IMG/VR virus record: IMGVR_UViG_3300009164_000071
Coordinates: 1,290-65,289 of that record
Length of the DNA stretch: 64,000 bases
Source: a virus
Lineage: Duplodnaviria > Caudoviricetes
Reading direction: 5' to 3' (one strand)
Position numbers and translations under genes: made by a program. The notes under the pieces are model-generated. The model was not told where the DNA came from and searched no databases. It worked only from the letters and a program-made list of their open reading frames with translations. This document shows positions 1 to 64,000 of this stretch, piece after piece (the stretch's first letter is position 1; each line of letters opens with the position of its first letter).

Positions 1-1145
1 TCTGTTAATTTGTTTTGTTCAACAGCTTCTGCCCATTCTGAAAATTCACTGAACGCATCTTCTTTGACATCTGTGCCACATTCGCAAGGATCTTCTTTAC
101 AATCTGGGCAAATATCTGTTTCTTCGCTGACATAATCTTCTAAATTGATTTCGTTTTCTTCACTCATAATGCTGTGAATTAACGGAAAGAATTGCGATAG
201 TTCTTCTTTGAAATTTGTTTGTGTGAATTTCTGTTTGTATGTTTCCATAGTGACAGGATCTAGTTCTAACATAGGTTGTTCGCTAGGTCCTGCATCTAAT
301 TCGTTGACCCATGATTCATAATGGTGTCTTTTGCCTAGAGATTCAACTCGAGCTTTGAGTTCTTGTAAACGGCCGTGAGCACGTTCGCCAATTTGCATGG
401 CATCGTCATGTAGACTAGCGTGATTAATTTGACGACTAAATTCTTGTAGTTGTGCAATCTGCTCGCTCATACGAACAATGGCTTTACCAGCTGGATCATG
501 TGGAACGCCACCGTGATCAACATGCTGTGCCATAGCAAATGCACCTGCTGGGTGAATGAATGGATATTTGAAACGTTCACCGTCTCTATTTTGTATAAAA
601 ATAGCCCTGATGTTTTTCTTCTGGCTACGGCTTCCTAAAAATTCTTCATCAACTGCCTTGTGATGACGTACAATAACTTCGGTTGCGCCACGTACAGCAC
701 GGCTAGTTTTTTTAGAACTCTTTTGGTTCCAACGAGATTCGTTCATACTCATACTTTCTTCCTTGTTAGCGCCTTTGGCAGCCAAATATTGAAAATCATT
801 TTTATCTAGGTTAGTCTTGGCAATATCGCGAGTATCAAATCGTAGTAGACGACGCATGGCAAATAGGCGCATTTCTTTTAAAAACGAATACCATAATTTT
901 TTAGCGGGATCATCTTGATTTTCCGTTATACCTTGACTGTAATAAACTTTTAAACTACCAGCGTCATTTAAACTAATGCTAACGCGGCCTAAATTTATGC
1001 CCTCATTGACAAAATCAAAATCAAAGAAACGTGCAGTTGCCGGATCAATGGTCACAGCACCCGTTTCGTCGCCCATTTCTAAATTTTGAAAACGACTGCG
1101 TATTTTGTCAAATACATCTTGGCTGATAATTTGTATAGGTTTCAT
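1..1145 (-). CDS. Phage hypothetical protein downstream of terminase (partial, runs off left edge)
   Basis: Not in the ORF track because it has no stop in the window. Manual translation from ATG at 1145 gives MKPIQIISQDVFDKIRSRF..., in frame with an acidic segment containing CPDCKEDPCEC at 78-110. TAAATA motif at 1152-1157. Confidence 0.8.
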   Translation of the reverse strand, partial: MKPIQIISQDVFDKIRSRFQNLEMGDETGAVTIDPATARFFDFDFVNEGINLGRVSISLNDAGSLKVYYSQGITENQDDPAKKLWYSFLKEMRLFAMRRLLRFDTRDIAKTNLDKNDFQYLAAKGANKEESMSMNESRWNQKSSKKTSRAVRGATEVIVRHHKAVDEEFLGSRSQKKNIRAIFIQNRDGERFKYPFIHPAGAFAMAQHVDHGGVPHDPAGKAIVRMSEQIAQLQEFSRQINHASLHDDAMQIGERAHGRLQELKARVESLGKRHHYESWVNELDAGPSEQPMLELDPVTMETYKQKFTQTNFKEELSQFFPLIHSIMSEENEINLEDYVSEETDICPDCKEDPCECGTDVKEDAFSEFSEWAEAVEQNKLT

Positions 1146-1158
1146 AATATGTATTTAG

Positions 1159-2745
1159 TTAGAATGTGTTGATATAGATAGGCATGGGTAATATTAAATC
1201 GTCCCGAGTATCTTCACGCATTTTATCGTAGATTGCGGGATCCCAGTCTTGAAGTAGCATAATCATACGTATAGCCAACAGTAAACTGCTGACTAGATCG
1301 TCGTGTGCTCCTACTTTGCCCTCAAAACTAACACCCTTGGCAATAAAAGTTTTAAGTTCTGAAATTAACGCTTTGCTGTGAATCTCAATCTTTTTAGTTT
1401 CTATTAGTTGTTTTAATTTAGCACAAACTGCAATTTTGCTAGTATGCGTGGTATTAAATCCTTTGCGGAATCTACGAACATGCCCTTTTTTAATGGGTTC
1501 GCTAAGGAATAATCCGGGTATATTAGCTTCGTCAAGTTCGCTGATTGCTACTAGAGCGGCTTCACCTACCGTATTGTTTTCTACTGAATAATATATGCTA
1601 GGTTGCACTCCTAGTGCTAGGCATTCGTCACTGATGTGCTTGCAAATATCTCTAAGTATTCTAGCTTGATGTTGCACTGGACTTAGATTATGATGCCACT
1701 CTGCAACCTGTATAAATCCCGGAACTTCAATAACCTGTAAAGCTGAAGGATCACCGCCTGTTCCTAAACTAGGGTCTAGAGCAACAATATAAGTGCTCTT
1801 AGGATTAATTTTTTTATACCAACGAACTTGCCCCATTTTTAAAATAGGTTCAGTGCCCGACATGTCTGCCAATGTTAATGAACTAATTAAAGTTTCATCA
1901 AATACCAAGAACTCACATTCGTGTTCTCGGCGGAATCGTTCTTCGCCAATGCGTGATCTTTCTGTATTTGCCCAGTCTTCGTCACGCTCAGGATGCTCGC
2001 TCCAGTGTGCTCTAAATGGAAAGAATCCGTTCTTGCCCACAGCGGCTTCGTTGCCAAACTCGTCAAATCGTCTATTTGCTTCGTGCCAAATTTGTGCAAA
2101 TTGGTCCTCGTCACTGTTAGGTGTAGACGTTATAATTGCCTTACCACCAGTAGCCAGTGTAGGTGAAATTGAAGTCCAAAATTCACTGGCAACGTTAGGT
2201 GGCACGAATGCAAACTCGTCAGCATATAGCATTGATAATGACATACCACGACCAGTTGTTTCTGTGGTTGTCTGCGCTACAATACGTGATCCGTTATCAA
2301 ATTCTATACTTTGTTTGTTATAACTTGTGACTCCACAACGAATGTGATCTGGACACAATTCATAGGCATATCTAATACGATTCATAATCTCTTGAGCGCC
2401 TGTGTATTTGTGCGCGGCAATTAGAATAGTTGAGTCTGGTACAAACATAGCATACCATAATAGATATCCTGCGGCTGTGGTTGTCTTACCTGTTTGACGA
2501 GGAAGTAAATTAACATTAAATCGATGATCGTGATAACTGTCTATAAGTCGTCGCTGATACTCAAATGCCTCGTATCGCAATTTACCTTTGACCGGGTGTT
2601 GAATATAGAAAAAATTATCTAAAAAATGGTGAGGCCCTGCAATCTGATCTTGACATTTAATTAAGTCTTCGATGTCTTGTTCAGTAAACCGCTGAGTTGA
2701 ATGAGCAGTTTTTACTAGTTTGCCGTCTAAGTTTTTTGATCCCAT
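1159..2745 (-). CDS. terL: Terminase large subunit (T4 gp17-like)
   Basis: Walker A PRQTGKTT, Walker B LYADEFAF, motif III ITSTPN, nuclease motifs VALDPS, VENN and HDDLV. Confidence 0.97.
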   Translation of the reverse strand: MGSKNLDGKLVKTAHSTQRFTEQDIEDLIKCQDQIAGPHHFLDNFFYIQHPVKGKLRYEAFEYQRRLIDSYHDHRFNVNLLPRQTGKTTTAAGYLLWYAMFVPDSTILIAAHKYTGAQEIMNRIRYAYELCPDHIRCGVTSYNKQSIEFDNGSRIVAQTTTETTGRGMSLSMLYADEFAFVPPNVASEFWTSISPTLATGGKAIITSTPNSDEDQFAQIWHEANRRFDEFGNEAAVGKNGFFPFRAHWSEHPERDEDWANTERSRIGEERFRREHECEFLVFDETLISSLTLADMSGTEPILKMGQVRWYKKINPKSTYIVALDPSLGTGGDPSALQVIEVPGFIQVAEWHHNLSPVQHQARILRDICKHISDECLALGVQPSIYYSVENNTVGEAALVAISELDEANIPGLFLSEPIKKGHVRRFRKGFNTTHTSKIAVCAKLKQLIETKKIEIHSKALISELKTFIAKGVSFEGKVGAHDDLVSSLLLAIRMIMLLQDWDPAIYDKMREDTRDDLILPMPIYINTF

Positions 2746-2757
2746 ACTTCTATTTAA

Positions 2758-2787
2758 TGAAAAAAATAGCTCCCAAAGGAGCTATTT
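2758..2787 (-). terminator. Rho-independent terminator
   Basis: Minus strand AAATAGCTCC-TTTG-GGAGCTATTT followed by a T-run, just after the stop of 2802..3629. Confidence 0.8.
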
Positions 2788-2801
2788 GGAGTAAAGGTTA
2801 A

Positions 2802-3629
2802 TTATTTTAAACCTGCTAATCTTAGAATATCCAAACTTTCAGTAGCAGACTCTTCTGTGTTTTCGCATCCACACGGGTCTTTATGACATGTAGAGCAAGT
2901 ACCTTCTTCAAGTTCTTCCTCTTCTGCGGCCTCATCCATTTCTTCCTCTTCTGCTTCATTAATGAACTGTTTGTATTCTTTCATTAGAGATTCAAAAGTT
3001 GCAGTTGGCATGTTGCTTTGGCGTTTTTTACCATTGCTGTCATTGCCGCCGCCTGGCTGGTTTTCATGGTGAGCAAATTCTTCAGCATCAAATTCTGGAG
3101 CATTTTTTGGATCTGCAGGACTATTGTCATATTGACCTTCGTCTGTTTCTTCATCTCCGGATAATGCAGAACCGGCCGCATTACCTAAGGCGCCGCCAAC
3201 AGCACCACCAACCGGGCCACCCAATGCTGTGCCAGCCACGGAACCAAGAGCTTGACCAGCCATAGATGCTATGCCCTCGTCTGCTTCTTCGTCGCCGTCG
3301 CCGTGCATTTTGTCAATAACAGAACGCATTGAATCGCCTGCAGTCATAGCTGGCTCCATGCTAATTACTGCGGGTGGAGTTTCACCTCCCATATGCTCAT
3401 CGCCAACTTTATGTACACCGGCTAATTGCATAATAGTAGCTAACATGTCGCTGAGTTCTTCTCCGCTACCTGCTGTCATATTGATGCTAGCAGGAGTTGA
3501 TGGTCTTTCCATAGACATGCCCATCTCTGGCATCATGCCACATTCTGCCAAGTCGGCATTTTCCTTAACGATATTTGGATTTTGTGCGTCTAACTCGGCT
3601 AGACGTTTTAATACGTTAATCATTTGCAT
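2802..3629 (-). CDS. Acidic protein, candidate internal head protein with glycine zipper and Cys motif
   Basis: 275 aa, very Glu-rich, GxxxG run, CSTCHKDPCGC, ends ILRLAGLK. Function is inferred. Confidence 0.7.
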   Translation of the reverse strand: MQMINVLKRLAELDAQNPNIVKENADLAECGMMPEMGMSMERPSTPASINMTAGSGEELSDMLATIMQLAGVHKVGDEHMGGETPPAVISMEPAMTAGDSMRSVIDKMHGDGDEEADEGIASMAGQALGSVAGTALGGPVGGAVGGALGNAAGSALSGDEETDEGQYDNSPADPKNAPEFDAEEFAHHENQPGGGNDSNGKKRQSNMPTATFESLMKEYKQFINEAEEEEMDEAAEEEELEEGTCSTCHKDPCGCENTEESATESLDILRLAGLK

Positions 3630-3632
3630 AAT

Positions 3633-4223
3633 TTATTTCCTTAGATCTTGTGCCTGAAACTTTAGAAGACTTTCTTGTTTGACTTCTGTGTCAGTATTAA
3701 ATTTGGCGGCACCTTCTGTTGGAATTTCTTCTCCGCGGGCCTTGCGTTGTAGTTTTAAAATATCGTTTAATTCTTTAACAAATCCAGTATTGTATTTGTC
3801 GCCATAGTAATCTTCAAATTGAGGACTACCTGCTTCTTTGTAATCCGGATCGTTTAGTAGAGCACCTTCACGCTTGGGTTCGTCGTGTTGATATTCCTCA
3901 GTGGGTTCGCCTGGACGGCGAACTGCTAGATTATTTTTACTAACTCCTAACTCAGTGCTGATGTATTCTGTTAACTCTTGTTGAGTTGACGGATAATCTA
4001 GTGTGACTTCGTAAATGCTAACTTCACAATTTTTTAATTGAGGAAAATCTAAAGGAAGTTCCTGAACTGGAGTTGTTGTGACTTTTTTAAATTCAGAGAC
4101 AGTGTATTTTCCTAGCACTGATTTTAGCAAAGTTTCTTGTTCAGAGGAAACCTGACCGGCTATCTTGACACGAAACGGATACTGTTTCTTTGATTCTGAG
4201 AGATATTGTTTGAAGGTTGTCAT
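3633..4223 (-). CDS. Hypothetical protein with T4 capsid-targeting-like N-terminus
   Basis: 196 aa, starts MTTFKQYLSE; TAAATA at 4231-4236. Confidence 0.7.
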   Translation of the reverse strand: MTTFKQYLSESKKQYPFRVKIAGQVSSEQETLLKSVLGKYTVSEFKKVTTTPVQELPLDFPQLKNCEVSIYEVTLDYPSTQQELTEYISTELGVSKNNLAVRRPGEPTEEYQHDEPKREGALLNDPDYKEAGSPQFEDYYGDKYNTGFVKELNDILKLQRKARGEEIPTEGAAKFNTDTEVKQESLLKFQAQDLRK

Positions 4224-4229
4224 AGTGTA

Positions 4230-4703
4230 TTATTTATTCATATTCTTAAGTTTTTCTAGGATACTATTACGGTCTGTTAGTATGTATCCTTCCCCCTGCA
4301 CAGTGTCAGCTTCTCCGTGCTTTTTATCTATTGCTAGCTTCTTAAGCTGTAGATCAACCATCTTTAACTTCTTATCAATCTTGTTAGTTTTAGCAGTTAT
4401 AGCGGCATTCATCATATTTGCGGCTACTTCAAACATTCTAGCACCATATCTTGCTTCTACACTCATACCTAGATCCATTAAGTCGTCATAGGCTTGTTCA
4501 GCTTTGGCAGCCAGTGCATCTAGCTCTGCATCACTAATATCACCGAGGCCTTTTACTCTAGGCAAGGCAGCCGCAATTTTATCAAATTCTTCTAGTTTTT
4601 CTTCAAGGCTAATAGTTGGTACAGATACTGTACTAGTCTCGGGTTCTACCAGCGGCTCTGTTGCAGGCCCCAGGTCTAACAATTCTTCAAGTTTCTTAGT
4701 CAT
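4230..4703 (-). CDS. Putative terminase small subunit (T4 gp16-like)
   Basis: 157 aa helical protein; segment YDDLMDLGMSVEARYGARMFEVAANMM resembles the gp16 oligomerisation helices; near terL. Confidence 0.55.
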   Translation of the reverse strand: MTKKLEELLDLGPATEPLVEPETSTVSVPTISLEEKLEEFDKIAAALPRVKGLGDISDAELDALAAKAEQAYDDLMDLGMSVEARYGARMFEVAANMMNAAITAKTNKIDKKLKMVDLQLKKLAIDKKHGEADTVQGEGYILTDRNSILEKLKNMNK

Positions 4704-4711
4704 AATATTAC

Positions 4712-5155
4712 TTATTTCCTTTTGGAACCATTGTGGAAAATATCTGTTTCGTTGATGATACGAAATGATATGTTTTGTTGCTTACACCAATTTCCGGCAG
4801 CGGCCCACTTGGCTTGATTTTTAACAAACTGTGCTTGATTATAGGGATTTTTACCAACTTTTTCTCTCAGCATCTGATTTGAAGGTTTAATCTCGATCAT
4901 TTCTACATGACGTCTAGTATTTTTATCTATATAAACAATTAAAAAATCTGGCACATATACTGTTTGTTTACCTGTCAGTGGATCTCTGTAAGGTATTCTA
5001 ACAGGTTCACTGCTCCATTGTTGTATTGAAGGATTATTATCACAGAACATCATAAAGGTCATTTCCCAACTTGATCGATATCGAGGAGATCCTGCTCCTA
5101 CATATTTTTCTGGGTTTTTTATTTTATAAACGCCCTGACTGAATTTAAGACTCAT
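4712..5155 (-). CDS. gp4: Head completion nuclease (T4 gp4-like, TnsA/PD-(D/E)xK fold)
   Basis: YRSSWE..FM.FCD.NP.I..WSSEP..IPY, YVPDF and IEIKP motifs. Confidence 0.88.
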   Translation of the reverse strand: MSLKFSQGVYKIKNPEKYVGAGSPRYRSSWEMTFMMFCDNNPSIQQWSSEPVRIPYRDPLTGKQTVYVPDFLIVYIDKNTRRHVEMIEIKPSNQMLREKVGKNPYNQAQFVKNQAKWAAAGNWCKQQNISFRIINETDIFHNGSKRK

Positions 5156-5520
5156 GCCACTATATTTCTCAATATTTCTTCACTAGGTTTAAATTTTGCC
5201 GCATAGCCAAGCTGGCTGGTATTCAGTCGATTATAATTTAAAATTTCGCTGACTAATGCACTAACTTCAATGTTGCTAAGACCTTTGAGATTATCTAATA
5301 CAGACATAGGATTGAATCCATCTTGCTTAGCCTGTTTGATTACAATGACTGCTATTGTTTCAGCTGACGTTTTAGAAAATCCTCGAGATTCAAAGAATCC
5401 CTGAATAGCCGCAAAGGTAGTTGCATCTAATTCTAACGGCTTAGAATAATAAGTGTCAAATGCCTGAAGGGTTGATTCTTTTTTACTAACCTGTGTAGGC
5501 AGATTGCTTTGAATGGTCAT
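5152..5520 (-). CDS. Hypothetical protein
   Basis: 122-aa ORF, ATGA overlap with the gp4-like gene. Confidence 0.75.
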   Translation of the reverse strand: MTIQSNLPTQVSKKESTLQAFDTYYSKPLELDATTFAAIQGFFESRGFSKTSAETIAVIVIKQAKQDGFNPMSVLDNLKGLSNIEVSALVSEILNYNRLNTSQLGYAAKFKPSEEILRNIVA

Positions 5521-5539
5521 AATTTAAATTCCTAAATTT

Positions 5540-6634
5540 TTATGGGCCAAAGTCTACAGGAGTTGCAACGGTGCTGATACCATTGTTAGATCCGGAAAAC
5601 GGATTAATTGGAAGATTACCTAGGTCACTAGTAGACGGAGCAGTTAATTGAGCGTTAATTGCAGAGTTAACATCTCCAGGAAGAGCACCTGAGCTTTGTA
5701 GTGCATCTAATGCTCCGTTGCTCATAGATTCTCCGGATTTATTTAATTGGCCTATACTAGGTCTTGCTTGAATAGTTGTTGTTCCGTTGTTTATTCGATC
5801 TATTGGGTTCTCATTTTGCTGAGTTCCCGGTAGTGTACCAAATACATCACTTGCCCCCATCGGAGTATCCGCTCCATTACTTTTCCCAGAGACTGCGATT
5901 GAACTAGGTTGGGAGTCGTAGTATACTGCCGCAAATCCGTCAGGGCTACTACCTTTGACAATTTTTCCCTTATTGTACAAAACATTTTCATAGGCTGTGG
6001 TCATTTTATTAGTTAAAGTCTTATTTCCACTATCTTGATCTAAGCTGTCATGAACCCAGTCGGTGACCATGGGATTGACTAAAGTATACTGAGTAAAATT
6101 TTGTTGATGTAATACATATATTGTTATACTGTCAAAGAACGGTTCTATTTGCTGACCGTCTAGGCCGTAGGCATAATCATTTTCTCCGTACTTGGTATTT
6201 TTATATTGATTAGGAATTTCACCATTAGCTCCGGTACCGTAATTGCTGTCTACAAAATAATATCTATAATAATTGGTCCATAGATCTCTTGTTGTATTGC
6301 TGTTATCGTCGTGGAATTCAATGTTAATATTTTGATAAGATATACCTGTTTGAATAATTGTTTTTCTGTTATATTGATTAACAATTTCTGTTTTAGGTTG
6401 AAACTTTGGAAGATCTATTTTTCTAACCAATAGCCCAACTTCTTTTTTTCCTGTATTCTCCCATTCATCATCTAATGGTATTGTAGGATTGATTGAAAAA
6501 CTGACAAAGTATAGGAATCCTACCTTGGGAGCTTTGGCATAGTTATTACTTCTATATAATAAACTAGCATGCTGGTAATCTCTGAGTTTAGTATCTCCTG
6601 TATTACCTAAGAACTGTGTAAAGGCTTGGCTCAT
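5540..6634 (-). CDS. Tail-tube-fold protein (gp19/gp54-like, possible tube initiator) with low-complexity C-terminus
   Basis: IDLPKF...NQYNRK...YQNINIEFHDD pattern parallels the adjacent tube protein; TAAATA at 6640-6645. Confidence 0.65.
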   Translation of the reverse strand: MSQAFTQFLGNTGDTKLRDYQHASLLYRSNNYAKAPKVGFLYFVSFSINPTIPLDDEWENTGKKEVGLLVRKIDLPKFQPKTEIVNQYNRKTIIQTGISYQNINIEFHDDNSNTTRDLWTNYYRYYFVDSNYGTGANGEIPNQYKNTKYGENDYAYGLDGQQIEPFFDSITIYVLHQQNFTQYTLVNPMVTDWVHDSLDQDSGNKTLTNKMTTAYENVLYNKGKIVKGSSPDGFAAVYYDSQPSSIAVSGKSNGADTPMGASDVFGTLPGTQQNENPIDRINNGTTTIQARPSIGQLNKSGESMSNGALDALQSSGALPGDVNSAINAQLTAPSTSDLGNLPINPFSGSNNGISTVATPVDFGP

Positions 6635-6651
6635 AACAATATTTATGCCAT

Positions 6652-6681
6652 AAAAAAACCCGAAAATTAATCCGGGCTTTT
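6652..6681 (-). terminator. Rho-independent terminator after tail tube gene
   Basis: Minus strand AAAAGCCCGG-ATTAATTT-TCGGGTTTTTTT (G-U pairs allowed). Confidence 0.7.
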
Positions 6682-6700
6682 AGATAACAGTTAAAAACTA

Positions 6701-7336
6701 TTAGCCTGTGGCTGTTTGGCCGTTGAAGCCTAGACGATAACCAGGACCACCAACGCCAGGACCAACGTTGCCAATTGGGTCTACCTGTAGTGCATTATCA
6801 TATGTTATATCTATTGCAACATCGACTGGTGTTGTGCCTTCGTTGTAATCAACATTTGAGTAGGTAGCAACTTTAATATAGCAACCTAGTAATTCCCATG
6901 TTTCTAGTACCTGTGGCTCGTATGCACCGTTGCCACCGTCTAGAATTTGAATATAAGTTTGGAACTTATAATCAATGGCTGCTGGAGCCGAAGCTTGTTC
7001 AAAGAAATCAAACTGTTTCTGTAGTTGTTGACCAACTAGTGCTGATACATTTCCATTGATATCATCACGCAGAGTTAATTTAACATCACTCCAAGAATGT
7101 TTACCCGCTATTTTAATTGTACTGTTGTAAATTGGCAATTTGATTTCATCAAATGTCACAACAGGGCGAGTGCAGTTCATAACTTGTTTTGTTAGTTCTG
7201 TTGCAGGCACACCGTTAACGCCAAAATTGCTTAACACAACACGAAAGCGATATTTTAATTTTGGCATTAGCATGCCTTGACCGCCAGCTCCAGCTCCTGC
7301 TGGAACTGTTAGTCTACTTAAACTTGAAATTGCCAT
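6701..7336 (-). CDS. gp19: Tail tube protein (T4 gp19-like)
   Basis: PKLKYRFRV, RP.V.F.EI, AGKHSW..V.LTLRDD, WEL.GC motifs; directly after sheath; AGGAG SD. Confidence 0.88.
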   Translation of the reverse strand: MAISSLSRLTVPAGAGAGGQGMLMPKLKYRFRVVLSNFGVNGVPATELTKQVMNCTRPVVTFDEIKLPIYNSTIKIAGKHSWSDVKLTLRDDINGNVSALVGQQLQKQFDFFEQASAPAAIDYKFQTYIQILDGGNGAYEPQVLETWELLGCYIKVATYSNVDYNEGTTPVDVAIDITYDNALQVDPIGNVGPGVGGPGYRLGFNGQTATG

Positions 7337-7360
7337 TTATAGCTCCTTAATCTTTAATAT

Positions 7361-10300
7361 TTAATTGCCGGCTTTGATAGCACCAGTGTTTACTACACGC
7401 AATGGAATGTAAATAAACTCAACTGCTTTCACGGGTTCAATAGCAATATCTACCCATAATTCTGATCGATCAATACGAGTCGGTGTGTTATTTGTATTGT
7501 CACAAATAACAACGTAATCGTATAAAGCACGTTGATTAACTAAATTAACTAGGAAACTATCCATGGAAGCTTTAATTTCTCTACGTGTCTGTGCATCATT
7601 AGGTTCAAACAAGTATGGTTTAGCAATAATTGCTAACTGTCTACGTAGATAGCAAATTAATCTAACTACATTGATACGATCTAATGCTGAAATACCCCTA
7701 GCACGAGTCTTTTGTCCGTATAGAACTAGACCAGAGCCCGGTAATGTTGCAATTGGATTAATATTAACTATACCTGTTGAGTCTTGTAGTACATCGCGTA
7801 GTCCCTGATATAGACTTGCAGTACGATACTCACCTGTTTGTCCGTCAACATACCCAACTGAACTAGCATTATCAACACCGCCTCGGCGTATGCCTGCTGG
7901 TGCAAACCATGGATAGCTCTTATTGTCACTGTTGATAATTGTACGCAACATCATGTGGCTTGGTGGAACAACAATACCGTTGCCTGTGTTATCACTAGTG
8001 TATCCACTTGGGTAGAACATGGACAAATATTCGTCTCTAGTTGTTGCACCTTCGTCGCCGTTGTCTACAGCAAGTGCTGTGTTAGCACCCCAATTTAACA
8101 AACTAGTTGCATCCGGAGTTAACCGGAATGGTGTATCACCAACAACCATCGATAACTGACCAATATCAACATTTAATGCTACCATCTCCTGAATTAATTC
8201 AGGATATCCTGGGCATGCCATTAAGTTATAAATTAACGTATCAGTATCACGTAATGTGGTATTTGATTGTACTAATGATTTTAGTGCTTTAACCACTGCA
8301 CCGCGTTGTGCATGACGTCCAAATTTAGCACTGCCGTCTGTGTTTAGTTCTACTGCTGTGACCCAACGACTAGCAAAATAAGGAGTCTCACCGTTCATTG
8401 TTTCGTTATCATAGGCAAGGTTTTCTCCATCATTTGCGTTAATGTCAATGTATCCTGCTTGATATTTCTTAACATTCATACCAGAACGACGTAGGTTAAA
8501 CAAACGCAGTCCTCTTGGATATAGTTTAGGATCAGGAGCATCTGGATCAAGGAAGTCACTGTCTAGTAATTCAGTGATACTAGCTGGCTCAAAGGAACTT
8601 AGAGTTCCGTCTCCACCAGTTGTTGACCAACGTGCATCTGCAAATAACCAACCTTCAGGTGATGTGTTATCTGCTACATCTGATAGTACCCATTTTGCTG
8701 CCGGGTCAGATCCAGTGATTGTAGAATCATATACGTAGATTTCTTTGCCGTATAATTCCATGTTTGCTGTGCTAATCCAAATGTCACCAGTGACTAGGTC
8801 TGTTCCATCACTTTGAGTCAATGGGGCCAAAGCCGCAATGCTAGGACCAGCAGGATCTGAGTCAGGGAAAACATTTAAGTAGCCCTTCCAATTAGTTCCA
8901 TCATTGACCATGATATCAGCTGTTAGGTTAACATCATACCATAATGTCCCGTCTGTAGGAGCTGTACTTGGTGTTTCAGACTGAGCAACATAACTCAAAG
9001 GAGTCCAGTTAGTGAGTACATAATCATAAGTATCGTCTGCAGGAGCATCAATCACTCGAGTCTGCGTTCCAAAACTACTGACTCCGTAGAACACTGAATT
9101 TAACGGAGTATTCAAGCCATCTTTAATTTCAATGTCGCCACCTAGAGTGTGCTCTATTGTCATTTTATTTTTTACAGCATCATAAGTTGCAGTGACATTT
9201 GTTAATGTTGATGCATTGATAGCTGTGGCTAAATTACTTGCTAGTGTGACAGCGTTATTTCCGGTAATTGAAATAACCAATGGTACATTCCATGCTCCAT
9301 TGTTAGCCAGTGTTTCTCTAATAGTAAAATTAGTAGTTAGTCCTGTTGTGGCATTTGATGTATCAAATGTTATAGTTGTCTTACCAGCGTGGGCTCTGCG
9401 CCATAATTTAAAATTAGCTGTTGCGTTAGTGCCTGTTCCTTGATTGAAATTGGTTTCAACAAACACAGAATTAACAGGAATATTTTGACCACCACCGGAT
9501 TTGTCTAGACTATATTGAGCCTTGGCAAAGCTAGAATACAATGGTGCAGGTACTGTATCAAATGTTTTTGTGACACCGTTATAGTTTTTAACTAAGAAAT
9601 GAGCGCCTTGACCGGGTTGTGTTGTTTTAATCCATACGCTACCGGTGTCTGTAGAAGTTGTATACGTAGGATACTCGTAGTGTGGGCTAATAGTCAACGA
9701 CTTGCCGCTATCAAATCCTTCTTTAACTTCAGTCCAACCAGTTGTTGACTTGAACCAATATTGATTAGCTGTATTAGTAGTAAGTTGGGCAACAACTACT
9801 GCGTAGTCCCCTGCTTTACCATAAGACGCACTTGGCTGTTCAGCGTCTAAATATGTGTTTGCATTGCTGTCGTCAATAATTAGTGGAGTTTTTACAGTGA
9901 ATTTTTGTGTAGTAGAATTCCACTCATTGATACCAAATAAACTATTAGCAGGTTGGAGCCAATGTGTACCGCTAGTTGCTGGGCCAGCTGGTGCATCAGT
10001 TGAATGAGTTAACTGAGCAAGATCTAAGTCAGCACGTACAACATACGCTCTTGATGTGACACCTAGCAAACTATAAGCGGCTTGTAAACCGTATTCGTTT
10101 TGTTCGCCAGCATGTACAGGATTGTTTTGAGAATCAGTGTAAAACTGTGGAATACCAAATGTGTCTACAAGGTCGCGTCGGCTGGTTATTAAATATACCT
10201 TGCCGGCATTTGCTGCCAGAGTCCCTTGTGCTATGCCAGTACCGCCACCGTTTTCTTTGTTAGACGCACTAGCGACAAAAATCATTGGAACTGTTCCGGG

Positions 10301-10369
10301 GGCTGCCGGGACATAAAAACTTTCATCAATAATTGATACTGATACGCCTGGTGAATTTAGTTGAGCCAT
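7361..10369 (-). CDS. gp18: Contractile tail sheath protein (T4 gp18-like) with large insertion
   Basis: N-terminal SPGVSVSIIDES; C-terminal PPS, PWFAPAG.RRG, INPI, GQKT, DRINVVRL, FEPND, CD.TNNTP..ID, IEPVKAVEFI. Confidence 0.96.
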   Translation of the reverse strand: MAQLNSPGVSVSIIDESFYVPAAPGTVPMIFVASASNKENGGGTGIAQGTLAANAGKVYLITSRRDLVDTFGIPQFYTDSQNNPVHAGEQNEYGLQAAYSLLGVTSRAYVVRADLDLAQLTHSTDAPAGPATSGTHWLQPANSLFGINEWNSTTQKFTVKTPLIIDDSNANTYLDAEQPSASYGKAGDYAVVVAQLTTNTANQYWFKSTTGWTEVKEGFDSGKSLTISPHYEYPTYTTSTDTGSVWIKTTQPGQGAHFLVKNYNGVTKTFDTVPAPLYSSFAKAQYSLDKSGGGQNIPVNSVFVETNFNQGTGTNATANFKLWRRAHAGKTTITFDTSNATTGLTTNFTIRETLANNGAWNVPLVISITGNNAVTLASNLATAINASTLTNVTATYDAVKNKMTIEHTLGGDIEIKDGLNTPLNSVFYGVSSFGTQTRVIDAPADDTYDYVLTNWTPLSYVAQSETPSTAPTDGTLWYDVNLTADIMVNDGTNWKGYLNVFPDSDPAGPSIAALAPLTQSDGTDLVTGDIWISTANMELYGKEIYVYDSTITGSDPAAKWVLSDVADNTSPEGWLFADARWSTTGGDGTLSSFEPASITELLDSDFLDPDAPDPKLYPRGLRLFNLRRSGMNVKKYQAGYIDINANDGENLAYDNETMNGETPYFASRWVTAVELNTDGSAKFGRHAQRGAVVKALKSLVQSNTTLRDTDTLIYNLMACPGYPELIQEMVALNVDIGQLSMVVGDTPFRLTPDATSLLNWGANTALAVDNGDEGATTRDEYLSMFYPSGYTSDNTGNGIVVPPSHMMLRTIINSDNKSYPWFAPAGIRRGGVDNASSVGYVDGQTGEYRTASLYQGLRDVLQDSTGIVNINPIATLPGSGLVLYGQKTRARGISALDRINVVRLICYLRRQLAIIAKPYLFEPNDAQTRREIKASMDSFLVNLVNQRALYDYVVICDNTNNTPTRIDRSELWVDIAIEPVKAVEFIYIPLRVVNTGAIKAGN

Positions 10370-10403
10370 TCTTCCTATCTCCTTAATGGATGTTTCTTTG
10401 TTT

Positions 10404-10440
10404 TATTTAGCAACAAAAGTAAAAAAATCTTGGTTAAATA
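10404..10440. promoter_or_regulatory. Divergent TAAATA late-promoter motifs (sheath on -, HNH-like gene on +)
   Basis: tattta at 10404-10409 and taaata at 10435-10440 in the intergenic gap. Confidence 0.65.
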
Positions 10441-10467
10441 CTAAGGAAAGGGCGGTGAAAAGGGCTT

Positions 10468-10803
10468 ATGAGAAAACTTTGTAAAACTTGTAGAGAACGA
10501 CCAGTGGCTGTAAACTACCATAAAGAAGGCAGAACCTTCTATAGATCAAAATGTGATCATTGTAGCAAAGATCGAGGTATTGGACTTAGTAAATGGGAAG
10601 CGGCAGGATATAAGAAAAAACCTCAATGCGATAGATGCGGGTTTAAATCACAGCATTCTGAAATTTTTAATGTATTCTATGTTGATGGAAAATTAAATAA
10701 CAACCAACATACTAATCTTAAGACAGTGTGTGCAAACTGTCAGAGAGTACTACACCAAGAAGGCGCAAAATGGACTAGAGGGGATTTGACACCAGATCTT
10801 TGA
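10468..10803 (+). CDS. HNH-like zinc-finger protein (probably catalytically degenerate)
   Basis: CKTC...CDHC, CDRCG...VDG..NN....NL..VCANC; TAAATA at 10435-10440. Confidence 0.7.
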   Translation: MRKLCKTCRERPVAVNYHKEGRTFYRSKCDHCSKDRGIGLSKWEAAGYKKKPQCDRCGFKSQHSEIFNVFYVDGKLNNNQHTNLKTVCANCQRVLHQEGAKWTRGDLTPDL

Positions 10804-11398
10804 CCTGAACAAATAGGTCGTCAATGCTACCGTTGTTGTCAAAACTATGATCAAATCTAGTGCCGACCCACGATGTTTCGCTGGCGTGAATATTTTCTTC
10901 TTTTAACCACCTAACAGCTGATTCAACGCCCTTGTTCGCTTGAATAGCAACATCATACCAATGTGGGCGGATACCTCGTTCTACACTGACTATAATTCCA
11001 CCAGCATCTTTAATTGATTTAATTTCATTAGGAAATCTGCAATCACTGATAACAACGTCGTCTTTACTTGTACGGAGTTTATTCTCTAGACTAGCAATCC
11101 ACATATCATCGTGGAAGCCTTGCCGACATACTTCTGTGCCCCAGTATTGTAGAATCCAACGTGGAGTTAGGTGTGGCATACCTAAACGTTCTGCCCACCA
11201 CGGATCTACTTGCTCTCGCCACTCGCGGGCCTGTTTTGTACGGCCTTCTAACATCATTCGGTCCCAACCAAACACAGCACTGACTGCGTCTTTTAAGCTG
11301 TTGGCAAAACTTTCTCGTCTAAAACCGTGGAAATTTGTAAGATAGTCAGCGACTGTATCTTTACCTGACCCAATAAATCCGCACACACCAATAATCAT
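10775..11398 (-). CDS. gp1: Deoxynucleoside monophosphate kinase (T4 gp1-like)
   Basis: GFIGSGKDT P-loop, FANSLKD, TPR.ILQ..GTE, VISDCRFPNE, HASE motifs. Confidence 0.93.
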   Translation of the reverse strand: MIIGVCGFIGSGKDTVADYLTNFHGFRRESFANSLKDAVSAVFGWDRMMLEGRTKQAREWREQVDPWWAERLGMPHLTPRWILQYWGTEVCRQGFHDDMWIASLENKLRTSKDDVVISDCRFPNEIKSIKDAGGIIVSVERGIRPHWYDVAIQANKGVESAVRWLKEENIHASETSWVGTRFDHSFDNNGSIDDLFVQVKDLVSNPL

Positions 11399-11421
11399 AG
11401 TATCTCTCCAGTAGATACTAA

Positions 11422-11450
11422 ATTGTATGCGAAATAAATTATAATGTCAA
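11422..11450 (-). promoter_or_regulatory. Sigma70-type (early/middle) promoter for dNMP kinase
   Basis: TTGACA (11450-11445), 17-bp spacer, TACAAT (11427-11422). Confidence 0.8.
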
Positions 11451-11457
11451 GAAAAAC

Positions 11458-12216
11458 TTAGCCAATTACCCAAGTTAGCGGTGTGCCGCCTTCTTTGTAA
11501 TTGATAAGATCTTGTTCTAACAGCTCAATTTCAGCTTTACCTTCTGATTTGAGAGCGGTGCCATTTAGTGATGTTGCACCCTGTGGGCTGGCAATTTGTC
11601 CAAATTTTTCACGAGCTTCACCTAGCATAATCTTACAGGTTGCTAGAGTGTAGTCTCGTAGCCACTGGCCTGCAAAGGTGTCTGCCAATAAGTTAAAATT
11701 AGGTCGATGGTTATCTATCCATAATAATACTTCTTCGCTGCCTCGAGGGCGTTGATCTACGGTCAACGACTTGGTAGTTTTATTAAACATAAAATTAATT
11801 TCACTGCCAAACATTTTACCAACTTGTTTCTGATAGCTAGCAAAAGCGTAGTATGTTGCTAGACCACCCATATTTGTACTTGTCAGCAAATATGTGTTAG
11901 AGTATGCTAGATTAAATGGCTCGAATAAACTTCCGCCATCACCCCCGCCTGTTCTAGATCCTATGCTTCTTCTGTAGATTCTACGTACATTTTCAATTTC
12001 TGGCGCTAGCACGTAAGTATTCACATCAGTTTCTAGAGTTAAAAATGCAAAGCTCTCTTCTACAGAATTTGAACTACGTTGGCGGAATTTACGAAATGCA
12101 CGGTCTAATGCAGTTGTGTAGTGTGCAGGATCTAGCTCAATGTCAACCATGCCGCTACCTAGCATTAGTTTTACATAATCTATGACCTGTTGTTGTTGGT
12201 TATCGGAATCACTCAT
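11458..12216 (-). CDS. gp13: Neck/head-tail adaptor protein (T4 gp13-like)
   Basis: LG..MVDIELD, W..DY.LA..K..LGEAR.KF, P.G...LNG..L..EG motifs. Confidence 0.85.
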   Translation of the reverse strand: MSDSDNQQQQVIDYVKLMLGSGMVDIELDPAHYTTALDRAFRKFRQRSSNSVEESFAFLTLETDVNTYVLAPEIENVRRIYRRSIGSRTGGGDGGSLFEPFNLAYSNTYLLTSTNMGGLATYYAFASYQKQVGKMFGSEINFMFNKTTKSLTVDQRPRGSEEVLLWIDNHRPNFNLLADTFAGQWLRDYTLATCKIMLGEAREKFGQIASPQGATSLNGTALKSEGKAEIELLEQDLINYKEGGTPLTWVIG

Positions 12217-12221
12217 ACATT

Positions 12222-12238
12222 TATTTACCTTATAAATA
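12222..12238. promoter_or_regulatory. Back-to-back T4-like late promoters
   Basis: TATAAATA on + at 12231-12238 before ORF 12246, and TAAATA on - at 12227-12222 before ORF 12216. Confidence 0.75.
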
Positions 12239-12245
12239 TAGTACT

Positions 12246-13451
12246 ATGCCAAGACTATCACTATACAAGCCAGAAAAAGGCGCGGATTTTAAATTCTTAG
12301 ATCGTACTATAAACGAACAATTTCAGGTAGGTGGAACTGATATATTTGTACACAAGTATCTAGGACCAGTCAACCCTGAAGAAGGCACCAGCAGTCCTGC
12401 GGTTCCTAACAATAATAACTCTACGCCCGAACTAGGCATACAAGATTTATTATTTTTAGAAAACCGAGATAGACACTACGATCCTGATATCTATATTATT
12501 CGTGGAATTTATGACATGGTTGACATTGATTTTAATCTAAGTCAGTTTGGCATGTTCTTACAAAATGACACTATCTTTTTAATGTTTCATTTGCGAGGGC
12601 ATTATGAAGCATTGGGAAGAAAAATAATGTCGGGTGATGTTGTTGAACTGCCGCATCAAAAAGACGAGTATGCTCTTGATGATGCATCAGTGGCCCTAAA
12701 AAGATTTTACGTTGTACAAGACGTCACACGCCCTGCCAAAGGATATAGTCAAACATGGTATCCGCACCTTGTTCGTGCTAAATGCATACCGTTAGTTGAC
12801 AGTCAAGAATTTAAAGAAATATTTGATCAGAGCAGTGGAGAAGAAGGTTCTGATAGTACCTTGCGAGACTTACTCAGTACCTATCAAAAGAACATTGAAA
12901 TTAATGATCAGGTTGTGGCACAGGCTGAAGCAGATGCTCCTAAGAGCGGATATAATACCAAAGGGTTTTATGTTATACCTACAAGGTCATCTGGCCTAGT
13001 AGATGTTGCAGATGCCAGCGATACATTAGATGACGCTAGTTTAGAAAATGCTAATTTAGATGCTAGTATGGTATTACATACTCCTAATGGTAATCTGTAT
13101 ATTGGGTACTTGACAGAGGATGGTATACCACCTAACGGGGCACCGTTTAGTTCAGGTATTGAATTTCCTGCACACCCTGTTATCGGAGAGTTTTATCTAA
13201 GAACAGACTATATGCCCAACAGACTTTTTAGATTCAGCGGGTCAAGTTGGTTCAAGTTTGAAGATAAAGTTAGAATGACATTGAGCAATACTGGATTTGA
13301 TGATGCCGCAGGTAAGTATGCTGGAAAAGAAGTTAGCCAAACATTAAAAACAAGTTTTGTTAATAACAATACCACAGCGACTATAAATGGCAAGGTTATT
13401 AAACAGAAACAAGCATTAAGTAAAGTACTAAAACCTAAGGCGGATAATTAA
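12246..13451 (+). CDS. Neck/head-closure protein (T4 gp14-like) with C-terminal extension
   Basis: DLLFLENRDR.YD, LSQFG.FL.ND, GDV.ELP pattern; lies between gp13- and gp15-like genes. Confidence 0.65.
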   Translation: MPRLSLYKPEKGADFKFLDRTINEQFQVGGTDIFVHKYLGPVNPEEGTSSPAVPNNNNSTPELGIQDLLFLENRDRHYDPDIYIIRGIYDMVDIDFNLSQFGMFLQNDTIFLMFHLRGHYEALGRKIMSGDVVELPHQKDEYALDDASVALKRFYVVQDVTRPAKGYSQTWYPHLVRAKCIPLVDSQEFKEIFDQSSGEEGSDSTLRDLLSTYQKNIEINDQVVAQAEADAPKSGYNTKGFYVIPTRSSGLVDVADASDTLDDASLENANLDASMVLHTPNGNLYIGYLTEDGIPPNGAPFSSGIEFPAHPVIGEFYLRTDYMPNRLFRFSGSSWFKFEDKVRMTLSNTGFDDAAGKYAGKEVSQTLKTSFVNNNTTATINGKVIKQKQALSKVLKPKADN

Positions 13452-13452
13452 A

Positions 13453-14841
13453 ATGAGTGATCACTTCTACGACGGTCAAGTTAGACGCTATATCACACAA
13501 TTTATACGTGTGATGAGTAATTTTAGTTATAAGAATGCCAGTGGTCAATTAGTACAAGTACCTGCACGATACGGTGACATGACTCGACAGGTTGCACAGA
13601 TTGTAAAAAAGAATTCAGAAAACACAGTACCTACTGCACCATTTATCAGTTGCTATATTAAGGATCTACAATTTGATCGTCCTCGTTTACAAGACCCTAC
13701 ATTTGTCAGCAAAGTACAGATTAGAGAACGAGCATTTGACGATGATGCAGGTGAATACACCTATACACAAGGCGCTGGCTATACTGTAGAACGTATCATG
13801 CCTAGCCCGTATCTAATAACATTTAATGCAGACATATGGTCTACAAACACTGAACAAAAATTACAGTTATGGGAACAGATTGCTGTGTTATTCAACCCCG
13901 CTCTTGAGTTTCAAAACTCAGACAACTATCTAGATTGGACTAGCCTAAGTGTGTTAAATTTAGATTCTATGGTATGGTCAAGTCGTCAAATACCCCAAGG
14001 ATTGGATCAAGATATTGATATTCTAAGCATGAGTTTCAAAGCACCAATTTGGATAACGCCCCCTGCTAAGGTTAAAAAATTAGATATCATAACTAAAATT
14101 ATTGCCAACGTACATGAGCTAGCGCAAGGATCAGTAAAGAATGATTATTCTGATCCCGGAGCAATATATTCGTTTGACGGTACTCCGAGTCGTGTAGTAC
14201 TAACTCCTGGAAATTTTGATCTTTTAGTTTTAGATAATGTAGCTTCTTTGATCCACAATACCGCAGAAGAAGCACAATATTTAGACACTCACCCAGACGG
14301 CAGTCCTAACTGGCATACTTTGTTAGATATATACCCTGGACAATTCCGTGCAGGACTAAGTCAACTACGTTTGACTAAACCTAATGGTTTAGAAATTGTT
14401 GCTTATATTAGTTTAGATCCTGTTGATGATAGACGGGTTGTTTTAAATATTGATCCAGAAACCATTCCTCCTAACGATACCATAGGCGGGCGCACTACTG
14501 TAGATGCTATTATTAATCCTGAAACATTTAATCCTAAATCTCCCAGTGTAGGTACAACGTATCTAATTTTAGAAAGTATCAACGCTGATACTAATTATCC
14601 TAACTATCAAGGTCCTGTTGCATGGCAGAATAGCAATGGCGACGACTTTACTGCATCTGCCAATGACATAATTCAATGGGATGGCAGTGCCTGGCAGATT
14701 GTTTTCAATTCACTAACAACTGAAGAAGTTGTCTACATAACTAATACATATACTGGGATACAGTATAAGTGGGATGGAGAACAGTGGATGAAGAGTTATG
14801 AAGGTGTGTACAGACGCAAGGATTGGCGCATAATTCTATGA
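13453..14841 (+). CDS. Tail sheath stabiliser/terminator (T4 gp15-like)
   Basis: HFYD..VRRY..QF...S, VP.RYG, P.PY...F..DIW, QL.EQI..LFNP motifs. Confidence 0.78.
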   Translation: MSDHFYDGQVRRYITQFIRVMSNFSYKNASGQLVQVPARYGDMTRQVAQIVKKNSENTVPTAPFISCYIKDLQFDRPRLQDPTFVSKVQIRERAFDDDAGEYTYTQGAGYTVERIMPSPYLITFNADIWSTNTEQKLQLWEQIAVLFNPALEFQNSDNYLDWTSLSVLNLDSMVWSSRQIPQGLDQDIDILSMSFKAPIWITPPAKVKKLDIITKIIANVHELAQGSVKNDYSDPGAIYSFDGTPSRVVLTPGNFDLLVLDNVASLIHNTAEEAQYLDTHPDGSPNWHTLLDIYPGQFRAGLSQLRLTKPNGLEIVAYISLDPVDDRRVVLNIDPETIPPNDTIGGRTTVDAIINPETFNPKSPSVGTTYLILESINADTNYPNYQGPVAWQNSNGDDFTASANDIIQWDGSAWQIVFNSLTTEEVVYITNTYTGIQYKWDGEQWMKSYEGVYRRKDWRIIL

Positions 14842-15263
14842 GTCAAATAATTTGCAGTGGGGGAATATTCCTTGCCCGCGATACCAAACGATTTTTATTT
14901 CTATTAAGAACTCAGGGAAAGACAGCAGGAACCTGGGGATTAGTTGGCGGGAGAAAAGAACCATCTGATACCACACCCTATGATACCTTAACTAGAGAAA
15001 TAGAAGAGGAAGTTGGCAAATGCCCTGCAATAACTAAAGCAATACCTTTAGAATTGTTTACTAGTACAGATCAAAAGTTTCAATATAATACCTATGTATT
15101 AATTGTTGACAATGAATTTATTCCTAGCTTGAACAACGAGCACAGCGGATATGCTTGGTGCGGTTTTGAATCTTGGCCAAAACCATTGCACCAGGGTGTT
15201 AAAAATAGTTTAACTAATCGTGTTAATAAAGCTAAACTAGGTTTGTTATTAGAATTATTTTAA
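14838..15263 (+). CDS. Nudix hydrolase
   Basis: WGLVGGRKE.......TREIEEEVG Nudix box and LNNEHSGYAW; start placed at ATG 14838 (ATGA overlap with gp15-like stop). Confidence 0.9.
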   Translation: MSQIICSGGIFLARDTKRFLFLLRTQGKTAGTWGLVGGRKEPSDTTPYDTLTREIEEEVGKCPAITKAIPLELFTSTDQKFQYNTYVLIVDNEFIPSLNNEHSGYAWCGFESWPKPLHQGVKNSLTNRVNKAKLGLLLELF

Positions 15264-15911
15264 TAAATCTGGACCAAACGCCCAAGTGCCTAAGTGGCGT
15301 AATTCATTACTCAATACAGTGTCTACTTTAATGGTATAGCCTGCCTTGGTTATTTTTTGACAAAGACGCATGTCTTCACCTAACCAATCATTATGCTCAG
15401 GAGTCCACTCAAAGTCGAACCAGGGTCTAGGTAGCTCATCAAGTATGCCGGTTTTCATCATGAAACACCCCATGCCTATTCCTGCAATAGGAACTAGTGT
15501 GTCTCGAGGCTCAAAAGACAGTGGATTTTGCCACTCACCAATAGCCTCGTAGGCTACTCCCTTGGCAGGTAGTTGGCGTCGAACATAGTTAGCGGCAACT
15601 ACTGGTTCGTTGTGAGCTAGTAGTCGAAGTGCGGTGGTTGCAGGGAACACCATGTCGCTGTCGATCCACAACATATATTCGGCTCCGACATTTTTTGCTT
15701 CTAATGCCAGTCTTTCTCTCTGTGTTAATAGTACTGTGCTAGCATCCATGATTACGTGCGTGTCAATGTTATTCATTATGTTTAATTTAACTAACTCAGT
15801 TAGACATAAAGCTGTTGCCGAATGCATGGTATCTCGCACAGGCAATAATACTGCTAGTTTACTTTTTTTGATAGCCCATTGGCTGGTGTTGAATACTGAA
15901 TTCTTTTTCAT
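15255..15911 (-). CDS. GT-A fold (GT2-like) glycosyltransferase
   Basis: VLLP, YMLWIDSDMVFP (DxD), GMGC, GED and H.G motifs. Confidence 0.85.
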   Translation of the reverse strand: MKKNSVFNTSQWAIKKSKLAVLLPVRDTMHSATALCLTELVKLNIMNNIDTHVIMDASTVLLTQRERLALEAKNVGAEYMLWIDSDMVFPATTALRLLAHNEPVVAANYVRRQLPAKGVAYEAIGEWQNPLSFEPRDTLVPIAGIGMGCFMMKTGILDELPRPWFDFEWTPEHNDWLGEDMRLCQKITKAGYTIKVDTVLSNELRHLGTWAFGPDLLK

Positions 15912-16372
15912 GCTCCGGCCACTTCCTTGCTTAATGTTTCGCCCTGGATAACTAATTCGTGTATTGAATTAATTAAATCTTGTGTGCGTTTAGCTGTTAA
16001 AATAAAATCTTGTGGGGGGAGTTTGCACATAGTTGACATGCTTTCAAAGCTAGCACGTTCTTTAGTTATAATTTCTATGGCACTAATTCTTGCTAAATTT
16101 TCAATAAACAGTTGACGAGATTGGTCTTCGTCTAAATTTAACAACTCAATGCATTCATCTTCGTCCATTTCTGAGGCCAATTCTTCTAGAATTTTTAATT
16201 CTGCTAGCTCTAATGGATTAGTTGAACCTTGCAGTTCTTTAATTCTTTTTAAGAAATCTAACAAAGATACAGGGCTAGTAGTACGATCTGCCCATGTTAT
16301 GTTATCCAATTCCCATTTGCTCAGTTGAGCAGATTTGAGTATCTTGTCAATGTTTAGTTTTTTAGCTTTCAT
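15908..16372 (-). CDS. Hypothetical helical protein coupled to the GT2 gene
   Basis: 154 aa, ATGA overlap with GT2; AGGA SD; TAAATA at 16393-16398. Confidence 0.75.
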   Translation of the reverse strand: MKAKKLNIDKILKSAQLSKWELDNITWADRTTSPVSLLDFLKRIKELQGSTNPLELAELKILEELASEMDEDECIELLNLDEDQSRQLFIENLARISAIEIITKERASFESMSTMCKLPPQDFILTAKRTQDLINSIHELVIQGETLSKEVAGA

Positions 16373-16433
16373 GATTTATCCTATTAACGTGGTATTTATT
16401 GAGTCCACTGTCCTTGGGATAAATTTATTGATT

Positions 16434-16679
16434 TTATGGCCGTGTGCGGCCCCCAAATGTCATTTGCAATCCTGATCCGTACGGTGCAAATGGTGCTGGT
16501 CGTCCGCCAAATGCATTAGAGAATTGTATAGTTGTGCCAGGAGACCTTCCAAGAAATAAATTTCCCAAAGTGCCGCTTAGACGAATATTACTAGCAGAAC
16601 CGGTCCCTGGTGAGGTGTTAGTGAATGCACGAAACACCTTTCCCATTGATATTGTTGAACCGGTTGCTGGAACTGTCAT
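16434..16679 (-). CDS. Small Gly/Ser/Thr-rich protein (81 aa)
   Basis: ATG at 16679 preceded by AGGA SD and TAAATA (16714-16719); preferred to the TTG start at 16712. Confidence 0.7.
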   Translation of the reverse strand: MTVPATGSTISMGKVFRAFTNTSPGTGSASNIRLSGTLGNLFLGRSPGTTIQFSNAFGGRPAPFAPYGSGLQMTFGGRTRP

Positions 16680-16713
16680 AAATTTTCCTGTAGATAGTTG
16701 TGGATTGACCAAC

Positions 16714-16796
16714 TATTTATCGTTTTTCTTAGTCTGCAAAAAATTTGCATAACTGTATTCAGGAAAAATATTCTCTATTTTTACTGTCAATAAATA
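16714..16796. promoter_or_regulatory. Divergent TAAATA late-promoter motifs (81-aa gene on -, carbamoyltransferase on +)
   Basis: tattta at 16714-16719 and taaata at 16791-16796. Confidence 0.6.
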
Positions 16797-16826
16797 AGTG
16801 CGTAGATAATATTTAAGGAATAGCAC

Positions 16827-18668
16827 ATGGCACTTTGGATTGCAGGCATAACTCGAGGACATAATGCTGGAGTATGTTTATTAAAAGACGGTGAAATAGT
16901 TTTTGCTCTCGAAGAAGAACGATTAAGCCGTCAAAAGTACGACGGCGGCCCGTATGCGTCAATGATTAAAATATTAGAATATACAGATCGACTTGATTAT
17001 ATTGTTATAGCACACACGCAACCATTAAAAGAATCTGCCGGGCAAGTTGATTTTACTGGTGAGGATGTTTATACAGGCTTGGCCCGAAAACTTGGATTAA
17101 TTGACCGTAAGGCCGATTTACAGAATCACCCGCAGGTTGTTGATATGTCGTTTATTCATCATAAATTACATGCGGCATGTGCATTTTATCGCTCAGGATT
17201 TAAAGAAGCAACCGCCCTCATTGTTGACGGTGCGGGAACATTTATTCCTATGGTGCTTAATAATAGTATTCCTAATCCACAATCTGACATGACATGGGAA
17301 TTAGAAAGTATATTCACATGCAAATATCCAAATAATTTTAAAACTATATACAAGCACCAAGGTGGTCGTGGCCCGTTTACAGCATTACATTTTTTAGAAA
17401 TTAGCAGTAAAAGGGAAGGCGAAAACGGAACCCATGAATTAATTGTAGACGAAACTGCCGGCATTGTTAAGGCGTATGAAGCAGTGACACAATACTGCGG
17501 GTGGCCGCCGATTGAAGCCGGCAAGACTATGGGCCTATTTCCGTACGGAAAACCTAATTTAAAGATTCCTAAAATTTATGACGACGGGGGCGGTGGGACT
17601 TGGAGAACAGCTAACAGAAATTTAATTATCCCTACATATCCTAATGGAGCAGTAGTCAACCAATTACGCTACGAGGAATTAAAAACTCCGATTGAAATTT
17701 ATGAAAATAAAGAAGACATTACATTACTTCAAAATCGTAGAGATTTAGCCTATGCTGTGCAAACACAAAGTCAGGCAGAAGTATTAAATTTAATTCGGAA
17801 AGCAGTTGATAAAACAGGAAATAAAAATGTTGTTTTATCAGGGGGTTATGGATTAAACTGTGTGGCTAATTATTTTTATTTAGATCAATTAAAAGATGAA
17901 GGTATTAATCTTTATGTAGAACCGATTAGCAATGATGCTGGCACTTGTATCGGCGCCGCATTGTTAATGCATTATACCATAACAAAAGATAAAAATATTA
18001 AACCTTATGCTGAAAGTTTATACCTTGGTCCGGAATACACGTATACAGATGAAGAAATAGAAGCTGTTGCAGAAAAATATTCAGCAGAAATATATTCAGC
18101 GGACAATAAACTCATTGTTGAACTTTTAAGAAATAGACACATTGTGACTCTGTTCCAGGGTCGATCGGAAAGCGGCCCCAGGGCATTAGGGAATCGAAGC
18201 ATATTATTTGATCCGACATTTGCAGATGGCAAAGATTTTGTTAATATGGTTAAACACAGAGAATACTTCCGGCCATTTGCAGGAAGTATTTTATATGAAC
18301 ATGCGCACAATTGGTTTGACCTTAGAGGTATGGATCAAAGCCCTCATATGATGTATGCTGTTAATTGCCAACCAGGTGTGGAAGAAAAGATTCCTTCAAT
18401 AATACACATAGACGGTACATGTAGAATACAAACCGTAAAAAGAAATCAAAATCCTCATTACTATGATTTAATTAATGAATTTTATCAGGCCACCGGCATT
18501 CCAATATTGTTCAATACTAGCTTTAATCTAGGTGGCGAACCATTGGTCGAAACTCTCGATGATGCTGTTAGAACACTGGCTAATAGTCTCATGGAATATC
18601 TATATCTTCCAGAATACGAAATAATAATTGTTGTAAAAAATAAAGGAGAATCTAATGCCGAGATCTAA
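16827..18668 (+). CDS. O-carbamoyltransferase, NodU/CmcH/TobZ family
   Basis: EEERLSR.K, HHKLHA, DGAG, GKTMGL.PYG, SGG..LNC.AN, DAG..IGAA, GRSE.GPRALGNRS, RE.FRPFA, H.DGT.R.QTV, NTSFN..GEP. Confidence 0.96.
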   Translation: MALWIAGITRGHNAGVCLLKDGEIVFALEEERLSRQKYDGGPYASMIKILEYTDRLDYIVIAHTQPLKESAGQVDFTGEDVYTGLARKLGLIDRKADLQNHPQVVDMSFIHHKLHAACAFYRSGFKEATALIVDGAGTFIPMVLNNSIPNPQSDMTWELESIFTCKYPNNFKTIYKHQGGRGPFTALHFLEISSKREGENGTHELIVDETAGIVKAYEAVTQYCGWPPIEAGKTMGLFPYGKPNLKIPKIYDDGGGGTWRTANRNLIIPTYPNGAVVNQLRYEELKTPIEIYENKEDITLLQNRRDLAYAVQTQSQAEVLNLIRKAVDKTGNKNVVLSGGYGLNCVANYFYLDQLKDEGINLYVEPISNDAGTCIGAALLMHYTITKDKNIKPYAESLYLGPEYTYTDEEIEAVAEKYSAEIYSADNKLIVELLRNRHIVTLFQGRSESGPRALGNRSILFDPTFADGKDFVNMVKHREYFRPFAGSILYEHAHNWFDLRGMDQSPHMMYAVNCQPGVEEKIPSIIHIDGTCRIQTVKRNQNPHYYDLINEFYQATGIPILFNTSFNLGGEPLVETLDDAVRTLANSLMEYLYLPEYEIIIVVKNKGESNAEI

Positions 18669-19764
18669 AGCATATTTTATAAATGGGGGCGCTGGCCGTG
18701 TACTTAGCTCAATTCCGGCTTTTGAAAAATTAGCAGAAACTGACAATGATTTCCTCGTTATCTGCGAGGGAGGCAGCGATCTACTACGTGGGCATCCTAT
18801 ATTAGACAAAAGGTCATTTGATCATTGGCACAAGGGGTTATTTAATGATCATTTAAAAAATCGTGATTTATACACTCCGGAGCCGTATCGTGTTTGGGAA
18901 TATTTTAATCAAAAATGTAGTATATCCCAAGCATTTGACATTGCAATTAATAATCAAGGAGTGAGAGAGTTGCCCCCTCCATCTCTACACCTAAGCAAAA
19001 TGGAAATTTCAGAAGCCTATAAGATAGTGCAGGAAATTAAGGCCAAATCAGGATTTGATAAGATGTTAGTTATACAACCATTCGGGCGAGGAGTACAAAA
19101 CAACGGAGGGCTTATTGTTGATCCAGGTTCTCGTAGTCTAGCACAACAAGATTTAATTGACATTATTAATGCTCTTAAAAAAGAATATGCTATTATAATT
19201 ATGACTGAATTTGGTATTCCGTTGGGTGAGGACGATTCTGTTAAATTTAAAATACCACAACCTAGAATTCCTAATTTAAGAATATGGGCGGCAGTTATTG
19301 AATTAGCAGATCATTTCTTAGGTTGCGATAGTGTAGGTCAGCATATTGCTAAATCTTTAGAAAAAACCGCCACTGTTATAACAGGCTCAACATTTCCTAT
19401 AAATATCAGTTATCCTACTGATCCTAATTTTGATATTATTGATGTAGGATTTGGACTAAGAACATACAGCCCTATACGAATTAGCATGGATGATTCTGTT
19501 GAAAGAAGCAACGAAAAATGCATGGAATTAACCGACGAACACCGATCACAAATTTTAAAATCTGTGCGTAAACGATTAGGAAAATCTGTTAAATCTAAAT
19601 TACAGATTATGAATATTGATCCAAGCAAGACTGCCGAAGCTGAAAAAAAATCTCAAATTGAAAAACCAGATTTTCCTATGAGTGCTGTGGCAAAAATTTT
19701 ATCAGATAATAAATCCACTGACGACTTGTCCGGACAACCAACAAATATTTTTGGTACTAATTAG
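18655..19764 (+). CDS. GT-B fold glycosyltransferase, GT9/heptosyltransferase-like
   Basis: N-terminal GGAGR.LSSIP, VIQPFG, and ADHFLGCDSVGQHIA matching the GT9 F.G.DSG..H.A signature; overlaps the carbamoyltransferase. Confidence 0.72.
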   Translation: MPRSKAYFINGGAGRVLSSIPAFEKLAETDNDFLVICEGGSDLLRGHPILDKRSFDHWHKGLFNDHLKNRDLYTPEPYRVWEYFNQKCSISQAFDIAINNQGVRELPPPSLHLSKMEISEAYKIVQEIKAKSGFDKMLVIQPFGRGVQNNGGLIVDPGSRSLAQQDLIDIINALKKEYAIIIMTEFGIPLGEDDSVKFKIPQPRIPNLRIWAAVIELADHFLGCDSVGQHIAKSLEKTATVITGSTFPINISYPTDPNFDIIDVGFGLRTYSPIRISMDDSVERSNEKCMELTDEHRSQILKSVRKRLGKSVKSKLQIMNIDPSKTAEAEKKSQIEKPDFPMSAVAKILSDNKSTDDLSGQPTNIFGTN

Positions 19765-20443
19765 ACCACTGTTGAGATCTGCGTATAAGGACTTCGTTAG
19801 AAAATACTGTAGCGTTTGGAGATACGTAAGTTGATTGTACAGTAATGTAAGTAGCAAAGATTCCGGACCCTTGGGCATTTGTCACGTTAGAATTTAATGC
19901 AAATTCTAAAGATCCTACTATCTTTGGAGGTTGGAAACACATAAATGTAATTGGAATAGCAAGATTATATACGCTAGTTGATCTATTCAGCACAGTAAAA
20001 TCAACTTCGGCAAAACTTAATGCATCACGCTCGCCGTCGAATCCAGGAGTTGACGTTCGGCCAACCTGAGTAAATCCGTCAGTTTGTAAGTAGGCTAAAT
20101 TATTTGCTCTGGCAATTTGACCAGACATTTCAAAATCAAACGGAAGTCCTCTATTTTGTACAATTTGGTTAGTACCTGTAGTTCCTACTACCGGAAATTT
20201 TGTTGCCGGCGACGTGCTAATAGAAAAATCTAACCAAGACGACCGATTGGGCGAAGCAGGGACATAACTCGAAGCTGTTGTCAATCCTATTGTTGAAGTT
20301 GATAGATAATGATTCCCTGTTTGAAACTCAAATGGTGCCCCGTTATTTGAAACAAGATACGTTCCGGAATTATTAAATCTAGAACTTCCAGAAGGTTGTG
20401 TTCCGTCTATGGAAAATATTATTTCAGCCGGGGTATAAGCCAT
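19757..20443 (-). CDS. Hypothetical Ser/Thr-rich protein, last gene of fibre array
   Basis: 228-aa ORF converging on the GT9-like gene. Confidence 0.7.
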   Translation of the reverse strand: MAYTPAEIIFSIDGTQPSGSSRFNNSGTYLVSNNGAPFEFQTGNHYLSTSTIGLTTASSYVPASPNRSSWLDFSISTSPATKFPVVGTTGTNQIVQNRGLPFDFEMSGQIARANNLAYLQTDGFTQVGRTSTPGFDGERDALSFAEVDFTVLNRSTSVYNLAIPITFMCFQPPKIVGSLEFALNSNVTNAQGSGIFATYITVQSTYVSPNATVFSNEVLIRRSQQWSN

Positions 20444-20454
20444 GGTAGTTAAAA

Positions 20455-22596
20455 TTAAGTTTGATTAACTGTTCCGATAATCTTAGCTTGAGCACTAGAA
20501 ATCAACTGTATAGCAACACTAGTATCTGTAGATGTTGAACTTGTTATTACAGTACTGTATGTACCACCGGCAAATGCTATACCAGGAGTAGCAGTAGCAC
20601 CAATAACGTTCAATGTGACACTTTGTGCTAATCTATTACCTAGATAATCAAACACATTAACTAGAATATTGCCGTTGATTGTTGTTCCAGTGTATACAAA
20701 CGTAGTTGTACTTGCTGAAATAAGTAATGTACTACCAACGTTAGTTGACAAGATGTCTATGTAATTTGAAGTCACACTGTTTGCCACAATTGTATTATCA
20801 AAGACTTGTACGGCCCAACGACCACTGTAATCTTGGAATAATCTAGAAGCGTTATATTGTTGAGTACTTTGGTATTGATATAATCCCGTGCCGGCATTTA
20901 GTACATAGATAACATCGTTGCTAAAAGTCGAACCAGAGTATATAATGGTCCAATTAGAGTTTAGCGGACAGAAGTACCTCGGTCCATAAGCGGCAGTGCT
21001 AAGAGAGCCAAGATAAGCGGCGGCGAATGTACTGTCATTTAACGACCAACTGTAAATTTGGAACATGCTTCCGCGGCCGCCTGGTAAATTAAATGTATTA
21101 GCTATTGAGACAAGTCCAGTACCGTTGGTATTATATACACCCAAATGTAAACGTTTAACACCGTTGGCATCAACACTGTACCAAACACGATTAACAGTCT
21201 GTCTACGGAAATTACTGTCAGTATAGACGCTATTACCAGTATTATCGTGGCCAGCATTAACATAAATCTGTCGCTGTGAACTTGTAGACATACTAGACAG
21301 GTCGTACTTGATCAATGCAGTAGTTGAACCGCTTAATAAGTTTAATTCCATTCTAAAAATAGAAATAGTTTGACTTAATGTACTATTTGTAAAAATATCA
21401 GAACCGTTAAAACTCATCATGTAGAATCTATAACCAGTACTACTGTCTAAGTCGGGATTACTTGGAATGAGTACTCCACTTAGCCCTTTCTTAAATGTTT
21501 GAACTACAGTTGTGGTACTGTTAGCGGCATTGAATAGTCGCAAACTTAACCTAGCTGACAACGCAGTTGATGTTGTGTCGGCGCCTTGAATGCCACCCAC
21601 CTGAGAATTATGTAGGAAGTAATATCTATACTGATTTCTATTGACTAAGAATGTACGTACTCCATAATCAACACTGCCAAATGGTGCGTTATACTGTAAG
21701 TATGCACCATTATTAAGTTGAGTAGTTGCAGTATTAATTACCATGCCACTAGGATTCCACGCTATTATATTTGAACTACAGGTACCACCAAAGAATAAAT
21801 TGTCTGGTACTTGAATGGTAGAATAACGACCATAAACACAGCAACCACTATGAACCCAAGTACAATTAATGCACATGTAGCAATTACAGTTAACATTACA
21901 GCTACCGGTGACACCATTGCTGCCACCAGGTGCCCCTTGATAAGTAGTACATGTATCACCAAATGTTGATTCGTTTACTGGACCACTGTAGCAATAACAG
22001 GCCAAGCAACACCAAGCTGTACATTGTGCTTGAGTCAATGAGCTATACGGAGCAAAACAAGTAAAGGATCCCGCAGGACTTTCTACCACAAGATAATTAG
22101 TGATTGCAGAATTTACAACAGTATAATTAGTACCGGCTTGTGGAACATAACATATTTGGGCGGTAGCAGTGAAGGCAGCGCAGGTACTACCCGGTAAAAC
22201 ACAACCTTGTAGGCATGCTGTATTACTGCTGGTGTTTATGTTAAAACAAACCGCTGGGGTATTTCCAAGATTTTTAAAAGACGTGTTGTAATTAGAATCT
22301 AGTGCCGTGCCGTAGCTTTGGAAACAACCAGCCGCATACTCTCCACTGAATCGACTGCCTGTTAGGTCAAAAGAATTGGCTATATAACCGGGTTCAAATG
22401 TACATGCGGCAACAATAGGCGAAATTTGTAGGCCAGCATCAGTACAGGCCGGTGATCCCTGATAGTTATTAATCATTTCTAAATTATTTGAACCATTATA
22501 GAACTGACCATTGACTACATAATTTTGGCCGGCATAGCCATATTGCACCAAAGTCTGTGTTGGAGGTGGTAAGTATCTCTGATAAAATTTTGCCAT
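20455..22596 (-). CDS. Putative appendage protein with Cys-rich insert; distant paralog of the three ~600-aa proteins
   Basis: About 24 Cys, nearly all in the N-terminal 40%; C-terminal PSN...FY...F, PR...PLN and YTGT.I motifs shared with 43444-49002. Confidence 0.75.
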   Translation of the reverse strand: MAKFYQRYLPPPTQTLVQYGYAGQNYVVNGQFYNGSNNLEMINNYQGSPACTDAGLQISPIVAACTFEPGYIANSFDLTGSRFSGEYAAGCFQSYGTALDSNYNTSFKNLGNTPAVCFNINTSSNTACLQGCVLPGSTCAAFTATAQICYVPQAGTNYTVVNSAITNYLVVESPAGSFTCFAPYSSLTQAQCTAWCCLACYCYSGPVNESTFGDTCTTYQGAPGGSNGVTGSCNVNCNCYMCINCTWVHSGCCVYGRYSTIQVPDNLFFGGTCSSNIIAWNPSGMVINTATTQLNNGAYLQYNAPFGSVDYGVRTFLVNRNQYRYYFLHNSQVGGIQGADTTSTALSARLSLRLFNAANSTTTVVQTFKKGLSGVLIPSNPDLDSSTGYRFYMMSFNGSDIFTNSTLSQTISIFRMELNLLSGSTTALIKYDLSSMSTSSQRQIYVNAGHDNTGNSVYTDSNFRRQTVNRVWYSVDANGVKRLHLGVYNTNGTGLVSIANTFNLPGGRGSMFQIYSWSLNDSTFAAAYLGSLSTAAYGPRYFCPLNSNWTIIYSGSTFSNDVIYVLNAGTGLYQYQSTQQYNASRLFQDYSGRWAVQVFDNTIVANSVTSNYIDILSTNVGSTLLISASTTTFVYTGTTINGNILVNVFDYLGNRLAQSVTLNVIGATATPGIAFAGGTYSTVITSSTSTDTSVAIQLISSAQAKIIGTVNQT

Positions 22597-22608
22597 GTTA
22601 ATTTCCTA

Positions 22609-22914
22609 TTATAAAGTTCCTGTATTATTCTCAGTTGAATTATTTTCAACGGGCTCTTCACTTGTTCCAGGTGCCGGCTCTATTGTGGGCGGCACATCAT
22701 AATCTGGAATTCTATCTTCCAAGTGATGATTAAAATTTACCTGTGTCCATTCATAAGCTTCGTCTCTACTAGCCCAAGGTTGTGGTATAGACCCTTGATT
22801 GGCATCTAGGGGCTTAAAAGGTTGGTGCAATACAACTTGACCAGTGTCTACCTCGTATACCTCTGCTACTCCATTTAAAAATCTAAATTCATATCTGTAC
22901 ATTCTAATCTCCAA
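22609..22914 (-). CDS. Small acidic hypothetical protein (possible fibre assembly factor)
   Basis: 101-aa ORF in the operon; function not recognised. Confidence 0.6.
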   Translation of the reverse strand: MEIRMYRYEFRFLNGVAEVYEVDTGQVVLHQPFKPLDANQGSIPQPWASRDEAYEWTQVNFNHHLEDRIPDYDVPPTIEPAPGTSEEPVENNSTENNTGTL

Positions 22915-22916
22915 AT

Positions 22917-23762
22917 TTATATATAATTAAATGACACATACATATCGGCAGCATACAATCCTGTATTAGTCACAATTACTGTGATATAATCGTTGCTAGA
23001 TGTTGTGGCAATTCCTGTGGAAGTTGTATAAGCATTAGTTCCTGTCCACGCCAAGCTAACAGCGGTATTATCATTAATGTTAATATTTATGCCTACAGCT
23101 TGAGTTCCTGCTGTTAGAACCCTAGCAGTTATTTGGTTAACTGATATAGGGTTAATTGGGTACCAACGAGTAGTATAACTGCTATATCCGACTGTCAAGC
23201 TGCCAGGAGTATACGATGTGGTCACCTTAGGTGTTTGACTTAGAGCTGAAATTGCACCAGTAGTTGTACTGATTGAGTAAATTTTGCCACCAACGTATAA
23301 ATCTCGGCCGATGCCGACACCGCCCTGTACAACCAAGGATCCTGTACTAGTTGATGTTGCGTTTGTGTTGTTCTGAATAATCAGCGGATTTGTTATAGTT
23401 CCACCAAAGAAATTCGCTGGTCCTGTAGGTCCTTCGGGGCCCGATGGCCCGCCATATACGGCAGCACCGGTAGGTCCGCTAACACCTGATGGTCCGCTAA
23501 CTCCGCTGGCACCGCTAGGTCCTTGTGGTCCTGTTCCGCTAGGTCCTTGTGGTCCTCTAGGACCACTAGTACCGCCACCTGCGCCAACAAGACCACCTGT
23601 GCTGTAAATTGAACCCGCTACATACAAATCTTTTGCAATGCCAACTCCGCCTGCAACCTGTAGTGACGCTCCAGCAACCGACGATGTTGACGTTGCTGTA
23701 GACGGTACTACAACAGTACCTGTGTTATCTTGTAAGAACGATAAATTACTGGCTATTGTCAT
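22917..23762 (-). CDS. Short collagen-containing fibre protein
   Basis: GPS/GPQ triplets, two GxLxVxGGVGI repeats, C-terminal domain related to that of 49004..53323. Confidence 0.8.
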   Translation of the reverse strand: MTIASNLSFLQDNTGTVVVPSTATSTSSVAGASLQVAGGVGIAKDLYVAGSIYSTGGLVGAGGGTSGPRGPQGPSGTGPQGPSGASGVSGPSGVSGPTGAAVYGGPSGPEGPTGPANFFGGTITNPLIIQNNTNATSTSTGSLVVQGGVGIGRDLYVGGKIYSISTTTGAISALSQTPKVTTSYTPGSLTVGYSSYTTRWYPINPISVNQITARVLTAGTQAVGINININDNTAVSLAWTGTNAYTTSTGIATTSSNDYITVIVTNTGLYAADMYVSFNYI

Positions 23763-23772
23763 TGATTATTCC

Positions 23773-26700
23773 TTAGGCCTGCGCTTCATTCCAACGTAAA
23801 ACCAAGTTAGTTTGTAGTGGAGGTCCTGATGTTAAGTAAACATTGACAAACAAAGTGTCCGGGCCGTTGGGGAATGTACCACGGCCGCCTAGTGGCGTAT
23901 TTGATAATTCTTTCAATTGCCCTAATTCTAGCTGGTCTTTGTTAGCCGGTGAAGAGATGAACGAGAAAATTGTTTCACCTGGAACAGCCCACTGGTTTCT
24001 ATAGAATGTTAAACTTGTTGCAGTGTTAATTTGACTCAATGCAGGCTGTGTTAAGAATATAACTCCGTCACCAACTGATTGTATCAGAGTATTTCCCGCA
24101 AGACCAGTGCCGCCAGTGATTGGATTAACAGTAGTTGTCACAGCATCTCCAACTTGCATACTAGCAGTTGACGCTACAAAAACTTGATTACTATTAGCGG
24201 GAGTTGCATTAAAAATACTAACTGTTGTCACATAAGTTGCCGAACCGTCAAATTGCACAGCACCAGCTGGCGCAACTTGTGTAAAACTTGGTTGACCCGA
24301 GCCTAATGGATTACCGTTTTGTACAGTACCTTGTAGACCGTACCACGTGACCCTGTCTGCGTTCAGCGGGTAGTTTGCAGGATTTAAAACTCCTTCAATA
24401 ACCACCGCCTGTTGTCCCCCTGATCCGCCACCAACGGTGTTTTCAATAGATGTCAACAATAACTGCGCTCGATTAATAAGATCACGCACACCTAAGTCAC
24501 CAATAATAGCGTTAGAAACACTAGGTGCTAGACGAATGGCAAACGCAGTCTTTTTAACCACCGATGCAATAACGTTAGGCGCTTGATAGCTAAAAATGTA
24601 TCCACGGTCTTCATCGAAACCGCCGTCTTGTAAGAAAGCTGACCCCCAATGGCTAATTGTTGGACTAGCCGTTATACCCACAGGAATAAGCCCTGTGCCT
24701 GCGGCGTGGGAGGCAGCCGGTCCAGCTGTGTATGCTCTCAATGCTCCGCAAACATATTGTCTTAGAGGAATACTTCGAGTTAAATTCAACAAAGAACCTA
24801 AACCAGTTGCTGTACTCTTACCGTTATATCCAATCAATTCGTTGTCTACGTAAACTGTACCCGAAGTTGCATAATAGGTTAGGTCGTTGACAATCACTGA
24901 CGTATCTGAGGGACCCATGCTTAAGAATATTGATGTACGCTGTCCTTCATTCATGACCTCATAGCGCACAGGTTGATTTCCTGAACGCATATAGGCTTCT
25001 GCCCTATTGTTTGAATTTTTTAGTCTATGTATAACTATGTAATTACCATCTGGACCACGTAGCATCCATTCAATAAATCCAGCACCGTACCAAGTCCATT
25101 GCATACCTATCATCTGCATTCTACTAGGATTTAACAGGTATCCGCTAGGATTGAATACGCTATTACTTCCGTCGCATCGGTCAGTGTTCCATTGAAATTG
25201 CGGAACAAGAATATCTATGGTCTTGGCAGCTTTGACAACGGTCGTAGATGTAGTACCCCGCCATGGTGGAACAACATACAACCATGTTGAACTAGATACT
25301 GCTGAGACTACGTGTGACATACCTTTGATAACAATTCGATCCCCTGCAACTAATTGGTAATCAAAACGAGTATTATTGCCTGTGACCAGTGTACTACCTA
25401 CAGTGACGTTTAATGTTCCTGCAATTTGTGCAGTACTTTGACGCAGACCGCAGGCCATTAGGGTGCCGTCAAACTGCATGAAAATGCCGTTTTGATCGTC
25501 AAAAGTTCCTGCACGTACTGTTGCTCCATACCAGCTAACATGCGACATAAATGACGGAACAGTTAATGCCGGAGCAGTACTAGACAATACATTAGTTGCT
25601 GTGACTATAATTGTGCGTTCATCCAGAATTCGTGCCACAGGATACGTTCCTGTAAATCCATTGCTAGTGCTCATACCCGTTAAACTGATCGTTGCTCCTG
25701 CTTGTAGACCATGTTCTATTTCGTCTGTGGTTATGTATATTTCCGCACCAATGATTGTATCTGTTGCTGTCACAGCTCGCAGGTCATAGTTGGGAGCAAA
25801 AAGTGCGGCAGTGTTATAGTTAATACTTTTACCTGATTGATAACGAACATATTTCTTACTCATACGTGCTGAGTGAGCTCCGTATTGCGGACCTCCAGTG
25901 CCTAAACTAACCCCGCCGTCAACAGGTCTGTGTACAAAGAATGAATCACAACGACTGTAGATAATTCCCACAGGAGTGCCTGATATAGTTCCCCACTGTC
26001 GTGCCTGAAATGTCAATGTAGTCAGTGTTGGTACTGTGCTAATAAAGAATGGTCCATTGACAAAACCGTGGTTATTAACACCGTTGTCACTGCTGATAGC
26101 AGATATAAACGCATCTCCCGGTATGTATCCGTGATTGGTAGCAAATGTCAATGTGATTGTGGCAAAACTTGTGGGGCCGCCGCCTGCAACTGAGAAAGTA
26201 GGAGTTTGTCCTGTTCCTGAATAAAATCCACCTTTACGTAAAATACTGTAGGGCGTACTAATTTGCTGATTAGAAGTGGTTCCTACTTGAGCCTTGGCAT
26301 AATAAGTAAACCTATTTGGATTAATAACTGCATTTACAATTAATTCTCCCTGAGCTCGGGAAAATCCCGAAGTTGTTGGGTCTAGGTTAGTGACCACAAT
26401 AGGCTGGCCTGCTAGAAGATAGTGCGGAACAACTGTGGTCACAGTGATTAAACTTGCAATATCAACACCTTGAGCATTACTAGCATCTGTGGTTATTGAC
26501 TGTATAGCAAAGTCACTTCCTGGAATTTCAAAAATACCCGGTTGTGCCCTAACCATACTCAAGGTCTGCCACTTAGTTGGTTGTAGACCGTATTCAAAGT
26601 CAGCATCAAGCATGGATACTGGAGCGGCCATACGCATACGTTCGAAGCCGTCTGTGCCTGCAGGCCATGGTCGTATAATAGTCTCTGTTCTTTCTACAAA

Positions 26701-26994
26701 TATACTAAGGTTGTCTGCGGCTAATTGTCCTACCGTGGCCACAGCAATGGTTATGATTGTAGTACCGTCTCCATTTTGAATAGCAGTAGGGAAGGCCGCT
26801 GAGTTGCCTCTACTAAATGATACCGTAGTTCCAAAATATGTACTATCGGCAAAATTGTATAAAATAACATTACGAGTGACGTTGGTTATAATAGTGATCT
26901 GATTTAGATCCCACTTTCCCGGAATTTCTATGGTAGCTTTAGTAGAGCCTACTGCCGGAGTAAAAGCATATTGTCTAATCTGTTGTTTTGCCAT
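23773..26994 (-). CDS. Large virion structural/appendage protein (1073 aa)
   Basis: Three (T)xxxHG/HY-L..G beta repeats; DADFEYGLQPTKW and HWGS motifs recalled from aquatic T4-like phage structural proteins. Confidence 0.7.
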   Translation of the reverse strand: MAKQQIRQYAFTPAVGSTKATIEIPGKWDLNQITIITNVTRNVILYNFADSTYFGTTVSFSRGNSAAFPTAIQNGDGTTIITIAVATVGQLAADNLSIFVERTETIIRPWPAGTDGFERMRMAAPVSMLDADFEYGLQPTKWQTLSMVRAQPGIFEIPGSDFAIQSITTDASNAQGVDIASLITVTTVVPHYLLAGQPIVVTNLDPTTSGFSRAQGELIVNAVINPNRFTYYAKAQVGTTSNQQISTPYSILRKGGFYSGTGQTPTFSVAGGGPTSFATITLTFATNHGYIPGDAFISAISSDNGVNNHGFVNGPFFISTVPTLTTLTFQARQWGTISGTPVGIIYSRCDSFFVHRPVDGGVSLGTGGPQYGAHSARMSKKYVRYQSGKSINYNTAALFAPNYDLRAVTATDTIIGAEIYITTDEIEHGLQAGATISLTGMSTSNGFTGTYPVARILDERTIIVTATNVLSSTAPALTVPSFMSHVSWYGATVRAGTFDDQNGIFMQFDGTLMACGLRQSTAQIAGTLNVTVGSTLVTGNNTRFDYQLVAGDRIVIKGMSHVVSAVSSSTWLYVVPPWRGTTSTTVVKAAKTIDILVPQFQWNTDRCDGSNSVFNPSGYLLNPSRMQMIGMQWTWYGAGFIEWMLRGPDGNYIVIHRLKNSNNRAEAYMRSGNQPVRYEVMNEGQRTSIFLSMGPSDTSVIVNDLTYYATSGTVYVDNELIGYNGKSTATGLGSLLNLTRSIPLRQYVCGALRAYTAGPAASHAAGTGLIPVGITASPTISHWGSAFLQDGGFDEDRGYIFSYQAPNVIASVVKKTAFAIRLAPSVSNAIIGDLGVRDLINRAQLLLTSIENTVGGGSGGQQAVVIEGVLNPANYPLNADRVTWYGLQGTVQNGNPLGSGQPSFTQVAPAGAVQFDGSATYVTTVSIFNATPANSNQVFVASTASMQVGDAVTTTVNPITGGTGLAGNTLIQSVGDGVIFLTQPALSQINTATSLTFYRNQWAVPGETIFSFISSPANKDQLELGQLKELSNTPLGGRGTFPNGPDTLFVNVYLTSGPPLQTNLVLRWNEAQA

Positions 26995-27024
26995 TTTTCT
27001 TAACCTTACTTGTAATTATCTATT

Positions 27025-27507
27025 TTAGGAACCCAACGCTATAGTCATTGCTAAATTAATTCCCTGAATATTATTTAAACCAGTAGACGATAATCCTGCA
27101 ACAACTCTAATAGTATCACCGGCGTTTCTGCCTTGAGTTAGTATAACCTGTGTACCATTACTTGCTATAAAATCTGATGATCCTAGAGCTATTCCATTGG
27201 CAAATACCTGTACAGTATTTACAGTATATCCTGTTGATATAGTAAACGCTGTTTGCCCTGCAGTAGCTGTAAATTCTTGAATAGCTGTTGGAATAACTTG
27301 TGCACCACCAGTATACAGGGCGCCACCAGCAGTTATTGATCCTACAGAAGATATTGTTGCGCCAGCACTGATATTTCCACTAGCCGCTAGTGTACTAGCA
27401 CTGGGTACAGCAATTCTGGTCCAGCTGTTAGTAGAGACAGTATACCGATAAGTTGCATTATTAACAACTGCGGTTTGGTTATTTGTGGGCGACGTTGGAA
27501 ATGCCAT
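27025..27507 (-). CDS. Short fibre connector protein
   Basis: N-terminal MAFPTSP..W module, ATAGQT.F...Y....VF.NG domain, hydrophobic end MTIALGS; TAAATA at 27533-27538. Confidence 0.75.
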   Translation of the reverse strand: MAFPTSPTNNQTAVVNNATYRYTVSTNSWTRIAVPSASTLAASGNISAGATISSVGSITAGGALYTGGAQVIPTAIQEFTATAGQTAFTISTGYTVNTVQVFANGIALGSSDFIASNGTQVILTQGRNAGDTIRVVAGLSSTGLNNIQGINLAMTIALGS

Positions 27508-27544
27508 TTTTTATCAAGATTCCTTTGTTGTGTATTTAGCTCGT

Positions 27545-30500
27545 TTATACAATAGTAAAACTTCCTGCGCCAGTAAATGTCAGTATTGTGTTAGATCCGT
27601 AAACAGCTGAACTTGGAGATCCTGTACTCGATACATATCGAGATGTTGGAATGCTGACTACAACTATTCCAGATCCGCCAGCATATCCGTTAACTAAATT
27701 GCTTCCACCACCACCGCCACCCCCAGTATTAGCAGTGCCTGCAGATCCTGCAACACCTCCACCTGAATTTTGAGCTCTTCCGGCGCCTCCGCCACCTTGT
27801 CCGCCTAAACCGGCAGCCTGCGTTAATCCGTCTGCTTGTACGCCACCTCCTCCGCCGCCGGCAAAATAGTAATTTCCGTAGCCGTCTGACACCCCAGAAG
27901 TCGATCCCGGAATTGGATTCAACAATCCTAGACCCCCGTCGCCGCCTTTTATACTGTCGATAACACCAACGGGCGTGCCTATGATACTACATGCTGATAT
28001 AGCACCAACTCCTCCCGGAATATCAATCTCATCAACTCGAATGTTAATATCGTTAGTAGGGCTTGTGCCACCAAATAGTGTACCGTCCCATAGAACTATA
28101 TCACCTACTACATAGTTAATACCACCCGAAGCGGTAGTTATACTAGTATAACTACCGGTAGCACCGTCTCGAACCACAGTTAATAGTGCATTAACTCCGG
28201 TACCTGTTGTTATTGTTTGCGGAGTGTTGCTGTAAGTTGCTCCGATATTAATATTTCCATTACCGCCTGCACTAGCCGCACCTCCACCTCCACCGCCTGC
28301 TCTCAGTGAATCAGTGCCTGCGGCTGTTGCATTACCTCCTGCATAACCTTGTAGAGATTGGCCAAGTCCACCCGCAACTCCTCGAGGGTTAGGTACAGAT
28401 GTTCCAGGGCCTCCTGTAAATCCACCGCCACCTCCACTACCACCTGTTTGTGCGGCATTATTAATTCCGTCACCTCCTAGTCCACCTCCAAATGCAGTCA
28501 ATGAAACAGAATTTGGTCCTGATATACTAGAATTCGTGCCGTTGCCTGTGGTTCTTGATGTTTGTCCTGCTTGTCCTCCTGCTCCGACACCTACTAAAAA
28601 CGTGCCTACATAAGCGTTAATAACACCTGTTATCAATCCCCCAGCGCCGCCGCCCCCTCCAACACTGTTTGATAGTAAGCTACGTGTGCCCCCTCCTCCG
28701 CCACCAGCAACTATTAAGAACATAACTGGAATATTACCTGTGTTAATATTATTAAACGGAGATATTCCTGTTGCTACTGTAAGAGCAGTAGGATTAGTTA
28801 TTGACAAAAAGTTAGAAGATACATCTGTGGTAGTATTCACTGCTGATTGGCAGGTTAACAGTATGGTATTTGTTGCACTAGTTAGTGGAAAAATAGGTGC
28901 TGAGAAATTGGCATTATACAAAGAAATATCTTTAATTATTCGAAGGTTAGATATATAACCATTAAATGTATTGGCCAAACTACCCGATCCCCAAGTGCTG
29001 GCATAGTTTGATCCTATGGATAGTCCGTTGTTGTTAGTTATTGGAGCTAGGGCCGTTGTTTGTGTAAAATTTAAAACGCCATTTAAGTATCCTCGATATA
29101 CTCCACCCGAACGTGACACTGCAATATGATACCATTGATTGACTACACATGATCCTAACCACCCTGCTGGGTTTCCTGCATCGCTGGTTCCAATTACATT
29201 GGTACTAGGGAATGCGCGACCTGCACCCCATAATATTCTCACTGCGCCATTACCTCCAGGGCCGCTAAAGGTATTAAATCCATCATTACTACCACCACCA
29301 CCACCGTATTCACCACCATTTTCTGCGCCTTGACCCCCACCATTGGCACCACCTGAACCACCTCTGCCACCAACATCTCCACTTACACCAGGTCCTCCAC
29401 TTGTACCTTGTCCCTGCAGGCCAACTCCACCTCCCCCACCTTGGCCATTATACCCTGTTCCTTGTATAAAACCACCACCCCCGCCACCGCCACTACCTGC
29501 GCCTGCATTAGGGCCAAATGTCCATCCTTGCCCGAGGCCACCGTCGCCAGAATAACCACCTGCACCACCGCCTGCTCCTAGACCACCTGATCCTGAGCCG
29601 CCGGCGCCGCCATTACCGCCACCATCACCTACAAAGTTGCCACCTGAAAAATTACCGCTTGCACTACCACCACCGCCTTTAACAGTGGCAGCACTGATAA
29701 AATAACTGTCGCCACCTGCAGTCGGTGACCGACCAGCTAACGGAATTCCGCCTTGTTGTTGGCCATTACCACCACCACCTACAACTACGGTATAAGTTTG
29801 ACCAGGTGTGACCGCGATGTTATTTTTCCATCCCAGCCCGCCACCTCCACCAGCCCCTGGAGATCCACCTGAGCCAACAGTGCCACCACCACCACCACCA
29901 CCGACGCAGACTACACAGACCGATGTGACCCCAGTAGGCACTGTCCAGCTATAGGTTCCGGGAGTGGTGAATGATATAGATCCAAATCCTGGAGTACCGC
30001 TGGCACTATAGCCGCCTATGTCAGTGACTGAATTGTTAGAACTTGCCGCAAAAACAAAAGAATTATTAAGTCTTGATATTTCATAGCTTGAAAGGGCGGC
30101 ACCTATGCCTCCTTTGTTGATCAACATACCAGTTCCGCTAACGCCTAATGTATATGCCCACAATTCGATGGTAAAATCACCGGTTAGATTTAATTTAGAA
30201 TCTGAAGGTAGTAATAAATTACTACTTGCAAAATATGCAGAGCCACCCTGGAATGGATTACTGGTTGACGGAACCACCGATCCTATGTTGTTTACTGTAG
30301 CATTGATACTTGAATTATCTGTTAAAAATCCATCAGTTGCATATAATGTGTTTAATAGCAGTCCTGTACTAGTTGACGAAGCTAAAGGATTACTAGGTGG
30401 TTGAAAAGTTATAGGTGTACCTATAGTTATGGATCCACTGGCAGTAAATGCGTATAACCGATTTCCAGCAACAGTTGTTGTTATAGGATTTCCTGATGTC

Positions 30501-32776
30501 ACTGCGGCTGGGTAAAGAGACGCTGAATAACTAATGATTGCTACACCAGAACCACCATTACCTGGATAGTTATAAGTGCCGTAGCCGCTAGAAGCACCAC
30601 CGCCACCACCTGTGTTGGTTAACCCGTGTGTACCTGTATTTGTACCGCCTGTTGTAATGCTAGAACTAGCGTTATATCCGCCACTGCCACCACCACCTTT
30701 ACCACCAGCTCCCCCTGGATACCCACTTCCTGATATTGCACTTGATCCTCCGCCACCGCCCGCAAGATAATAACTTCCGTTATATAGTTCTCCTATAGTA
30801 CTACCAGTAAATGGGTTTACTTTACCAATACCCCCATCTCCTGCGGCTGTACTAACCGTGACATCCATACCTTGTGCTCCAGCACCACCACCGCCTGCAC
30901 CTGATGTAGTTCCAACATTAGATCCTCCACGATTTCCTTGACTTTCAATTGCAGTGCCAGCACCGGGATTACTATTAACTCCATCATAGGCGGCGCCGCC
31001 GCCGCTTCCGCCCCAACCTCCTTTGGCCGTTATAGCACCTTGGTTGGCAAAACTACTGCCTCCACGACCGCCACCTACTGCTCTGGACGTTAAGAATGTC
31101 GATGCCGTACCACTTGTTATTGAATCTGCAGATTGAGTTATAACTCCCTGTCCTCCTGACCCAACCACAATTGGATAAGATGATCCGTAGGTTAACAGTC
31201 CAGTATCAATAAGATATCCACCTGCGCCACCGCCACCACCAGATCCACCGCCGTAGTCGCTGGTTAGATCTACATTTGTGCTAGGGAACGCCCGTGTTAT
31301 ACCTGTACTACCTGACCATAAAATACGAACCGCACCATTATATGCAACTCTATATTGATTACCGCTACTGCCATAACTTTGCCCTGATTGGCCACCGCCA
31401 TATAATCCTAATACTCCACCAGATCCTGGTCCACCGTTAGATGCGCCGTCAGCACCTTGACCGTATACGCCAACGCCACCGCCATAACCTATAGGACCAG
31501 GGTAAGAGCCATAGCCGCCGCCTCCACCACCACCGGATCCAGCACCAGCAGGTACACGTATACTGGCACCACCGCCACCATCGAACCAGCCGCCAGCTCC
31601 GCCAGAACCGGTATAACCACCAGCACCACCTCCACCATAAGCATATCCGCTGACAAACTGTTGACCACGGTAGCTTCTGCCGCCATTGCCTCCTCCGGTG
31701 CCTACGTATCCGCCACCATAACCCATAGTATCAGGGTAGTACCCCGCTTTGGCTGCCTTACCTCCAAAGCCTGCTACAGTAGTTGCATCAATAAAATAGC
31801 TGTCGCCACCATCAAACGGGGTTCCAAAATAATCTGTCGGTGTTGCAACACCCACAACTACATTGTATGTTTGTCCGGGAACTACTGTTATATTATTTTT
31901 CCAGCCTAACCCTCCACCTCCACCCCCACCATCTATACATCCGCCGGCACCGGCGCCAATACAGACTACACAAACTGAAGTGACGCCGGCAGGAGCTGTC
32001 CAACTACCTGAAGATGTAAAAAGCTGTGAACCAGGTTGGACGCCACCAACTGCTAGAGTAGTTCCAGGCGCGGGTTTGCCAGTTCCGCCCGCTCCGCCAC
32101 CTGCAACCAGTAAATAATTTACAGTGGCTGTTGGTACACTTCCACCATACTGCGCGGTGCCTTTAGTCACACGAATATTAGAAATATAACCAGTTATATA
32201 TGAACTGGCTATAGCATCCCCGGCTGCCCCAATATACCAATTACTTCCAACTCCGTTTAATGCTCCGGAAAACGTATAATTGCCGCTGGCCGTGCCATTT
32301 ATATACAAAGTTATAACACCGTTTAATCTAACCACAGCAAGGTGTGTCCATTGATTATAAGTTATAGGTATAGTACTAGAAATTACTGGAAATGCTACTC
32401 CGTTGATAGCAACTTGATATTTTGTAGTATCACCACTGCTATGTCCGGCAAATAAAGATAAACTACCTGCGGTATAAGAGGTATAATTTGAAAAAATGCA
32501 CGGTGTACTGTAATTTCTTGCAGTCAATAATGACCAACATTCTACGGTAAAGTCTCCAGTACCAAATTGCAAAGAACTATTAGTAGGTACGGTTAGATAA
32601 TTAGCGCCAAATTGCAGACTTCCCGATAAAATTCCTAGGGATAGACTACTTGAGCCGGCACGGGGCCAAGAAAAATTGTACCTAACATCATCTGCACTCC
32701 ATAACCCGTTAGGCTGAGCAAGAGATGTTATAAGGTTTCTAGGACCAATAATTCCGCCGTTTAGTCTGCTTCTCAT
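27545..32776 (-). CDS. Gly-rich / LamG (ConA-like) appendage protein, 1743 aa
   Basis: Two LamG domains (GDFT.E.W...W.H.A..R.....Y.NG...YISN.R) and four Gly-rich domains. Confidence 0.85.
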   Translation of the reverse strand: MRSRLNGGIIGPRNLITSLAQPNGLWSADDVRYNFSWPRAGSSSLSLGILSGSLQFGANYLTVPTNSSLQFGTGDFTVECWSLLTARNYSTPCIFSNYTSYTAGSLSLFAGHSSGDTTKYQVAINGVAFPVISSTIPITYNQWTHLAVVRLNGVITLYINGTASGNYTFSGALNGVGSNWYIGAAGDAIASSYITGYISNIRVTKGTAQYGGSVPTATVNYLLVAGGGAGGTGKPAPGTTLAVGGVQPGSQLFTSSGSWTAPAGVTSVCVVCIGAGAGGCIDGGGGGGGLGWKNNITVVPGQTYNVVVGVATPTDYFGTPFDGGDSYFIDATTVAGFGGKAAKAGYYPDTMGYGGGYVGTGGGNGGRSYRGQQFVSGYAYGGGGAGGYTGSGGAGGWFDGGGGASIRVPAGAGSGGGGGGGYGSYPGPIGYGGGVGVYGQGADGASNGGPGSGGVLGLYGGGQSGQSYGSSGNQYRVAYNGAVRILWSGSTGITRAFPSTNVDLTSDYGGGSGGGGGAGGYLIDTGLLTYGSSYPIVVGSGGQGVITQSADSITSGTASTFLTSRAVGGGRGGSSFANQGAITAKGGWGGSGGGAAYDGVNSNPGAGTAIESQGNRGGSNVGTTSGAGGGGAGAQGMDVTVSTAAGDGGIGKVNPFTGSTIGELYNGSYYLAGGGGGSSAISGSGYPGGAGGKGGGGSGGYNASSSITTGGTNTGTHGLTNTGGGGGASSGYGTYNYPGNGGSGVAIISYSASLYPAAVTSGNPITTTVAGNRLYAFTASGSITIGTPITFQPPSNPLASSTSTGLLLNTLYATDGFLTDNSSINATVNNIGSVVPSTSNPFQGGSAYFASSNLLLPSDSKLNLTGDFTIELWAYTLGVSGTGMLINKGGIGAALSSYEISRLNNSFVFAASSNNSVTDIGGYSASGTPGFGSISFTTPGTYSWTVPTGVTSVCVVCVGGGGGGGTVGSGGSPGAGGGGGLGWKNNIAVTPGQTYTVVVGGGGNGQQQGGIPLAGRSPTAGGDSYFISAATVKGGGGSASGNFSGGNFVGDGGGNGGAGGSGSGGLGAGGGAGGYSGDGGLGQGWTFGPNAGAGSGGGGGGGFIQGTGYNGQGGGGGVGLQGQGTSGGPGVSGDVGGRGGSGGANGGGQGAENGGEYGGGGGSNDGFNTFSGPGGNGAVRILWGAGRAFPSTNVIGTSDAGNPAGWLGSCVVNQWYHIAVSRSGGVYRGYLNGVLNFTQTTALAPITNNNGLSIGSNYASTWGSGSLANTFNGYISNLRIIKDISLYNANFSAPIFPLTSATNTILLTCQSAVNTTTDVSSNFLSITNPTALTVATGISPFNNINTGNIPVMFLIVAGGGGGGTRSLLSNSVGGGGGAGGLITGVINAYVGTFLVGVGAGGQAGQTSRTTGNGTNSSISGPNSVSLTAFGGGLGGDGINNAAQTGGSGGGGGFTGGPGTSVPNPRGVAGGLGQSLQGYAGGNATAAGTDSLRAGGGGGGAASAGGNGNINIGATYSNTPQTITTGTGVNALLTVVRDGATGSYTSITTASGGINYVVGDIVLWDGTLFGGTSPTNDINIRVDEIDIPGGVGAISACSIIGTPVGVIDSIKGGDGGLGLLNPIPGSTSGVSDGYGNYYFAGGGGGGVQADGLTQAAGLGGQGGGGAGRAQNSGGGVAGSAGTANTGGGGGGGSNLVNGYAGGSGIVVVSIPTSRYVSSTGSPSSAVYGSNTILTFTGAGSFTIV

Positions 32777-32780
32777 AATA

Positions 32781-33206
32781 TTAAAAAGTTATACTTCCTG
32801 TACCTGCTGTAAACGTGTATACCCAAAACCCTGGTCTAGATATTGTGTTTACTGTAAAAGTTAAGTTATTTACAATTCTTATAGCTGAAAATGTATTAGG
32901 GTAAACAATAACTTGTATACCACTGCCAATGGTCATTGCTAGTGGAACATTATATTTTTGTACATATTGAGGAAAATAATTTACGGTTCCACCGTAGCCA
33001 ACAATAGTGCCTGTTAGCCCATATGTAGCGTTGCTTCCGCTGGCCGCTGTGGCTGTGAGATATTCAAAATTTGGAGGACTGGCCAGCGGCCAACTGTTGG
33101 TACTTTGTCCTAATTCTTCGTCAACTATACTCCAAATGCCTGTGGCTGAGCTGATAGTATATGTAGTTGTTGTTCCAATTACGCCACCATTGATCCTTGT
33201 TCTCAC
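32781..33206 (-). CDS. Short paralog of the 1743-aa protein lacking a Gly-rich core
   Basis: Starts MRTRINGGVIG, ends YTFTAGTGSITF; GTG start overlapping the upstream TGA. Confidence 0.7.
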   Translation of the reverse strand: MRTRINGGVIGTTTTYTISSATGIWSIVDEELGQSTNSWPLASPPNFEYLTATAASGSNATYGLTGTIVGYGGTVNYFPQYVQKYNVPLAMTIGSGIQVIVYPNTFSAIRIVNNLTFTVNTISRPGFWVYTFTAGTGSITF

Positions 33207-33562
33207 GATATTGTTTCATATGAACAGACCGCTACCAACGATCCAGTGACACCACCATATACCCGAAGTGCATCTCCTTCTTGCAGATATATTGCTGTAT
33301 CCTTACCAATAACAACCAGTGAACTGTTTAACGGCACAGATACGTTAAAACTCACCGGATATGCCACAGCAGTTCTAAATATATCTACGTAAGAAGCTAT
33401 ATTGGTTGTGGTATTGATATTGCTAAAAATTAAATTGTTAACCCTCACAACTGTATTGCTACCTGCAGGATTACTAACTAATGACTGTGCAGAAGTTAAT
33501 ACGTTCTGTACTGCGGTACTTCCGTACATTGTGCTTATGTTTACTATATTAGGTGCTGACAT
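33203..33562 (-). CDS. Small beta-sandwich adaptor-like protein (119 aa)
   Basis: MSAPNIVNI...IYLQEGDAL...SYETIS; aligns with 61677..62060. Confidence 0.75.
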   Translation of the reverse strand: MSAPNIVNISTMYGSTAVQNVLTSAQSLVSNPAGSNTVVRVNNLIFSNINTTTNIASYVDIFRTAVAYPVSFNVSVPLNSSLVVIGKDTAIYLQEGDALRVYGGVTGSLVAVCSYETIS

Positions 33563-33565
33563 AGG

Positions 33566-34357
33566 TTATCCTCCAAAGAACAGCGAAAATACTATCATTT
33601 TATTTGTCGATTGCGCAGTTATAGAAACTGCACTATATTCGTCTATCCAGTAATAAGACGTACCATCTGATGTCCATCTATACATAACATCAGTTGATGT
33701 GTTGTACCATATATCCCCAATACCTGGATTTGCAGGAGGAGTTGGTGATGATGTATTACGAGTGCCGCCACCAGTAATTTGACCACTGACTACAACATCA
33801 CCACCGATGCCAACTCCACCTTTGACCTGTAGGGCACCTGATGTAGTATTAAGTGAGTTTGTATTATTTAATACAACAAATGTAGAGGTAGTACCTGTAG
33901 TTGCAATACCACCTGCATATTGACCAATAGTTGCTGTGGTTATAATCTGGGCGCCCGCAACAAAACTAGTGGTATTGACATACAATGCTCCGCCAATACC
34001 AACACCACCGTTGACAATTAATGCGCCTGTGACAGTTGACACAGCCAGAGTGGTATCATTAATAGTGGTAGCACCTGTTATAAGGCCGCCTGCAAATACG
34101 CTTCCGCTGCCTACCAATGTTCCATTAGAATAGATAAGATCCGCATATAGTGTACCACTGATACCAGCACCACCGCGAACAATTAATGCACCTGTGCTAG
34201 TAGATACTGATGTACCTGTTCCACCTATAACCAGTGAAGATACTGTAGACGAATTTGTATAAACCCTAACCCATGAATTAGAAGCGGCCCTATATTGGTA
34301 GGTTATATTATTAACTACTGCTGTTGCGCCATTTGAGGGGAAACTTGGAAATGCCAT
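33566..34357 (-). CDS. Fibre connector protein
   Basis: MAFP..W module, three GAL.V.GG.GI repeats, GDIWY module, hydrophobic end SLFFGG. Confidence 0.8.
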   Translation of the reverse strand: MAFPSFPSNGATAVVNNITYQYRAASNSWVRVYTNSSTVSSLVIGGTGTSVSTSTGALIVRGGAGISGTLYADLIYSNGTLVGSGSVFAGGLITGATTINDTTLAVSTVTGALIVNGGVGIGGALYVNTTSFVAGAQIITTATIGQYAGGIATTGTTSTFVVLNNTNSLNTTSGALQVKGGVGIGGDVVVSGQITGGGTRNTSSPTPPANPGIGDIWYNTSTDVMYRWTSDGTSYYWIDEYSAVSITAQSTNKMIVFSLFFGG

Positions 34358-34368
34358 TTAATTGTCCT

Positions 34369-37300
34369 TTATGACCAATAACCTGCAACAGGTGAATTAG
34401 GTGAAATAATCTGATTAGTTGTACCAGGAATAACCACAGTGTATAGTGGTACAGCTTGTCCTAAAACTCTAACTCCGTTAAGTTGTACGTTCAGCATTAT
34501 TGGTCCTGTGTCTTTTATATTTCTAATGTAAACCGGATTTGGTATTCTATACGCTCTAAGTTTTGTAATAACATTTACTACAGTACTTCTAGTTAGAACA
34601 CGTGCCCCATTCAACTGTGTATTTAAAGTTTTTGGCCCAAGATCACTAAATCTACGTGCGATAGTAGGAATATGAACTCGATACACTATAGGTTTACGTA
34701 CAACATTAACAGGTCCAGCATAAACAGTTGCCGGAATTCCCTGACGATTGTAGAAAGTTTTTGCACCACCGTCATTTAAGCGTTTTACAATAGGTCCTGG
34801 ATATGGTATTGTATGCGGTATCATGTTGGCCTGCATGGTTGCAGTGGCAACATTTAGTGTTCTATTAAAAAACACAACATTTGTACTGTTAACTGTTATA
34901 CCAAGTTTTAGTGTTGGATTTACTTGTGCTAGCCCTGATACTAATCCTGCAGTTGTTAACTGAAATGTACCAACAGAAACACCGTAAGGAATACTAGGAT
35001 TAAATCGTGCTCTAACATTGGTGTCAATTAATACTGATGCACCTATGCCCGAGTAGCCTCTTATTTTAGGATTAACAATAACGCCGGTAGTTGTGGTTAT
35101 CTGTGTACTAGTCAGTGAGGTCACAAACGGTGTTAGCGTATTGGTATAATTAATCGTTCCATTTCTAGTTAATATAAAGTTATTAAAGCTAGAGTCTGCA
35201 AACTGGCCATTGTCAGTGGCAGTCAACGTTAGCGGACCGTTTCTAACAGTTAGTAAAAGTTGTGTGCTTGTACCTGTGGTCAACGGTGCAACAGGTGCGT
35301 TGGTTGATGCAGTATAGAAACCAACACCTCTACTGATACGTAGATTTGTTAAAGATCCTGACAGAAATGTACTGGCATCCTGTCCACGCCCAATCCAAAT
35401 TGCATTATTACCGGTTGAATAGTTAACGGCATCCGCGGCAGAATAATATACAACACCGTTGACTAAAATTCTTAAAGTACCGTTAACTTTACTATAAACT
35501 ACATGATACCATGTGTTGATAGCGGGTGTTATTCCACTGGTTGCTCTGTGTGCAGTACCATCGTGTAATGTAAAAGAGTTTGCAGGAGTACCCGCCGCGC
35601 CAAATACGCTAAAGTAAGCAGGTACAGCAGTTGCACTACCACGTAGATCTAAGATAGTTGTCTGTGCAGGTAGTGCAGTAAAGTATGTCCAGAACTCTAC
35701 AGTCCAATCTTGTACACCTAGAACCAAATTAGCATTACCGGTGAAGCTGAGGAAGTCTGTAGTTCCGTTAAATTGCAAACTACCAATGTTTAATGTATTG
35801 TAAACATAAGGTGTCGATGTAGACACCCATGTAGGTGTCCCAGCAAATGTTATTGCAGTATTATTAAGGCTGGTATCTCTGTAGGTTGTTGCAGATGTTT
35901 CAGTCTGTAATAAGAACTGTGTATTAACAATCGGGTATGGTGGTAATGTTGGTATAGCATTAAACAAGTTAGTGGTATACAAAGCAGTACCATTGATAAT
36001 ACGCATACTGGTTATAAAACCTTGGAATGGACTAGCTAGGTCACGTGAGTCAGCACCAATTCTTGCTGGACCAATTGACGAGAAGTTAACAGCATTAGTT
36101 ATAGTGATTGGATTAGTTAAAATATTAACGCCGTCTACAAATATACGAATATTATTGCTAACATCTCTTGTCACAGCTACATGGCGCCATGTGTTCAACA
36201 AATTAGGAACAATAACGTTTTGTAGTCCAAAAAGGTATGTAGGAGCTAGATAATATCCAGTTTGCATAACACTAATTGTAGTAGCACCAACATCAATTCT
36301 TAGTCCACCTGGGAAAGCACCTTGACTGTACAATGTACAAGCTGTGCTGGTAGTTAAATAAATCCAAGATTCAAATGTAAACTGTCCTGCTAGTTGCATT
36401 GCACCTGGATTAATAATAGTTAGATAATCAGTGTTGGTAGTAAACGGGTTGTTCTGACTGAATGTAGGTCCGCTAGCTGTGACACCAAATCCTAATGATC
36501 TGCTAACAACAAAACTACTTGTGCTAGAATCTACCAAATATGAAGTTGCAGAGGTGGCATTTAATAAGAATACTGTGCCAGTAGTTGCTAGTGATAGTGG
36601 TACCCTAGAAGGAGTAAACGCTGTTCCGCCTGGATATAATCCGTATCCTTTTAACACACGAATATTGTTAATATAACCCTGGAAGAAGTTTGCGGCAGTA
36701 TTTCTTGTGTCACCGGTATTGCCAATGATAAAGTCACTGCTAACACCGTAATCAGTGGCATCTGTATACGTCACACCAGTTTGAGTACCGTTGATGTACA
36801 TTCTAGTACTACCACTGTTTCTCGAAATAGCAAAATGATACCAGGTACTGCTGGTCAATGCACCAGTTATAATTCTTGGTACACCGCCTACATAATACGC
36901 ATAGGTGTTGACCGCAGTTTCTGACTTAAATGTAGGCTTGAGCTGGCTTGTACCAGCACTACTGGCTCTAAAATCAATGATACCTTGATTAACACCGGAT
37001 TGAATTAATGGATAGAACCAACCTTCGATGGTAAAGTCACCTGTACCAAATCCTAAATTGGTACTAGTTGACACTACAATAGCATCGTTAAGTGCATTGT
37101 TGAATAATAAACTACCGCCTGCGGCTGGACTAACAGGAATACCACTGAATCTTAAGCTACCGTTAACCAATGGATACACTATAGATGTTGCCGTCGATGT
37201 TGTTATGCTAGACTGTACTCGAATTGAGTTGTAAACACTTTCGCCAACGCTAAATCTCTCGTAGGTTGTCCTATTGATATTAGGTCTAGCTTCAGTTATA

Positions 37301-40300
37301 GCAGGTCCTTGCCGTAGGCCAAATTGCTTGTTAACATAAGGGTTAACTACCATTGGGAATGTCCAAGGAGTAGCACTATTATTAACACCATTGAGTGTTA
37401 AATTATATGTAGGTCTACTACGATTAGTTTTTATACCATTGGCTGCGCTAGTCACAAATACCGCGGCAGCAATACCATTTCCCTGTGGTCTAGGAGTTAT
37501 AACAATACTAGAAGTTGTTATAACTCTAGTTGATGTTGTACCTACAATAAAAGGTGTTGATGTGCTGAAGCTAGGAGTACCAACTTGTCTAACACCTATA
37601 TCAAATGCTGTGCTAGTTGCCGTGTTTGTCGGACTAGGTTGTAGCAAGAACTGTGTACTAGTTCCTAGGACAAACGGTGCTAGTGGGACTGATGTATTTG
37701 TAGTATACATAGCAACGCCACCAACAACACGGAAGTTAGTTATATAACCTTGCAAGAATCTTCTAGTATTACCATCTGATTCAGCACCAATAGTCAAAGG
37801 CGCTGCCGCATAGTTAATAGTATCAAAATAGTTAATACCCTGTTGAACACCATTGACAAATAATCTTGTTATTCCCGAAGCACGAGACACAGCAATGTGT
37901 GTCCAAGTGTTGATGCTAGGAGTGTTTCCTGTGATGACAATTGCACCATTAGCATAGTATTTTAATTTACCAGCATCAGTGTTATCAACGTACAATGAAC
38001 TAACAGCACCTGTAGGAACACCACTTCTAAAATCCCATACAAAGGTATTATTATCAGCGGCACCGTTGGCTACTCCGTTAGATGCTAGACGTTGTAGGTA
38101 TGCCCAAGTTTCTACAGTAAAGTCTTGTAGACCAAGAGCAAAGTTAGTTGACGTTGTAGTACTTAGATAATCAGTAGTTCCGTTGAGCTGTACACTGCCA
38201 AATGTTGATGTAGTATAAACATACGGTGTTAGTGTAGAAACCCAGGTTGGAGTTCCAGAGAATATAATTGCATTATTACTAGTACTAGAATCTCTAAATG
38301 CTGTGGCCTGTGTTTCGTTGGTCAAATACAGATGCTGTAAAGGAGTAGGAGTGGTCACAGATGTTTGTAGTGTGCCACCACGAGTTATAATCGCTGATCC
38401 TGTACTGATATCAGTAAATGTATTAAATGGTCCGTTTAAAGTCAACAATACTGTGGCAGTTGTTGCCGTGGTCAGTGGCATACTTGGTACTATAAAATTA
38501 GTACCAGTGTATAACTGTAATCCTCTTGTTATACGTAGGTTGGAAATTGACCCCCAAGTAAAGTCTGTATAAACTGATCCGTTAAAATATGCACCAATGG
38601 CCAACGGAGATCCAGCAATGTTTGTTATTGTGACAGCCGGTACAGTGAGTACAAGCGCACCATTAACATAGATTGATACGGTAAGGGCAGTTAAATTGTA
38701 TACCCATGCACAATGGCTCCAAGTATTCAATGGCAGTTGCACACCAGGCGCAACCCAAATAGTACTACCGTTAAAGAATCCAATCCATCCGTTGGTTATA
38801 TTTAAAAACCCTTGATAACTGGTACCACCAGAACTACGTTTGGACCACAGTGTATTGTAGTTTGCATAGTTGCCCGAGGGGTTAACCAAACATTCTATGG
38901 TCCAGTTCCATCCAGCAAGACCTAATGCAAATGAATCTGGCATGGTCAAGTAGCCAGTGGTTCCGTCAAATCTAGCATAACGATTTGGTGGATTGTCTGG
39001 TAATAGTGGCGGTTGTGTGTATGAGAACAATGTCGGGAACAGCGTTGCCCCGTTGATCATACGCAGACCTGTGACATATCCATTAAACGGATTTGCCAGG
39101 TCACGTGATTCAGCACCAATTCTAGATGGTCCAACAGCTGAAAAGTTAGTTGTTATACTTGCCACTGAAGTTGCAGTAGTGCCGTCTACATATAAACGTA
39201 ATTGATTGCCTACATCTCGAGTCACAGCAATATGACGCCAAGTATTTGTTAAATTAGGAACTGGGATACTTTGTAATCCAGGAATATACGTCGGCTGTGT
39301 AAAGCCATTTTGCATGATACTAATACTAGTAGGTGCAACGTCAATTCTTAGGCCTCCTGCAAAGGTACCTTGACTATAAAGTGTTCCACCACCGTTTGGT
39401 GGTAGATAGACCCAAGCATCAAAACTAAATTGTGCTGTACCGGGTTGTAGCGGACCTGGATAAATTACACTTAGGTAATCTGTAGTGGTTGTAAAAGGAT
39501 TATAATTACTAAAAGCAGGACCAGTAGCAATAAGTCCAAACCCTTGAGACCTATTAGTTGTGGTATTAACAGTACTAGAATCATTTAATGCTGTAATTGC
39601 AGATCTAGAACCTAGCAAATATACAGTACCGGTAGTAGCCGTTGTTAGTGGACGAGTTGATGTATTAAATCCTGCAACGGTATAAAATGAAGTATTTGAC
39701 AAACGTACATTGCTAAGATATCCATTGAAGTACAAATTAGTGCCAGCAACACCAGTTTGACCAATGTATAATGTGCCAGATGCTAGCGATGGTAGATTTT
39801 TAGCATTGGCTGTTGCAGATGCAATGCCGTTTATATATAATTTTGCACCGGCTGCAACACCAACTAGTGCCATGTGATACCAAGTTCCTACAACAAGAGT
39901 ACTAGGTAGTGTAAATGTTGTATTGAGTGCCGCACCAAACACCACATTAGCGGTTGTAGAAGATATTTCTACAGTCCATCTATTAGTTGCATCTTGATAT
40001 AAGGCTATTGCACAACTGGCAGCGGCCACTGAATTTAAATTAAACCAAAATTCAACTGTGTAATTAGTAGTGGCACCTACATTTAAGTTTGCGCTGTACG
40101 GCATTGATAGGAATTGATTAGTACCATTGAATAATGATGACCCACCGAGTACCATAGTAGAAGGAACTAAAACATTAGGGAATGGTGACAGCCCGGATGC
40201 TACTGCAGAATTATTGTTTGTAATTGCAAATGCATTTACACTTGCGTCAACAATTGATGATTTCAATTGTGCGGTTAATAGTTGAGTGTCATTAATTGCA

Positions 40301-43300
40301 GTTAGTGGGGTTGTAGGAACTGCAAAATTTGAAGTGTAAACAGCAGTTCCTCTGACAAATCGAACGTTTGATATATATCCCGGGAATGTGAATGTTAAAT
40401 TACTAATTCTAACACTGGTTATAGATCCTAATGATGCAATATTAGATGTTTTACTGTCTACAGCAACACCATTGATATAAAATGTTGCTACTCCATTTAC
40501 CCTTGAAAATGCTAAATGTGTCCATGTATTCAATATTGTAGTTGCTGTGTATGATGCATTTTGAAATACTGAATTAAGTACATCTGTTCCGAATACTATT
40601 TGAACCCTGTAATTGGATCCAGAGTTTCCTATTCTTAATGTTAATTCATTTGTACTATCACTAATCGAGAACAAGTACGCATAATTAGTGGGCGCCGTTG
40701 TTAGCCACGCCCATAATTCGATAGTGAAGTTATCACCTGCTCCAATAGAAAATGCAGAATTATTTGTGGGTACAGTCAAAGATTGGCCTGCGCTAAAAAA
40801 CACTGAACCACCACCAAATGGGTTCGACGTGTCTCCTATTGTTGTACCAACATTGGTTATTGCAAATGCATTTATACTTGCGTCAACAATTGTTGATGTT
40901 GACTGCGCAGTTAATAGACTTGTCCCGCTGATTGCAGTCAGTGGATTTAAAGGTACTGAAAATGCTGAAGTATAGACCGCAGTACCTTTGACAATGCGCA
41001 GATTAGAAACATATCCTTGGCCATAAATTGCTGGGTTTATACTGGAGTTAAATATTCTATTTGGAGTACCTGATCCAATTGATCCACTAACTGTTGCGAA
41101 GGCCTTTAGCACTCCATTAGAATATACTCTTAGTGTAGTTCCGCTTCTAACATAGGCAAGGTGTGTCCAGGCATTTGCAGATACATCATTACTAGTACCA
41201 CTGACTACGTTGTTTGTTCCGTCATAGACTAAAACTTGTCCAACTGAACCAATATAGAAAAGGTAAGCACTTGAGAAAATAGGTACATACGTTCCGGGAT
41301 TTAAACTAGTTAAATAAACCCAAGCTTCTACAGTAAAGTCTCCTGTGCCAAAATCAAATGCAGTATTGTTGGGCACAGTTAAGTATTGACTTGTTCCATT
41401 AAACTTTACTGAACCAGTGGCGATCATAGCTGACACTGCGGAAACAAAAGGAGTTGCCGTGGTTTGTACAACTGTGCCAACATTGGTTATGACATTATTG
41501 TTAGCAGAATAATCTATTGTGACGCTAGATGTTGACTGGGCAGTTAGTAATTGTGTTGTTCCTAGTGTAGCTGATAATGGAACAACTGGAACATTGGCAG
41601 CTGCCCCATACAATCCATAGCCTTTCAATATACGGACATTAGTTATATATCCTTGAAAAAAGTTAGCGGCTGTGCTCCTTGTATCTCCTGTATTGCCAAT
41701 GATGAAGTCACTGCTAGCACCATAATCAGTGGCGTCTGCATAAGTCACACCTGTTTGAGCACCATTGATATACATTCTAGTATTACTGCTAACTCTCGAA
41801 ATAGCAAAATGATACCAGGTACTGGTATTCAATGGACCTGTGGTTATTCTTGATACACCTGCTGTATAATATGAATACCAAGATGCAGTAGTATCTGACT
41901 TAAATGTAGGTTTGGTCTGGCTCGCACCTAACCCACTGGTTCTAAAATCAATAATACCTTGATTGACACCAGTTTGCAATAGTGGGTAGAACCAGCCTTC
42001 AACCGTAAAGTCTCCAGTACCAAATCCGTAGTTAGTGCTTGTTGATACTACAACAGCATCATTGCCGGAGTTATTGAATAATAAGCTGCCGCCGTCTGCT
42101 GACGGTACCTGTGTACCGCTGAATCTCAAACTACCACTGACACTAGGATAAACTAGAGATGTCACCGTGTTCGATGCAGTAGTAGTTATCACATAAGGAT
42201 TGGTATTGACCACTACGTTATATTGTACATCTTCATAGACTGTGCGGTTATACTTGCTTTCCCAAGTTGGTATTGGTACTCTAGCAGTTATGCCAGGACT
42301 ATTTGATTTGGCTATTAATGGATTAATTACTGGAAATTGAGGTGATAGAGACACTCCGGGTATAGTACTGTTGTTGAACGCACTATTGAAATTATTAACA
42401 TTCAATAAGAAATTGTTTTTGGGTCTACTAGCTGTTTGATTGATAACAACTGTGGCTCCTAGACCACTGACACCTCTAGTTATCTTTGGTGCGGCAATTT
42501 GCCCGACACCTACATTAACAATTTGTGTGCTAGTAGCTGTGGTATAAGTGTATAGAGGTGTTCTAATATCATAGACTGAAACATTATTATTGGTGATTGT
42601 TTGATTGTTTACGCTTGAATCTGTTAGAAAAGTAGTTGCACTTGATACATTGAGCAATAATGACGCTGTAAAAATACCCGCAGTGCCCGTAGACAGTGGT
42701 GATATTGGTGCTGTAAAGTTATTGGTGTATTGCGCAAAGCCATTGATTATTCTAAAGTTAGTGACTAATCCAGATAGAAAACTACCACCACCAGCTTGCC
42801 CAATATAGTCAATGTTAGTTGCACCTGTAGTAGCACCTGTATAAACGTTTACAGAACTTGCAGTTTGTACTCCGTTTCTAAATATACGGAATATGTTGCC
42901 TTGGCGTGTTATGGCGTAGTGATTCCATCCTACTGGTGGAAGACCAAATCCTAGAGTACCTTCATGCAACAATGCCGCGCCAGTGCTGTACGATCCAAAC
43001 CACACAGACATAGCACCCGCATGGGTTGTATGCTTACCTATGAAGATGTTATTAGCACCAAATGCGCCGTTATAATTTCCATAGACAGCACGAGTAGAGT
43101 TAGTTTGTGCATCATTAAAGAGGACCCAAAACTCTATAGTAAAGTCGTTGCTTTGTAATGCTGTGAATGCATTAGAAGGTGTAGTAAGAAATTGATTAGT
43201 ACCGTTAAACGATACACTACCACCGATTGGTGCATTTTGCAACAATGTAGTTGTTATAACAGTCCCGGTGGTATACTGAGGTATAGGACCGTTGGTAGCT

Positions 43301-43428
43301 ACAGTTTGAAATCCATATGGATTATAAACAACCCTATTAAATGAGCTATCCCATTTTTGTACCGGTGGCGGTGTTGATACATTAACTACCAGTACAGCGA
43401 TTGGTTCAAATTTAGCTAAGATTGTCAT
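34369..43428 (-). CDS. Giant multi-LamG (ConA-like lectin) adhesin/appendage protein, 3019 aa
   Basis: About 11 LamG-like repeats (FT.E.W...W.H.A..R.....Y/F.NG...I.N.R) counted by eye. Confidence 0.88.
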   Translation of the reverse strand: MTILAKFEPIAVLVVNVSTPPPVQKWDSSFNRVVYNPYGFQTVATNGPIPQYTTGTVITTTLLQNAPIGGSVSFNGTNQFLTTPSNAFTALQSNDFTIEFWVLFNDAQTNSTRAVYGNYNGAFGANNIFIGKHTTHAGAMSVWFGSYSTGAALLHEGTLGFGLPPVGWNHYAITRQGNIFRIFRNGVQTASSVNVYTGATTGATNIDYIGQAGGGSFLSGLVTNFRIINGFAQYTNNFTAPISPLSTGTAGIFTASLLLNVSSATTFLTDSSVNNQTITNNNVSVYDIRTPLYTYTTATSTQIVNVGVGQIAAPKITRGVSGLGATVVINQTASRPKNNFLLNVNNFNSAFNNSTIPGVSLSPQFPVINPLIAKSNSPGITARVPIPTWESKYNRTVYEDVQYNVVVNTNPYVITTTASNTVTSLVYPSVSGSLRFSGTQVPSADGGSLLFNNSGNDAVVVSTSTNYGFGTGDFTVEGWFYPLLQTGVNQGIIDFRTSGLGASQTKPTFKSDTTASWYSYYTAGVSRITTGPLNTSTWYHFAISRVSSNTRMYINGAQTGVTYADATDYGASSDFIIGNTGDTRSTAANFFQGYITNVRILKGYGLYGAAANVPVVPLSATLGTTQLLTAQSTSSVTIDYSANNNVITNVGTVVQTTATPFVSAVSAMIATGSVKFNGTSQYLTVPNNTAFDFGTGDFTVEAWVYLTSLNPGTYVPIFSSAYLFYIGSVGQVLVYDGTNNVVSGTSNDVSANAWTHLAYVRSGTTLRVYSNGVLKAFATVSGSIGSGTPNRIFNSSINPAIYGQGYVSNLRIVKGTAVYTSAFSVPLNPLTAISGTSLLTAQSTSTIVDASINAFAITNVGTTIGDTSNPFGGGSVFFSAGQSLTVPTNNSAFSIGAGDNFTIELWAWLTTAPTNYAYLFSISDSTNELTLRIGNSGSNYRVQIVFGTDVLNSVFQNASYTATTILNTWTHLAFSRVNGVATFYINGVAVDSKTSNIASLGSITSVRISNLTFTFPGYISNVRFVRGTAVYTSNFAVPTTPLTAINDTQLLTAQLKSSIVDASVNAFAITNNNSAVASGLSPFPNVLVPSTMVLGGSSLFNGTNQFLSMPYSANLNVGATTNYTVEFWFNLNSVAAASCAIALYQDATNRWTVEISSTTANVVFGAALNTTFTLPSTLVVGTWYHMALVGVAAGAKLYINGIASATANAKNLPSLASGTLYIGQTGVAGTNLYFNGYLSNVRLSNTSFYTVAGFNTSTRPLTTATTGTVYLLGSRSAITALNDSSTVNTTTNRSQGFGLIATGPAFSNYNPFTTTTDYLSVIYPGPLQPGTAQFSFDAWVYLPPNGGGTLYSQGTFAGGLRIDVAPTSISIMQNGFTQPTYIPGLQSIPVPNLTNTWRHIAVTRDVGNQLRLYVDGTTATSVASITTNFSAVGPSRIGAESRDLANPFNGYVTGLRMINGATLFPTLFSYTQPPLLPDNPPNRYARFDGTTGYLTMPDSFALGLAGWNWTIECLVNPSGNYANYNTLWSKRSSGGTSYQGFLNITNGWIGFFNGSTIWVAPGVQLPLNTWSHCAWVYNLTALTVSIYVNGALVLTVPAVTITNIAGSPLAIGAYFNGSVYTDFTWGSISNLRITRGLQLYTGTNFIVPSMPLTTATTATVLLTLNGPFNTFTDISTGSAIITRGGTLQTSVTTPTPLQHLYLTNETQATAFRDSSTSNNAIIFSGTPTWVSTLTPYVYTTSTFGSVQLNGTTDYLSTTTSTNFALGLQDFTVETWAYLQRLASNGVANGAADNNTFVWDFRSGVPTGAVSSLYVDNTDAGKLKYYANGAIVITGNTPSINTWTHIAVSRASGITRLFVNGVQQGINYFDTINYAAAPLTIGAESDGNTRRFLQGYITNFRVVGGVAMYTTNTSVPLAPFVLGTSTQFLLQPSPTNTATSTAFDIGVRQVGTPSFSTSTPFIVGTTSTRVITTSSIVITPRPQGNGIAAAVFVTSAANGIKTNRSRPTYNLTLNGVNNSATPWTFPMVVNPYVNKQFGLRQGPAITEARPNINRTTYERFSVGESVYNSIRVQSSITTSTATSIVYPLVNGSLRFSGIPVSPAAGGSLLFNNALNDAIVVSTSTNLGFGTGDFTIEGWFYPLIQSGVNQGIIDFRASSAGTSQLKPTFKSETAVNTYAYYVGGVPRIITGALTSSTWYHFAISRNSGSTRMYINGTQTGVTYTDATDYGVSSDFIIGNTGDTRNTAANFFQGYINNIRVLKGYGLYPGGTAFTPSRVPLSLATTGTVFLLNATSATSYLVDSSTSSFVVSRSLGFGVTASGPTFSQNNPFTTNTDYLTIINPGAMQLAGQFTFESWIYLTTSTACTLYSQGAFPGGLRIDVGATTISVMQTGYYLAPTYLFGLQNVIVPNLLNTWRHVAVTRDVSNNIRIFVDGVNILTNPITITNAVNFSSIGPARIGADSRDLASPFQGFITSMRIINGTALYTTNLFNAIPTLPPYPIVNTQFLLQTETSATTYRDTSLNNTAITFAGTPTWVSTSTPYVYNTLNIGSLQFNGTTDFLSFTGNANLVLGVQDWTVEFWTYFTALPAQTTILDLRGSATAVPAYFSVFGAAGTPANSFTLHDGTAHRATSGITPAINTWYHVVYSKVNGTLRILVNGVVYYSAADAVNYSTGNNAIWIGRGQDASTFLSGSLTNLRISRGVGFYTASTNAPVAPLTTGTSTQLLLTVRNGPLTLTATDNGQFADSSFNNFILTRNGTINYTNTLTPFVTSLTSTQITTTTGVIVNPKIRGYSGIGASVLIDTNVRARFNPSIPYGVSVGTFQLTTAGLVSGLAQVNPTLKLGITVNSTNVVFFNRTLNVATATMQANMIPHTIPYPGPIVKRLNDGGAKTFYNRQGIPATVYAGPVNVVRKPIVYRVHIPTIARRFSDLGPKTLNTQLNGARVLTRSTVVNVITKLRAYRIPNPVYIRNIKDTGPIMLNVQLNGVRVLGQAVPLYTVVIPGTTNQIISPNSPVAGYWS

Positions 43429-43443
43429 GCTATATAATCAGAG

Positions 43444-45327
43444 TTAGATTGCGGCTCCTACAAGAATATTATTAATACCACCGCCTGAAATGGTTAGGTT
43501 AATGTTCGTACTTGTAGTTGCGTTGGTTGTATAAGTTTGATTAACTGTTCCATTGTCAGTGAATACCATGCTATTACCTTGTATGGTTAGATATACAGTG
43601 GCTGTGATTGCATCACCTGCATAATTATAGGCAAACAAACTAGCTGTGGTTAGGATGTTTGTTCCTGTATATAAAAGATTCTGCGTTGGCATGACCACAC
43701 TGACCTGTGACGGTAGGTCAAGTGTTAACAGGTGTACTGTATAATTACCTAGTTCACGCCCTTGCATCCATAAACGTCCTCGTGCATCTAAGCCACAGTA
43801 AGACATTTCATAGGGATATACTGAGCTAATATACCAACCACTGGTTGTTGAGAATCTCATAAAATTAGTTTTAGTATAGGTAGGAACTACCATCATATCG
43901 CCTATAGCGTTGAGTGGTAGCCAATCACGTGGCATGTTATAGTTATCTTGGAAAGTAAACCTACTGTGATAAGTTAGTGTACTATCAGTGGCAGTATTGA
44001 TAGTAAATGTCAACATGGTACGCTGTGTACTGGTGTTCCAACGTGTTGGAGCACTACCTTGATGATTAGATTTGTCGCTTAACCAGAAAGTTATGTACCA
44101 CAGGCCGTTGGGCACCGGTTGGAATTGCCATGGTTGAATATGCCATGCGTCTTGACTACTCTGTGCTACTGCCGATCCGCCGGTAATACCATACTTACCT
44201 GCATAGTTGAACAATGCGTAAGCACCCACGCTACTGGTACTACCATAGACCATGGTACAGGTACTTGTGGTTATTGGTGGTGGAATTGATGCACCAGTGG
44301 CTGTGATGTTCAATGGATCCCAACGGAATACCACAGGTGCTAGATTTCCCTGAAAGTCAAAGTGACTGGAATAGAACACACGTTTGTTGCTGGCATCATA
44401 TCTAATATTGCTGGGACGCGAATGTAGATTCCATTCTAGTGAAGCTACAAACGCATTAATATTAGTTGATGTAGTCATGGTTGAATTAGTACCAGCCCAA
44501 CTAATTCTAGTTAACGTATAAGGATTACCGGCGGTGTTATCTTTCATGGTACACCAAACAGTGGCACTGGTTGCAGGCTCTACTCCAACAAAGAATGTTG
44601 TTTGCTGAGTTTGATCCATGGCAGACAAGAAACTAATAGGTCCATTAGTTGCATCATCCCAACGATTTATCAAAGTGACTTCGTCGTGTGGTGCATTGTT
44701 AGTAGCCAAGCCCCATAGACGCTTCCAACGACGTTGCCCGTCAAGTCCCGTGGCAGTCATATCTTGGAAAGTGTCTTCCCAGAAATAATTTTGAGGAAGT
44801 GCCGCGCCACTATTACCGACAGATCCTCTGGTTGTATTGTAGATATAACCCTGTGTTATATCCGGACCAAATATGCCAAATTGTCCAAAATGCTGTCCAG
44901 CAGTTCCACCGATATTAACACCATCATTTGAAAACGGCCAAGTCATCCATGCTCTTTGCGTACTGGTGTTATACCAAGAAACTTTGGCAGGAAAGTTAAC
45001 CGGATCTAAACTGCGATGGAATGAAGAATAGGCATCTCTATCTGCGTTTGTGCCTGTATCACCTGCGGCTCCGGAACACTGAATCGAATTCCCTATAAGT
45101 CTTAGACTTCCATAATATGTTCCCGACCCGTTCCAAGGACTTGGACTCAACGGATTAATCAATAATGAAAAATCTTGATAGTGAAAATATGAGTTAAACT
45201 GTGGGGTTAGGAATGTGGCATCGTGAGCCAGACTAGAAAGATACAGTCTGTTTGTTGCTGTATTTGGATCTTCGATCAAGGGATATATCGCCTGCCCTAA
45301 ATTTCCGCTGATGTGTACTAAAGCCAT
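43444..45327 (-). CDS. ~600-aa appendage protein, paralog 3 (possible beta-propeller plus Ig-like tail)
   Basis: MALVHISG...EDPN, SLDPVN.PAK, PSNIRYD, FYSSHF, YPYEM, VGA.I shared with neighbours. Confidence 0.8.
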   Translation of the reverse strand: MALVHISGNLGQAIYPLIEDPNTATNRLYLSSLAHDATFLTPQFNSYFHYQDFSLLINPLSPSPWNGSGTYYGSLRLIGNSIQCSGAAGDTGTNADRDAYSSFHRSLDPVNFPAKVSWYNTSTQRAWMTWPFSNDGVNIGGTAGQHFGQFGIFGPDITQGYIYNTTRGSVGNSGAALPQNYFWEDTFQDMTATGLDGQRRWKRLWGLATNNAPHDEVTLINRWDDATNGPISFLSAMDQTQQTTFFVGVEPATSATVWCTMKDNTAGNPYTLTRISWAGTNSTMTTSTNINAFVASLEWNLHSRPSNIRYDASNKRVFYSSHFDFQGNLAPVVFRWDPLNITATGASIPPPITTSTCTMVYGSTSSVGAYALFNYAGKYGITGGSAVAQSSQDAWHIQPWQFQPVPNGLWYITFWLSDKSNHQGSAPTRWNTSTQRTMLTFTINTATDSTLTYHSRFTFQDNYNMPRDWLPLNAIGDMMVVPTYTKTNFMRFSTTSGWYISSVYPYEMSYCGLDARGRLWMQGRELGNYTVHLLTLDLPSQVSVVMPTQNLLYTGTNILTTASLFAYNYAGDAITATVYLTIQGNSMVFTDNGTVNQTYTTNATTSTNINLTISGGGINNILVGAAI

Positions 45328-45366
45328 TTTATTCTCCTAAATTTCCTGTTAAATTTTTCATTAGAT
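45314..45366. repeat. 53-bp perfect direct repeat, copy 1 (gene junction)
   Basis: tgtactaaagccattttattctcctaaatttcctgttaaatttttcattagat is identical to 47150-47202. Confidence 0.95.
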
Positions 45367-47163
45367 GTTTGCTCCAACTACAATATTGTTGACACCACCA
45401 CCGAATATAGTCAAGTTAACTGTGGTCCCTGTTAAGGTGTTAGTTGTTGTGGTCAAACTAGTTGTTCCGTTATCAGTGAACAACATGCTATTACCGTTGA
45501 TGCTCAAGTTTGTGACCATGCTGGCCAGTGAGCCTTGTGCATCGAAGACAGATACTGTGGCACTGGTCAAGATGTTTGTGCCAGTGTATGTATAAGTTGA
45601 GCTGGACATAACCACACTGACTGTGTATGGGACCGTTGGTGTTATTAAGTGTATGGCAAAGTTTCCAATTTCAGTGCTTTGTCCCCATAACCGATTCTGT
45701 GAATCTAAGCCCAGTGTTCGCATTTCATAGGGATAGCTGTTGGTCAATCCCCAACCCAGTGTTGGGTTAAATGTAAAAAAGTTAACCTTACTGTAGACTG
45801 GCACAGCCATTTGTGTTCCTTCTGCGTTGATTGGTAAGAATTCTCTTGGAATTTCAAAAACGCTGGGGAATGTGTAAGAACTGTGATAGGTCAAAAATGC
45901 AGTTGATGTTGTATCAGTTGTTGTATTGATACTGTAGGTCATCATGGTACGACGTAGTGGGTTATCCCATCGCGTTGGCGCATTTCCGCCATAGCCTGCA
46001 ATTTTGTCAATGGGCCAGAATGTTAGATACCATGTTGTAGTATTTGCCGGGCGGAACTGCCATGGATGCATACGCCATGAATCAGCGGCAATGGTTGTTT
46101 GGAATGCAGTATTCTGATACAGTTGACTGTAGTTAGTAAAAGTCCCCACTGCATAGACCATGGTGCAGGTTGTTGCTGTGAATAGGCCGTCTGTTCTAGT
46201 TGGATCCCAGGTAAATCTCTGTGGCTTCAATTCGTTCATACCGTCAAAGTGACTGGAGTAGAACACCCGAGCGGTAGCACTGTCATATCGAATATTACTA
46301 GGAGTGGTATGACGATAGGTATAGCCTCCACCGCTAGCACCTACACTACGATCACCTGTACCAAATATTGTAGTTTTTACAGGAGTTATAGGTGCAGGAG
46401 TTGCTGAATATCTATAAATGAAGAAAGGTTCGCCGGTTTGAGTTGGTCTTGATTCAACCATATAAACATTATTAGCAACATCTGCTCCTATAAACCAAGA
46501 GTTAAGTGCTACATCGGCAGCAATACCAGTAAAACCAATATTTGTTGGATTGTCGTAGTTGGTCACACCAATGACGTTGTTGTAGTATGAATTGGCTTGT
46601 TGCACTCCCCAAAGTCTTTGATTAACTGCATCTTCAAAGTATAAAGTGGTTGGCGCATAAACGTTATTATTACTAATATACAATGCGCCTGTTGTTATGT
46701 CTGAGGGATATATTAGATAATTACCTGAACCTTGGGCAGTGGTCCCAACATCTTGCCAGGGGTAGGTCATAATAACTCTGTTGTTGACAGTGTACCAGTT
46801 TCTTTTTGCAGGGTAGTTAACGGGATCTAAACTTGAATGAAATGCCGCCCAATTATCTCGTTGGTTGTTATCAACGCTGGTTTCACTTGTTGTATAACAA
46901 TTAACAGTGGCCTTGATCAATGACATACTTCCGAAACCATTGGCCGGGACAACTGGCAAATTACCAAATGTGTAGGCACTTTGGAACGGGGTGTTGCCTG
47001 TATGATAGTGGAACTGGCTACCAAAAATTGGATTTAGGAAAGTGCCGTCATGCCCTTGTGCTGTAAAAAACAAACGATTTTGAGTGGGATTGGGATCCTC
47101 GATCAACGGTGTTATATTGGCGTAGACCCGAGCCACTGTTCCACTTATATGTACTAAAGCCAT
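45361..47163 (-). CDS. ~600-aa appendage protein, paralog 2
   Basis: Same motif series as 43444..45327 and 47197..49002. Confidence 0.8.
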   Translation of the reverse strand: MALVHISGTVARVYANITPLIEDPNPTQNRLFFTAQGHDGTFLNPIFGSQFHYHTGNTPFQSAYTFGNLPVVPANGFGSMSLIKATVNCYTTSETSVDNNQRDNWAAFHSSLDPVNYPAKRNWYTVNNRVIMTYPWQDVGTTAQGSGNYLIYPSDITTGALYISNNNVYAPTTLYFEDAVNQRLWGVQQANSYYNNVIGVTNYDNPTNIGFTGIAADVALNSWFIGADVANNVYMVESRPTQTGEPFFIYRYSATPAPITPVKTTIFGTGDRSVGASGGGYTYRHTTPSNIRYDSATARVFYSSHFDGMNELKPQRFTWDPTRTDGLFTATTCTMVYAVGTFTNYSQLYQNTAFQTTIAADSWRMHPWQFRPANTTTWYLTFWPIDKIAGYGGNAPTRWDNPLRRTMMTYSINTTTDTTSTAFLTYHSSYTFPSVFEIPREFLPINAEGTQMAVPVYSKVNFFTFNPTLGWGLTNSYPYEMRTLGLDSQNRLWGQSTEIGNFAIHLITPTVPYTVSVVMSSSTYTYTGTNILTSATVSVFDAQGSLASMVTNLSINGNSMLFTDNGTTSLTTTTNTLTGTTVNLTIFGGGVNNIVVGANI

Positions 47164-47202
47164 TTTATTCTCCTAAATTTCCTGTTAAATTTTTCATTAG
47201 AT
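47150..47202. repeat. 53-bp perfect direct repeat, copy 2 (gene junction)
   Basis: Identical to 45314-45366. Confidence 0.95.
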
Positions 47203-49002
47203 ATTTGCTCCTACCGCAATATTATTCATTCCCGCACCGGTTATGGTTAATTTAACCACTGCGCCCGATACCGCATTAGTAGTGGTAGTATAAGTTTTTG
47301 TACCACTATCTGTAAAAATCATGCTATTACCCACCACAGTCAATGTTAGTGTTGATGCAACTAACACCCCACTTGAATTGAACGCAGTTATGTATGCATT
47401 CGTATTTATGTTAGTTCCAATGTAGGTATAACTAGCACTGTCATATCTTATGTTAATTGTCATCGGAGTTGATGTTGTTAACATGTGTACTGAGTAATAA
47501 CCCGAGCCGTCTTTGCCAACTCCCCATACTCTGTTCTGATTATCCAATCCCACTGATACCATTTCATAGGGATAAACATTAGTCAGTGTCCATCCCTGTG
47601 TGGCATCAAACTGATAGAAGTTAGTCTGTCCTGTTGCAGGCGCTACAACCTGTGTGCCGTCACTGTTTATTGGTAAAAAGTCACGTGGCATGTTGGTTGT
47701 GGTATTAAATGTAAAGACGCTATGAAAAGTCAGTGTACTATCTGTAGCAGTATTAATAGAATACGTCATCATAGTTCTTGTAGCAGGTGTACCCCAACGT
47801 GTTAATGCATTGGCGTTATTATGTCCCTTGTCTGTTAACCAATAAGTTATGTACCAAGTTGTGGTATTAGCAGGACGGAATTGCCATGGTTTAATATGCC
47901 AAGCACCACCTGTGTTTGCGCCGCCAGTATTTGGATACTTGGCTGCTCTAGATGTATAGCCATTTGCGGCGGTCACACCACTGTAGACCATGGTGCAGGT
48001 TGTTGCTGTAAAGCAGGTACTGGTATTAAGATCAGTAGGGTTCCACTGATATCGTATGGGCAATAATTCGTTGCTACCGTTAAAGTGACTTGAATAAAAT
48101 ACACGAGAAGTTGCACTGTCGTATCTAACATTGCTAGGGCGGCAATAATTAAAAGCCACGCTGTTCCATCCGTAGCCTAGCAGGCCTGTGGCCAACGGCG
48201 CACCTAGTGTAGATACATAAGAGATAACACCCGCAGGACTGATACGATGAATAGCATAAGGATCACCTACTGTGGCATCTTTATTTCTAACCCACCATGC
48301 ATTATTACCTGTGTCAACTCCGAGGAAGAATGTTGTACCGTCATTGTTGTTTGACAGATGTGTGACGTTAGCGGCCAATACGTTATCATAGTTAGTCACA
48401 TAACTGACATTGTCCATCTGTCCATTAGATGTCTGTAAGCCCCATAATCTAACGTTGGCCACATCTTCATAGAACATGAGATTTGGAAAGTTATTATTAC
48501 TCTGTGCTGTAGAAGTAAAAATAGCACCTGTTGAACTAGTTATGTCTGAGGTATAGATCATGTAGGTATTGAAAGGACCAGTAGCATTATACAAATCCTG
48601 TTGTGGATAAGTTATAATAGCTCTGTTGTTAACTGTGTACCATGAACGCTTGGCAGGATAGTTAACAGGATCTAAACTACGATGGTATCCACCCCATCCA
48701 TCTTTATCAGCATTTGAGCTAGAGTCAGCCGCACGAGGTGTCCAAATTGCAGCCTTGTTAGTTAATAAATTTCCACCAAATAGAGTTGTACCTGCACCTT
48801 GTGGATTTCCATAACCTGTTGACGATAATTGATTAATGTTAATTAAAGATTGATAGTGAAAAGTTTGGTTGAATTGAGGAGTTAGATAATTAGCTTCATG
48901 TGCAACTCCGCTGAGAAAAATTCTGTTAGCAGAAGGATTTGGGTCCTCAATCATAGGGGTGCATTGCAATCCTAAAGTTGAACTAATATGTACTAAAGCC
49001 AT
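47197..49002 (-). CDS. ~600-aa appendage protein, paralog 1
   Basis: Same motif series; starts 1 nt after the stop of the collagen fibre gene. Confidence 0.8.
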   Translation of the reverse strand: MALVHISSTLGLQCTPMIEDPNPSANRIFLSGVAHEANYLTPQFNQTFHYQSLININQLSSTGYGNPQGAGTTLFGGNLLTNKAAIWTPRAADSSSNADKDGWGGYHRSLDPVNYPAKRSWYTVNNRAIITYPQQDLYNATGPFNTYMIYTSDITSSTGAIFTSTAQSNNNFPNLMFYEDVANVRLWGLQTSNGQMDNVSYVTNYDNVLAANVTHLSNNNDGTTFFLGVDTGNNAWWVRNKDATVGDPYAIHRISPAGVISYVSTLGAPLATGLLGYGWNSVAFNYCRPSNVRYDSATSRVFYSSHFNGSNELLPIRYQWNPTDLNTSTCFTATTCTMVYSGVTAANGYTSRAAKYPNTGGANTGGAWHIKPWQFRPANTTTWYITYWLTDKGHNNANALTRWGTPATRTMMTYSINTATDSTLTFHSVFTFNTTTNMPRDFLPINSDGTQVVAPATGQTNFYQFDATQGWTLTNVYPYEMVSVGLDNQNRVWGVGKDGSGYYSVHMLTTSTPMTINIRYDSASYTYIGTNINTNAYITAFNSSGVLVASTLTLTVVGNSMIFTDSGTKTYTTTTNAVSGAVVKLTITGAGMNNIAVGANI

Positions 49003-49003
49003 T

Positions 49004-52000
49004 TTACAAATTCCTTGTGTATAAAAAAGTCACCGCTAAATTTGATCCAGCTAATGCAGTACCAACTGTTCCTACATTAACTCCAAAATAATCCCCTGTG
49101 GCGGCAGTTATAGGAACAGTATAAGCTGTAGAAGTTAACTGCATATTAGGTACAGTTAATGATGCAACTTGTATTCCATTCTTGGTTATTGAAAGAATGA
49201 TCCCTGATCCTATTGGTGCTATATTTACCCGTGCTACAATGTTGAAGATACTGATGTTGGTTGCCGCATACCAAAACATTGCGGCATTGGCTATACTTAA
49301 TTGACCTGGTATAGAATATTGTTTTTCAAATATTGTACCTGTGCTAGATGTAGCTGTACCACTGCCACCACTACCTGCACCCCCGTATACTGATCCAGCT
49401 CCAATAGCACTGCTGTTATCAAACCAAAAATTACTATTTCCGTCGTAGGTATAACGTAATAATACATCGTTGGTAGTATCATACCACCAATCACCTACTG
49501 TAGGATTTGTTGGTGCAGTGGGGCTAGACGTAGATCTAACACCGCCACCAACAATATTTCCACCTACATTTAAGTTTCCATTAATGCCTGCACCGCCAGT
49601 GACAAGTAATGCACCACTGTTAGTACCTGTTGACTGCGTAGGATTTGTAAACCGTGCTACTCCAGGAATCTCACCAAATCGTAGGCCGGCTCCAATAAAC
49701 ACATCGCCGCCGATACCAACACCGCCTCTAACTATCAATGCACCCGTTGTGGTAGACACCGATGTGGCGCTAGATGTAATATTCAACGTATTTGGTATTA
49801 GGCCGCCTGAGAACGTAGCTGAAGTATTAACCACACTGCCATTTGAATAAATGACGCCGGCAACATGCAGATCTCGACCAAATGAACCACCACCAACAAC
49901 GCTTAATGCACCTGTTGTGGTTGAAATAGCATTCGAAGAACTGGTTATAACTAAAGTATTAAATGTACCAGTGGTTGCGCTAAAGTCAATAATGCTGGCA
50001 CTGGCAGTTAGGTTAATTATTCCGCCAATATTAATGTTTCCGCCGAGCCAAATATCTCCGCCAAAAGACGCACCACCTGCAACAATTAAAGCGCCAGTGG
50101 TAGTGCTTGTGCTGTTTGTTGTGGTATTAATATACAATGGTGATGTTATTGTCCCGCCATTAAATCCGCCAACGCCACCCCCGCCTCCACCACTACCAGC
50201 ACCACCAGTAAATAATACACCGTTCTGATAGATGTTTCCGTTGAAATTAATGTCGCCGCCAACGTTAATGCCGCCATTGGGTACAGTTATAGCAGTTGAT
50301 GCCGAAGATAGCGCAACTAAATTAATAAATGTCCCAGTGCTACTACCAAATTTTTGACCGCCTACATATACTGTGCCGCCTACATACAAATCTTGAGCAA
50401 CACCAACTCCGCCCGATACAATTAATGCACCGCTGGTAGTACCTGTTGAATTTGTTGTGTTGCTTGTGCGTAGTGTGCTAGTTGTTATAACACCAAACCC
50501 GCCACCTGCAGAAAGATTTATATCTGCTGAACTTGATATAACAGCAGATCCTGTTCCAACATTTATCGTTCCGCCAACAGTTAAGTCTTTACCTACACCA
50601 ATACCGCCTACAACTGTCAATGCTCCTGTATTGGTGCTAGTGCTGGTTTCCGGTCCAGTTATTTTAATATTGTTAAATGTACCTGTACTAGCAGTAAAAT
50701 CAGTAAAACTACTGCTACCTATTAGATTAAGTGTTCCAGCAAGATTAATATTTCCGCCAACAAACAGATCTTTACCAAACGCGCCGCCACCTGGAATGAC
50801 CAATGCTCCTGTTGTAGAAGTAGTCGGTAATGAATTAAGTGTACTGGTTGACTTAATAAGTGTTATTGTTGCTGTGTTTGCACTAAGGCTAGTAAAAGTG
50901 ACAGCGTTAGTTTGGAAAAAAGTTCCTACAAGATTAAGATTCCCACCAACATACAAATCTCCACCAATACCTGTACCGCCGGTGACCTGCAAGGCACCCA
51001 TTGCATAGGTATTAGCTGATCCAGCTGAGCTGTTGGTTAACTGTACTATCTGATTAGTTGATCCCGCAAATGTTCCGGTTGGACCTTGAGGTCCTTGAGC
51101 GCCAGTATTACCTTGACTTCCTTGAGGTCCTTGTGGACCAGTTGCGCCAGTTGGTCCTTGAGGACCTGTTGCACCTAATGTTCCTTGTACTCCTGAAGCA
51201 CCACTTGGTCCAGTTGGTCCTGTGACTCCGGCCCCGCTAGGTCCTTGAGGTCCGGTGACTCCGACTCCGCTAGGTCCTTGAGGTCCGGCATCTCCTTGAC
51301 CTCCCTGCGGTCCTTGTGGTCCTTGGGCGCCTTGTGGTCCTTGAGCACCTGTGGCACCTGTGACACCAGATGGCCCTAAATTAGCATAGGCCGCAATAGT
51401 AGCTGTTGTAATAATAACAGATCCACCAATTGTAGAAGTTTGCTCAATATTAACAGACCCACCAAACCCTGCACCACCTGCAACAATCAATGCGCCTGTG
51501 GTAGTCGATGTTGACTCAGCATTGTTTGAAGTTTGAATAACATCATCAGTTTGTACCAATGTAGTAGTGACCGTGGTATATTGAATTGTTAACTTCTGAG
51601 CAACAATTTCTCCGCCGACGTACAAGTTTCCGCCAATACCAACCCCACCGGCAACTACTAACGCACCTGTGATTGTTGAACTTGACTCAGTGTTAGCCAC
51701 AACACTGACTTTTCCAGTGTTATCAATAGTAAGGCTAGATGTAGCACTTGCTCCTATTGTACCAATATCGAATGACGAACCATTAACAGTAAATGGTGCG
51801 TAGGCATTACCGGCACTGTTAAGACTGGTTATGTTATTGTTTCCAGCAGTACTTCCTACTGTGAATGCCCACTGGTCTCCTGCGCCAGAACCTTTCATCT
51901 GCAGGGCGTATTGATTTCCTGAACCTATTTCTGTTATAACCAGTGATGAGGCATTTAATGAGCCACCGGCATATAAGCTGCCGCCAATTCCTACTCCACC

Positions 52001-53323
52001 TGCAACTACCAAACTACCAGTCGATGTGCTGTTTGAATTTGTTGTATTGCTTAAACGTAGTGTACTAGTTGACAATATTCCATAGCCGCCACCTGCAGAA
52101 AAGTTTATATCTCCCGTACTTGCTAGTGTAGATACTCCTGGGCCTTGTGCTGAAATTGTACCGCCAACATTAAGGTCGCCGCCAACACCAACTCCGCCTA
52201 GTACAGTTAACGCACCACTGGTAGTTCCAGTTGATAGTGTAGCATTATTAATAAAAATTGTAGAAGTAGTTGTGCCTGTTATTGCACCAGATGGACCTGC
52301 TGGACCTGTAGTACCAATAGATCCCTGTGCGCCAACTCCAGTTGGTCCAGTAGGACCTGTATAACCTTGAGCACCTTGCGGTCCTGTGACACCCTGTGGT
52401 CCTTCATCGCCTTGAACTCCTTGTGGTCCCTGAGGTCCTGTGACACCCTGAGGTCCTGTGACGCCTTGTACTCCCTGTGGTCCTTGAGGTCCAGTGACGC
52501 CTTGTGGTCCGCTAGGACCCTGTGGTCCAGTGACTCCTTGAACTCCTTGAGGGCCTTGTGGTCCTTTGGGGCCGCTTGGTCCACTTGGACCTAAATAAGC
52601 AAATTGTGCAATTGTTGCTGTTGTTATTACAACAGCACCCGCAATAGTTGATGTTTGACCTACATTGATTGCGCCACCAATACCAACGCCGCCTGTGACT
52701 ACTAACGCACCTGCTGTTGTGCTAGTTGAAGATGTGGTATTTGTTATTGATACAGCATTATCAGTGGTTGCGCCTCTATTTGTTATACTCTGTAATGTAC
52801 TTGTATTCCAAATAGTTATTGCGCCTGTACTGGTGTTAACAGCAGTATCAGTTCCTGCAAATATAGTAGTTGTTTGATTTATTAAATCTTGTAAATATTG
52901 ACTAACTGTAGCAGTTGTTAATATTAAAGCACCGCCAACATATGACGATGTACCAACATACAATGCGCCACCAATGCCGACGCCTCCTGCAACTTTTAAT
53001 GCACCTGTAATTGTAGAAGTTGAGGAACCGGTACTGTTAACAAGTATTGTTTGAAACGTGCCGGTGGTTGCAGTAAAGTCAGTAAAACTAGTACTAGCAG
53101 TTAGATTTAGTGCTCCAACAAGGTTAATGTTTCCACCAACCCAAAGATCTCCGCCAATACCGGATCCGCCTTTGACAATTAAGGCGCCGGTAGCGGTCGA
53201 AGTGCTGGCATCGGCAGTATTAATTGATACACTGCCTGGTACAGTAAAGTTGCCGTTAGCATCGATGATCGCATTATCGCCAACGCTGAGGCCATTCTTT
53301 ACTTCAAAATTCTTGTTTGACAT
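49004..53323 (-). CDS. Long fibre protein with two collagen segments (1439 aa)
   Basis: Starts [12 protein letters not shown]; many STxTGAL.V.GG.GI repeats; two Gly-X-Y tracts; GDWWY module; C-terminal domain. Confidence 0.88.
52773..52855. repeat. 83-bp repeat shared between two fibre genes
   Basis: One mismatch to 54165-54247; a more diverged copy at about 53886-53968. Confidence 0.9.
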
Positions 53324-53392
53324 TGGTTCATTTTCCCCAAATTCTAACTATATTTAGCCCTTAGAGTAAAATGTTGGTAAACCGGTCTAGAA

Positions 53393-55897
53393 TTATATGT
53401 TGTTTAATAACGTTTTTACAAACAGCACTGTGGTAGTTCCTGTTGACTGCGGAGACATTGCTATTTGTACAGTGCCACTACTAACCACAGAAGTAAACGT
53501 ACCTACTGTAGTTCCCATTTTAATATCGCCAAACTGTATGCAATCACTGGTTATTCCGTTATGGATAACATTTAGCGTACATACATGGTAGCCTAGCGGG
53601 CTAGTCATTTGTATGGTATAGCTGGCACTGCGGAAACTTGCTGTTGAAAAACTATCTAAGATAATCTGCGAAGTTCCTGTTGTAGTATATACACCAGAAT
53701 CTGTTTGGTAGCTAGTCCCTGAAATTGTACCAGAGAACACACCGACAAAGTTTGTAGCATTTACAGTTCCACCAACACTCAATGATCCGCCAATGCCAAC
53801 ACCACCTGTGACCACTAACGCACCTGTTGTTGTGCTAGTTGAAGATGAAGTATTTGTTATTGATACAACATTATTAGTGGCTGAGCCTCTATTTGTTATA
53901 CTTTGTAATGTACTTGTATTCCAAACAGTTATTACGCCTGTACTAGTACTAATAGCAGTATCAGTACCTGCAAAGATACTTGTTTGATTAGAGTATTGGT
54001 TAATAGTAGCAGTGGTCAGTATCTGCTGATTACCTTGATATAAAGTGCCGCCTAGATATAAATCACCACCAATTCCAAGGCCGCCACCTATAGTTAATGC
54101 ACCTGTTGTTATGCTAGTTGAAGACGACGTGTTTGTTATCGATATGGCATTATTAGTAGAAGATCCTCTATTTGTTATACTCTGTAATGTACTTGTATTC
54201 CAAATAGTTATTGCGCCTGTGCTGGTGTTAACAGCAGTATCAGTTCCCGCAGATATAACTGTTGGAGTAAAACCTGTATATAGTCCAACAGTAGCGGTTG
54301 TTAGTATTTCTGCGCCACCAATAAATGACGTTTCCCCTAAATATAGTGCGCCACCGATGCCGACTCCACCGCGAACTTGTAAAGCACCTGTGTTGGTTGA
54401 TATAGAAGTTGCTGTATAGTTGATGGTCAAACTAGTAGAAGTAAACACTGCTCCTTGAGTTGACCAATACTGACCACCTGGTGCTATCTGAAGCTGATAA
54501 TTCTCACTATATATGGTATTGTTTGCGGCTCCGCCTACTATCCATACACGATCGCCAACAGTCCCGAAAGAAGCAACAGATCCGCTAACATCTGTTGCAA
54601 ATCTAACTTGTCCAGTTGAAGATATATTTGTAGCGGTTATTATGCCATCTACAAATACATTTCCACCAATGCCAACCCCACCAGCGACTTGTAGGGCACC
54701 CGAAGTGGCATTATGAACGCTTGCACTACTTGCTAACTTAATAGATCCAGTTTTAAATGTACCGTAGGTTGCGCTGGTAAATGTACCTGTGTTAGATTCA
54801 GCACCCGAATTATACCAATGTAGTTCTTTTGTAGTATTATCTAAAACTAGAGCCGCATTGGTATCAGTGCTAGCAGTATAGTAATGGAATCTAAATCCAA
54901 TATCTTTACCGTCATTGGATGTCCACTGGCTGTCTACTCCTCCGGGAGGTGCGTGAATTTCAATAAGATTATCAGTGTAAACAGTGTTTGTACTAAGAAC
55001 ATAGGTTGCTGTACCGTTAAATGTGACTACTCCACCTAATGTTAAATTACCTTTAAGTTCTAGATCAGTGCCATCAAATAGTAAATTATTTGTACTAGTT
55101 GCCAAGCCACCGCTGTTATATAATACTTGTCCGCTAGTTCCACCTACAGGTCCTGTAGGGCCAACAACCCCTTGTGGTCCTTCAATACCTTGAGGTCCTT
55201 GTGGTCCTTCAATACCTTGCGGTCCTTGAACGCCTTGTGGTCCTTCAATACCTTGCGGTCCTTGAGGTCCTTCCGGACCCATTTCGCCTTGAGGTCCTTG
55301 AGGTCCTTCAATGCCTTGTGGTCCTTGAGGTCCTTCCGGACCCATTTCGCCTTGAGGTCCTTGCACCCCTTGTGGTCCTTCAATGCCTTGAGGTCCTTGA
55401 GGTCCTTGCACCCCTTGTGGACCACTTGGTCCCAGATAAGCAAATTCTGCTATTGTTGCGGTGGTTATTATTTGTGATCCAGCAACAAAACTTATTTCAT
55501 TAACATATAGTGCGCCACCAATTCCCACGCCGCCGACAACAGTCAACGCACCCGTGTCAGTTGATGACGATACTGTAGCATTTGTAGTTTTGATTATGTC
55601 ATCAGTAGTGACCAATGTTGTTGTGACTGTAGTTAACTCAACGGTTAACTTTTGAGCAAAAATTTCCCCGCCAACATATAAATTTCCGCCAATTCCTGCC
55701 CCACCAGCAACAGTCAACGCACCAGAATTAGTTGAAGTAGAATTTGCAGTTCCTATAACATTAACTCGATTTGCAGTTAATGTATTAACACTGGTTAGGG
55801 CAACACGCACCCAAGCGGTCAGACTATCGGACCATCGATAGGATATATTATTAACTATTTCTATTTGTCCGTTAGCGGGCGATGAAGGAAACGACAT
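53393..55897 (-). CDS. Fibre protein with collagen segment (834 aa)
   Basis: MSFPSSP..W module, GPQ collagen tract, GAL.V.GG repeats, C-terminal FRSASY.IQ domain. Confidence 0.88.
55145..55432 (-). repeat. Collagen-coding tandem repeat (9-bp-based units)
   Basis: Repeated GGACCTCAA/GGACCACAA/GGTATTGAA units encoding (GPQ/GIE/GEM/GPE)n. Confidence 0.9.
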
Positions 55898-55907
55898 TCT
55901 CTAATCC

Positions 55908-56297
55908 TTAAGTTAGTTCAACCCAATTGGTTGTTTCTTCATTCCACACATAAGGCTTACCGTCAGTGGGCATGGCAACAGGAGGATTCCATAAACAAGT
56001 TTCCTCGTCTAGTATCCATGATGTGTAGGGTTGGGGAGGAATAAATGCATCACGTTGCAAATCATAGGTATACCCAATTCCTGCATAATTTTTACGTAGC
56101 GCAACACCGCCATCTGGCTGGCCGTCTGGTCCAAGATGAACACCGCCTTGTGTGTTGTAGCTAGTCTTAATCCATGTACCACCAATTAGATTTCGACAAA
56201 ACATTGCTCCTACTTCTTCAGTAGGTTCTTCGTTATTGTGTACTACAATAACCCTTAGAACAATATTATTTTTATCAATTTCTGCGTAATGTGCCAT
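55908..56297 (-). CDS. Conserved phage protein, putative fibre assembly chaperone
   Basis: MAHYAEID..N.V.RVIV, W..TSYN, RKNYAGIG.TYD, DAFIPP.PY.SW; Trp-rich end. Chaperone role is inference. Confidence 0.65.
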   Translation of the reverse strand: MAHYAEIDKNNIVLRVIVVHNNEEPTEEVGAMFCRNLIGGTWIKTSYNTQGGVHLGPDGQPDGGVALRKNYAGIGYTYDLQRDAFIPPQPYTSWILDEETCLWNPPVAMPTDGKPYVWNEETTNWVELT

Positions 56298-56309
56298 TTT
56301 ATTCCTTGA

Positions 56310-56633
56310 TCATCTAAAATTATATATTGGCCCAGACATGTCTATCCAATTGGTGTTCTCACCGTCAAAAGTATATCTAAAGACAATATCAAGAGTAGGG
56401 TGATACCAGATATCACCGGGAGTTGCATTTTGTGGAGCAGTTGATGTTGTGGTAGTTCTAATACTACCGCCGACTACGGTGCCGCCTATATTAACATCGC
56501 CAACGATGCCAACGCCACCTGAAACTAGGAGTGCACCTGTGTCAGTGCTGGTTGAAACGGTATCGCCTAGAACCGTAGCTGTGGTTGAGACCACAAGGCC
56601 ATGTTTGACCCTAAAATCATTATTAACTGCCAT
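56310..56633 (-). CDS. Minimal fibre connector (107 aa)
   Basis: ATG at 56633 gives MAVNNDFRVKHGL; one GAL.V.GG repeat; GDIWY module. Confidence 0.75.
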   Translation of the reverse strand: MAVNNDFRVKHGLVVSTTATVLGDTVSTSTDTGALLVSGGVGIVGDVNIGGTVVGGSIRTTTTSTAPQNATPGDIWYHPTLDIVFRYTFDGENTNWIDMSGPIYNFR

Positions 56634-56692
56634 TAGCTTCCCTTTCCACAAAACGGCTCTAAATTGTATTATGAATATTTATCAATTGTACA

Positions 56693-56728
56693 AAAACAAA
56701 TGGAGCCTTTCGAGCTCCATTTAGTTTT
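56693..56728 (-). terminator. Rho-independent terminator
   Basis: Minus strand AAATGGAGC-TCGAAAG-GCTCCATTT-GTTTTT after the stop of 56751..59861. Confidence 0.75.
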
Positions 56729-56750
56729 AAGACTGCGTTAAAGTTTTAAA

Positions 56751-59700
56751 TTATGCAGTTATACCTAGTCGGACAACTTTAATTGTCATAGCAGTTGCAC
56801 TATTTGGTGTAAACGTTAGTGTCACAATACCAGCTCCAATAGAAGCATCAAATGTTCCAAGTGATCCGTTGTTTGTATTAATTCCGTACTCACTTAGGTA
56901 TACGCTGGTACCTATCCAGAACATGCTTATTTCTGTGACATAAACACTGCCGCTGTCTATAATCTGTATTAGATACTTAGATGTTCTATACTCTGACGAA
57001 TTGTAGGTATCTAGAGACACTTGTCCCGAACCGCTGATTGCCGCGCTTGTATAGCTAGCTAATACAATGTCATTGCTGTAAATTGCTGGAACTACTTGAG
57101 AACTTACAACAGTGCCAATAGTTAATGCGTTGGTAAATGTTCCTCGTCCAGTGACTTTGATGTCATTAAACTCAGCGACTCCCGTAGAGTCTATTTTATT
57201 AGCGTAGATTGTACCTGTAGACCGGATGTCAACAAATGTACCAGTACTACCACTAATTGTATCAATGCCGGTTAAACTTGCGCCTTTTACGTAGATAGTT
57301 CCTTCAACATACAAGTCAGCATTAATAGTTGTGTCAGAATCAACAAACAGAGTTCCACCAATATTAACGGCGCCGCCAATACCAGCACCGCCTACAACTG
57401 TTAAAGCACCACTTGTTGTGCCAGTACTGGAAGTTGCACTATTGGAAACAATATTACCAGCCACTGTCCAGTTGCCAACACCACTTAGACTTGCTACTTC
57501 AGTTTCGGCACCATACCATTTAAACTTAAACGAGTCGCCGTATTCCGGAATGCTGGACCACATTGTGGCAGCATTAATACCCATAGCGTAATCAACTGTA
57601 GCACCAGTTAGTGAAGGATACAATACAAGTTTAGTACCTTCACTGCGGGTAGTAAATGCCGGAGCACCTGTACCTACAGCGGCCCAATCAATTCTATTGC
57701 TTGTGGCGCCGTTTAAATATACTTGGCTTTGTCCGCTAACTGCGCTACCTGCCGCAGTTGAAATCAATGTGCCACCTATTGTAGCAGTTGTGCCAACATA
57801 CAAGTCTTTGGCAATTTTAGTTCCGCCGGATACTTTTAATGCACCGTCGTCAACGCCACCGTTTGTAGCGGCAGTACCCGAAACATTAACTTTTGTTGTT
57901 GCTGTAAAAACTTCAGTTGTAATGTTTTTAGCATATAGTTGACTACCAGCAACATCGAATGTAAAATCTGCATTGTCAGTTAGTCTAAGGCTGCTATTAG
58001 CAAATGTGACACGGCCGGCGACTAAGCTTCTTAATCTTGCAGTATTAGCTTCAATGTATGTGTTGCTACTTAATTCCACAGTTCCTGTATTACTAAATTT
58101 AAATGTATCAGCTCCAACAGTTAGTGTTATACCGGTAGCATCAGCTGTGACATAATTTGTATTGCTATAATTTAATTTAACACTAGTGTCACTCCATAGA
58201 CCAATACTTTTCCCTGAGGCAGATGCAACTGCATTGTCGGAACCGTAAGTTCCGGAGTTGTTGCCGCCAGCACGGACATCAACACCGTCAACATGGAAAA
58301 TAAGATTGTCGTAATTATACAACAAGTGGTTTGTTAGTGTACTTGTACTAGTATTGAGTTGATACGGAATGTAGTACTTTTCACCACCACGTATGTTGGG
58401 TGCATTATTAGCAGACGCTAATACCCACTCAAGTGTGCCGTTGCTAGCATTATAAGCTAAAACTTGGTCTTGTGCTGTAGGGGCTGCAATGAACGCTGTA
58501 GTGTTTACCGCTGATTGATATGCAATCCTAAGATTGGCGCCGCCTGCTAAGTTTGTAGAAGTATTTGCAAAAGCAATACGGCCTTCAACCTGACTTAATG
58601 ATGGGTTCCAGGCTAAACTACTATCAACTAACTTGTGATCTGCATCAGAAAATACAATACGGTTTTCGTGTAAAGTAGTGACTTTAACATCTGCACCTTG
58701 TACCGTAGTTGACGCCGTGACATTAGTTGCGGAGAATGTTGTGCCATCCCAAGTTAAACTTGCGCTGTCAACTAAATTATGACCAGCATCAGAAAATACT
58801 AAACGTGTATTAGATAACGATCTAACATGCATTGTTTGAGCACTAACATCAACGCCTGCATATAAACTTAGACCAATACCAGCTCCGCCTGCTACCTGTA
58901 GAGCACCTGAAGTTGTATTTGATGCATCTGTCGTACTAGTTAATTCAGATGAAAGAGATTTTGTTCCTGCATAGGCAGAGCCTGAAAAAGATGTTGTCCC
59001 TTCAGCACCGTTTGCATAGAATGAAAATACACCCGTATCTTGCGTTAACACAAGTGCCGCATTTTTATCAGCACCGCCATTGTAATAGTGGAAACGTAAT
59101 CCAATGTCCTTGCCGTCTGTACTTGACCATGTTGCACCTACTCCGCCAGGAGGGGTGTGCAGTTCAAGAATGTTATCAGTGTAAACTGTGTTTGTAGAAT
59201 ATACGTATGTTGCAGGACCGTTAAATATCACATCGTTATTAAAGACTGCTGGTCCATTAACTGTTAAATTTTGACCAATACCAACACCGCCAGCTACATA
59301 TAATGCGTTGGTAGCAGTAGTAGAAGTGCTAGATACCGAACTGTTAACAATTAAGTTATCGCCAACGTATACTCCACCTGTGACTTTTAATGCTCCTGAG
59401 CCACCACCTGCGCTGGCAGCGGTAGTATTGTTTGTTATCTGTGTAATTCCGGCTACGTCTAACGTAGAACCAAAATCTACAGCACCGCTAACTGATAACT
59501 TATTTGATCCTGTGACAATAATTGCACCAGTAAATGTATTCAGTGCGCCTTCAAAATTACTGTTCTGACCTACATTCAGTGTACTTAATAATTTTGTAGC
59601 ACCAGTTGCTGTAAATTTTCCACCAACGGTTGCATCTAAACTAATGTAGGCATTATTACTTGCTATTACATCACCTAACAGATTAGTTTTTCCGTAGATT

Positions 59701-59861
59701 GTTGCAGTTGATCCAACTAATATGTCTTTAGCAAAACCCGCCCCACCGTTGACCTGTAGTGTACCAACGTTGTTGGTGCTAGTGGTTATCGGGCTTGAAG
59801 TCCCTTGTACATTAAGACCTGATTTTACAATAAAGTCTTGAGTGATTGATGTTAGTGCCAT
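56751..59861 (-). CDS. Long fibre protein (1036 aa)
   Basis: Starts MALTSITQDFIVKSGL; GAL.V.GG repeats; C-terminal YRTSKYLIQ domain. Confidence 0.85.
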   Translation of the reverse strand: MALTSITQDFIVKSGLNVQGTSSPITTSTNNVGTLQVNGGAGFAKDILVGSTATIYGKTNLLGDVIASNNAYISLDATVGGKFTATGATKLLSTLNVGQNSNFEGALNTFTGAIIVTGSNKLSVSGAVDFGSTLDVAGITQITNNTTAASAGGGSGALKVTGGVYVGDNLIVNSSVSSTSTTATNALYVAGGVGIGQNLTVNGPAVFNNDVIFNGPATYVYSTNTVYTDNILELHTPPGGVGATWSSTDGKDIGLRFHYYNGGADKNAALVLTQDTGVFSFYANGAEGTTSFSGSAYAGTKSLSSELTSTTDASNTTSGALQVAGGAGIGLSLYAGVDVSAQTMHVRSLSNTRLVFSDAGHNLVDSASLTWDGTTFSATNVTASTTVQGADVKVTTLHENRIVFSDADHKLVDSSLAWNPSLSQVEGRIAFANTSTNLAGGANLRIAYQSAVNTTAFIAAPTAQDQVLAYNASNGTLEWVLASANNAPNIRGGEKYYIPYQLNTSTSTLTNHLLYNYDNLIFHVDGVDVRAGGNNSGTYGSDNAVASASGKSIGLWSDTSVKLNYSNTNYVTADATGITLTVGADTFKFSNTGTVELSSNTYIEANTARLRSLVAGRVTFANSSLRLTDNADFTFDVAGSQLYAKNITTEVFTATTKVNVSGTAATNGGVDDGALKVSGGTKIAKDLYVGTTATIGGTLISTAAGSAVSGQSQVYLNGATSNRIDWAAVGTGAPAFTTRSEGTKLVLYPSLTGATVDYAMGINAATMWSSIPEYGDSFKFKWYGAETEVASLSGVGNWTVAGNIVSNSATSSTGTTSGALTVVGGAGIGGAVNIGGTLFVDSDTTINADLYVEGTIYVKGASLTGIDTISGSTGTFVDIRSTGTIYANKIDSTGVAEFNDIKVTGRGTFTNALTIGTVVSSQVVPAIYSNDIVLASYTSAAISGSGQVSLDTYNSSEYRTSKYLIQIIDSGSVYVTEISMFWIGTSVYLSEYGINTNNGSLGTFDASIGAGIVTLTFTPNSATAMTIKVVRLGITA

Positions 59862-59876
59862 TTTGTTTTCCTAATT

Positions 59877-60734
59877 TTACGTCGCCATTCCGGTGCGCAT
59901 CACGCTTATTACCTTATTTGAGGCCATGTACGGAGTAAAATATAGTCTAACTGTATTACTTTGTACATCGGCCGCAAACACTCCTAATTCCCCATTTGTT
60001 GTTAAAACCCCGTATTCTGTTGCAAATACTGTTCCTATGTTATCTACTAACAACAAGATTTCAATAACTTGAAACTTTGCTCCTGGGCCAGTATCATCAT
60101 CAATTTGTATAAGATACTTTGCCGCTCTAAATTCTAATACCGAATACGTGTCAACAACAACTGTCGCTGTGGTATTTATGCTGACCAGCGTAGAATCGAA
60201 GACTGTATCTGCTATTTTAATGCTTTCTGCATTAAGTCGACCACCAATTCCTACTCCACCTGTGACTACTAATGCTCCAGTTATAGTTGATACTGAAGTA
60301 GTAGTATTTGATATATATAGGGCTTGATTGGTAGTTGCACCACGCACTGTCAGTGATTGCAAGGTTGAAGTATTGTTTATTGTTAAAACACCAGTGCTGG
60401 TATTAGCTACAATACTAATGTCTACTCCAGGAAGTACATAAGTTCCTAGACTAGAAGTAGTTAAAATTGACCTACCTTGTTGCGTTATTGAGCCACCGAC
60501 ATTTAAATCTCTTCCAATTCCAACGCCTCCGGTGACTACTACAGCGCCTGAAGTAGTTGATGTTGAATTAGTTGAAGTAGATACAAATAATTGTTGTGTT
60601 GCTGTTATAACAGCACTGATCACCCCGCCACTTATTGCAGGTCTTACCCACGCATATCCATTCCAATTGTATGTCACTGATCCAATGACAACTGTTTGGT
60701 TAGGCGTTGGGTTTGTCGGAAATAATGTTGCCAT
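59877..60734 (-). CDS. Fibre connector protein (285 aa)
   Basis: MATLFPTNP..W module; C-terminal FRAAKYLIQ domain. Confidence 0.8.
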   Translation of the reverse strand: MATLFPTNPTPNQTVVIGSVTYNWNGYAWVRPAISGGVISAVITATQQLFVSTSTNSTSTTSGAVVVTGGVGIGRDLNVGGSITQQGRSILTTSSLGTYVLPGVDISIVANTSTGVLTINNTSTLQSLTVRGATTNQALYISNTTTSVSTITGALVVTGGVGIGGRLNAESIKIADTVFDSTLVSINTTATVVVDTYSVLEFRAAKYLIQIDDDTGPGAKFQVIEILLLVDNIGTVFATEYGVLTTNGELGVFAADVQSNTVRLYFTPYMASNKVISVMRTGMAT

Positions 60735-60746
60735 GTTCTTTTCTCT

Positions 60747-61664
60747 TTATGCTAAGGCAGTAAATTGTATCCATACAGTACTAGTACCGTCTTGTACATA
60801 TTGTAGGGCCGCACCTATACTAGGAATAATCCAAACTTCTCCTACCTTAGGGTCAGTTGGTTCGACACCAGGAGGGTCTCCAAAATATACATTAGGGCTA
60901 TACAATAATCCGCCTAAATTACTATTACCGTCTGCACTATGTACACTTCCTCGAGTTCCTATACCACCGTAGACAGTCAAGGCGCCGGTAGTAGTTGAAG
61001 TAGATACAGTACTACTTGTTATTGCCATGACAGGCACCGATAAAGTTCCTGTTGGATTATTATAATTAAACGAATAACTGCTACTAGCAGTGGTATATTC
61101 CCCAATTTGTTTAGTCATCATGGGATAATATATGCTAGACGACGTTAAACTAACAAATAAATTATCTGAATTAGTTGCGGTCGTAGCACGACTGGCTGAG
61201 AATGATCCCACTGACAGCCACGCAGGAGCGGTTCCGGTAGATACTAGAACATACCCGCTAGTTGAAATTCCTAGAAAAGTTGTTCTTCCTGCCGCAGTCT
61301 GATAAGGTATACTTCCTTGGGCGCCGCCTGTTATATTAGTTGATGTGCTAACAGTTCCGGTAATAGTATTTGTTGCAGTCATTGCACCTGTTAGATACAA
61401 ATCTCCTCTAATAGATACCACAGCCGATCCTGTTGTAGCAATAACAATATTCTGTGATGCAACTTGATTTGATATTGTTCCACTGGTAAACAGTAAATTA
61501 CCTAAACTTGAACTGTAAGTAGCGGTTCTAGTACTGTCAACAATGAGAGTATAACCAGTAGCAGTGGTAGCAGTTGGAGGGAAACTAGGTTGAGCAGTGC
61601 TCAACTTGATAAAAGTTCCGCTACCGTATGGTCTAAGTTGTGATCCGCTTAATAAACTAGGCAT
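60747..61664 (-). CDS. Fibre protein (305 aa)
   Basis: GG..GSIPYQ and GALTV.GG motifs; C-terminal P..GEVW...WIQ module. Confidence 0.8.
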   Translation of the reverse strand: MPSLLSGSQLRPYGSGTFIKLSTAQPSFPPTATTATGYTLIVDSTRTATYSSSLGNLLFTSGTISNQVASQNIVIATTGSAVVSIRGDLYLTGAMTATNTITGTVSTSTNITGGAQGSIPYQTAAGRTTFLGISTSGYVLVSTGTAPAWLSVGSFSASRATTATNSDNLFVSLTSSSIYYPMMTKQIGEYTTASSSYSFNYNNPTGTLSVPVMAITSSTVSTSTTTGALTVYGGIGTRGSVHSADGNSNLGGLLYSPNVYFGDPPGVEPTDPKVGEVWIIPSIGAALQYVQDGTSTVWIQFTALA

Positions 61665-61676
61665 GTTTAATCTCTA

Positions 61677-62060
61677 TTATTCGTTGGCTGTTTCTAGAAC
61701 ACTTAGTGTTAGTTGCATCGAACCATTACTAGTCCCGTAGCAGATGATACTATCTGATGTTTCTACAATCATTTTACCAAAAATTGGGTTAGCCGCATCG
61801 TTGGCAGGGATTTGAAATTCCTTTACTAAGTATGTGCCTACTCCTCCGGGCTGTGCGCCATTTCCTTGAGGATCGGCTAGTATTGCTCTATTACGATAGT
61901 GCATAAACGTCACAGTTTGTGTGGCTGTGGAGATATTACTAACCTGCGCCATCAATATAACCGCTGTCACTCCACTTGGTGCTGTATATACTTTTGTAGT
62001 TGTCACAGTTGATACTGCAGATGTTTTTGTTTTAAATGTGTTTAATGGAATTAATGCCAT
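61677..62060 (-). CDS. Small beta-sandwich adaptor-like protein (127 aa)
   Basis: MALIPLNTFKT...VYTAP.G...QVSN...IP.ND...D.I...LSVLET; aligns with 33203..33562. Confidence 0.75.
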   Translation of the reverse strand: MALIPLNTFKTKTSAVSTVTTTKVYTAPSGVTAVILMAQVSNISTATQTVTFMHYRNRAILADPQGNGAQPGGVGTYLVKEFQIPANDAANPIFGKMIVETSDSIICYGTSNGSMQLTLSVLETANE

Positions 62061-62071
62061 AATTTTTCCTT

Positions 62072-64000
62072 TTATCCTCCGATAGCCAATATGAACGGTG
62101 TTAAGTAATTTAACAAACTCTTTTGGAATGTTCTTCCGCTAAGTAATCCAGTGGCTTGGCTGATTACAAGTCCTGTACCAATACGGAAGTCTCCGTTTTG
62201 GTCAGTTGATGTAAAGAATACTTTACCATTATCTAATTGCAGTGTTTCTTTACTTTGAATCGGATCTCTACGACCTACTTGTGGTAATGCTCCGTAGTTA
62301 GTTCCAGCACCCACGTACTCGAATACATAACTAGATGCACTAATATAACTGCGTTGATAGAAATTTATAGTAGCACCATCTGGGAACAATGAAGTATCTG
62401 TCACATTTTCTCCTAGCGACACAATATGATGTGTGCCGTTGCGTGACCAATAGCTCAACCCTGACATGACCATATTATAATTTCCGCCAGTTTCTATATC
62501 ATAGATTAATCTTTGTAAAGTTAATTTAACATCTCGACGACATTTAGCATTATCATAAGCACCTATAGTTGGGCCAAAAACACTGTTAACATACGCTGAT
62601 ATTTCTTCTGCAAGGAAGTCAATGTTAGCTGTTATAAGGTCAACGGCACTGCCAGCACCTGGAACAAGATTTCCTGTTTTCTTTCTGTTATTAGTAGAAA
62701 CTACGGCATTGGCAGAATTAATATTGGCCGCCCCAATGATATTTTTTAAATCTGTGAATCTATTTCCTATAAATTCAATTGCTTGGCTTCCTCCAACTAT
62801 TTGTTTTTGTATAACTTGAGTAGATGTTGTTTGATACAAGCCTGTTATTGTTATATTTGATATAACTGATTCAACTAATGTATTTAAATGACTCAATGAT
62901 GTTATGTGTGCTGAAATTTGACTAATGCCGGTAGAAACATTTGCTGAGCTTAAAATATTGGTTCCCACGGGTTTAGGATTATTAGCAATTGAACTGCTTA
63001 AAACTGTATAATAAGCATTTCCACAGAAATACAAATTAAAATATGTATCATCTGCTGGATCACCACCGCCACTGGTTATTGATTTACTTAATGTTATACT
63101 TTGATAACTAACGTCTGTGACTACAGTTCCTGTGTCAGAATATAATAAACCGTTTGTTCCTGTAAAGCTACCAAACTGATCTCGAATGTGCAAAGTATTT
63201 CCTACAGCTATACCATTGATATTGATACCGGATATAGTAATAGTACCTGTTGTTAATGTGCCTGTATTGACAATTGCATTAAGGAACCCTGGCAATACTT
63301 GAGGATTAACGTAATCTTTAGGAGGTTCAACTTCCATGACCAGACTAATATGCGGTCTATCTACAACATCTGGAACGAATATCTCAACTTGGGCATTAGA
63401 TGGCCAATATCCTGTTGGATAAAATTGATTTAGTCCGTCTGGTCCTGGACTATCTGGGTATGCTTTGTTTGGAGGATTATAAACTGTTCCACTGAATGCT
63501 CGGTATCCGTGACCCTTGGCAATTAATGCAACATCACCAAAGTTAGCATTACTGTTGACAATAGATGCAATACCACCGTTGTCAACCTGAACACCAACTG
63601 AACAGAAAATTGTAAACACAGAAACTAGCTGTGCATACCCGTTGTTGGTCACTTTTATACCTATGCCGCCTTGATTAACTTGTGTATACGCATCAAAAAC
63701 AAAACTTTGTATTGGGCTTCTGTCACTGACTACAGAACCGTCAACTAAACATCCTCCCATTGCTCCAACAGGGTCTAATTTTCGTGAAGCATAATCATCT
63801 GGGACATCCTCATCTTGAATTGGTAGTACACCGGCATTGCCAAAATATAATGTAGCATTATCAGCAATACCTGTAGTAGTAGTATTCAACGTTAATGTAT
63901 AATTGTCTCCACCTAATGGTGTGACTGATAGTATCTTTGGTGCTAGTCGCACATCGTCAGCTAGTGCTCCAGAAGCTAGACTCAATGAACTTCCTTGATA
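62072..64000 (-). CDS. Large virion structural protein, C-terminal part (partial, starts beyond right edge)
   Basis: Frame stays open upstream of the TTG at 63985 to the window edge; DAYTQ.NQGG.G...NNGYAQLVS, KCRRD, FEYVGAG motifs; ends FILAIGG. Confidence 0.8.
   Translation of the reverse strand, partial: YQGSSLSLASGALADDVRLAPKILSVTPLGGDNYTLTLNTTTTGIADNATLYFGNAGVLPIQDEDVPDDYASRKLDPVGAMGGCLVDGSVVSDRSPIQSFVFDAYTQVNQGGIGIKVTNNGYAQLVSVFTIFCSVGVQVDNGGIASIVNSNANFGDVALIAKGHGYRAFSGTVYNPPNKAYPDSPGPDGLNQFYPTGYWPSNAQVEIFVPDVVDRPHISLVMEVEPPKDYVNPQVLPGFLNAIVNTGTLTTGTITISGININGIAVGNTLHIRDQFGSFTGTNGLLYSDTGTVVTDVSYQSITLSKSITSGGGDPADDTYFNLYFCGNAYYTVLSSSIANNPKPVGTNILSSANVSTGISQISAHITSLSHLNTLVESVISNITITGLYQTTSTQVIQKQIVGGSQAIEFIGNRFTDLKNIIGAANINSANAVVSTNNRKKTGNLVPGAGSAVDLITANIDFLAEEISAYVNSVFGPTIGAYDNAKCRRDVKLTLQRLIYDIETGGNYNMVMSGLSYWSRNGTHHIVSLGENVTDTSLFPDGATINFYQRSYISASSYVFEYVGAGTNYGALPQVGRRDPIQSKETLQLDNGKVFFTSTDQNGDFRIGTGLVISQATGLLSGRTFQKSLLNYLTPFILAIGG

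What the first reader, a model, noticed from the sequence alone, without database searches (positions are those of the whole stretch)
19757..64000. Colinear 'plug-and-socket' docking grammar predicting a daisy-chained, branched virion appendage
Seen: reading the ~23 genes in transcription order, terminal modules recur in fixed C-to-N pairings of four classes (A-D, detailed separately). The implied chain is 62072 -C- 61677 - 60747 -B- 59877 -A- 56751 -A- 56310 -B- 53393 -A- 49004. Protein 49004 carries two sockets (D to the three ~600-aa proteins and LamG giant; B to 33566). Protein 33566 also carries two (C to 33203 and the two NGG-IG proteins; B to 27025). Then 27025 -C- 23773 - 22917 -D- 20455. 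Established: branched receptor-binding networks docked through T4 gp10-like domains exist in phages CBA120 and G7C, and PKS docking domains show gene-order/assembly colinearity. Inference: this is a reusable connector code that builds a tree-shaped fibre with several different lectin-like tips.
Basis: partly seen in the sequence, partly recalled or inferred. Interest (0 to 1): 0.92.

Follow-up and report, generated by a model that had tools for sequence, protein, structure and literature searches.

The report
Segmented phage fibre with connector modules
A phage gene block encodes many fibre proteins whose ends carry matching connector modules in gene order, which suggests multi-piece tail fibres joined end to end as in phage T4, but with reusable joints.

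Summary
The window is a fragment of an uncultivated T4-like myovirus related to cyanophages. Class A: a C-terminal domain homologous to the T4 gp9 'socket' domain (Z 14.0; own HMM hits gp9, E 2e-8), always C-terminal, usually followed by a gene starting 'DFxVKxGL'. Class B: a hairpin motif at residues 1-5 (BN), preceded by a gene carrying the related motif BC. In 64 gene runs from other viral contigs, 95 of 113 transitions are BC to BN and none is BC to non-BN (0 of 10,000 shuffles reach this). Class C: a hydrophobic C-terminal tail, then a ~120-aa jelly-roll protein, then a matching next N-terminus, co-varying in four subtypes. Class D is not supported. The 'class A socket' of g22917 is only the generic shaft repeat. 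BC is usually internal, not terminal. One complex prediction gave weak support (0.41; best control 0.00). A gene-order-colinear, multi-segment fibre is the best reading. The single branched tree is unproven. I rate it a new variant of a known kind (T4 gp9-gp34-37; branched receptor-binding complexes).

The parts
62072..64000 (-). g62072: C-terminal 637+ aa of a giant fibre protein, cut by the contig end. It ends in the hydrophobic tail ..TPFILAIGG (about nt 62075-62110), class C1 tail.
   Evidence: Homologues of 1800-2400 aa with the same tail occur in 12 or more contigs. PHROG tail-fibre and baseplate-wedge families match its C-terminus.
61677..62060 (-). g61677: 127-aa small jelly-roll protein (CN, subtype C1), between the giant's tail and g60747.
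   Evidence: CN HMM E 2.7e-43. AF2 pLDDT 89.7, 8 strands. Generic jelly-roll matches with best Z 9.2. Conserved position in relatives.
60747..61664 (-). g60747: N-terminus 'MPSLLSGSQLR', one shaft repeat, and BC at the C-terminus (aa 265-305, nt 60750-60872).
   Evidence: The N-terminal type co-varies with CN subtype C1.
59877..60734 (-). g59877: BN (aa 3-45, nt 60600-60728), 2 shaft repeats, and the gp9-like C-terminal domain AC (aa 170-285, nt 59880-60227).
56751..59861 (-). g56751: AN N-terminus (MALTSITQDFIVKSGL), 1036-aa shaft, and AC (aa 926-1036, nt 56754-57086).
56697..56723 (-). Terminator-like hairpin with a T-run, in the 117-nt gap between g56751 and g56310.
   Evidence: 11 pairs, the top-ranked site.
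56310..56633 (-). g56310: 107-aa adapter made only of AN, one shaft repeat and BC (aa 51-104, nt 56322-56483).
55908..56297 (-). g55908: 129-aa protein (phrog_7759) lying inside the B junction. Its homologues sit directly upstream of BN genes in other contigs.
53393..55897 (-). g53393: BN (aa 1-45, nt 55763-55897), a collagen-like run (aa 156-254), 6 shaft repeats, and AC (aa 723-833, nt 53399-53731).
49004..53323 (-). g49004: AN N-terminus ([12 protein letters not shown]), 15 shaft repeats, collagen-like runs, an internal BC (aa 1255-1308, nt 49400-49561), and a 131-aa C-terminal domain of unknown kind.
43444..49002 (-). g47197, g45361, g43444: three full-length paralogues of about 600 aa (39-45% identity), with no known family.
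34369..43428 (-). g34369: 3019-aa protein with 11 Laminin_G_3 (ConA-like lectin/glucanase) stretches.
   Evidence: (E 3.4e-153).
33566..34357 (-). g33566: BN (nt 34223-34357), 3 shaft repeats, BC (aa 192-245, nt 33623-33784), and the tail ..KMIVFSLFFGG (class C2).
33203..33562 (-). g33203: 119-aa CN protein, subtype C2 (MSAPNIVNIST..).
27545..33206 (-). g32781 (141 aa) and g27545 (1743 aa; Laminin_G_3 and Gly_rich_2). Both start 'MR.R.NGG.IG', the N-terminal type that follows C2 CN proteins in relatives.
27025..27507 (-). g27025: BN (nt 27373-27507) and the tail ..INLAMTIALGS.
23773..26994 (-). g23773: phrog_5838 virion structural protein, 48% identical to S-CAM1 SXBG_00214. In all four distinct members seen, it is preceded by a gene ending in a '..A(L/F)G' hydrophobic tail.
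19757..23762 (-). g22917 (shaft repeats, collagen-like run), g22609, g20455 (C-terminal half like the 600-aa paralogues) and g19757. No junction module was verified here.

Best explanation
The block encodes a multi-protein fibre apparatus of a T4-like myovirus. Most proteins are trimeric shaft segments built from collagen-like runs and a ~32-aa repeat. Their ends carry a small set of junction modules, and genes are ordered so that the distal module of one product is followed by the gene whose N-terminus fits it.

Junction A is a gp9-like socket domain at the C-terminus. It receives the N-terminal 'DFxVKxGL' end of the next segment coaxially, as T4 gp9 receives gp34.

Junction B pairs a BC hairpin motif near the distal end of one protein with the related BN hairpin at residue 1 of the next.

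Junction C is a hydrophobic C-terminal tail. It is taken up either by a small jelly-roll protein, which in turn fits the next N-terminus, or directly by the g23773 family.

Shown here: the modules, their strict terminal positions, the gene-order rule, the co-variation, and the gp9 homology.

Inferred: that these rules reflect physical docking, and in which geometry (serial or branched).
For: AC and gp9:
- The AF2 model of g59877 has AC residues 177-285 at pLDDT of about 90.
- The best structural match is the T4 gp9 C-terminal domain: Z 14.0, rmsd 2.0, 108 residues aligned, model 175-285 against gp9 169-283.
- An HMM built from 33 unique AC sequences hits T4 gp9 residues 177-279 at E 2.1e-8. 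It does not hit gp10.
- The T4 review calls gp9 trimers the 'socket proteins'. It states that the long tail fibres attach coaxially to the gp9 C-terminal domain through the gp34 N-terminus (passages).

A junction:
- AC is C-terminal in 40 of 40 hits.
- Of 32 dereplicated AC genes with a downstream gene, 22 are followed by a strict AN motif and 5 more by AN-like variants. The motif occurs at 31 of 1025 N-termini overall.

B junction:
- BN is N-terminal in 157 of 157 hits, and in 130 of the best 150 of 5711 cluster representatives in 1.84 billion proteins (my count of the listing).
- In 64 dereplicated runs, 95 of 113 transitions are BC-bearing to BN-bearing and 0 are BC to non-BN.
- Shuffled order gives mean 53.8, sd 4.3, maximum 70, with 0 of 10,000 shuffles reaching 95.
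- The first gene of a run is BC-only in 40 of 51 runs. The last gene is BN-only in 44 of 48.

C junction:
- Tail, CN protein and next N-terminus co-vary in four subtypes, while the bodies of the upstream proteins differ (110 to 2400 aa).
- All 4 distinct g23773-family genes follow a '..A(L/F)G' tail. One of them is in the cultured phage S-CAM1.

Co-variation. Where the g56751 homologue ends '..NSLDTVFG' instead of AC, the gene two places downstream starts 'MAxLLSGTRIYG' instead of AN. This held in 9 of 9 cases.

Complex prediction (g56310 x3 with g53393 residues 1-100 x3), verdict weak support:
- Score 0.41, best of 3 controls 0.00.
- The mark was reached by 58 of 80 solved complexes and 2 of 110 mismatched pairs.
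- At 0.60 or under, it was reached by only 7 of those 80 solved complexes and by both mismatches that passed.
- The runs agree in at least 71% of contacts, and the partner's pLDDT is at least 75.
Against: - No physical evidence exists. The complex score is in the weak band, no interface was given, and both chains carry the same shaft repeat, so the model may simply have bundled like repeats.
- The contigs are related and were found through BN or g59877. The counts are therefore not independent events, and no tree-aware test was run.
- BC is mostly internal, followed by 16-1000 further residues. It is not a simple end plug.
- BN and BC are not 1:1 in some contigs. L020/L071 carry several BN genes in a row, and 6 of 113 transitions are BN-only to BN.
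- AC without a following AN gene exists: S-SM2 SSM2_107, plus 5 of 32 in the contigs.
- In T4 itself, gene 9 is not next to gene 34.
- AC-like folds also cap tailspikes as distal domains (6e1r, 6c72; Z 10-11).
- The AN HMM does not score the T4 gp34 N-terminus (E 190).
- Pfam T4_gp9_10_C is below its cut-off (20.6 against 25 bits).
Confidence: 0.6

Rival explanations
1. Parallel fibres. Each BN- or AN-bearing protein attaches on its own to a common baseplate or adaptor site. AC and BC are merely distal, trimerisation or registration domains. Gene order reflects duplication history, not assembly order.
For: - Several BN genes in a row occur in L020/L071.
- AC-like folds cap tailspikes as distal domains.
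- S-SM2 SSM2_107 ends in AC with no AN gene after it.
- BN and BC are versions of one hairpin motif (hhalign probability 60%, E 8.6e-5), as expected for a generic structural element.
Against: - It does not predict that the first gene of a run lacks BN (40 of 51), that the last lacks BC (44 of 48), or that BC to non-BN never occurs (0 of 113).
- It does not predict adapters made only of two junction modules, such as g56310 (107 aa) and the 110-142 aa BN+BC+tail proteins.
- It does not predict the switch of the downstream N-terminal type when the upstream C-terminal type changes.
- The closest homologue of AC is gp9, the fibre socket, not a receptor-binding tip.
Confidence: 0.2
2. Cassette linkage without contact between fibre segments. 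The conserved gene ends are boundaries of recombination units. The small proteins (g61677, g33203, g55908) are assembly chaperones that co-vary with the neighbouring fibre ends, as gp38 does with gp37 and Tfa with Stf.
For: - Small genes directly downstream of fibre genes are the classical chaperone position.
- The tail, the CN protein and the next N-terminus move together as a block while the fibre bodies differ.
- g55908 homologues sit directly upstream of BN genes in at least 6 contigs.
Against: - CN is a well-predicted 8-strand jelly roll resembling trimeric or capsomeric structural proteins. It matches no chaperone family in Pfam or PHROGs.
- Conservation is at the protein level across 30-60% identical copies.
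- A and B junctions mostly have no small gene between them.
Confidence: 0.15
3. Chance or composition. The apparent modules are low-complexity Ser/Thr/Gly-rich fibre sequence that looks alike.
For: Class D fails.
Against: - The module HMMs give E-values from 1e-13 to 1e-43 in the window.
- The modules keep strict terminal positions.
- AC has a confident globular fold.
- Shuffle controls are never reached.
Confidence: 0.03

Closest known systems
T4 long tail fibre and its socket: gp9, gp34, gp35, gp36, gp37
   Same: - Trimeric fibre segments are joined end to end.
- Genes 34-37 lie in assembly order.
[quoted passage not shown]
- AC is homologous to that gp9 domain.
- A three-part junction with a small middle protein seen in relatives resembles gp34-gp35-gp36.
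   Different: - Here the gp9-like socket is fused to the C-terminus of fibre segments themselves and is used three times in a row.
- In T4 it is a separate baseplate protein, encoded far from gene 34.
- The shafts are not homologous to gp34-37 (no HMM match).
- Junction types B and C have no T4 counterpart that I could find.
Branched receptor-binding complexes with T4 gp10-like domains (Ackermannviridae CBA120 TSP1-4; G7C)
   Same: Several receptor-binding proteins dock on one another through conserved modules related to T4 baseplate proteins. For PMC11414711 and PMC8825819 I saw only the search listing and the start of each abstract. G7C is recalled.
   Different: - There the docking domains sit in the N-terminal part of an anchor tailspike and are gp10-like.
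- Here the domain is C-terminal and matches gp9, not gp10.
- The cargo here is long fibres with LamG-type domains, not beta-helix depolymerases.
Anchor-branch systems of Klebsiella phages (branching domain plus conserved docking peptide)
   Same: A short conserved N-terminal peptide of a second receptor-binding protein docks on a domain of the first. For PMC6872550 and PMC13352976 I saw only the search listing and the start of each abstract.
   Different: Those are two-component podophage systems. Here there are at least three junction types, with serial re-use over up to about 10 genes.
Fibre-tip and chaperone/adhesin cassettes (T4 gp37-gp38; Stf-Tfa)
   Same: The C-terminal end of a fibre gene and the small gene after it co-vary as a unit (recalled). 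Gene 38 follows gene 37 in T4.
   Different: The CN proteins have a jelly-roll fold and also co-vary with the N-terminus of the gene after them.
Docking domains of modular polyketide synthases
   Same: An analogy only: matched C- and N-terminal elements order successive polypeptides colinearly with gene order (recalled).
   Different: Unrelated proteins and folds. Nothing was tested here.

Membership tests
T4 gp9/gp10-like C-terminal domain (Pfam PF23618) | Sequence match to the family model at its gathering score | tested here: not met
   g59877 scores 20.6 bits, E 5.8e-4, against a cut-off of 25. g56751 and g53393 show no hit at E 0.01.
T4 gp9/gp10-like C-terminal domain (Pfam PF23618) | Sequence homology to T4 gp9 itself | tested here: met
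   The HMM of 33 unique AC sequences hits gp9 residues 177-279, E 2.1e-8, in a set of 10 T4 proteins. gp10 is not hit. hhalign to the gp9 C-terminus gives E 2.9e-4 and to the gp10 C-terminus 0.17.
T4 gp9/gp10-like C-terminal domain (Pfam PF23618) | Eight-stranded beta-sandwich fold of the gp9 C-terminal domain | tested here: met
   1qex_A: Z 14.0, rmsd 2.0, 108 residues aligned, 21% identity. Foldseek E 1.1e-6.
T4 gp9/gp10-like C-terminal domain (Pfam PF23618) | A trimer that receives the N-terminus of a fibre coaxially | not testable with these tools
T4-type segmented long tail fibre | Successive fibre genes in the order of assembly, with matched ends | tested here: met
   This holds as a genomic pattern. 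Assembly itself is not shown.
T4-type segmented long tail fibre | Homology to gp34, gp35, gp36 or gp37 | tested here: not met
   No module HMM hits them at E below 0.04. The AN HMM against the gp34 N-terminus gives E 190. The gp34 N-terminus does fit a relaxed motif that 1 of 995 other N-termini fit, chosen after the fact.
Branched tailspike complex of CBA120/G7C type | gp10-like docking domains in the N-terminal part of an anchor protein | tested here: not met
   AC is C-terminal in 40 of 40 hits and matches gp9, not gp10.
Tail fibre assembly chaperone (for g61677, g33203, g55908) | Match to a known chaperone family | tested here: not met
   phrog_1276 and phrog_7759 carry no function. No Pfam hit reaches its cut-off.
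Tail fibre assembly chaperone (for g61677, g33203, g55908) | Small gene next to a fibre gene, co-varying with the fibre end | tested here: met
T4 fibritin foldon (for BN/BC) | Profile similarity to the C-terminal foldon of T4 wac | tested here: inconclusive
   hhalign BN against the last 45 aa of wac: probability 9.4%, E 0.0035. BC: probability 0.5%.

The most novel reading that the evidence does not exclude
Aquatic T4-like myoviruses use a combinatorial connector code of at least five orthogonal junction types. These are the gp9-like socket with an N-terminal peptide, the BC/BN hairpin pair, the hydrophobic tail with a jelly-roll adaptor, the 'NSLDxxF' end with a hinge protein, and Mtd_N-type ends. 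Tiny adapter proteins convert one junction type into another. With this code the phages build very long, multi-segment and possibly branched fibres carrying several lectin-like tips. Gene order spells out the assembly order, so the architecture of an uncultivated virion appendage could be read from sequence.
Probability: 0.3. Interest if true: 0.85.

Novelty: new variant of a known kind. Interest (0 to 1): 0.62.

Why it matters
Tail fibres decide host range, and the fibre genes of marine and freshwater T4-like phages are a large block of unannotated giant ORFs. If the junction rules hold physically, three things follow.

- The block can be read as an assembly plan.
- Many 'hypothetical' small proteins can be annotated as adapters.
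- A set of natural, mutually orthogonal connectors becomes available for studying, in laboratory phage-host pairs, how fibres are put together.

The BN module alone marks 5711 protein clusters in 1.84 billion proteins, so the rule would apply widely. The gp9 link also suggests how such chains evolved: the baseplate socket domain was fused onto the end of a fibre.

Tried and rejected
- Foldon idea. The BN/BC hairpins looked like the T4 fibritin foldon, but profile comparison with the T4 wac C-terminus gave 9.4% and 0.5% probability. Not supported.
- gp10 rather than gp9. The AC HMM and hhalign do not match gp10.
- Class D. phmmer with the C-terminal 135 aa of g49004 and the C-terminal 125 aa of g22917 finds only self hits, plus one low-complexity hit. 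g47197, g20455, g19757 and g22609 have no homologue in the 101 fetched loci, so adjacency could not be tested.
- Solved structures by sequence. Profiles of g59877, BN and the g56310 adapter find nothing meaningful.
- megablast of 24 kb against phage records: no match. tblastn with g33566: no match. tblastn with g59877: 4 records only.
- AN HMM against the N-termini of T4 gp34-38: no score.
- CN fold search: only generic jelly rolls, with best Z 9.2 and no row standing out. No function follows from it.
- The multi-stretch internal BN hits in the large library are mostly other hairpin repeats. I scanned 7 of the 20: 3 are Kelch propellers (P0004, P0014, P0049). One passes the DUF2793 cut-off (P0006) and 2 have DUF2793 below it (P0001, P0012). 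P0005 has nothing above any cut-off.
- T4 late-promoter motif TATAAATA: 2 matches against 7.7 expected.
- The Sf14 paper turned out irrelevant, because its gp34 is a capsid protein.
- Earlier findings of this scan were not open.
- The first BN alignment was too diverse for a locus scan, so a narrower one was used.

Full report
**What the region is**

The window is nearly all of a 65,289-base IMG/VR viral contig, rated 19% complete. Its left part carries a large terminase, tail tube, tail sheath, gp13-like and gp15-like genes.

From 19757 to the contig end, 23 ORFs lie on the minus strand. g23773 is a phrog_5838 'virion structural protein' (E 8.4e-239). It is 48% identical to SXBG_00214 of Synechococcus phage S-CAM1, a T4-like cyanomyovirus. 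Related contigs carry a gp23-type major capsid protein just upstream of the homologous block.

So this is the fibre region of an uncultivated relative of T4-like phages. Eight of the proteins are shaft proteins, built from a ~32-aa repeat (35 copies in all) and collagen-like runs. g34369 has 11 Laminin_G_3 stretches. g27545 has Laminin_G_3 and a glycine-rich domain.

**Checking the observation in the window**

Alignments of the ends, all-against-all BLAST and HMMs confirm three module pairs.

- BN ('MxFPxxPxNGQ..Y.Y...W.R') starts g59877, g53393, g33566 and g27025.
- BC ('GDxWY...Y..DG...W') lies at or near the end of g60747, g56310, g49004 and g33566.
- AC, a ~110-aa domain, ends g59877, g56751 and g53393.
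- Each AC gene is followed by a gene starting '[DN]FxVKxGL' (AN).
- Hydrophobic tails end g62072, g33566 and g27025. They are followed by g61677, g33203 and g23773.

- The 'A socket' of g22917 is only the shaft repeat.
- BC of g49004 is 131 residues from the end.
- g55908 lies inside the g56310-g53393 junction, and four genes separate g49004 from g33566.
- Class D fails. The three ~600-aa proteins are plain paralogues. g20455 resembles them only in its C-terminal half. The C-termini of g49004 and g22917 are not detectably alike.

**Is it more than chance or inheritance?**

I fetched 101 loci from other viral contigs and three named phage records, then scanned called genes with iterated module HMMs.

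Positions of the modules:
- BN is at the N-terminus in 157 of 157 hits.
- BC is C-terminal in 22 hits, internal in 118 and N-terminal in 3.
- AC is C-terminal in 40 of 40 hits.

A junction:
- 33 AC genes remained after dereplication, and 32 of them have a downstream gene on the same strand.
- Of these, 22 are followed by a strict AN motif.
- Five more are followed by clear variants ('NFVVHNGL', 'KKFNANS').
- Five are followed by nothing of the kind.
- The strict motif occurs at 31 of 1025 complete N-termini.
- 22 of 27 dereplicated AN genes follow an AC gene directly.

B junction, in 64 dereplicated runs of B-module genes:
- 95 of 113 transitions go from a BC-bearing gene to a BN-bearing gene.
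- 12 go from BN-only to BC-only, which reads as a new chain starting.
- 6 go from BN-only to BN.
- None goes from BC to a gene without BN.
- Shuffling the order within runs gives a mean of 53.8 (sd 4.3, maximum 70), and 0 of 10,000 shuffles reach 95.
- Runs begin with a BC-only gene in 40 of 51 cases and end with a BN-only gene in 44 of 48.

These counts are inflated by relatedness and by the way the loci were found. No phylogeny-aware test was done.

**Co-variation in recombined contexts**

This is the stronger argument. The small CN proteins fall into four subtypes. Each subtype has its own upstream tail and its own downstream N-terminus:
- '..TPFILAIEGG', then 'MAxxPLNxF..', then 'MPxLLSGS..'
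- '..GKxIAMxxxFGG', then 'MAAPNIVN..', then 'MxRxxGG..'
- '..SPFLLMGA', then 'MxxxYKVLGQ..', then 'MxxKxAS..'
- '..RAxGFSLLx', then '..NIYVSSGN', then 'MGRMIKN..'

The bodies of the upstream proteins range from 110 to about 2400 aa.

All four distinct g23773-family genes follow a gene ending '..A(L/F)G(S/G/Y)'. Those upstream genes are a 160-aa BN protein, a 258-aa BN protein, a 380-aa protein in the cultured phage S-CAM1, and a 1368-aa AN protein.

In some contigs the g56751 homologue ends '..NSLDTVFG' instead of AC. There the next fibre gene starts 'MAxLLSGTRIYG' instead of AN, and a small 'FDEV' protein lies between them. This held in 9 of 9 cases.

Adapters made of nothing but two junction modules also exist: g56310 (AN + BC, 107 aa) and 110-142 aa BN + BC + tail proteins.

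**What the modules are**

AC:
- The AF2 model of g59877 gives AC at pLDDT of about 90.
- Its best structural match is the C-terminal domain of T4 gp9: Z 14.0, rmsd 2.0, 108 residues aligned. Foldseek gives E 1.1e-6.
- My AC HMM hits gp9 residues 177-279 at E 2.1e-8 and does not hit gp10.
- Pfam T4_gp9_10_C is just under its cut-off.
- The T4 review calls gp9 trimers the 'socket proteins'. It states that the long tail fibre attaches coaxially to the gp9 C-terminal domain through the N-terminus of gp34 (passages).
- The gp34 N-terminus, as read from the T4 record, fits a relaxed AN-like motif that only 1 of 995 other N-termini fit. That motif was chosen after the fact, and the AN HMM does not score gp34.
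- AC-like domains also cap tailspikes (Z 10-11), so the fold alone does not prove a socket role.

BN and BC are versions of one ~33-residue hairpin motif: hhalign probability 60%, E 8.6e-5, against controls of 0.2%. No solved relative was found. A foldon relationship is not supported.

CN is a confident 8-strand jelly roll (pLDDT 89.7) with only generic matches.

BN marks 5711 cluster representatives at E of 0.001 or better among 1.84 billion proteins. It starts at residues 1-5 in 130 of the best 150 (my count). I scanned 7 of the 20 internal, multi-stretch hits. Three are Kelch propellers, one passes the DUF2793 cut-off, two have DUF2793 below it, and one has nothing above any cut-off.

**The one complex test**

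I folded g56310 (3 copies) against g53393 residues 1-100 (3 copies). The verdict was weak support:
- Score 0.41, best of 3 controls 0.00.
- The mark was reached by 58 of 80 solved complexes and 2 of 110 mismatched pairs.
- At 0.60 or under, it was reached by only 7 of those 80 solved complexes and by both mismatches that passed.
- The runs agree in at least 71% of contacts, and the partner's pLDDT is at least 75.

No interface was given. Both chains carry the same shaft repeat, so this adds little.

**Verdict**

The best-supported reading is a segmented fibre system encoded colinearly with its assembly, using re-usable junctions. I put confidence in that at about 0.6.

Junction A is a duplicated and fused version of the T4 gp9-gp34 joint. 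Junctions B and C are, as far as my three literature searches go, not described. Those searches were not exhaustive, and I make no claim that they are absent from print.

Serial chaining fits the run grammar better than parallel attachment does.

The concept is known from the T4 long tail fibre and from branched receptor-binding complexes. This is therefore a new variant of a known kind, of moderate to high interest.

Noticed in passing
window 56697-56723 (- strand): A strong terminator-like hairpin with a T-run lies in the 117-nt gap between g56751 and g56310. The same junction has a gap of 120-127 nt in L002, L003, L038, L080 and L089, whereas most other junctions have gaps of 4-25 nt.
   Followed up: partly
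window 55908-56297 (- strand); L051, L084, L085, L093, L106-L109: g55908 (phrog_7759, 129 aa, no known function) has homologues that sit directly upstream of BN-starting genes in at least 6 other contigs. It may be an assembly factor or a junction part for BN fibres.
   Followed up: partly
L006, L013, L015, L018, L045, L055, L078, L085: A fifth junction type is absent from the window. A C-terminus '..NSLD(T/F)(V/I)F(G/N)' is followed by a protein of 71-77 aa (or larger) with a 'G.L.V.G.FDEV' motif. Then comes a fibre gene starting 'MA.L.SGTRIYG'. This held in 9 of 9 dereplicated cases.
   Followed up: partly
L111 (S-SM2 NC_015279) 7774-9438: SSM2_107 'tail fiber protein' of the cultured cyanophage S-SM2 ends in an AC (gp9-like) domain (E 8.5e-32). 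It lies between gp16 and gp17, and the gene after it has no AN start.
   Followed up: partly
L002 15929-18790; L003, L005: The last fibre gene of the core chain in some relatives starts with an Mtd_N domain (PF18454, E 1.8e-10). It follows a BN protein ending '..DWG(S/T)(L/F)', which is possibly yet another junction type.
   Followed up: no
window 28000-32000: GC rises to 0.48-0.49 and GC skew falls to about -0.25 inside g27545, against about 0.40 and about 0 elsewhere. This coincides with its glycine-rich repeats.
   Followed up: no
L005 2073-8384, residues 523-606: The 2104-aa homologue of g62072 gives a Pfam 'Phycobilisome protein' hit of 29.9 bits (cut-off 22.2), although no single stretch passes on its own.
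   Followed up: no
window 16827-18668 (+ strand); L001: A Nol-like carbamoyltransferase gene lies next to the fibre block, as it does in S-CAM1. There sugar-modifying genes lie just upstream of the gene pair SXBG_00215/SXBG_00214.
   Followed up: no

Follow-up and report, generated by a model that had tools for sequence, protein, structure and literature searches.

Two small modules, here termed A and B, alternate along the fibre genes of a T4-like cyanomyophage, and most likely they clip separately made fibre pieces together. Both lie within the window, which is the whole 64,000-nucleotide stretch of viral DNA that was analysed and which is the block of baseplate and fibre genes of such a phage. 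The reading we favour, and consider probable, is a plug-and-socket joint of A on B between trimeric fibre proteins, class-2 pairs included. That the modules are complementary docking domains had been proposed in the original prediction, which was made from the sequence alone. For p305 and p285, direct docking of A on B is well supported by three independent lines of evidence, namely the split and fused architectures of relatives, a model of the complex, and covariation. For the other three pairs we infer docking from covariation and from the matching numbers of A and B copies in relatives, and the class-2 pairs would dock by analogy with p305 and p285.

T4-like cyanophages, both marine and freshwater, encode numerous "virion structural proteins", some giant and others small, as parts of the baseplate and fibres. 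With a plug-and-socket code that can be recognised, one could tell from the genome which fibre pieces join and account for the splitting, fusion and exchange of fibre genes; the module pair would also be a compact, portable connector with which to build chimeric receptor-binding fibres in laboratory phages. A literature search, judged by titles and abstract openings, returned no paper that deals with such modules or with fibre docking in T4-like cyanophages and no structure of a T4-like cyanophage baseplate.

Eight modules in the baseplate and fibre block

Module profiles were built from nine relatives each, with window sequences excluded, and run over 857 stop-to-stop open reading frames in six frames. 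They detected four N-terminal A modules (E 4.5e-12 to 4.4e-8) and four B modules (E 1.9e-17 to 6e-14) and no more, the next scores being E 0.25 and 1.2, and window-only profiles returned the identical set. The order is B A B A B A B A, with all eight modules on the minus strand; strict B-first alternation is one of the 70 orders possible for four plus four. The positions, the 4:4 count and the strict alternation claimed by the original prediction were therefore borne out by the profiles. Its pattern for B, P..P..G[DE].W, describes three of the four copies and fails in p113, which has Ala at the second Pro position. The modules and the proteins that carry them are as follows.

60747-61664, minus strand: p305, with a conserved N-terminal domain, fibre repeats and a C-terminal class-1 B that ends W-I-Q-F-T-A-L-A-stop
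60750-60884, minus strand: B module of p305 (socket, class 1), at the very C-terminus; E 6e-14
59877-60734, minus strand: p285, with an N-terminal class-1 A, a short fibre and, at the C-terminus, a domain like T4 gp9
60636-60734, minus strand: A module of p285 (plug), residues 1-33; E 4.5e-12
56310-56651, minus strand: p113, small, with an F-x-V-K-x-G-L motif at the N-terminus, a single fibre repeat and a B of class 2 (W-I-D)
56313-56459, minus strand: B module of p113 (class 2), C-terminal; E 4.4e-15
53393-55897, minus strand: p834, with an N-terminal class-2 A (W-V-R) and a collagen-containing fibre
55799-55897, minus strand: A module of p834, class 2; E 1.7e-8
49004-53323, minus strand: p1439, a long collagen-containing fibre with a class-2 B (W-F-D)
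49397-49537, minus strand: B module of p1439, with ~130 residues after the module; E 2.3e-15
33566-34357, minus strand: p263, with both modules in one protein
34259-34357, minus strand: A module of p263; E 1.5e-10
33617-33760, minus strand: B module of p263; E 1.9e-17
27025-27507, minus strand: p160, with an N-terminal class-2 A (W-T-R)
27409-27507, minus strand: A module of p160; E 4.4e-8

In p285, p834, p263 and p160, A occupies the first ~33 residues, and the position of B varies, not being C-terminal in every case. A and B represent two variants of a single beta-meander family of ~35-45 residues, with the common motif Pro-x-x-Pro-x-x-Gly followed by an aromatic strand, a Tyr strand and a Trp strand. 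The two can be aligned in register, and G-D-x-[YFW] is also present in A of relatives, which confirms the mutual likeness noted in the original prediction. Modules of the same class are very similar to each other. AF2 models show modules of 35-45 residues with three strands; in the B region the three-strand meander is accompanied by two short strands, and the three strands of B in p305 have a pLDDT of 89-94. Looser look-alikes that were sub-significant in the profiles lie in the sheath gene, a gp15-like gene and the open reading frame at 12246-13451.

Pairing of p305 with p285

Eighty related loci were fetched with the neighbouring gp6-like protein. In 48 of them, a protein with a p305-type N-domain and a B module is followed by a protein with an A module and a p285-type C-domain, including one locus (L029) whose contig ends within the A protein, upstream of the C-domain. 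Ten loci encode a single protein of 584-646 aa that has both end domains and neither module. In five complete loci, B lies inside a protein of 1247-1363 aa and the next gene starts with A, and the remaining 17 are truncated where the contig or locus stops. Among the loci complete across the p305-p285 region, there was no case of B without A or of A without B. Across 39 distinct pairs and the window, B ends 0-4 residues short of the stop, a spacer of 4-23 nt separates the two genes, and the next gene starts with A. The fused state requires at least two changes on a quick tree built from the neighbouring protein. A candidate second case of split versus fused genes, involving a p1036-like protein at the second B-A pair of relative G010, was rejected because the 964-aa A-bearing protein lacks a p285-type C-domain.

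Jointly, p305 and p285 make what relatives encode as a single gp9-like protein. The C-terminal domain of p285 (AF2 pLDDT 94-97) matches T4 gp9 (1qex_A) by Foldseek at E 3.8e-6 with prob 1.00 over 114 columns, and p285 reaches the Pfam family T4_gp9_10_C at E 5.8e-4 with 20.6 bits, under the cut-off of 25. As in p285, the gp9-type domain of T4 gp9 stands at the very C-terminus; however, T4 gp9 is one protein, whereas here two proteins are joined by B and A. Pfam found no T4_gp9_10_N domain in p305, p285 or the fused relatives.

Structure prediction of module heteromers had been put forward as a check on docking, and it came out in favour for p305 and p285, the sole pair modelled. Three copies of the last 80 aa of p305 were modelled with three copies of the first 90 aa of p285, each with a 40-row alignment. 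The three runs gave ipSAE values of 0.75, 0.80 and 0.81 and the best of three controls gave 0.00; ipSAE is the model's own confidence, and this 3+3 set-up with its own alignments differs from the tool's calibration, in which 58 of the 80 solved complexes reached the mark, as did 2 of the 110 mismatched pairs. At least 92% of contacts were common to the runs, and partner pLDDT was at least 81. In the model, the p305 side of the interface is formed by its B module and the p285 side includes residues 1-5, 17-22 and 27-31 of its A module, and invariant residues of both partners lie within it (W53, D67, W73 and Q75 of B; F5 and W29 of A).

Covariation was assessed across 52 distinct consecutive B-then-A pairs. 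A B module with W-x-D is always followed by an A module with W-x-R (12/12), whereas B with W-x-Q pairs with A having I, V, K or others, R occurring in one of these 40 pairs. The D/R-varying positions, B 75 and A 31, are in contact in the complex model. Within class 1 (40 pairs), the strongest inter-protein covariation is that of B62-A30, two positions that also touch in the model and that compensate each other in size, Tyr occurring with Ala in 7/7. Enrichment of class-1 covariation at the interface is weak, with 6 of the 15 top pairs there versus ~3 expected. Because they are drawn from related sequences, both the covariation and the agreement in copy number may partly reflect joint inheritance.

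In the proposed joint, B, the long form that is internal or C-terminal, would be the socket, and A, the short form that is always on a free N-terminus, would be the plug. Three A modules of one trimer would seat on three B modules of another, with the last A strand (A-W-V-R in p285) edge-to-edge with the last B strand (V-W-I-Q in p305) and the first A residues (M..F-P) packed on the D-G turn of B, such that separately encoded fibre segments would be joined non-covalently. By analogy, the B of p113 would receive p834, that of p1439 would receive p263, and that of p263 would receive p160; p263, which bears both modules, could be an adaptor within a chain. We infer only from gene order which class-2 A would bind which class-2 B.

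Relatives, the wider family and alternative accounts

In whole records or loci of relatives, A and B occur at 1:1, 2:2 or 3:3 and alternate. The fibre-strand modules read BABABA in one relative (G005) and BABA in four others (G001, G007, G008 and G010), and the BA order is found in at least nine further whole records. Two loci, L003 and L004, encode a p113-like protein without B and then no further A, and in one related locus, at a contig end, the order is B A A. In the wider family, a profile search among 1.84 billion proteins returned 4309 representatives at E up to 0.001. Each of the best 150 database proteins carries 2-18 B modules; A, always N-terminal, occurs once in 30 of the 150 and is missing from the other 120, so B needs no A partner and the 1:1 ratio is peculiar to the lineage of the window. 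The equal counts expected in relatives thus held within this lineage and failed in the wider family. Searches of the region or of p263 against a phage collection by megablast, blastn and tblastn gave no match, and p285 matched there only a 555-aa fibre protein of S-SM2 with a gp9-like domain. S-SM2 and S-CAM3 are the nearest cultured phages, and neither the 30 kb of S-SM2 examined nor the homologous 49.5 kb of S-CAM3 contains a module.

A more general possibility, which we advance tentatively, is that an ancient beta-meander trimer module was split into a homologous plug and socket that serve as a general, exchangeable fibre connector, with the Asp-Arg pair of class 2 keeping joints apart. A fibre gene could then be cut in two, or extended by a distal or side fibre, by placing B on one protein and A on the next, and the chains in the window phage would be baseplate-p305-p285, p113-p834 and p1439-p263-p160. 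If so, thousands of multi-B database fibre proteins could be multi-socket scaffolds.

The modules could alternatively be end caps only, that is, trimerisation or registration knots at free fibre ends and shafts that co-occur since each new end needs a cap, with the A proteins attached elsewhere. We consider this account unlikely, yet several observations favour it. Database relatives of B, with their 2-18 modules per protein, adjoin collagen repeats, and the best folds for the B region are trimerisation domains of collagen XVIII (9bnb_A, Z 4.7, rmsd 1.9 A, 48/57 residues, a weak match) and collagen XV (3n3f_B, Z 3.8), with Foldseek E 1.0-1.6. Those domains are likewise small trimerisers beside fibrous or collagen segments, and a fold of this kind fits a role in self-assembly, which is possible without docking; with Z below 5 and an identity of 9-13%, the match may be merely a common arrangement. 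No collagen XV/XVIII chain was found at E up to 10 in the A1 and A2 profile searches of PDB sequences, and we know of no case in which a second trimer docks on such a domain. Furthermore, hhalign sets the Pro-x-x-Pro-x-x-Gly start of the modules in register, though non-significantly, on that motif in the C-terminal trimerisation domain of T4 fibritin. End caps, however, offer no attachment for the C-domain, which is tied to the N-domain in fused relatives and must still be held in the split form. They also leave unexplained the class-wise D/R pairing and the B62-A30 compensation, the restriction of A to a free N-terminus, and the ipSAE of 0.80 versus 0.00.

It is also conceivable, but improbable, that A is a general N-terminal anchor to the baseplate or fibre on some other partner, such as gp9-like domains or the baseplate wedge, and that B is a structural bead, the equal counts having arisen by cassette duplication. 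Cassettes of a B gene and then an A gene do recur as units in relatives, and the similarity of same-class modules is as after duplication. Against this, type III loci have a first pair that is class 2 in both partners at once while the surrounding genes are unchanged, and an A-starting gene follows wherever B sits in its protein, whether at the C-terminus, at residues ~130-167 of ~1250-1360 or at residue ~1160 of 1460; the complex model also passes its controls. Read-through or frameshifting at p305-p285, which would place B and A in one chain and make the pairing a tandem repeat, was rejected, since the two frames agree in the window and in six of the first seven relatives but the frame relation across 44 distinct junctions is 21:12:11, 43 of the 44 stops are TAA, often with further stops behind them, a GAG-type ribosome-binding motif precedes the ATG in the spacer, and none of the best 150 database proteins has A downstream of B in one chain.

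Comparison with known fibre systems

Among the closest known parallels to the plug-and-socket joint are the XD modules of T4 gp10 (XD2/XD3) and of the CBA120 tailspikes TSP2 and TSP4, which are ~60-residue beta-jellyrolls that bind gp11 and gp12, or TSP1 and TSP2 (PMC8825819). They are trimeric modules that offer a face for the N-terminal part of another trimer in serial and branched assemblies; for p305 and p285, such binding is seen in the complex model and fits the split and fused architectures. A and B differ in having 35-45 residues and three strands, and in that the plug is a homologue of the socket, unlike in XD systems. A structural likeness to T4 gp10 D2/D3 and CBA120 XD domains, a comparison suggested in the original prediction, found no support. 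The Pfam families Gp10_D3 and T4_gp9_10_C, which T4 gp10 itself matches at E 7e-36 to 7e-48, gave no match at E up to 10 in the eight module fragments, and TSP4-N of CBA120 ranked 43rd by Foldseek against the B region (E 3.0, prob 0.11) and was absent from the 50 VIA rows for that region.

Other families were considered. The foldon of T4 fibritin shares the Pro-x-x-Pro-x-x-Gly start followed by an aromatic beta-hairpin, but it is shorter and has one hairpin. The C-terminal 30 residues of wac do align with the modules in register over 13-15 columns, but non-significantly (E 0.064 and 0.096, probability <1%), and the foldon was absent from fold searches with the B region. Beta-propeller blades were rejected as well: matches to Tectonin 2 (E 0.025 and 0.12) and Kelch_3 (18.4 bits versus a cut-off of 22, in one module fragment only) are weak, and here the modules occur singly within proteins, while in relatives fibre or collagen segments lie between them. 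No Pfam model detects the module copies of the window, DUF2793 included, and profile searches of the PDB gave no solved relative by sequence. Among database relatives, DUF2793 scores 30.8 bits on P0012 (cut-off 27), over 15 residues only, and 14.2 bits on P0133. Outside the modules, the C-terminal part of p160 is conserved in relative G005.

Alternating modules in the fibre block

The window lies in a record of 65,289 bases and derives from an uncultured T4-like cyanomyophage, because the closest cultured phages, Synechococcus phages S-CAM1 and S-CAM3, reach just 47-48% protein identity over a 1073-aa structural protein. All large genes from 19.7 to 64 kb lie on the minus strand and encode proteins of fibrous and baseplate type, with collagen repeats, Laminin_G_3 arrays and members of PHROG tail-fibre and baseplate-wedge families, and the remainder of the window carries terminase, portal, tail tube, a 1002-aa sheath protein and a gp15-type sheath stabiliser. 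The original prediction had placed in the fibre block four N-terminal modules (here A, the putative plug) and four P..P..G(D/E)xW modules (here B, the putative socket) in strict alternation. We built A and B profiles from nine relatives each, with the window sequence excluded, and ran them over 857 six-frame ORFs. At the predicted positions the A profile recovered its four modules with E 4.5e-12 to 4.4e-8 and the B profile its four with E 1.9e-17 to 6e-14. The next scores were E 0.25 and 1.2, and profiles made from the window only gave the same eight. Read along transcription they run B A B A B A B A, where 4+4 modules could be arranged in 70 ways, and this confirms the strict 4:4 alternation.

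Modules in the window, by carrier protein
60747-61664, minus strand: p305, B module
59877-60734, minus strand: p285, A module in the first ~33 residues
56310-56651, minus strand: p113, B module
53393-55897, minus strand: p834, A module in the first ~33 residues
49004-53323, minus strand: p1439, B module followed by ~130 further residues
33566-34357, minus strand: p263, A module in the first ~33 residues, and B module
27025-27507, minus strand: p160, A module in the first ~33 residues

From the motif P..P..G[DE].W put forward for B, p113 departs by an Ala at the second Pro. Looser copies below profile significance (Pro-x-x-Pro-x-x-Gly, then an aromatic strand) occur in the 1002-aa sheath protein (7361-10369), a 401-aa ORF (12246-13451) and the gp15-like protein (13453-14841), where the copy sits in a C-terminal extension; relatives' ORFs homologous to these genes gave partial profile matches. 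A and B align in register through Pro,x,x,Pro,x,x,Gly, the first strand, the Tyr strand and the Trp strand, with the first loop four residues shorter in A than in B, and G-D-x-[YFW] is usually present in A of relatives too. This alignment bears out the mutual resemblance that had been claimed, and A and B belong to one family.

Split and fused forms in relatives

An IMG/VR search with p285 returned seven loci, and in 7/7 a gene ending in B precedes a p285-like gene with an A-like N-terminus. With the gp6-like neighbour protein as a module-independent query we obtained 80 loci, whose fibre-strand patterns were BA (42), BABA (6), BAB (4), B (5), BAA (1) and nothing (22), and whose opposite strand held no module matches. 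The 80 loci were then re-sorted after profiles of the p305 N-terminal domain (p305N) and the p285 C-terminal domain (p285C) had been added.

State of the p305-p285 region in the 80 loci
48 loci: split, p305N through to B, then A through to p285C (L029 has its A protein truncated ahead of p285C)
10 loci: fused p305N+p285C, one 584-646-aa protein, neither module
5 loci: complete, B internal in a 1247-1363-aa p305N protein, next gene beginning with A
5 loci: internal-B p305N protein with an A-starting next gene, but cut
12 loci: cut before or inside the region

Among the loci that reach this region complete, none has one module without the other. The fused proteins, carried by L036 and L081 (9271-11208) and by L075, L077, L079, L082, L084, L088, L089 and L091, are natural unsplit versions of the p305 and p285 genes. 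In a quick maximum-likelihood tree built on the gp6-like protein, which kept 55 of 68 classified rows once duplicates and incompletely matching rows had been removed, the fused state requires at least two changes, and the fused row L081 falls within a starred clade whose other rows are split. At 39 distinct junctions and that of the window, 0-4 residues separate B from the stop codon and a spacer of 4-23 nt leads to the A-starting gene; the stop is TAA at 43 of 44 distinct junctions and TAG at one. The frame relation across the junction is 21:12:11, and read-through is therefore rejected as the explanation.

At its C-terminus p285 has a domain that matches T4 gp9 (1qex_A, E 3.8e-6, prob 1.00; Pfam T4_gp9_10_C at 20.6 bits, under cut-off). 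Taken as a pair, p305 and p285 thus resemble a gp9-type protein whose middle is long and fibrous, and so does the fused form. Similar C-terminal domains of ~100 residues occur in p285, p834 and p1036 (56751-59861), and the p285C profile matches the C-termini of relatives' 800-1300-aa p1036-like proteins. Among cultured phages the domain was found only in S-SM2 (L101, 13771-15435; profile E 9e-20), within a 555-aa "tail fiber protein" that lies between gp16 and gp17 and has no A or B module.

Twenty whole related records were also searched with a mixed A/B profile, and full-length matches on the fibre strand were tabulated.

Module order on the fibre strand of 20 related records
BABABA: G005
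BABA: G001, G007, G008, G010
BA: G006, G009, G011, G012, G014, G015, G017, G018, G019
Internal B, then A: G013
B only at the mixed-profile threshold: G002, G003, G004, G016
Nothing: G020 (a fused-type record)

In the four B-only records the next gene carries a divergent A, which the A profile or visual inspection revealed. Thirteen partial matches, to the first half of the profile only, fell in 340-678-aa ORFs mostly on the opposite strand; the downstream stretches of eight of the 20 records held no further modules, and two loci whose p113-like protein lacks B (L003, L004) have no later A. B may be C-terminal, or it may lie at residues 67-122 in proteins of 428-979 aa or at ~1110-1200 in those of 1277-1460 aa, and despite this varied placement the A-starting gene comes after it, sometimes with other genes between. 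Two loci are exceptions: L070 reads B A A, with its last protein cut where B seems to begin, and L041 stops after the second B.

A probable p305|p285 joint and two classes of pair

We modelled the C-terminal 80 residues of p305 together with the N-terminal 90 of p285, three copies of each and a 40-row alignment for each. Three runs gave ipSAE values of 0.75, 0.80 and 0.81, compared with 0.00 for the best of three controls, so that structure prediction of the heteromer, as originally proposed, favours the pair. The tool's pass mark, cleared by 58 of 80 solved complexes as against 2 of 110 mismatched pairs, is a rough guide for our own alignments and multi-copy jobs. At least 92% of contacts were common to all runs, and partner pLDDT was at least 81. 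The tightest modelled contacts join B 72-75 (V-W-I-Q) to A 27-31 (Y-A-W-V-R), A residues 1-5 lie against B residues 67-74, and the interface includes the invariant residues W53, D67, W73 and Q75 of B and F5 and W29 of A. A pass owed to memorised structures is unlikely because no solved relative of the modules was found by sequence.

The pairs fall into two classes. In class 1 (p305|p285), B ends W-x-Q and A carries W-x-[IVK...]; in class 2 (putative pairs p113+p834, p1439+p263 and p263+p160), B carries W-x-D, followed in most copies by x-[TS]-G-P, and A carries W-x-R. Both first-pair partners are class 2 in type III loci. Across 52 distinct consecutive B-then-A pairs, Asp in B was paired with Arg in A in 12 of 12 cases, and the 40 Gln pairs had I (19), V (10), K (8), R (1), G (1) or S (1) in A. 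These positions, B 75 and A 31, touch in the complex model. Within the 40 class 1 pairs, the top inter-protein covariation, B62-A30 (Tyr with Ala, 7/7), is also a modelled contact, and interface pairs make up 6 of the top 15 versus ~3 expected, a weak enrichment. Because all sequences are related, joint inheritance contributes to this covariation. We consider direct docking of A on B well supported and probable for p305|p285, and we infer docking of the three class 2 pairs as plausible, an evenly balanced case. Within class 2 each B may take the next A in gene order, and the intervening genes may be side branches.

Known docking systems, the wider family and neighbouring genes

In the AF2 models the B region of p305 has three antiparallel strands (mean pLDDT 88.6, pTM 0.70), and the A region of p285 has two strands and a bridge (pLDDT 78-87 over residues 1-30). 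The best VIA-align matches of the B region, each under the tool's informative level, were the trimerisation domains of collagen XVIII (Z 4.7, rmsd 1.9 A, 48 aligned) and collagen XV (Z 3.8) and a Geobacillus virus E2 protein N-terminus (Z 4.4). At its Pro-x-x-Pro-x-x-Gly start, the C-terminal domain of T4 fibritin can be aligned in register, without significance. Pfam detected nothing in the window modules, and one relative touches DUF2793 over 15 residues only.

Established cases of a trimeric fibre protein docking on another's trimeric module are T4 gp10, which takes gp11 and gp12, and the CBA120 tailspikes; there docking runs through ~60-residue beta-jellyroll XD domains (passages on these systems in PMC8825819). 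Set beside those passages, the window system would work similarly, trimer docked on trimer, but its module is smaller and of another kind, and its plug and socket are homologous to each other. For these reasons we keep the modules outside the XD family. Nor are they gp9/gp10-type domains, and the proposed likeness of the modules to T4 gp10 found no support. The best Foldseek match of the B region is not significant (E 0.63).

A profile of 13 B modules matched 4309 representative proteins at E <=0.001 among 1.84 billion. The best 150 of the 4309, a set that additive scoring skews to multi-copy proteins, all carry 2-18 B modules; 30 of them start with A, and none carries a second A or an A behind a B, although the start Met of the A profile favours N-terminal matches. 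Some examples start with A and continue with several B modules down the fibre, and in others B alternates with collagen repeats. B therefore also serves as a general bead in trimeric fibres, and equal A and B numbers are no rule of the family.

The proteins p1036, p113 and p1439 share an N-terminal motif, [DN]-F-x-V-K-x-G-L-x-V, which also starts p1036-like and p113-like proteins of relatives and may be another attachment module. Between p113 and p834, p129 (55908-56297) belongs to PHROG 7759, of unknown function (E 2e-43), and has repeated Pro and Trp motifs at its C-terminus. Three tandem paralogues (43444-49002; 600-627 aa, common start M-A-L-V-H-I-S), with no Pfam family and a single weak PHROG match of unknown function, separate p1439's B from p263's A. 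A 3019-aa protein (34369-43428) has 11 Laminin_G_3 stretches. A 1743-aa protein with LamG and glycine-rich (Gly_rich_2) domains (27545-32776) accounts for a G+C of 0.48-0.49 and strong negative GC skew at 28-32 kb. The 127-aa p127 (61677-62060; 47-61% identity across related loci) always lies between the giant gp6-like and p305-type proteins in every related locus reaching there, and in a group of loci at ~43% identity a second giant gp6-like paralogue (2446-4064 aa) follows it.

Follow-up and report, generated by a model that had tools for sequence, protein, structure and literature searches.

The DNA analysed here (the window) is a stretch of 64 kb covering positions 1,290 to 65,289 of the IMG/VR record IMGVR_UViG_3300009164_000071 (Caudoviricetes), and its source is an uncultured T4-like phage. 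In one gene cluster of the window, three proteins end in a similar domain, termed the socket here, and the gene that follows each of them begins with a short motif, termed the plug. The ORF list places all the socket and plug genes on the minus strand. The first of them (59877..60734) encodes a 285-aa adapter protein and comes after a baseplate-wedge-like gene (phrog_13163/32294), a position shared by gene 9 of T4. Socket copy 1, with the signature FRAAKYLIQ at 60131-60105, makes up the last ~105 aa of the adapter (59880-60194); Pfam matches this protein in the C-terminal part alone, weakly, with PF23618. The next gene (56751..59861) encodes a 1036-aa fibre segment, which begins MALTSITQDFIVKSGL and carries both plug 1, DFIVKSGL (59837-59814), and, in its last ~105 aa (56754-57068), socket copy 2 with YRTSKYLIQ at 56990-56964. 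It is followed by a short protein with plug 2, DFRVKHGL (56618-56595). The ORF list starts this gene at TTG 56651 (56310-56651, 113 aa), but the true start is likely ATG 56633, giving MAVNNDFRVKHGL and 107 aa (56310..56633). A purine-rich stretch lies upstream of this ATG and relatives begin alike; such relatives, of 125-190 aa, occupy the same position. The third pair consists of two collagen-repeat fibre proteins, one of 834 aa (53393..55897; Pfam Collagen, E 2e-14) with socket copy 3 in its last ~105 aa (53396-53710; FRSASYTIQ at 53635-53609), and one of 1439 aa (49004..53323; Pfam Collagen, E 2.3e-18) with plug 3, NFEVKNGL (53311-53288). The spacers from socket stop to plug start are 15, 117 and 69 nt.

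A six-frame motif scan of the whole 64 kb gave three matches to [FYW]R..xY.IQ, exclusively in socket C-terminal parts, and three matches to [DN]F.VK.GL, exclusively at plug N-termini. By chance 0.09-0.11 socket matches are expected per window (residue frequencies and 300 shuffles), and for the plug 0.004 from residue frequencies and 0.0 in 300 shuffles. The socket motif lies 70-75 residues ahead of the stop in all three proteins, the domain itself stops 0-1 residues before the stop codon (3/3), and the plug (D/N)FxVKxGL begins at residues 5-9 of the three following genes. None of the window's remaining large fibre-like ORFs starts with it, and the other fibre-like genes with the same beta-helix repeat are without it. 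The first-pass annotation had proposed that genes ending at 59877, 56751 and 53393 share a C-terminal beta domain of ~95 aa, that a plug gene is always immediately next, and that neither motif occurs elsewhere in the window. The gene ends are correct, the succession is immediate in 3/3 pairs, and the scan bears out the confinement of both motifs. The shared domain is likewise borne out at ~100-105 aa: the last ~105 aa of the three sockets align full length, with 38% and 24% identity to the 285-aa copy, and copy 3 matches copy 1 with E 8.9e-6 in a search of the phage's own genome.

This terminal domain of ~100 aa is homologous, by structural likeness and weak sequence likeness, to the C-terminal domain of gp9, the baseplate-fibre connector or 'socket protein' that receives the long tail fibre in T4. 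The AF2 model of the socket (pLDDT 97.1) is an eight-stranded antiparallel beta domain that superposes on the fold of gp9 residues ~167-288. Its best VIA-align match is T4 gp9 itself (1qex_A, residues 176-284), at Z 13.7 and an rmsd of 1.8 A, with 102 of the 105 residues aligned and 22% identity. The second is chain LA of PDB 9f4a (303 residues; Z 12.0), which is aligned across its last ~120 residues in the same way as gp9, and unrelated folds score Z <= 5.9. Foldseek gave E 5.9e-6 for gp9 and 1.7e-5 for 9f4a chain LA. At the sequence level, a profile of 60 socket copies found gp9 as its sole match in PDB (E 2.7e-4) and gene 9 as the single match in the T4 genome, and hhalign of the profile with gp9 gave a probability of 76% (E 2.3e-5). 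PF23618 (T4_gp9_10_C) matches 19 of the 60 copies at E<=0.01 (best 1.7e-6), but the copy in the 285-aa protein, at 20.6-22.0 bits, stays below the gathering cutoff of 25, and six more family members had no Pfam match at E<=0.001. In ECOD the family goes under the name 'gp9 C-terminal domain-related'. The family is large, with 8,995 cluster representatives at E<=1e-3, yet nearly unannotated, as Pfam matches are sub-threshold or missing.

The plug in turn resembles the start of the T4 protein that gp9 holds, gp34. The gp34 start carries EFRAEDGL and its homologue in PDB 9f4a carries HFRATNGL; both share with the plug the positions of the motif F-x-(V/A)-x-x-G-L, which is expected at about residues 7-14. 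A plug profile had 0 matches in T4, leaving gp34 undetected, and gp34 was not among its matches in PDB; the likeness to gp34 is thus one of a 4-position motif. The loose form of the plug motif fits about 3% of control N-termini. Internal copies of the domain, where the following residues are in cis, were followed by the motif in 0 of 189 cases, which argues that the plug is specific to free N-termini.

A count of co-adjacency in phage genomes had been proposed in the first-pass annotation and was carried out. On viral contigs, 109 genes come after a socket and 93 of them have a plug-like start (31 strict, 41 medium, 21 loose), as compared to 9 of 270 other genes (1 strict, 0 medium, 8 loose), counts that are not independent, since the loci were fetched by patterns containing the motifs and are phylogenetically related. 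In this first locus set 72 of 73 strict or medium plugs come after a socket. When the sockets were clustered at 60% identity, 18 of the 35 clusters had a strict or medium plug, 8 a loose one and 9 none. In the reverse search all 56 plug matches fell at residues 4-14 of a gene; 51 of the 53 plug genes with upstream sequence follow a socket, one of the two exceptions has a socket two genes upstream, and 3 others have no upstream sequence. Five large phage records, three of them >=92% complete, contain 6 strong sockets and 6 plug matches, all adjoining. Among cultured cyanophages, S-SRM01 has the socket gp333 followed by gp334, which starts ..NFKVKNGL, and S-TIM5 also shows the adjacency. The domain lies within 25 aa of the C-terminus in 115 of 117 copies from 79 viral loci, and the pairing persists across socket clades of differing architecture, including proteins of 145-148 aa that are little beyond a socket. 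Outside the window the word 'always' did not stand, as 16 of 137 distinct pairs are without a plug. These adjacency counts are shown by the data, as are the motifs, the fold and the gp9 homology.

A prediction of the socket trimer with the N-terminal peptide, also suggested earlier, was run with 3 sockets and, as partner, the N-terminal 45 aa of the 1036-aa protein in 3 copies. The predicted complex of socket 1 and plug 1 scored 0.88 and the best of 3 controls 0.00; of 80 solved complexes 58 reach the score mark, and of 110 mismatched pairs 2 do, a calibration that differs from the present job (own alignments, 3+3 stoichiometry), and a passing score may mirror a solved complex, 9f4a and 9x3r containing gp9-type and/or gp34-type chains. 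At least 80% of contacts agree between runs and the partner pLDDT is at least 68. It is the plug motif itself that is docked in the model, with plug residues 3-14 and 19 on socket residues 44, 48, 55-65 and 74-77. The interface columns are not more conserved than the rest of the socket (entropy 2.01 vs 2.05, p 0.42), and the top-conserved residues D15, R23, Y27 and Q30 are outside the predicted interface. It should be noted here that the R, Y and Q of the signature (F/Y)RxxxYxIQ are most conserved, yet lie off the predicted contact surface. Binding of the plug by the socket is predicted by the model, and the earlier idea that the domain captures the N-terminal peptide of the next fibre segment is supported. 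Four independent lines, namely gp9 homology, the gp34-like peptide, adjacency (seen both ways on numerous divergent viral contigs and in two cultured cyanophages) and the 3+3 complex, agree on the socket reading.

On this evidence it is rather probable that the gp9-type socket and the N-terminal plug of the next gene form a joint between fibre segments. Like its counterpart in T4 gp9, the eight-stranded socket would trimerise at the distal tip of the fibre protein that carries it. The following gene product would present a free N-terminal plug, with about 5-9 residues ahead of (D/N)-F-x-V-K-x-G-L-x-V, and three plug strands would dock on the socket trimer and run coaxially into the next shaft, itself trimeric and either beta-helical or collagen-like. 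We infer the trimeric state, the direct binding, the coaxial geometry and the order of assembly. The joints would connect the 285-aa adapter to the 1036-aa segment, the 1036-aa segment to the 107-aa piece, and the 834-aa segment to the 1439-aa segment. Use of the joint three times suggests that separately encoded segments are put together into fibres in the order of their genes, the segments probably being plugged together one after another.

An improbable alternative, though the one with most in its favour, is that the domain is mainly a folding or trimerisation module or a distal receptor- or carbohydrate-binding module, that the plug is the customary N-terminal cap in beta-helical fibres of this kind and attaches elsewhere, for example at the baseplate, and that adjacency comes from a preserved order of tandem fibre genes and not from contact. 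The gp9 C-terminal domain also serves folding and trimerisation, and trimerisation is the role proposed for RaK2 gp529 (PMC10253068). The same fold terminates the podophage tailspikes 6e1r, 6c72, 5w5p and 8oq0 and the Klebsiella fibre 7xy1. Such gp9-like ends, known from the Acinetobacter phages P1, Fri1, AM24 and APK09, Klebsiella phage Kp9 gp42 and RaK2 gp529, belong to trimeric receptor-binding proteins and match the socket with Z 7.1-11.1 (VIA-align), lower than gp9 itself; the literature available on them proposes for the ends a role in trimerisation or receptor binding, and a preprint on Klebsiella receptor-binding proteins places the ECOD group among C-terminal receptor- or carbohydrate-binding modules (bioRxiv 10.64898/2026.05.12.724579). 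Tandem arrays of 2-10 copies occur in 73 of the best 150 representatives (in single-copy representatives the domain is C-terminal in 77/77), unpaired sockets exist, such as S-TIM5 gp024 and Vibrio phage D506 gene 0032, neither of which has a same-strand neighbour, and the predicted interface is not specially conserved. Against this reading, the plug is nearly confined to post-socket genes (72/73, 51/53, and 6/6 genome-wide) and absent from the window's other beta-helix-repeat fibre-like genes, the pairing survives across socket clades down to nearly bare sockets, and in the complex model it is the motif that docks on the socket, the controls scoring 0.00. Trimerisation is, moreover, compatible with a socket role, both being credited to T4 gp9.

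It is very unlikely that each plug binds a socket other than the upstream one, for example a single baseplate-proximal socket, which would give alternative fibres and no serial chain. The three plugs are alike, the complex model covers one cognate pair, and partners need not be neighbours: gene 9 and gene 34 are ~63 kb apart in T4, socket SSM2_107 and plug SSM2_032 are ~60 kb apart in S-SM2, and S-TIM5 offers one further case. However, sockets and plugs are equal in number, three of each in the window and six of each in the five records, and the clades differ in the plug residue after F. In a quick tree of these kin the adapter sockets form one clade (SH-aLRT 99, 26 rows) in which every plug partner is hydrophobic at that position, and the long-fibre sockets, with which that of the 1036-aa protein groups, form another in which the partners mostly have K/R; this clade-matched residue fits pair-specific co-divergence. 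Fibre genes are mosaic, and a 94-nt segment, 78% alike and common to the 834- and 1036-aa genes (family D8), shows some DNA-level exchange or duplication within the cluster, but that the gene ends are recombination cassettes, alike at the 3' end of one fibre gene and the 5' end of the following one so that fibre modules can be swapped by homologous recombination without any requirement for contact between the protein parts, has next to no likelihood, given that no direct DNA repeat was found common to any two of the three junctions, so that conservation sits at the protein level, that residues and fold are conserved and the DNA is not, that the socket copies are just 24-38% identical as proteins, and that the spacers are unequal.

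The attachment of gp34 to gp9 at the baseplate is already known, and the present data would extend it to a reusable connector between fibre segments. Here as in T4 a domain of gp9 fold and weak sequence homology occupies the C-terminal, distal position, and the partner, putative here, is the N-terminal part of the following, more distal fibre protein, with F-x-(V/A)-x-x-G-L near residue 8. Unlike gp9, which has an N-terminal coiled coil and a middle XD1 beta-sandwich body that bind gp7 and makes a single baseplate joint, the socket sits on beta-helix or collagen-like shafts, occurs three times within a single gene cluster and lies directly upstream of its partner; gp34, moreover, is out of reach of the plug profile. 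Cyanomyovirus gp9 homologues adjoin fibre genes or are fused with them (P-SSM4 orf081/orf082, P-SSM2 orf298; Sullivan et al. 2005, PMC1079782), and the neighbour was proposed as the gp34 analogue. This is the same arrangement of a gp9-type socket gene beside a fibre gene, in T4-like cyanophages, but the accessible text of that study compares whole ORFs, without a plug motif, serial socket reuse on shafts or statistics. In the felixounavirus Bas63 a gp9 homologue forms the LTF platform that seats the N-terminal domain of the long fibre (PMC12609058); as far as the available text of that report goes, this is one baseplate-bound platform, and its partner is a folded baseplate-binding domain at low local resolution. 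The gp10-like XD2/XD3 domains of CBA120 TSP4/TSP2, G7C gp66 and RaK2 gp528 are likewise small trimeric beta-jellyroll platforms, on which other trimeric fibres or spikes dock across the threefold axis (PMC8825819, PMC10253068). In the accessible parts of these reports, however, they are N-terminal and branching and receive folded head domains, whereas the module here is C-terminal and would make end-to-end joints that receive a short peptide. A sequence link of the socket to T4 gp10 was not detected by hhalign (probability 0.7%), and no gp10 chain was among the fold matches listed by Foldseek and VIA-align.

Tail fibres decide which hosts can be attacked, and the joining and order of fibre-like genes are obscure for most uncultured phages. 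If a gp9-type socket and a (D/N)FxVKxGL plug mark a physical joint, assembly order could be read from sequence. This defined pair of a short peptide and a domain is amenable to binding and structural tests, S-SRM01 and S-TIM5 being two cultured cyanophages that would serve. A more far-reaching idea, which we hold to be doubtful, is that of a portable, sequence-readable connector for very long fibres, which in this phage may alternate with a second joint of the type P-x-N-P..G-D-x-W...Y-x-W...W, so that the 305-, 285-, 1036-, 107-, 834- and 1439-aa proteins would make up one serial chain of ~4,000 residues per strand. In that event gene ends alone could suffice to tell in what order the fibres of thousands of uncultured phages are put together.

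Other features were observed in the cluster. A terminator-like hairpin with a T run, read directly off the sequence (56700..56735, minus strand), sits within the 117-nt spacer that separates the 1036-aa gene from the plug-2 gene. The hairpin motif P-x-N-P..G-D-x-W...Y-x-W...W is carried C-terminally by the 305-aa and 107-aa proteins and N-terminally by the 285-aa and 834-aa proteins.

The source IMG/VR record is 65,289 bases long and 19% complete by CheckV, and the window is most of it. The window encodes the terminase, tail sheath, tube and sheath stabiliser of a T4-like contractile-tailed phage, and beyond these the minus strand carries a long series of fibre-like genes. It was found that one domain of about 100 residues ends three proteins of this cluster, the 285-aa protein (59877-60734), the 1036-aa protein (56751-59861) and the 834-aa protein (53393-55897), all on the minus strand. 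With the last ~105 residues of the 285-aa protein as the reference copy, the copies in the other two are 38% and 24% identical to it, respectively. This domain, termed here the socket, contains (F/Y)RxxxYxIQ. The genes that come next, coding for 1036, 107 and 1439 aa, carry DFIVKSGL, DFRVKHGL or NFEVKNGL after the first 5-9 residues, a (D/N)FxVKxGL peptide termed the plug. The second of them is a 113-aa ORF whose start is most likely the ATG at 56633, giving 107 aa. The first-pass annotation had claimed that the domain precedes a plug gene in three of three cases and that neither motif occurs elsewhere in the window. Gene calls and a motif scan confirmed the former; the latter was borne out by a six-frame scan of the 64 kb, which found three strict socket motifs and three strict plug motifs at these sites only. 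From residue frequencies and 300 shuffles, the number expected per window by chance is about 0.1 for the socket motif and 0.004 (0.0 in the shuffles) for the plug motif. The plug start is absent from all other large fibre-like genes of the window.

The socket is related to the C-terminal domain of T4 gp9, the long-tail-fibre socket protein. In Pfam the 285-aa protein gave a sub-threshold match to PF23618 (T4 gp9/10-like C-terminal; 20.6 bits against a cutoff of 25). A profile of the three window copies alone gave chance matches in the PDB (rhizopuspepsin, E 0.46-1.4), and hence a larger profile was needed. Related viral loci were gathered (79 in number) and 60 domain copies of less than about 70% identity were aligned, 19 of which match PF23618 at E≤0.01 (best 1.7e-6). 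The sole match of this 60-copy profile in the whole PDB was T4 gp9, residues 180-278 of 288 (E 2.7e-4), and in the T4 genome it matched gene 9 alone. By hhalign the match to gp9 has a probability of 76%, with E 2.3e-5 and 31% identity over 74 columns; with T4 gp10 hhalign gave no alignment, the probability being 0.7%. AlphaFold2 with the 60-copy alignment gave an eight-stranded model of pLDDT 97.1. Foldseek ranked first the 303-residue chain LA of PDB 9f4a, a baseplate entry for a variant of Klebsiella phage KP1 (E 5.9e-6), and second T4 gp9 (E 1.7e-5). On the model, chain LA is taken to be the gp9 counterpart because its last ~120 residues align just as in gp9. VIA-align superposed 102 of 105 residues on gp9 residues 176-284 (Z 13.7, rmsd 1.8 Å) and gave Z 12.0 for 9f4a_LA, Z 7.1-11.1 for the C-terminal domains of several tailspikes and one fibre, and at most 5.9 for unrelated folds. 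Going by the predicted model, the socket belongs to the gp9 C-terminal fold family; by profile comparison it is a distant sequence relative of that family. With tblastn the only match of the 285-aa protein was cyanophage S-SM2, and a search of the phage collection for near-identical DNA gave no match.

T4 gp34 is the fibre protein that docks on gp9. The N-terminus of the gene 34 product reads MAEIKREFRAEDGL, and its homologue in PDB 9f4a carries ..HFRATNGL... The phenylalanine, a small hydrophobic residue two positions on and the G-L are common to gp34 and the window plugs, and in both they lie equally far from the N-terminus. The resemblance is limited to these few residues: searched with the plug profile, the T4 genome gave nothing and the PDB no gp34, and the loose form of the plug pattern also fits about 3% of control N-termini. 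In Vibrio phage D506 neither the T4 peptide nor the plug profile picked out a gp34-like N-terminus, but an empty result of this kind is no evidence of absence, and the clear plug of S-SRM01 gp334 was also missed at first. The proteins called gp9 and gp34 in Sf14 and A-1(L) follow those phages' own numbering and have no bearing here. In literature for PDB 9F4A, 9X3R, 9MKB and 'Lilla1' no description of the gp9-gp34 junction was found.

The pairing of socket and plug extends well beyond the window. In the 79 loci, genes were taken simply as the longest ORFs of at least 60 aa on the matching strand, and in 115 of the 117 genes with the domain it lies within 25 residues of the end. The first 30 residues of the next gene were scored in consecutive gene pairs, leaving out six socket genes with no gene after them in the locus and next genes that the locus end truncates. 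Behind a terminal socket, 109 pairs gave 31 strict, 41 medium, 21 loose and 16 absent plug motifs; behind a gene without socket, 270 pairs gave 1, 0, 8 and 261, respectively. Because the loci are kin, sockets were clustered at 60% identity, and 18 of the 35 clusters had a strict or medium plug, 8 a loose one and 9 none. In the reverse search, a 9-row plug alignment found at least 599 stretches that fit the pattern, 56 of them confirmed with a 45-residue query, and in all 56 the motif stands at gene residues 4-14. Pooled, the two sets contain 137 different pairs, of which 65 are strict, 37 medium and 19 loose, with a median gap of 33 nt in the strict and medium ones; the other 16 have no plug, and outside the window the pairing does not always hold. 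Of the 56 plug genes, 51 lie directly after a socket. Three further plug genes have no upstream sequence in their locus and two do not follow a socket, one of these having a socket two genes upstream. When five large viral records (three at least 92% complete) were searched whole, there were 6 strong sockets and 6 profile matches that extend over the plug itself, each immediately after a socket; the remaining plug-profile matches cover the beta-helix repeat only. A tree of 105 sockets, made by a quick method and not the careful one, has several separate clades with pairing kept in all. They include an adapter-type clade, in which a short protein precedes a long one (SH-aLRT 99, 26 rows), a long-fibre-type clade, and a clade of 145-148-aa proteins with little beyond the socket. 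Among cultured cyanophages, S-SRM01 gp333 has a socket end and gp334 starts 35 nt on with ..NFKVKNGL, and one socket of S-TIM5 is followed by an 81-aa gene starting ..HFHIKHGL. Evidently one gene may stand between the partners, as in the loci L071 and L103. In L071 a socket gene, a 297-aa gene and a plug gene (MANQNNFVVKNGL) follow one another, and the end of the 297-aa protein resembles an intramolecular-chaperone domain.

The main rival reading, which we consider unlikely, is that the socket is an end domain for folding or receptor binding and that the adjacency is mere synteny. Some sockets are indeed unpaired. S-SM2 has one terminal socket (SSM2_107), whose neighbour lacks a plug, and its single plug gene SSM2_032 (..NFVVKNGL) is about 60 kb away; the sockets ending S-TIM5 gp024 and D506 gene 0032 have no same-strand neighbour. 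T4 genes 9 and 34 are themselves far apart. Adjacency is therefore common but not required, and a better criterion is that both parts occur in one genome. This is a large family: a cutoff of E≤1e-3 brings in 8,995 cluster representatives and one of 1e-10 brings in 5,910. Among the best 150 of the 8,995, 77 are single-copy, with the domain terminal in all 77, and 73 have 2-10 tandem copies; local mapping gave 71 multi-copy proteins, 46 of which end in a copy. Podophage tailspikes also end in the socket fold by VIA-align, and a recent preprint classes the 'gp9 C-terminal domain-related' ECOD group among receptor-binding modules (10.64898/2026.05.12.724579). Unpaired sockets, tandem arrays, tailspike ends and this classification together mean that the domain is not only a socket. 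In none of 189 internal copies does even a loose plug motif occur within the next 28 residues; on these sequences the plug is a feature of free N-termini and no general linker, and a 'split gene' origin, with the plug as a linker after the domain in uninterrupted proteins, is ruled out. Two or three tandem internal copies were seen in giant ORFs of S-SM2 (NC_015279, 71358-72395; open frame 4159 aa) and S-SRM01 (NC_070963, 106204-106833; open frame 3898 aa).

Binding of plug to socket is supported by structure prediction. The C-terminal 105 residues of the 285-aa protein (60-row alignment) and the N-terminal 45 residues of the 1036-aa protein (26-row alignment) were modelled together, each in three copies, the trimer-plus-peptides prediction that the first-pass annotation had put forward as its check. 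The score was 0.88 (runs 0.88, 0.88 and 0.90) and the best of three controls gave 0.00; our own alignments and the 3+3 set-up differ from the score's calibration, and part of the 0.88 may reflect likeness, since solved structures contain gp9- and gp34-type chains (both in PDB 9f4a; gp34 in 9x3r). Of 80 solved complexes 58 attain the score mark, and of 110 mismatched pairs 2 do. Agreement in contacts between the runs is at least 80%, with partner pLDDT of at least 68. The confident interface is predicted to comprise plug residues 3-14 and 19, including the motif residues D-F-I-V-K-S, and socket residues 44, 48, 55-65 and 74-77, where 55-65 is the strand with the conserved T-E-Y-G. Interface columns are not more conserved than others (entropy 2.01 vs 2.05, p 0.42). 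The most conserved residues are the R, Y and Q of FRxxKYxIQ and an upstream D, all outside the predicted interface, and it is more likely that these signature residues hold the fold or the trimer together.

Alongside the observed motifs, fold, homology and adjacency, we infer an oligomeric state, a contact, a geometry and an order. Each socket-bearing protein would form a trimer whose gp9-type domain lies distally, the trimer encoded by the next gene would dock on this domain with its N-terminal strands, and the shaft would run on coaxially. The 285-aa gene lies two genes downstream of a baseplate-wedge-like gene, and its product would take the part of gp9 and carry the 1036-aa segment. The 107-aa piece would be attached to that segment in its turn, and the 1439-aa protein to the 834-aa protein. 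That a gp9-type terminal socket takes the N-terminal plug of the next gene's trimer is, in our judgement, probable. Docking of the same kind that is promiscuous or non-cognate is improbable. Recombination cassettes are the least likely explanation, as a repeat search found no DNA repeat common to the three junctions, the repeats in this stretch being collagen triplets and the beta-helix unit.

That gp9 acts as a socket is already established. So are gp10-like docking modules in branched tailspike complexes (PMC8825819), and a gp9 homologue adjoining or fused with a fibre gene was described in Prochlorococcus myoviruses in 2005 (PMC1079782). The literature searched, which took in few subscription journals, did not yield the short plug motif, the finding that plugs match terminal sockets nearly one to one, or the serial use of such a joint along fibre shafts; any of the three may have been published earlier.

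Several other features of the window were recorded. A GC-rich hairpin and then a T run lie just 3' of the 1036-aa gene (56700-56735, minus strand), and an ..ATAAATA.. stretch lies upstream of the 107-aa gene; to judge from the DNA, these two partners may be on separate transcripts. Between the 107-aa and 834-aa genes is a 129-aa protein (55908-56297, minus; phrog_7759, E 2.1e-43), a possible assembly factor. The 834-aa and 1036-aa genes have in common a 94-nt segment of 78% identity (family D8; 54934-55027 and 59138-59231), coding for a similar protein block in both. A second recurring motif on the minus strand, P-x-N-P..G-(D/Q)..W/V....Y-x-(W/Y)....W, may mark a second joint type. It stands at the C-terminus of the 305-aa protein (60747-61664) and the N-terminus of the 834-aa protein, in both by eye and outside the regular expression, and also at the N-terminus of the 285-aa protein, the C-terminus of the 107-aa protein (56310-56633), aa 1271-1300 of the protein at 49004-53323, both ends of a 263-aa protein (33566-34357) and the N-terminus of a 160-aa protein (27025-27507). 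Upstream of the 305-aa gene is a 127-aa protein (phrog_1276, 61677-62060), which by eye resembles the 126-aa protein after the plug gene of S-TIM5 (locus L153, 1756-2136). Tandem proteins of 627, 600 and 601 aa (43444-45327, 45361-47163 and 47197-49002, minus) share the start MALVHIS.. and the end ..NN I.VGA.I, and two match phrog_20698; they seem to be paralogues, distal or tip proteins encoded downstream of the 1439-aa fibre. The cluster also has a 3019-aa ORF (34369-43428, minus). A 1743-aa ORF (27545-32776, minus) with a glycine-rich C-terminal part has a G+C of 0.48-0.49, above the rest of the window, and a strongly negative GC skew (-0.23 to -0.25) compared with it. Between the tail and fibre modules, on the plus strand, is a Nol-like carbamoyltransferase (16827-18668; phrog_1601, E 1.4e-167), an auxiliary metabolic gene in PHROGs.
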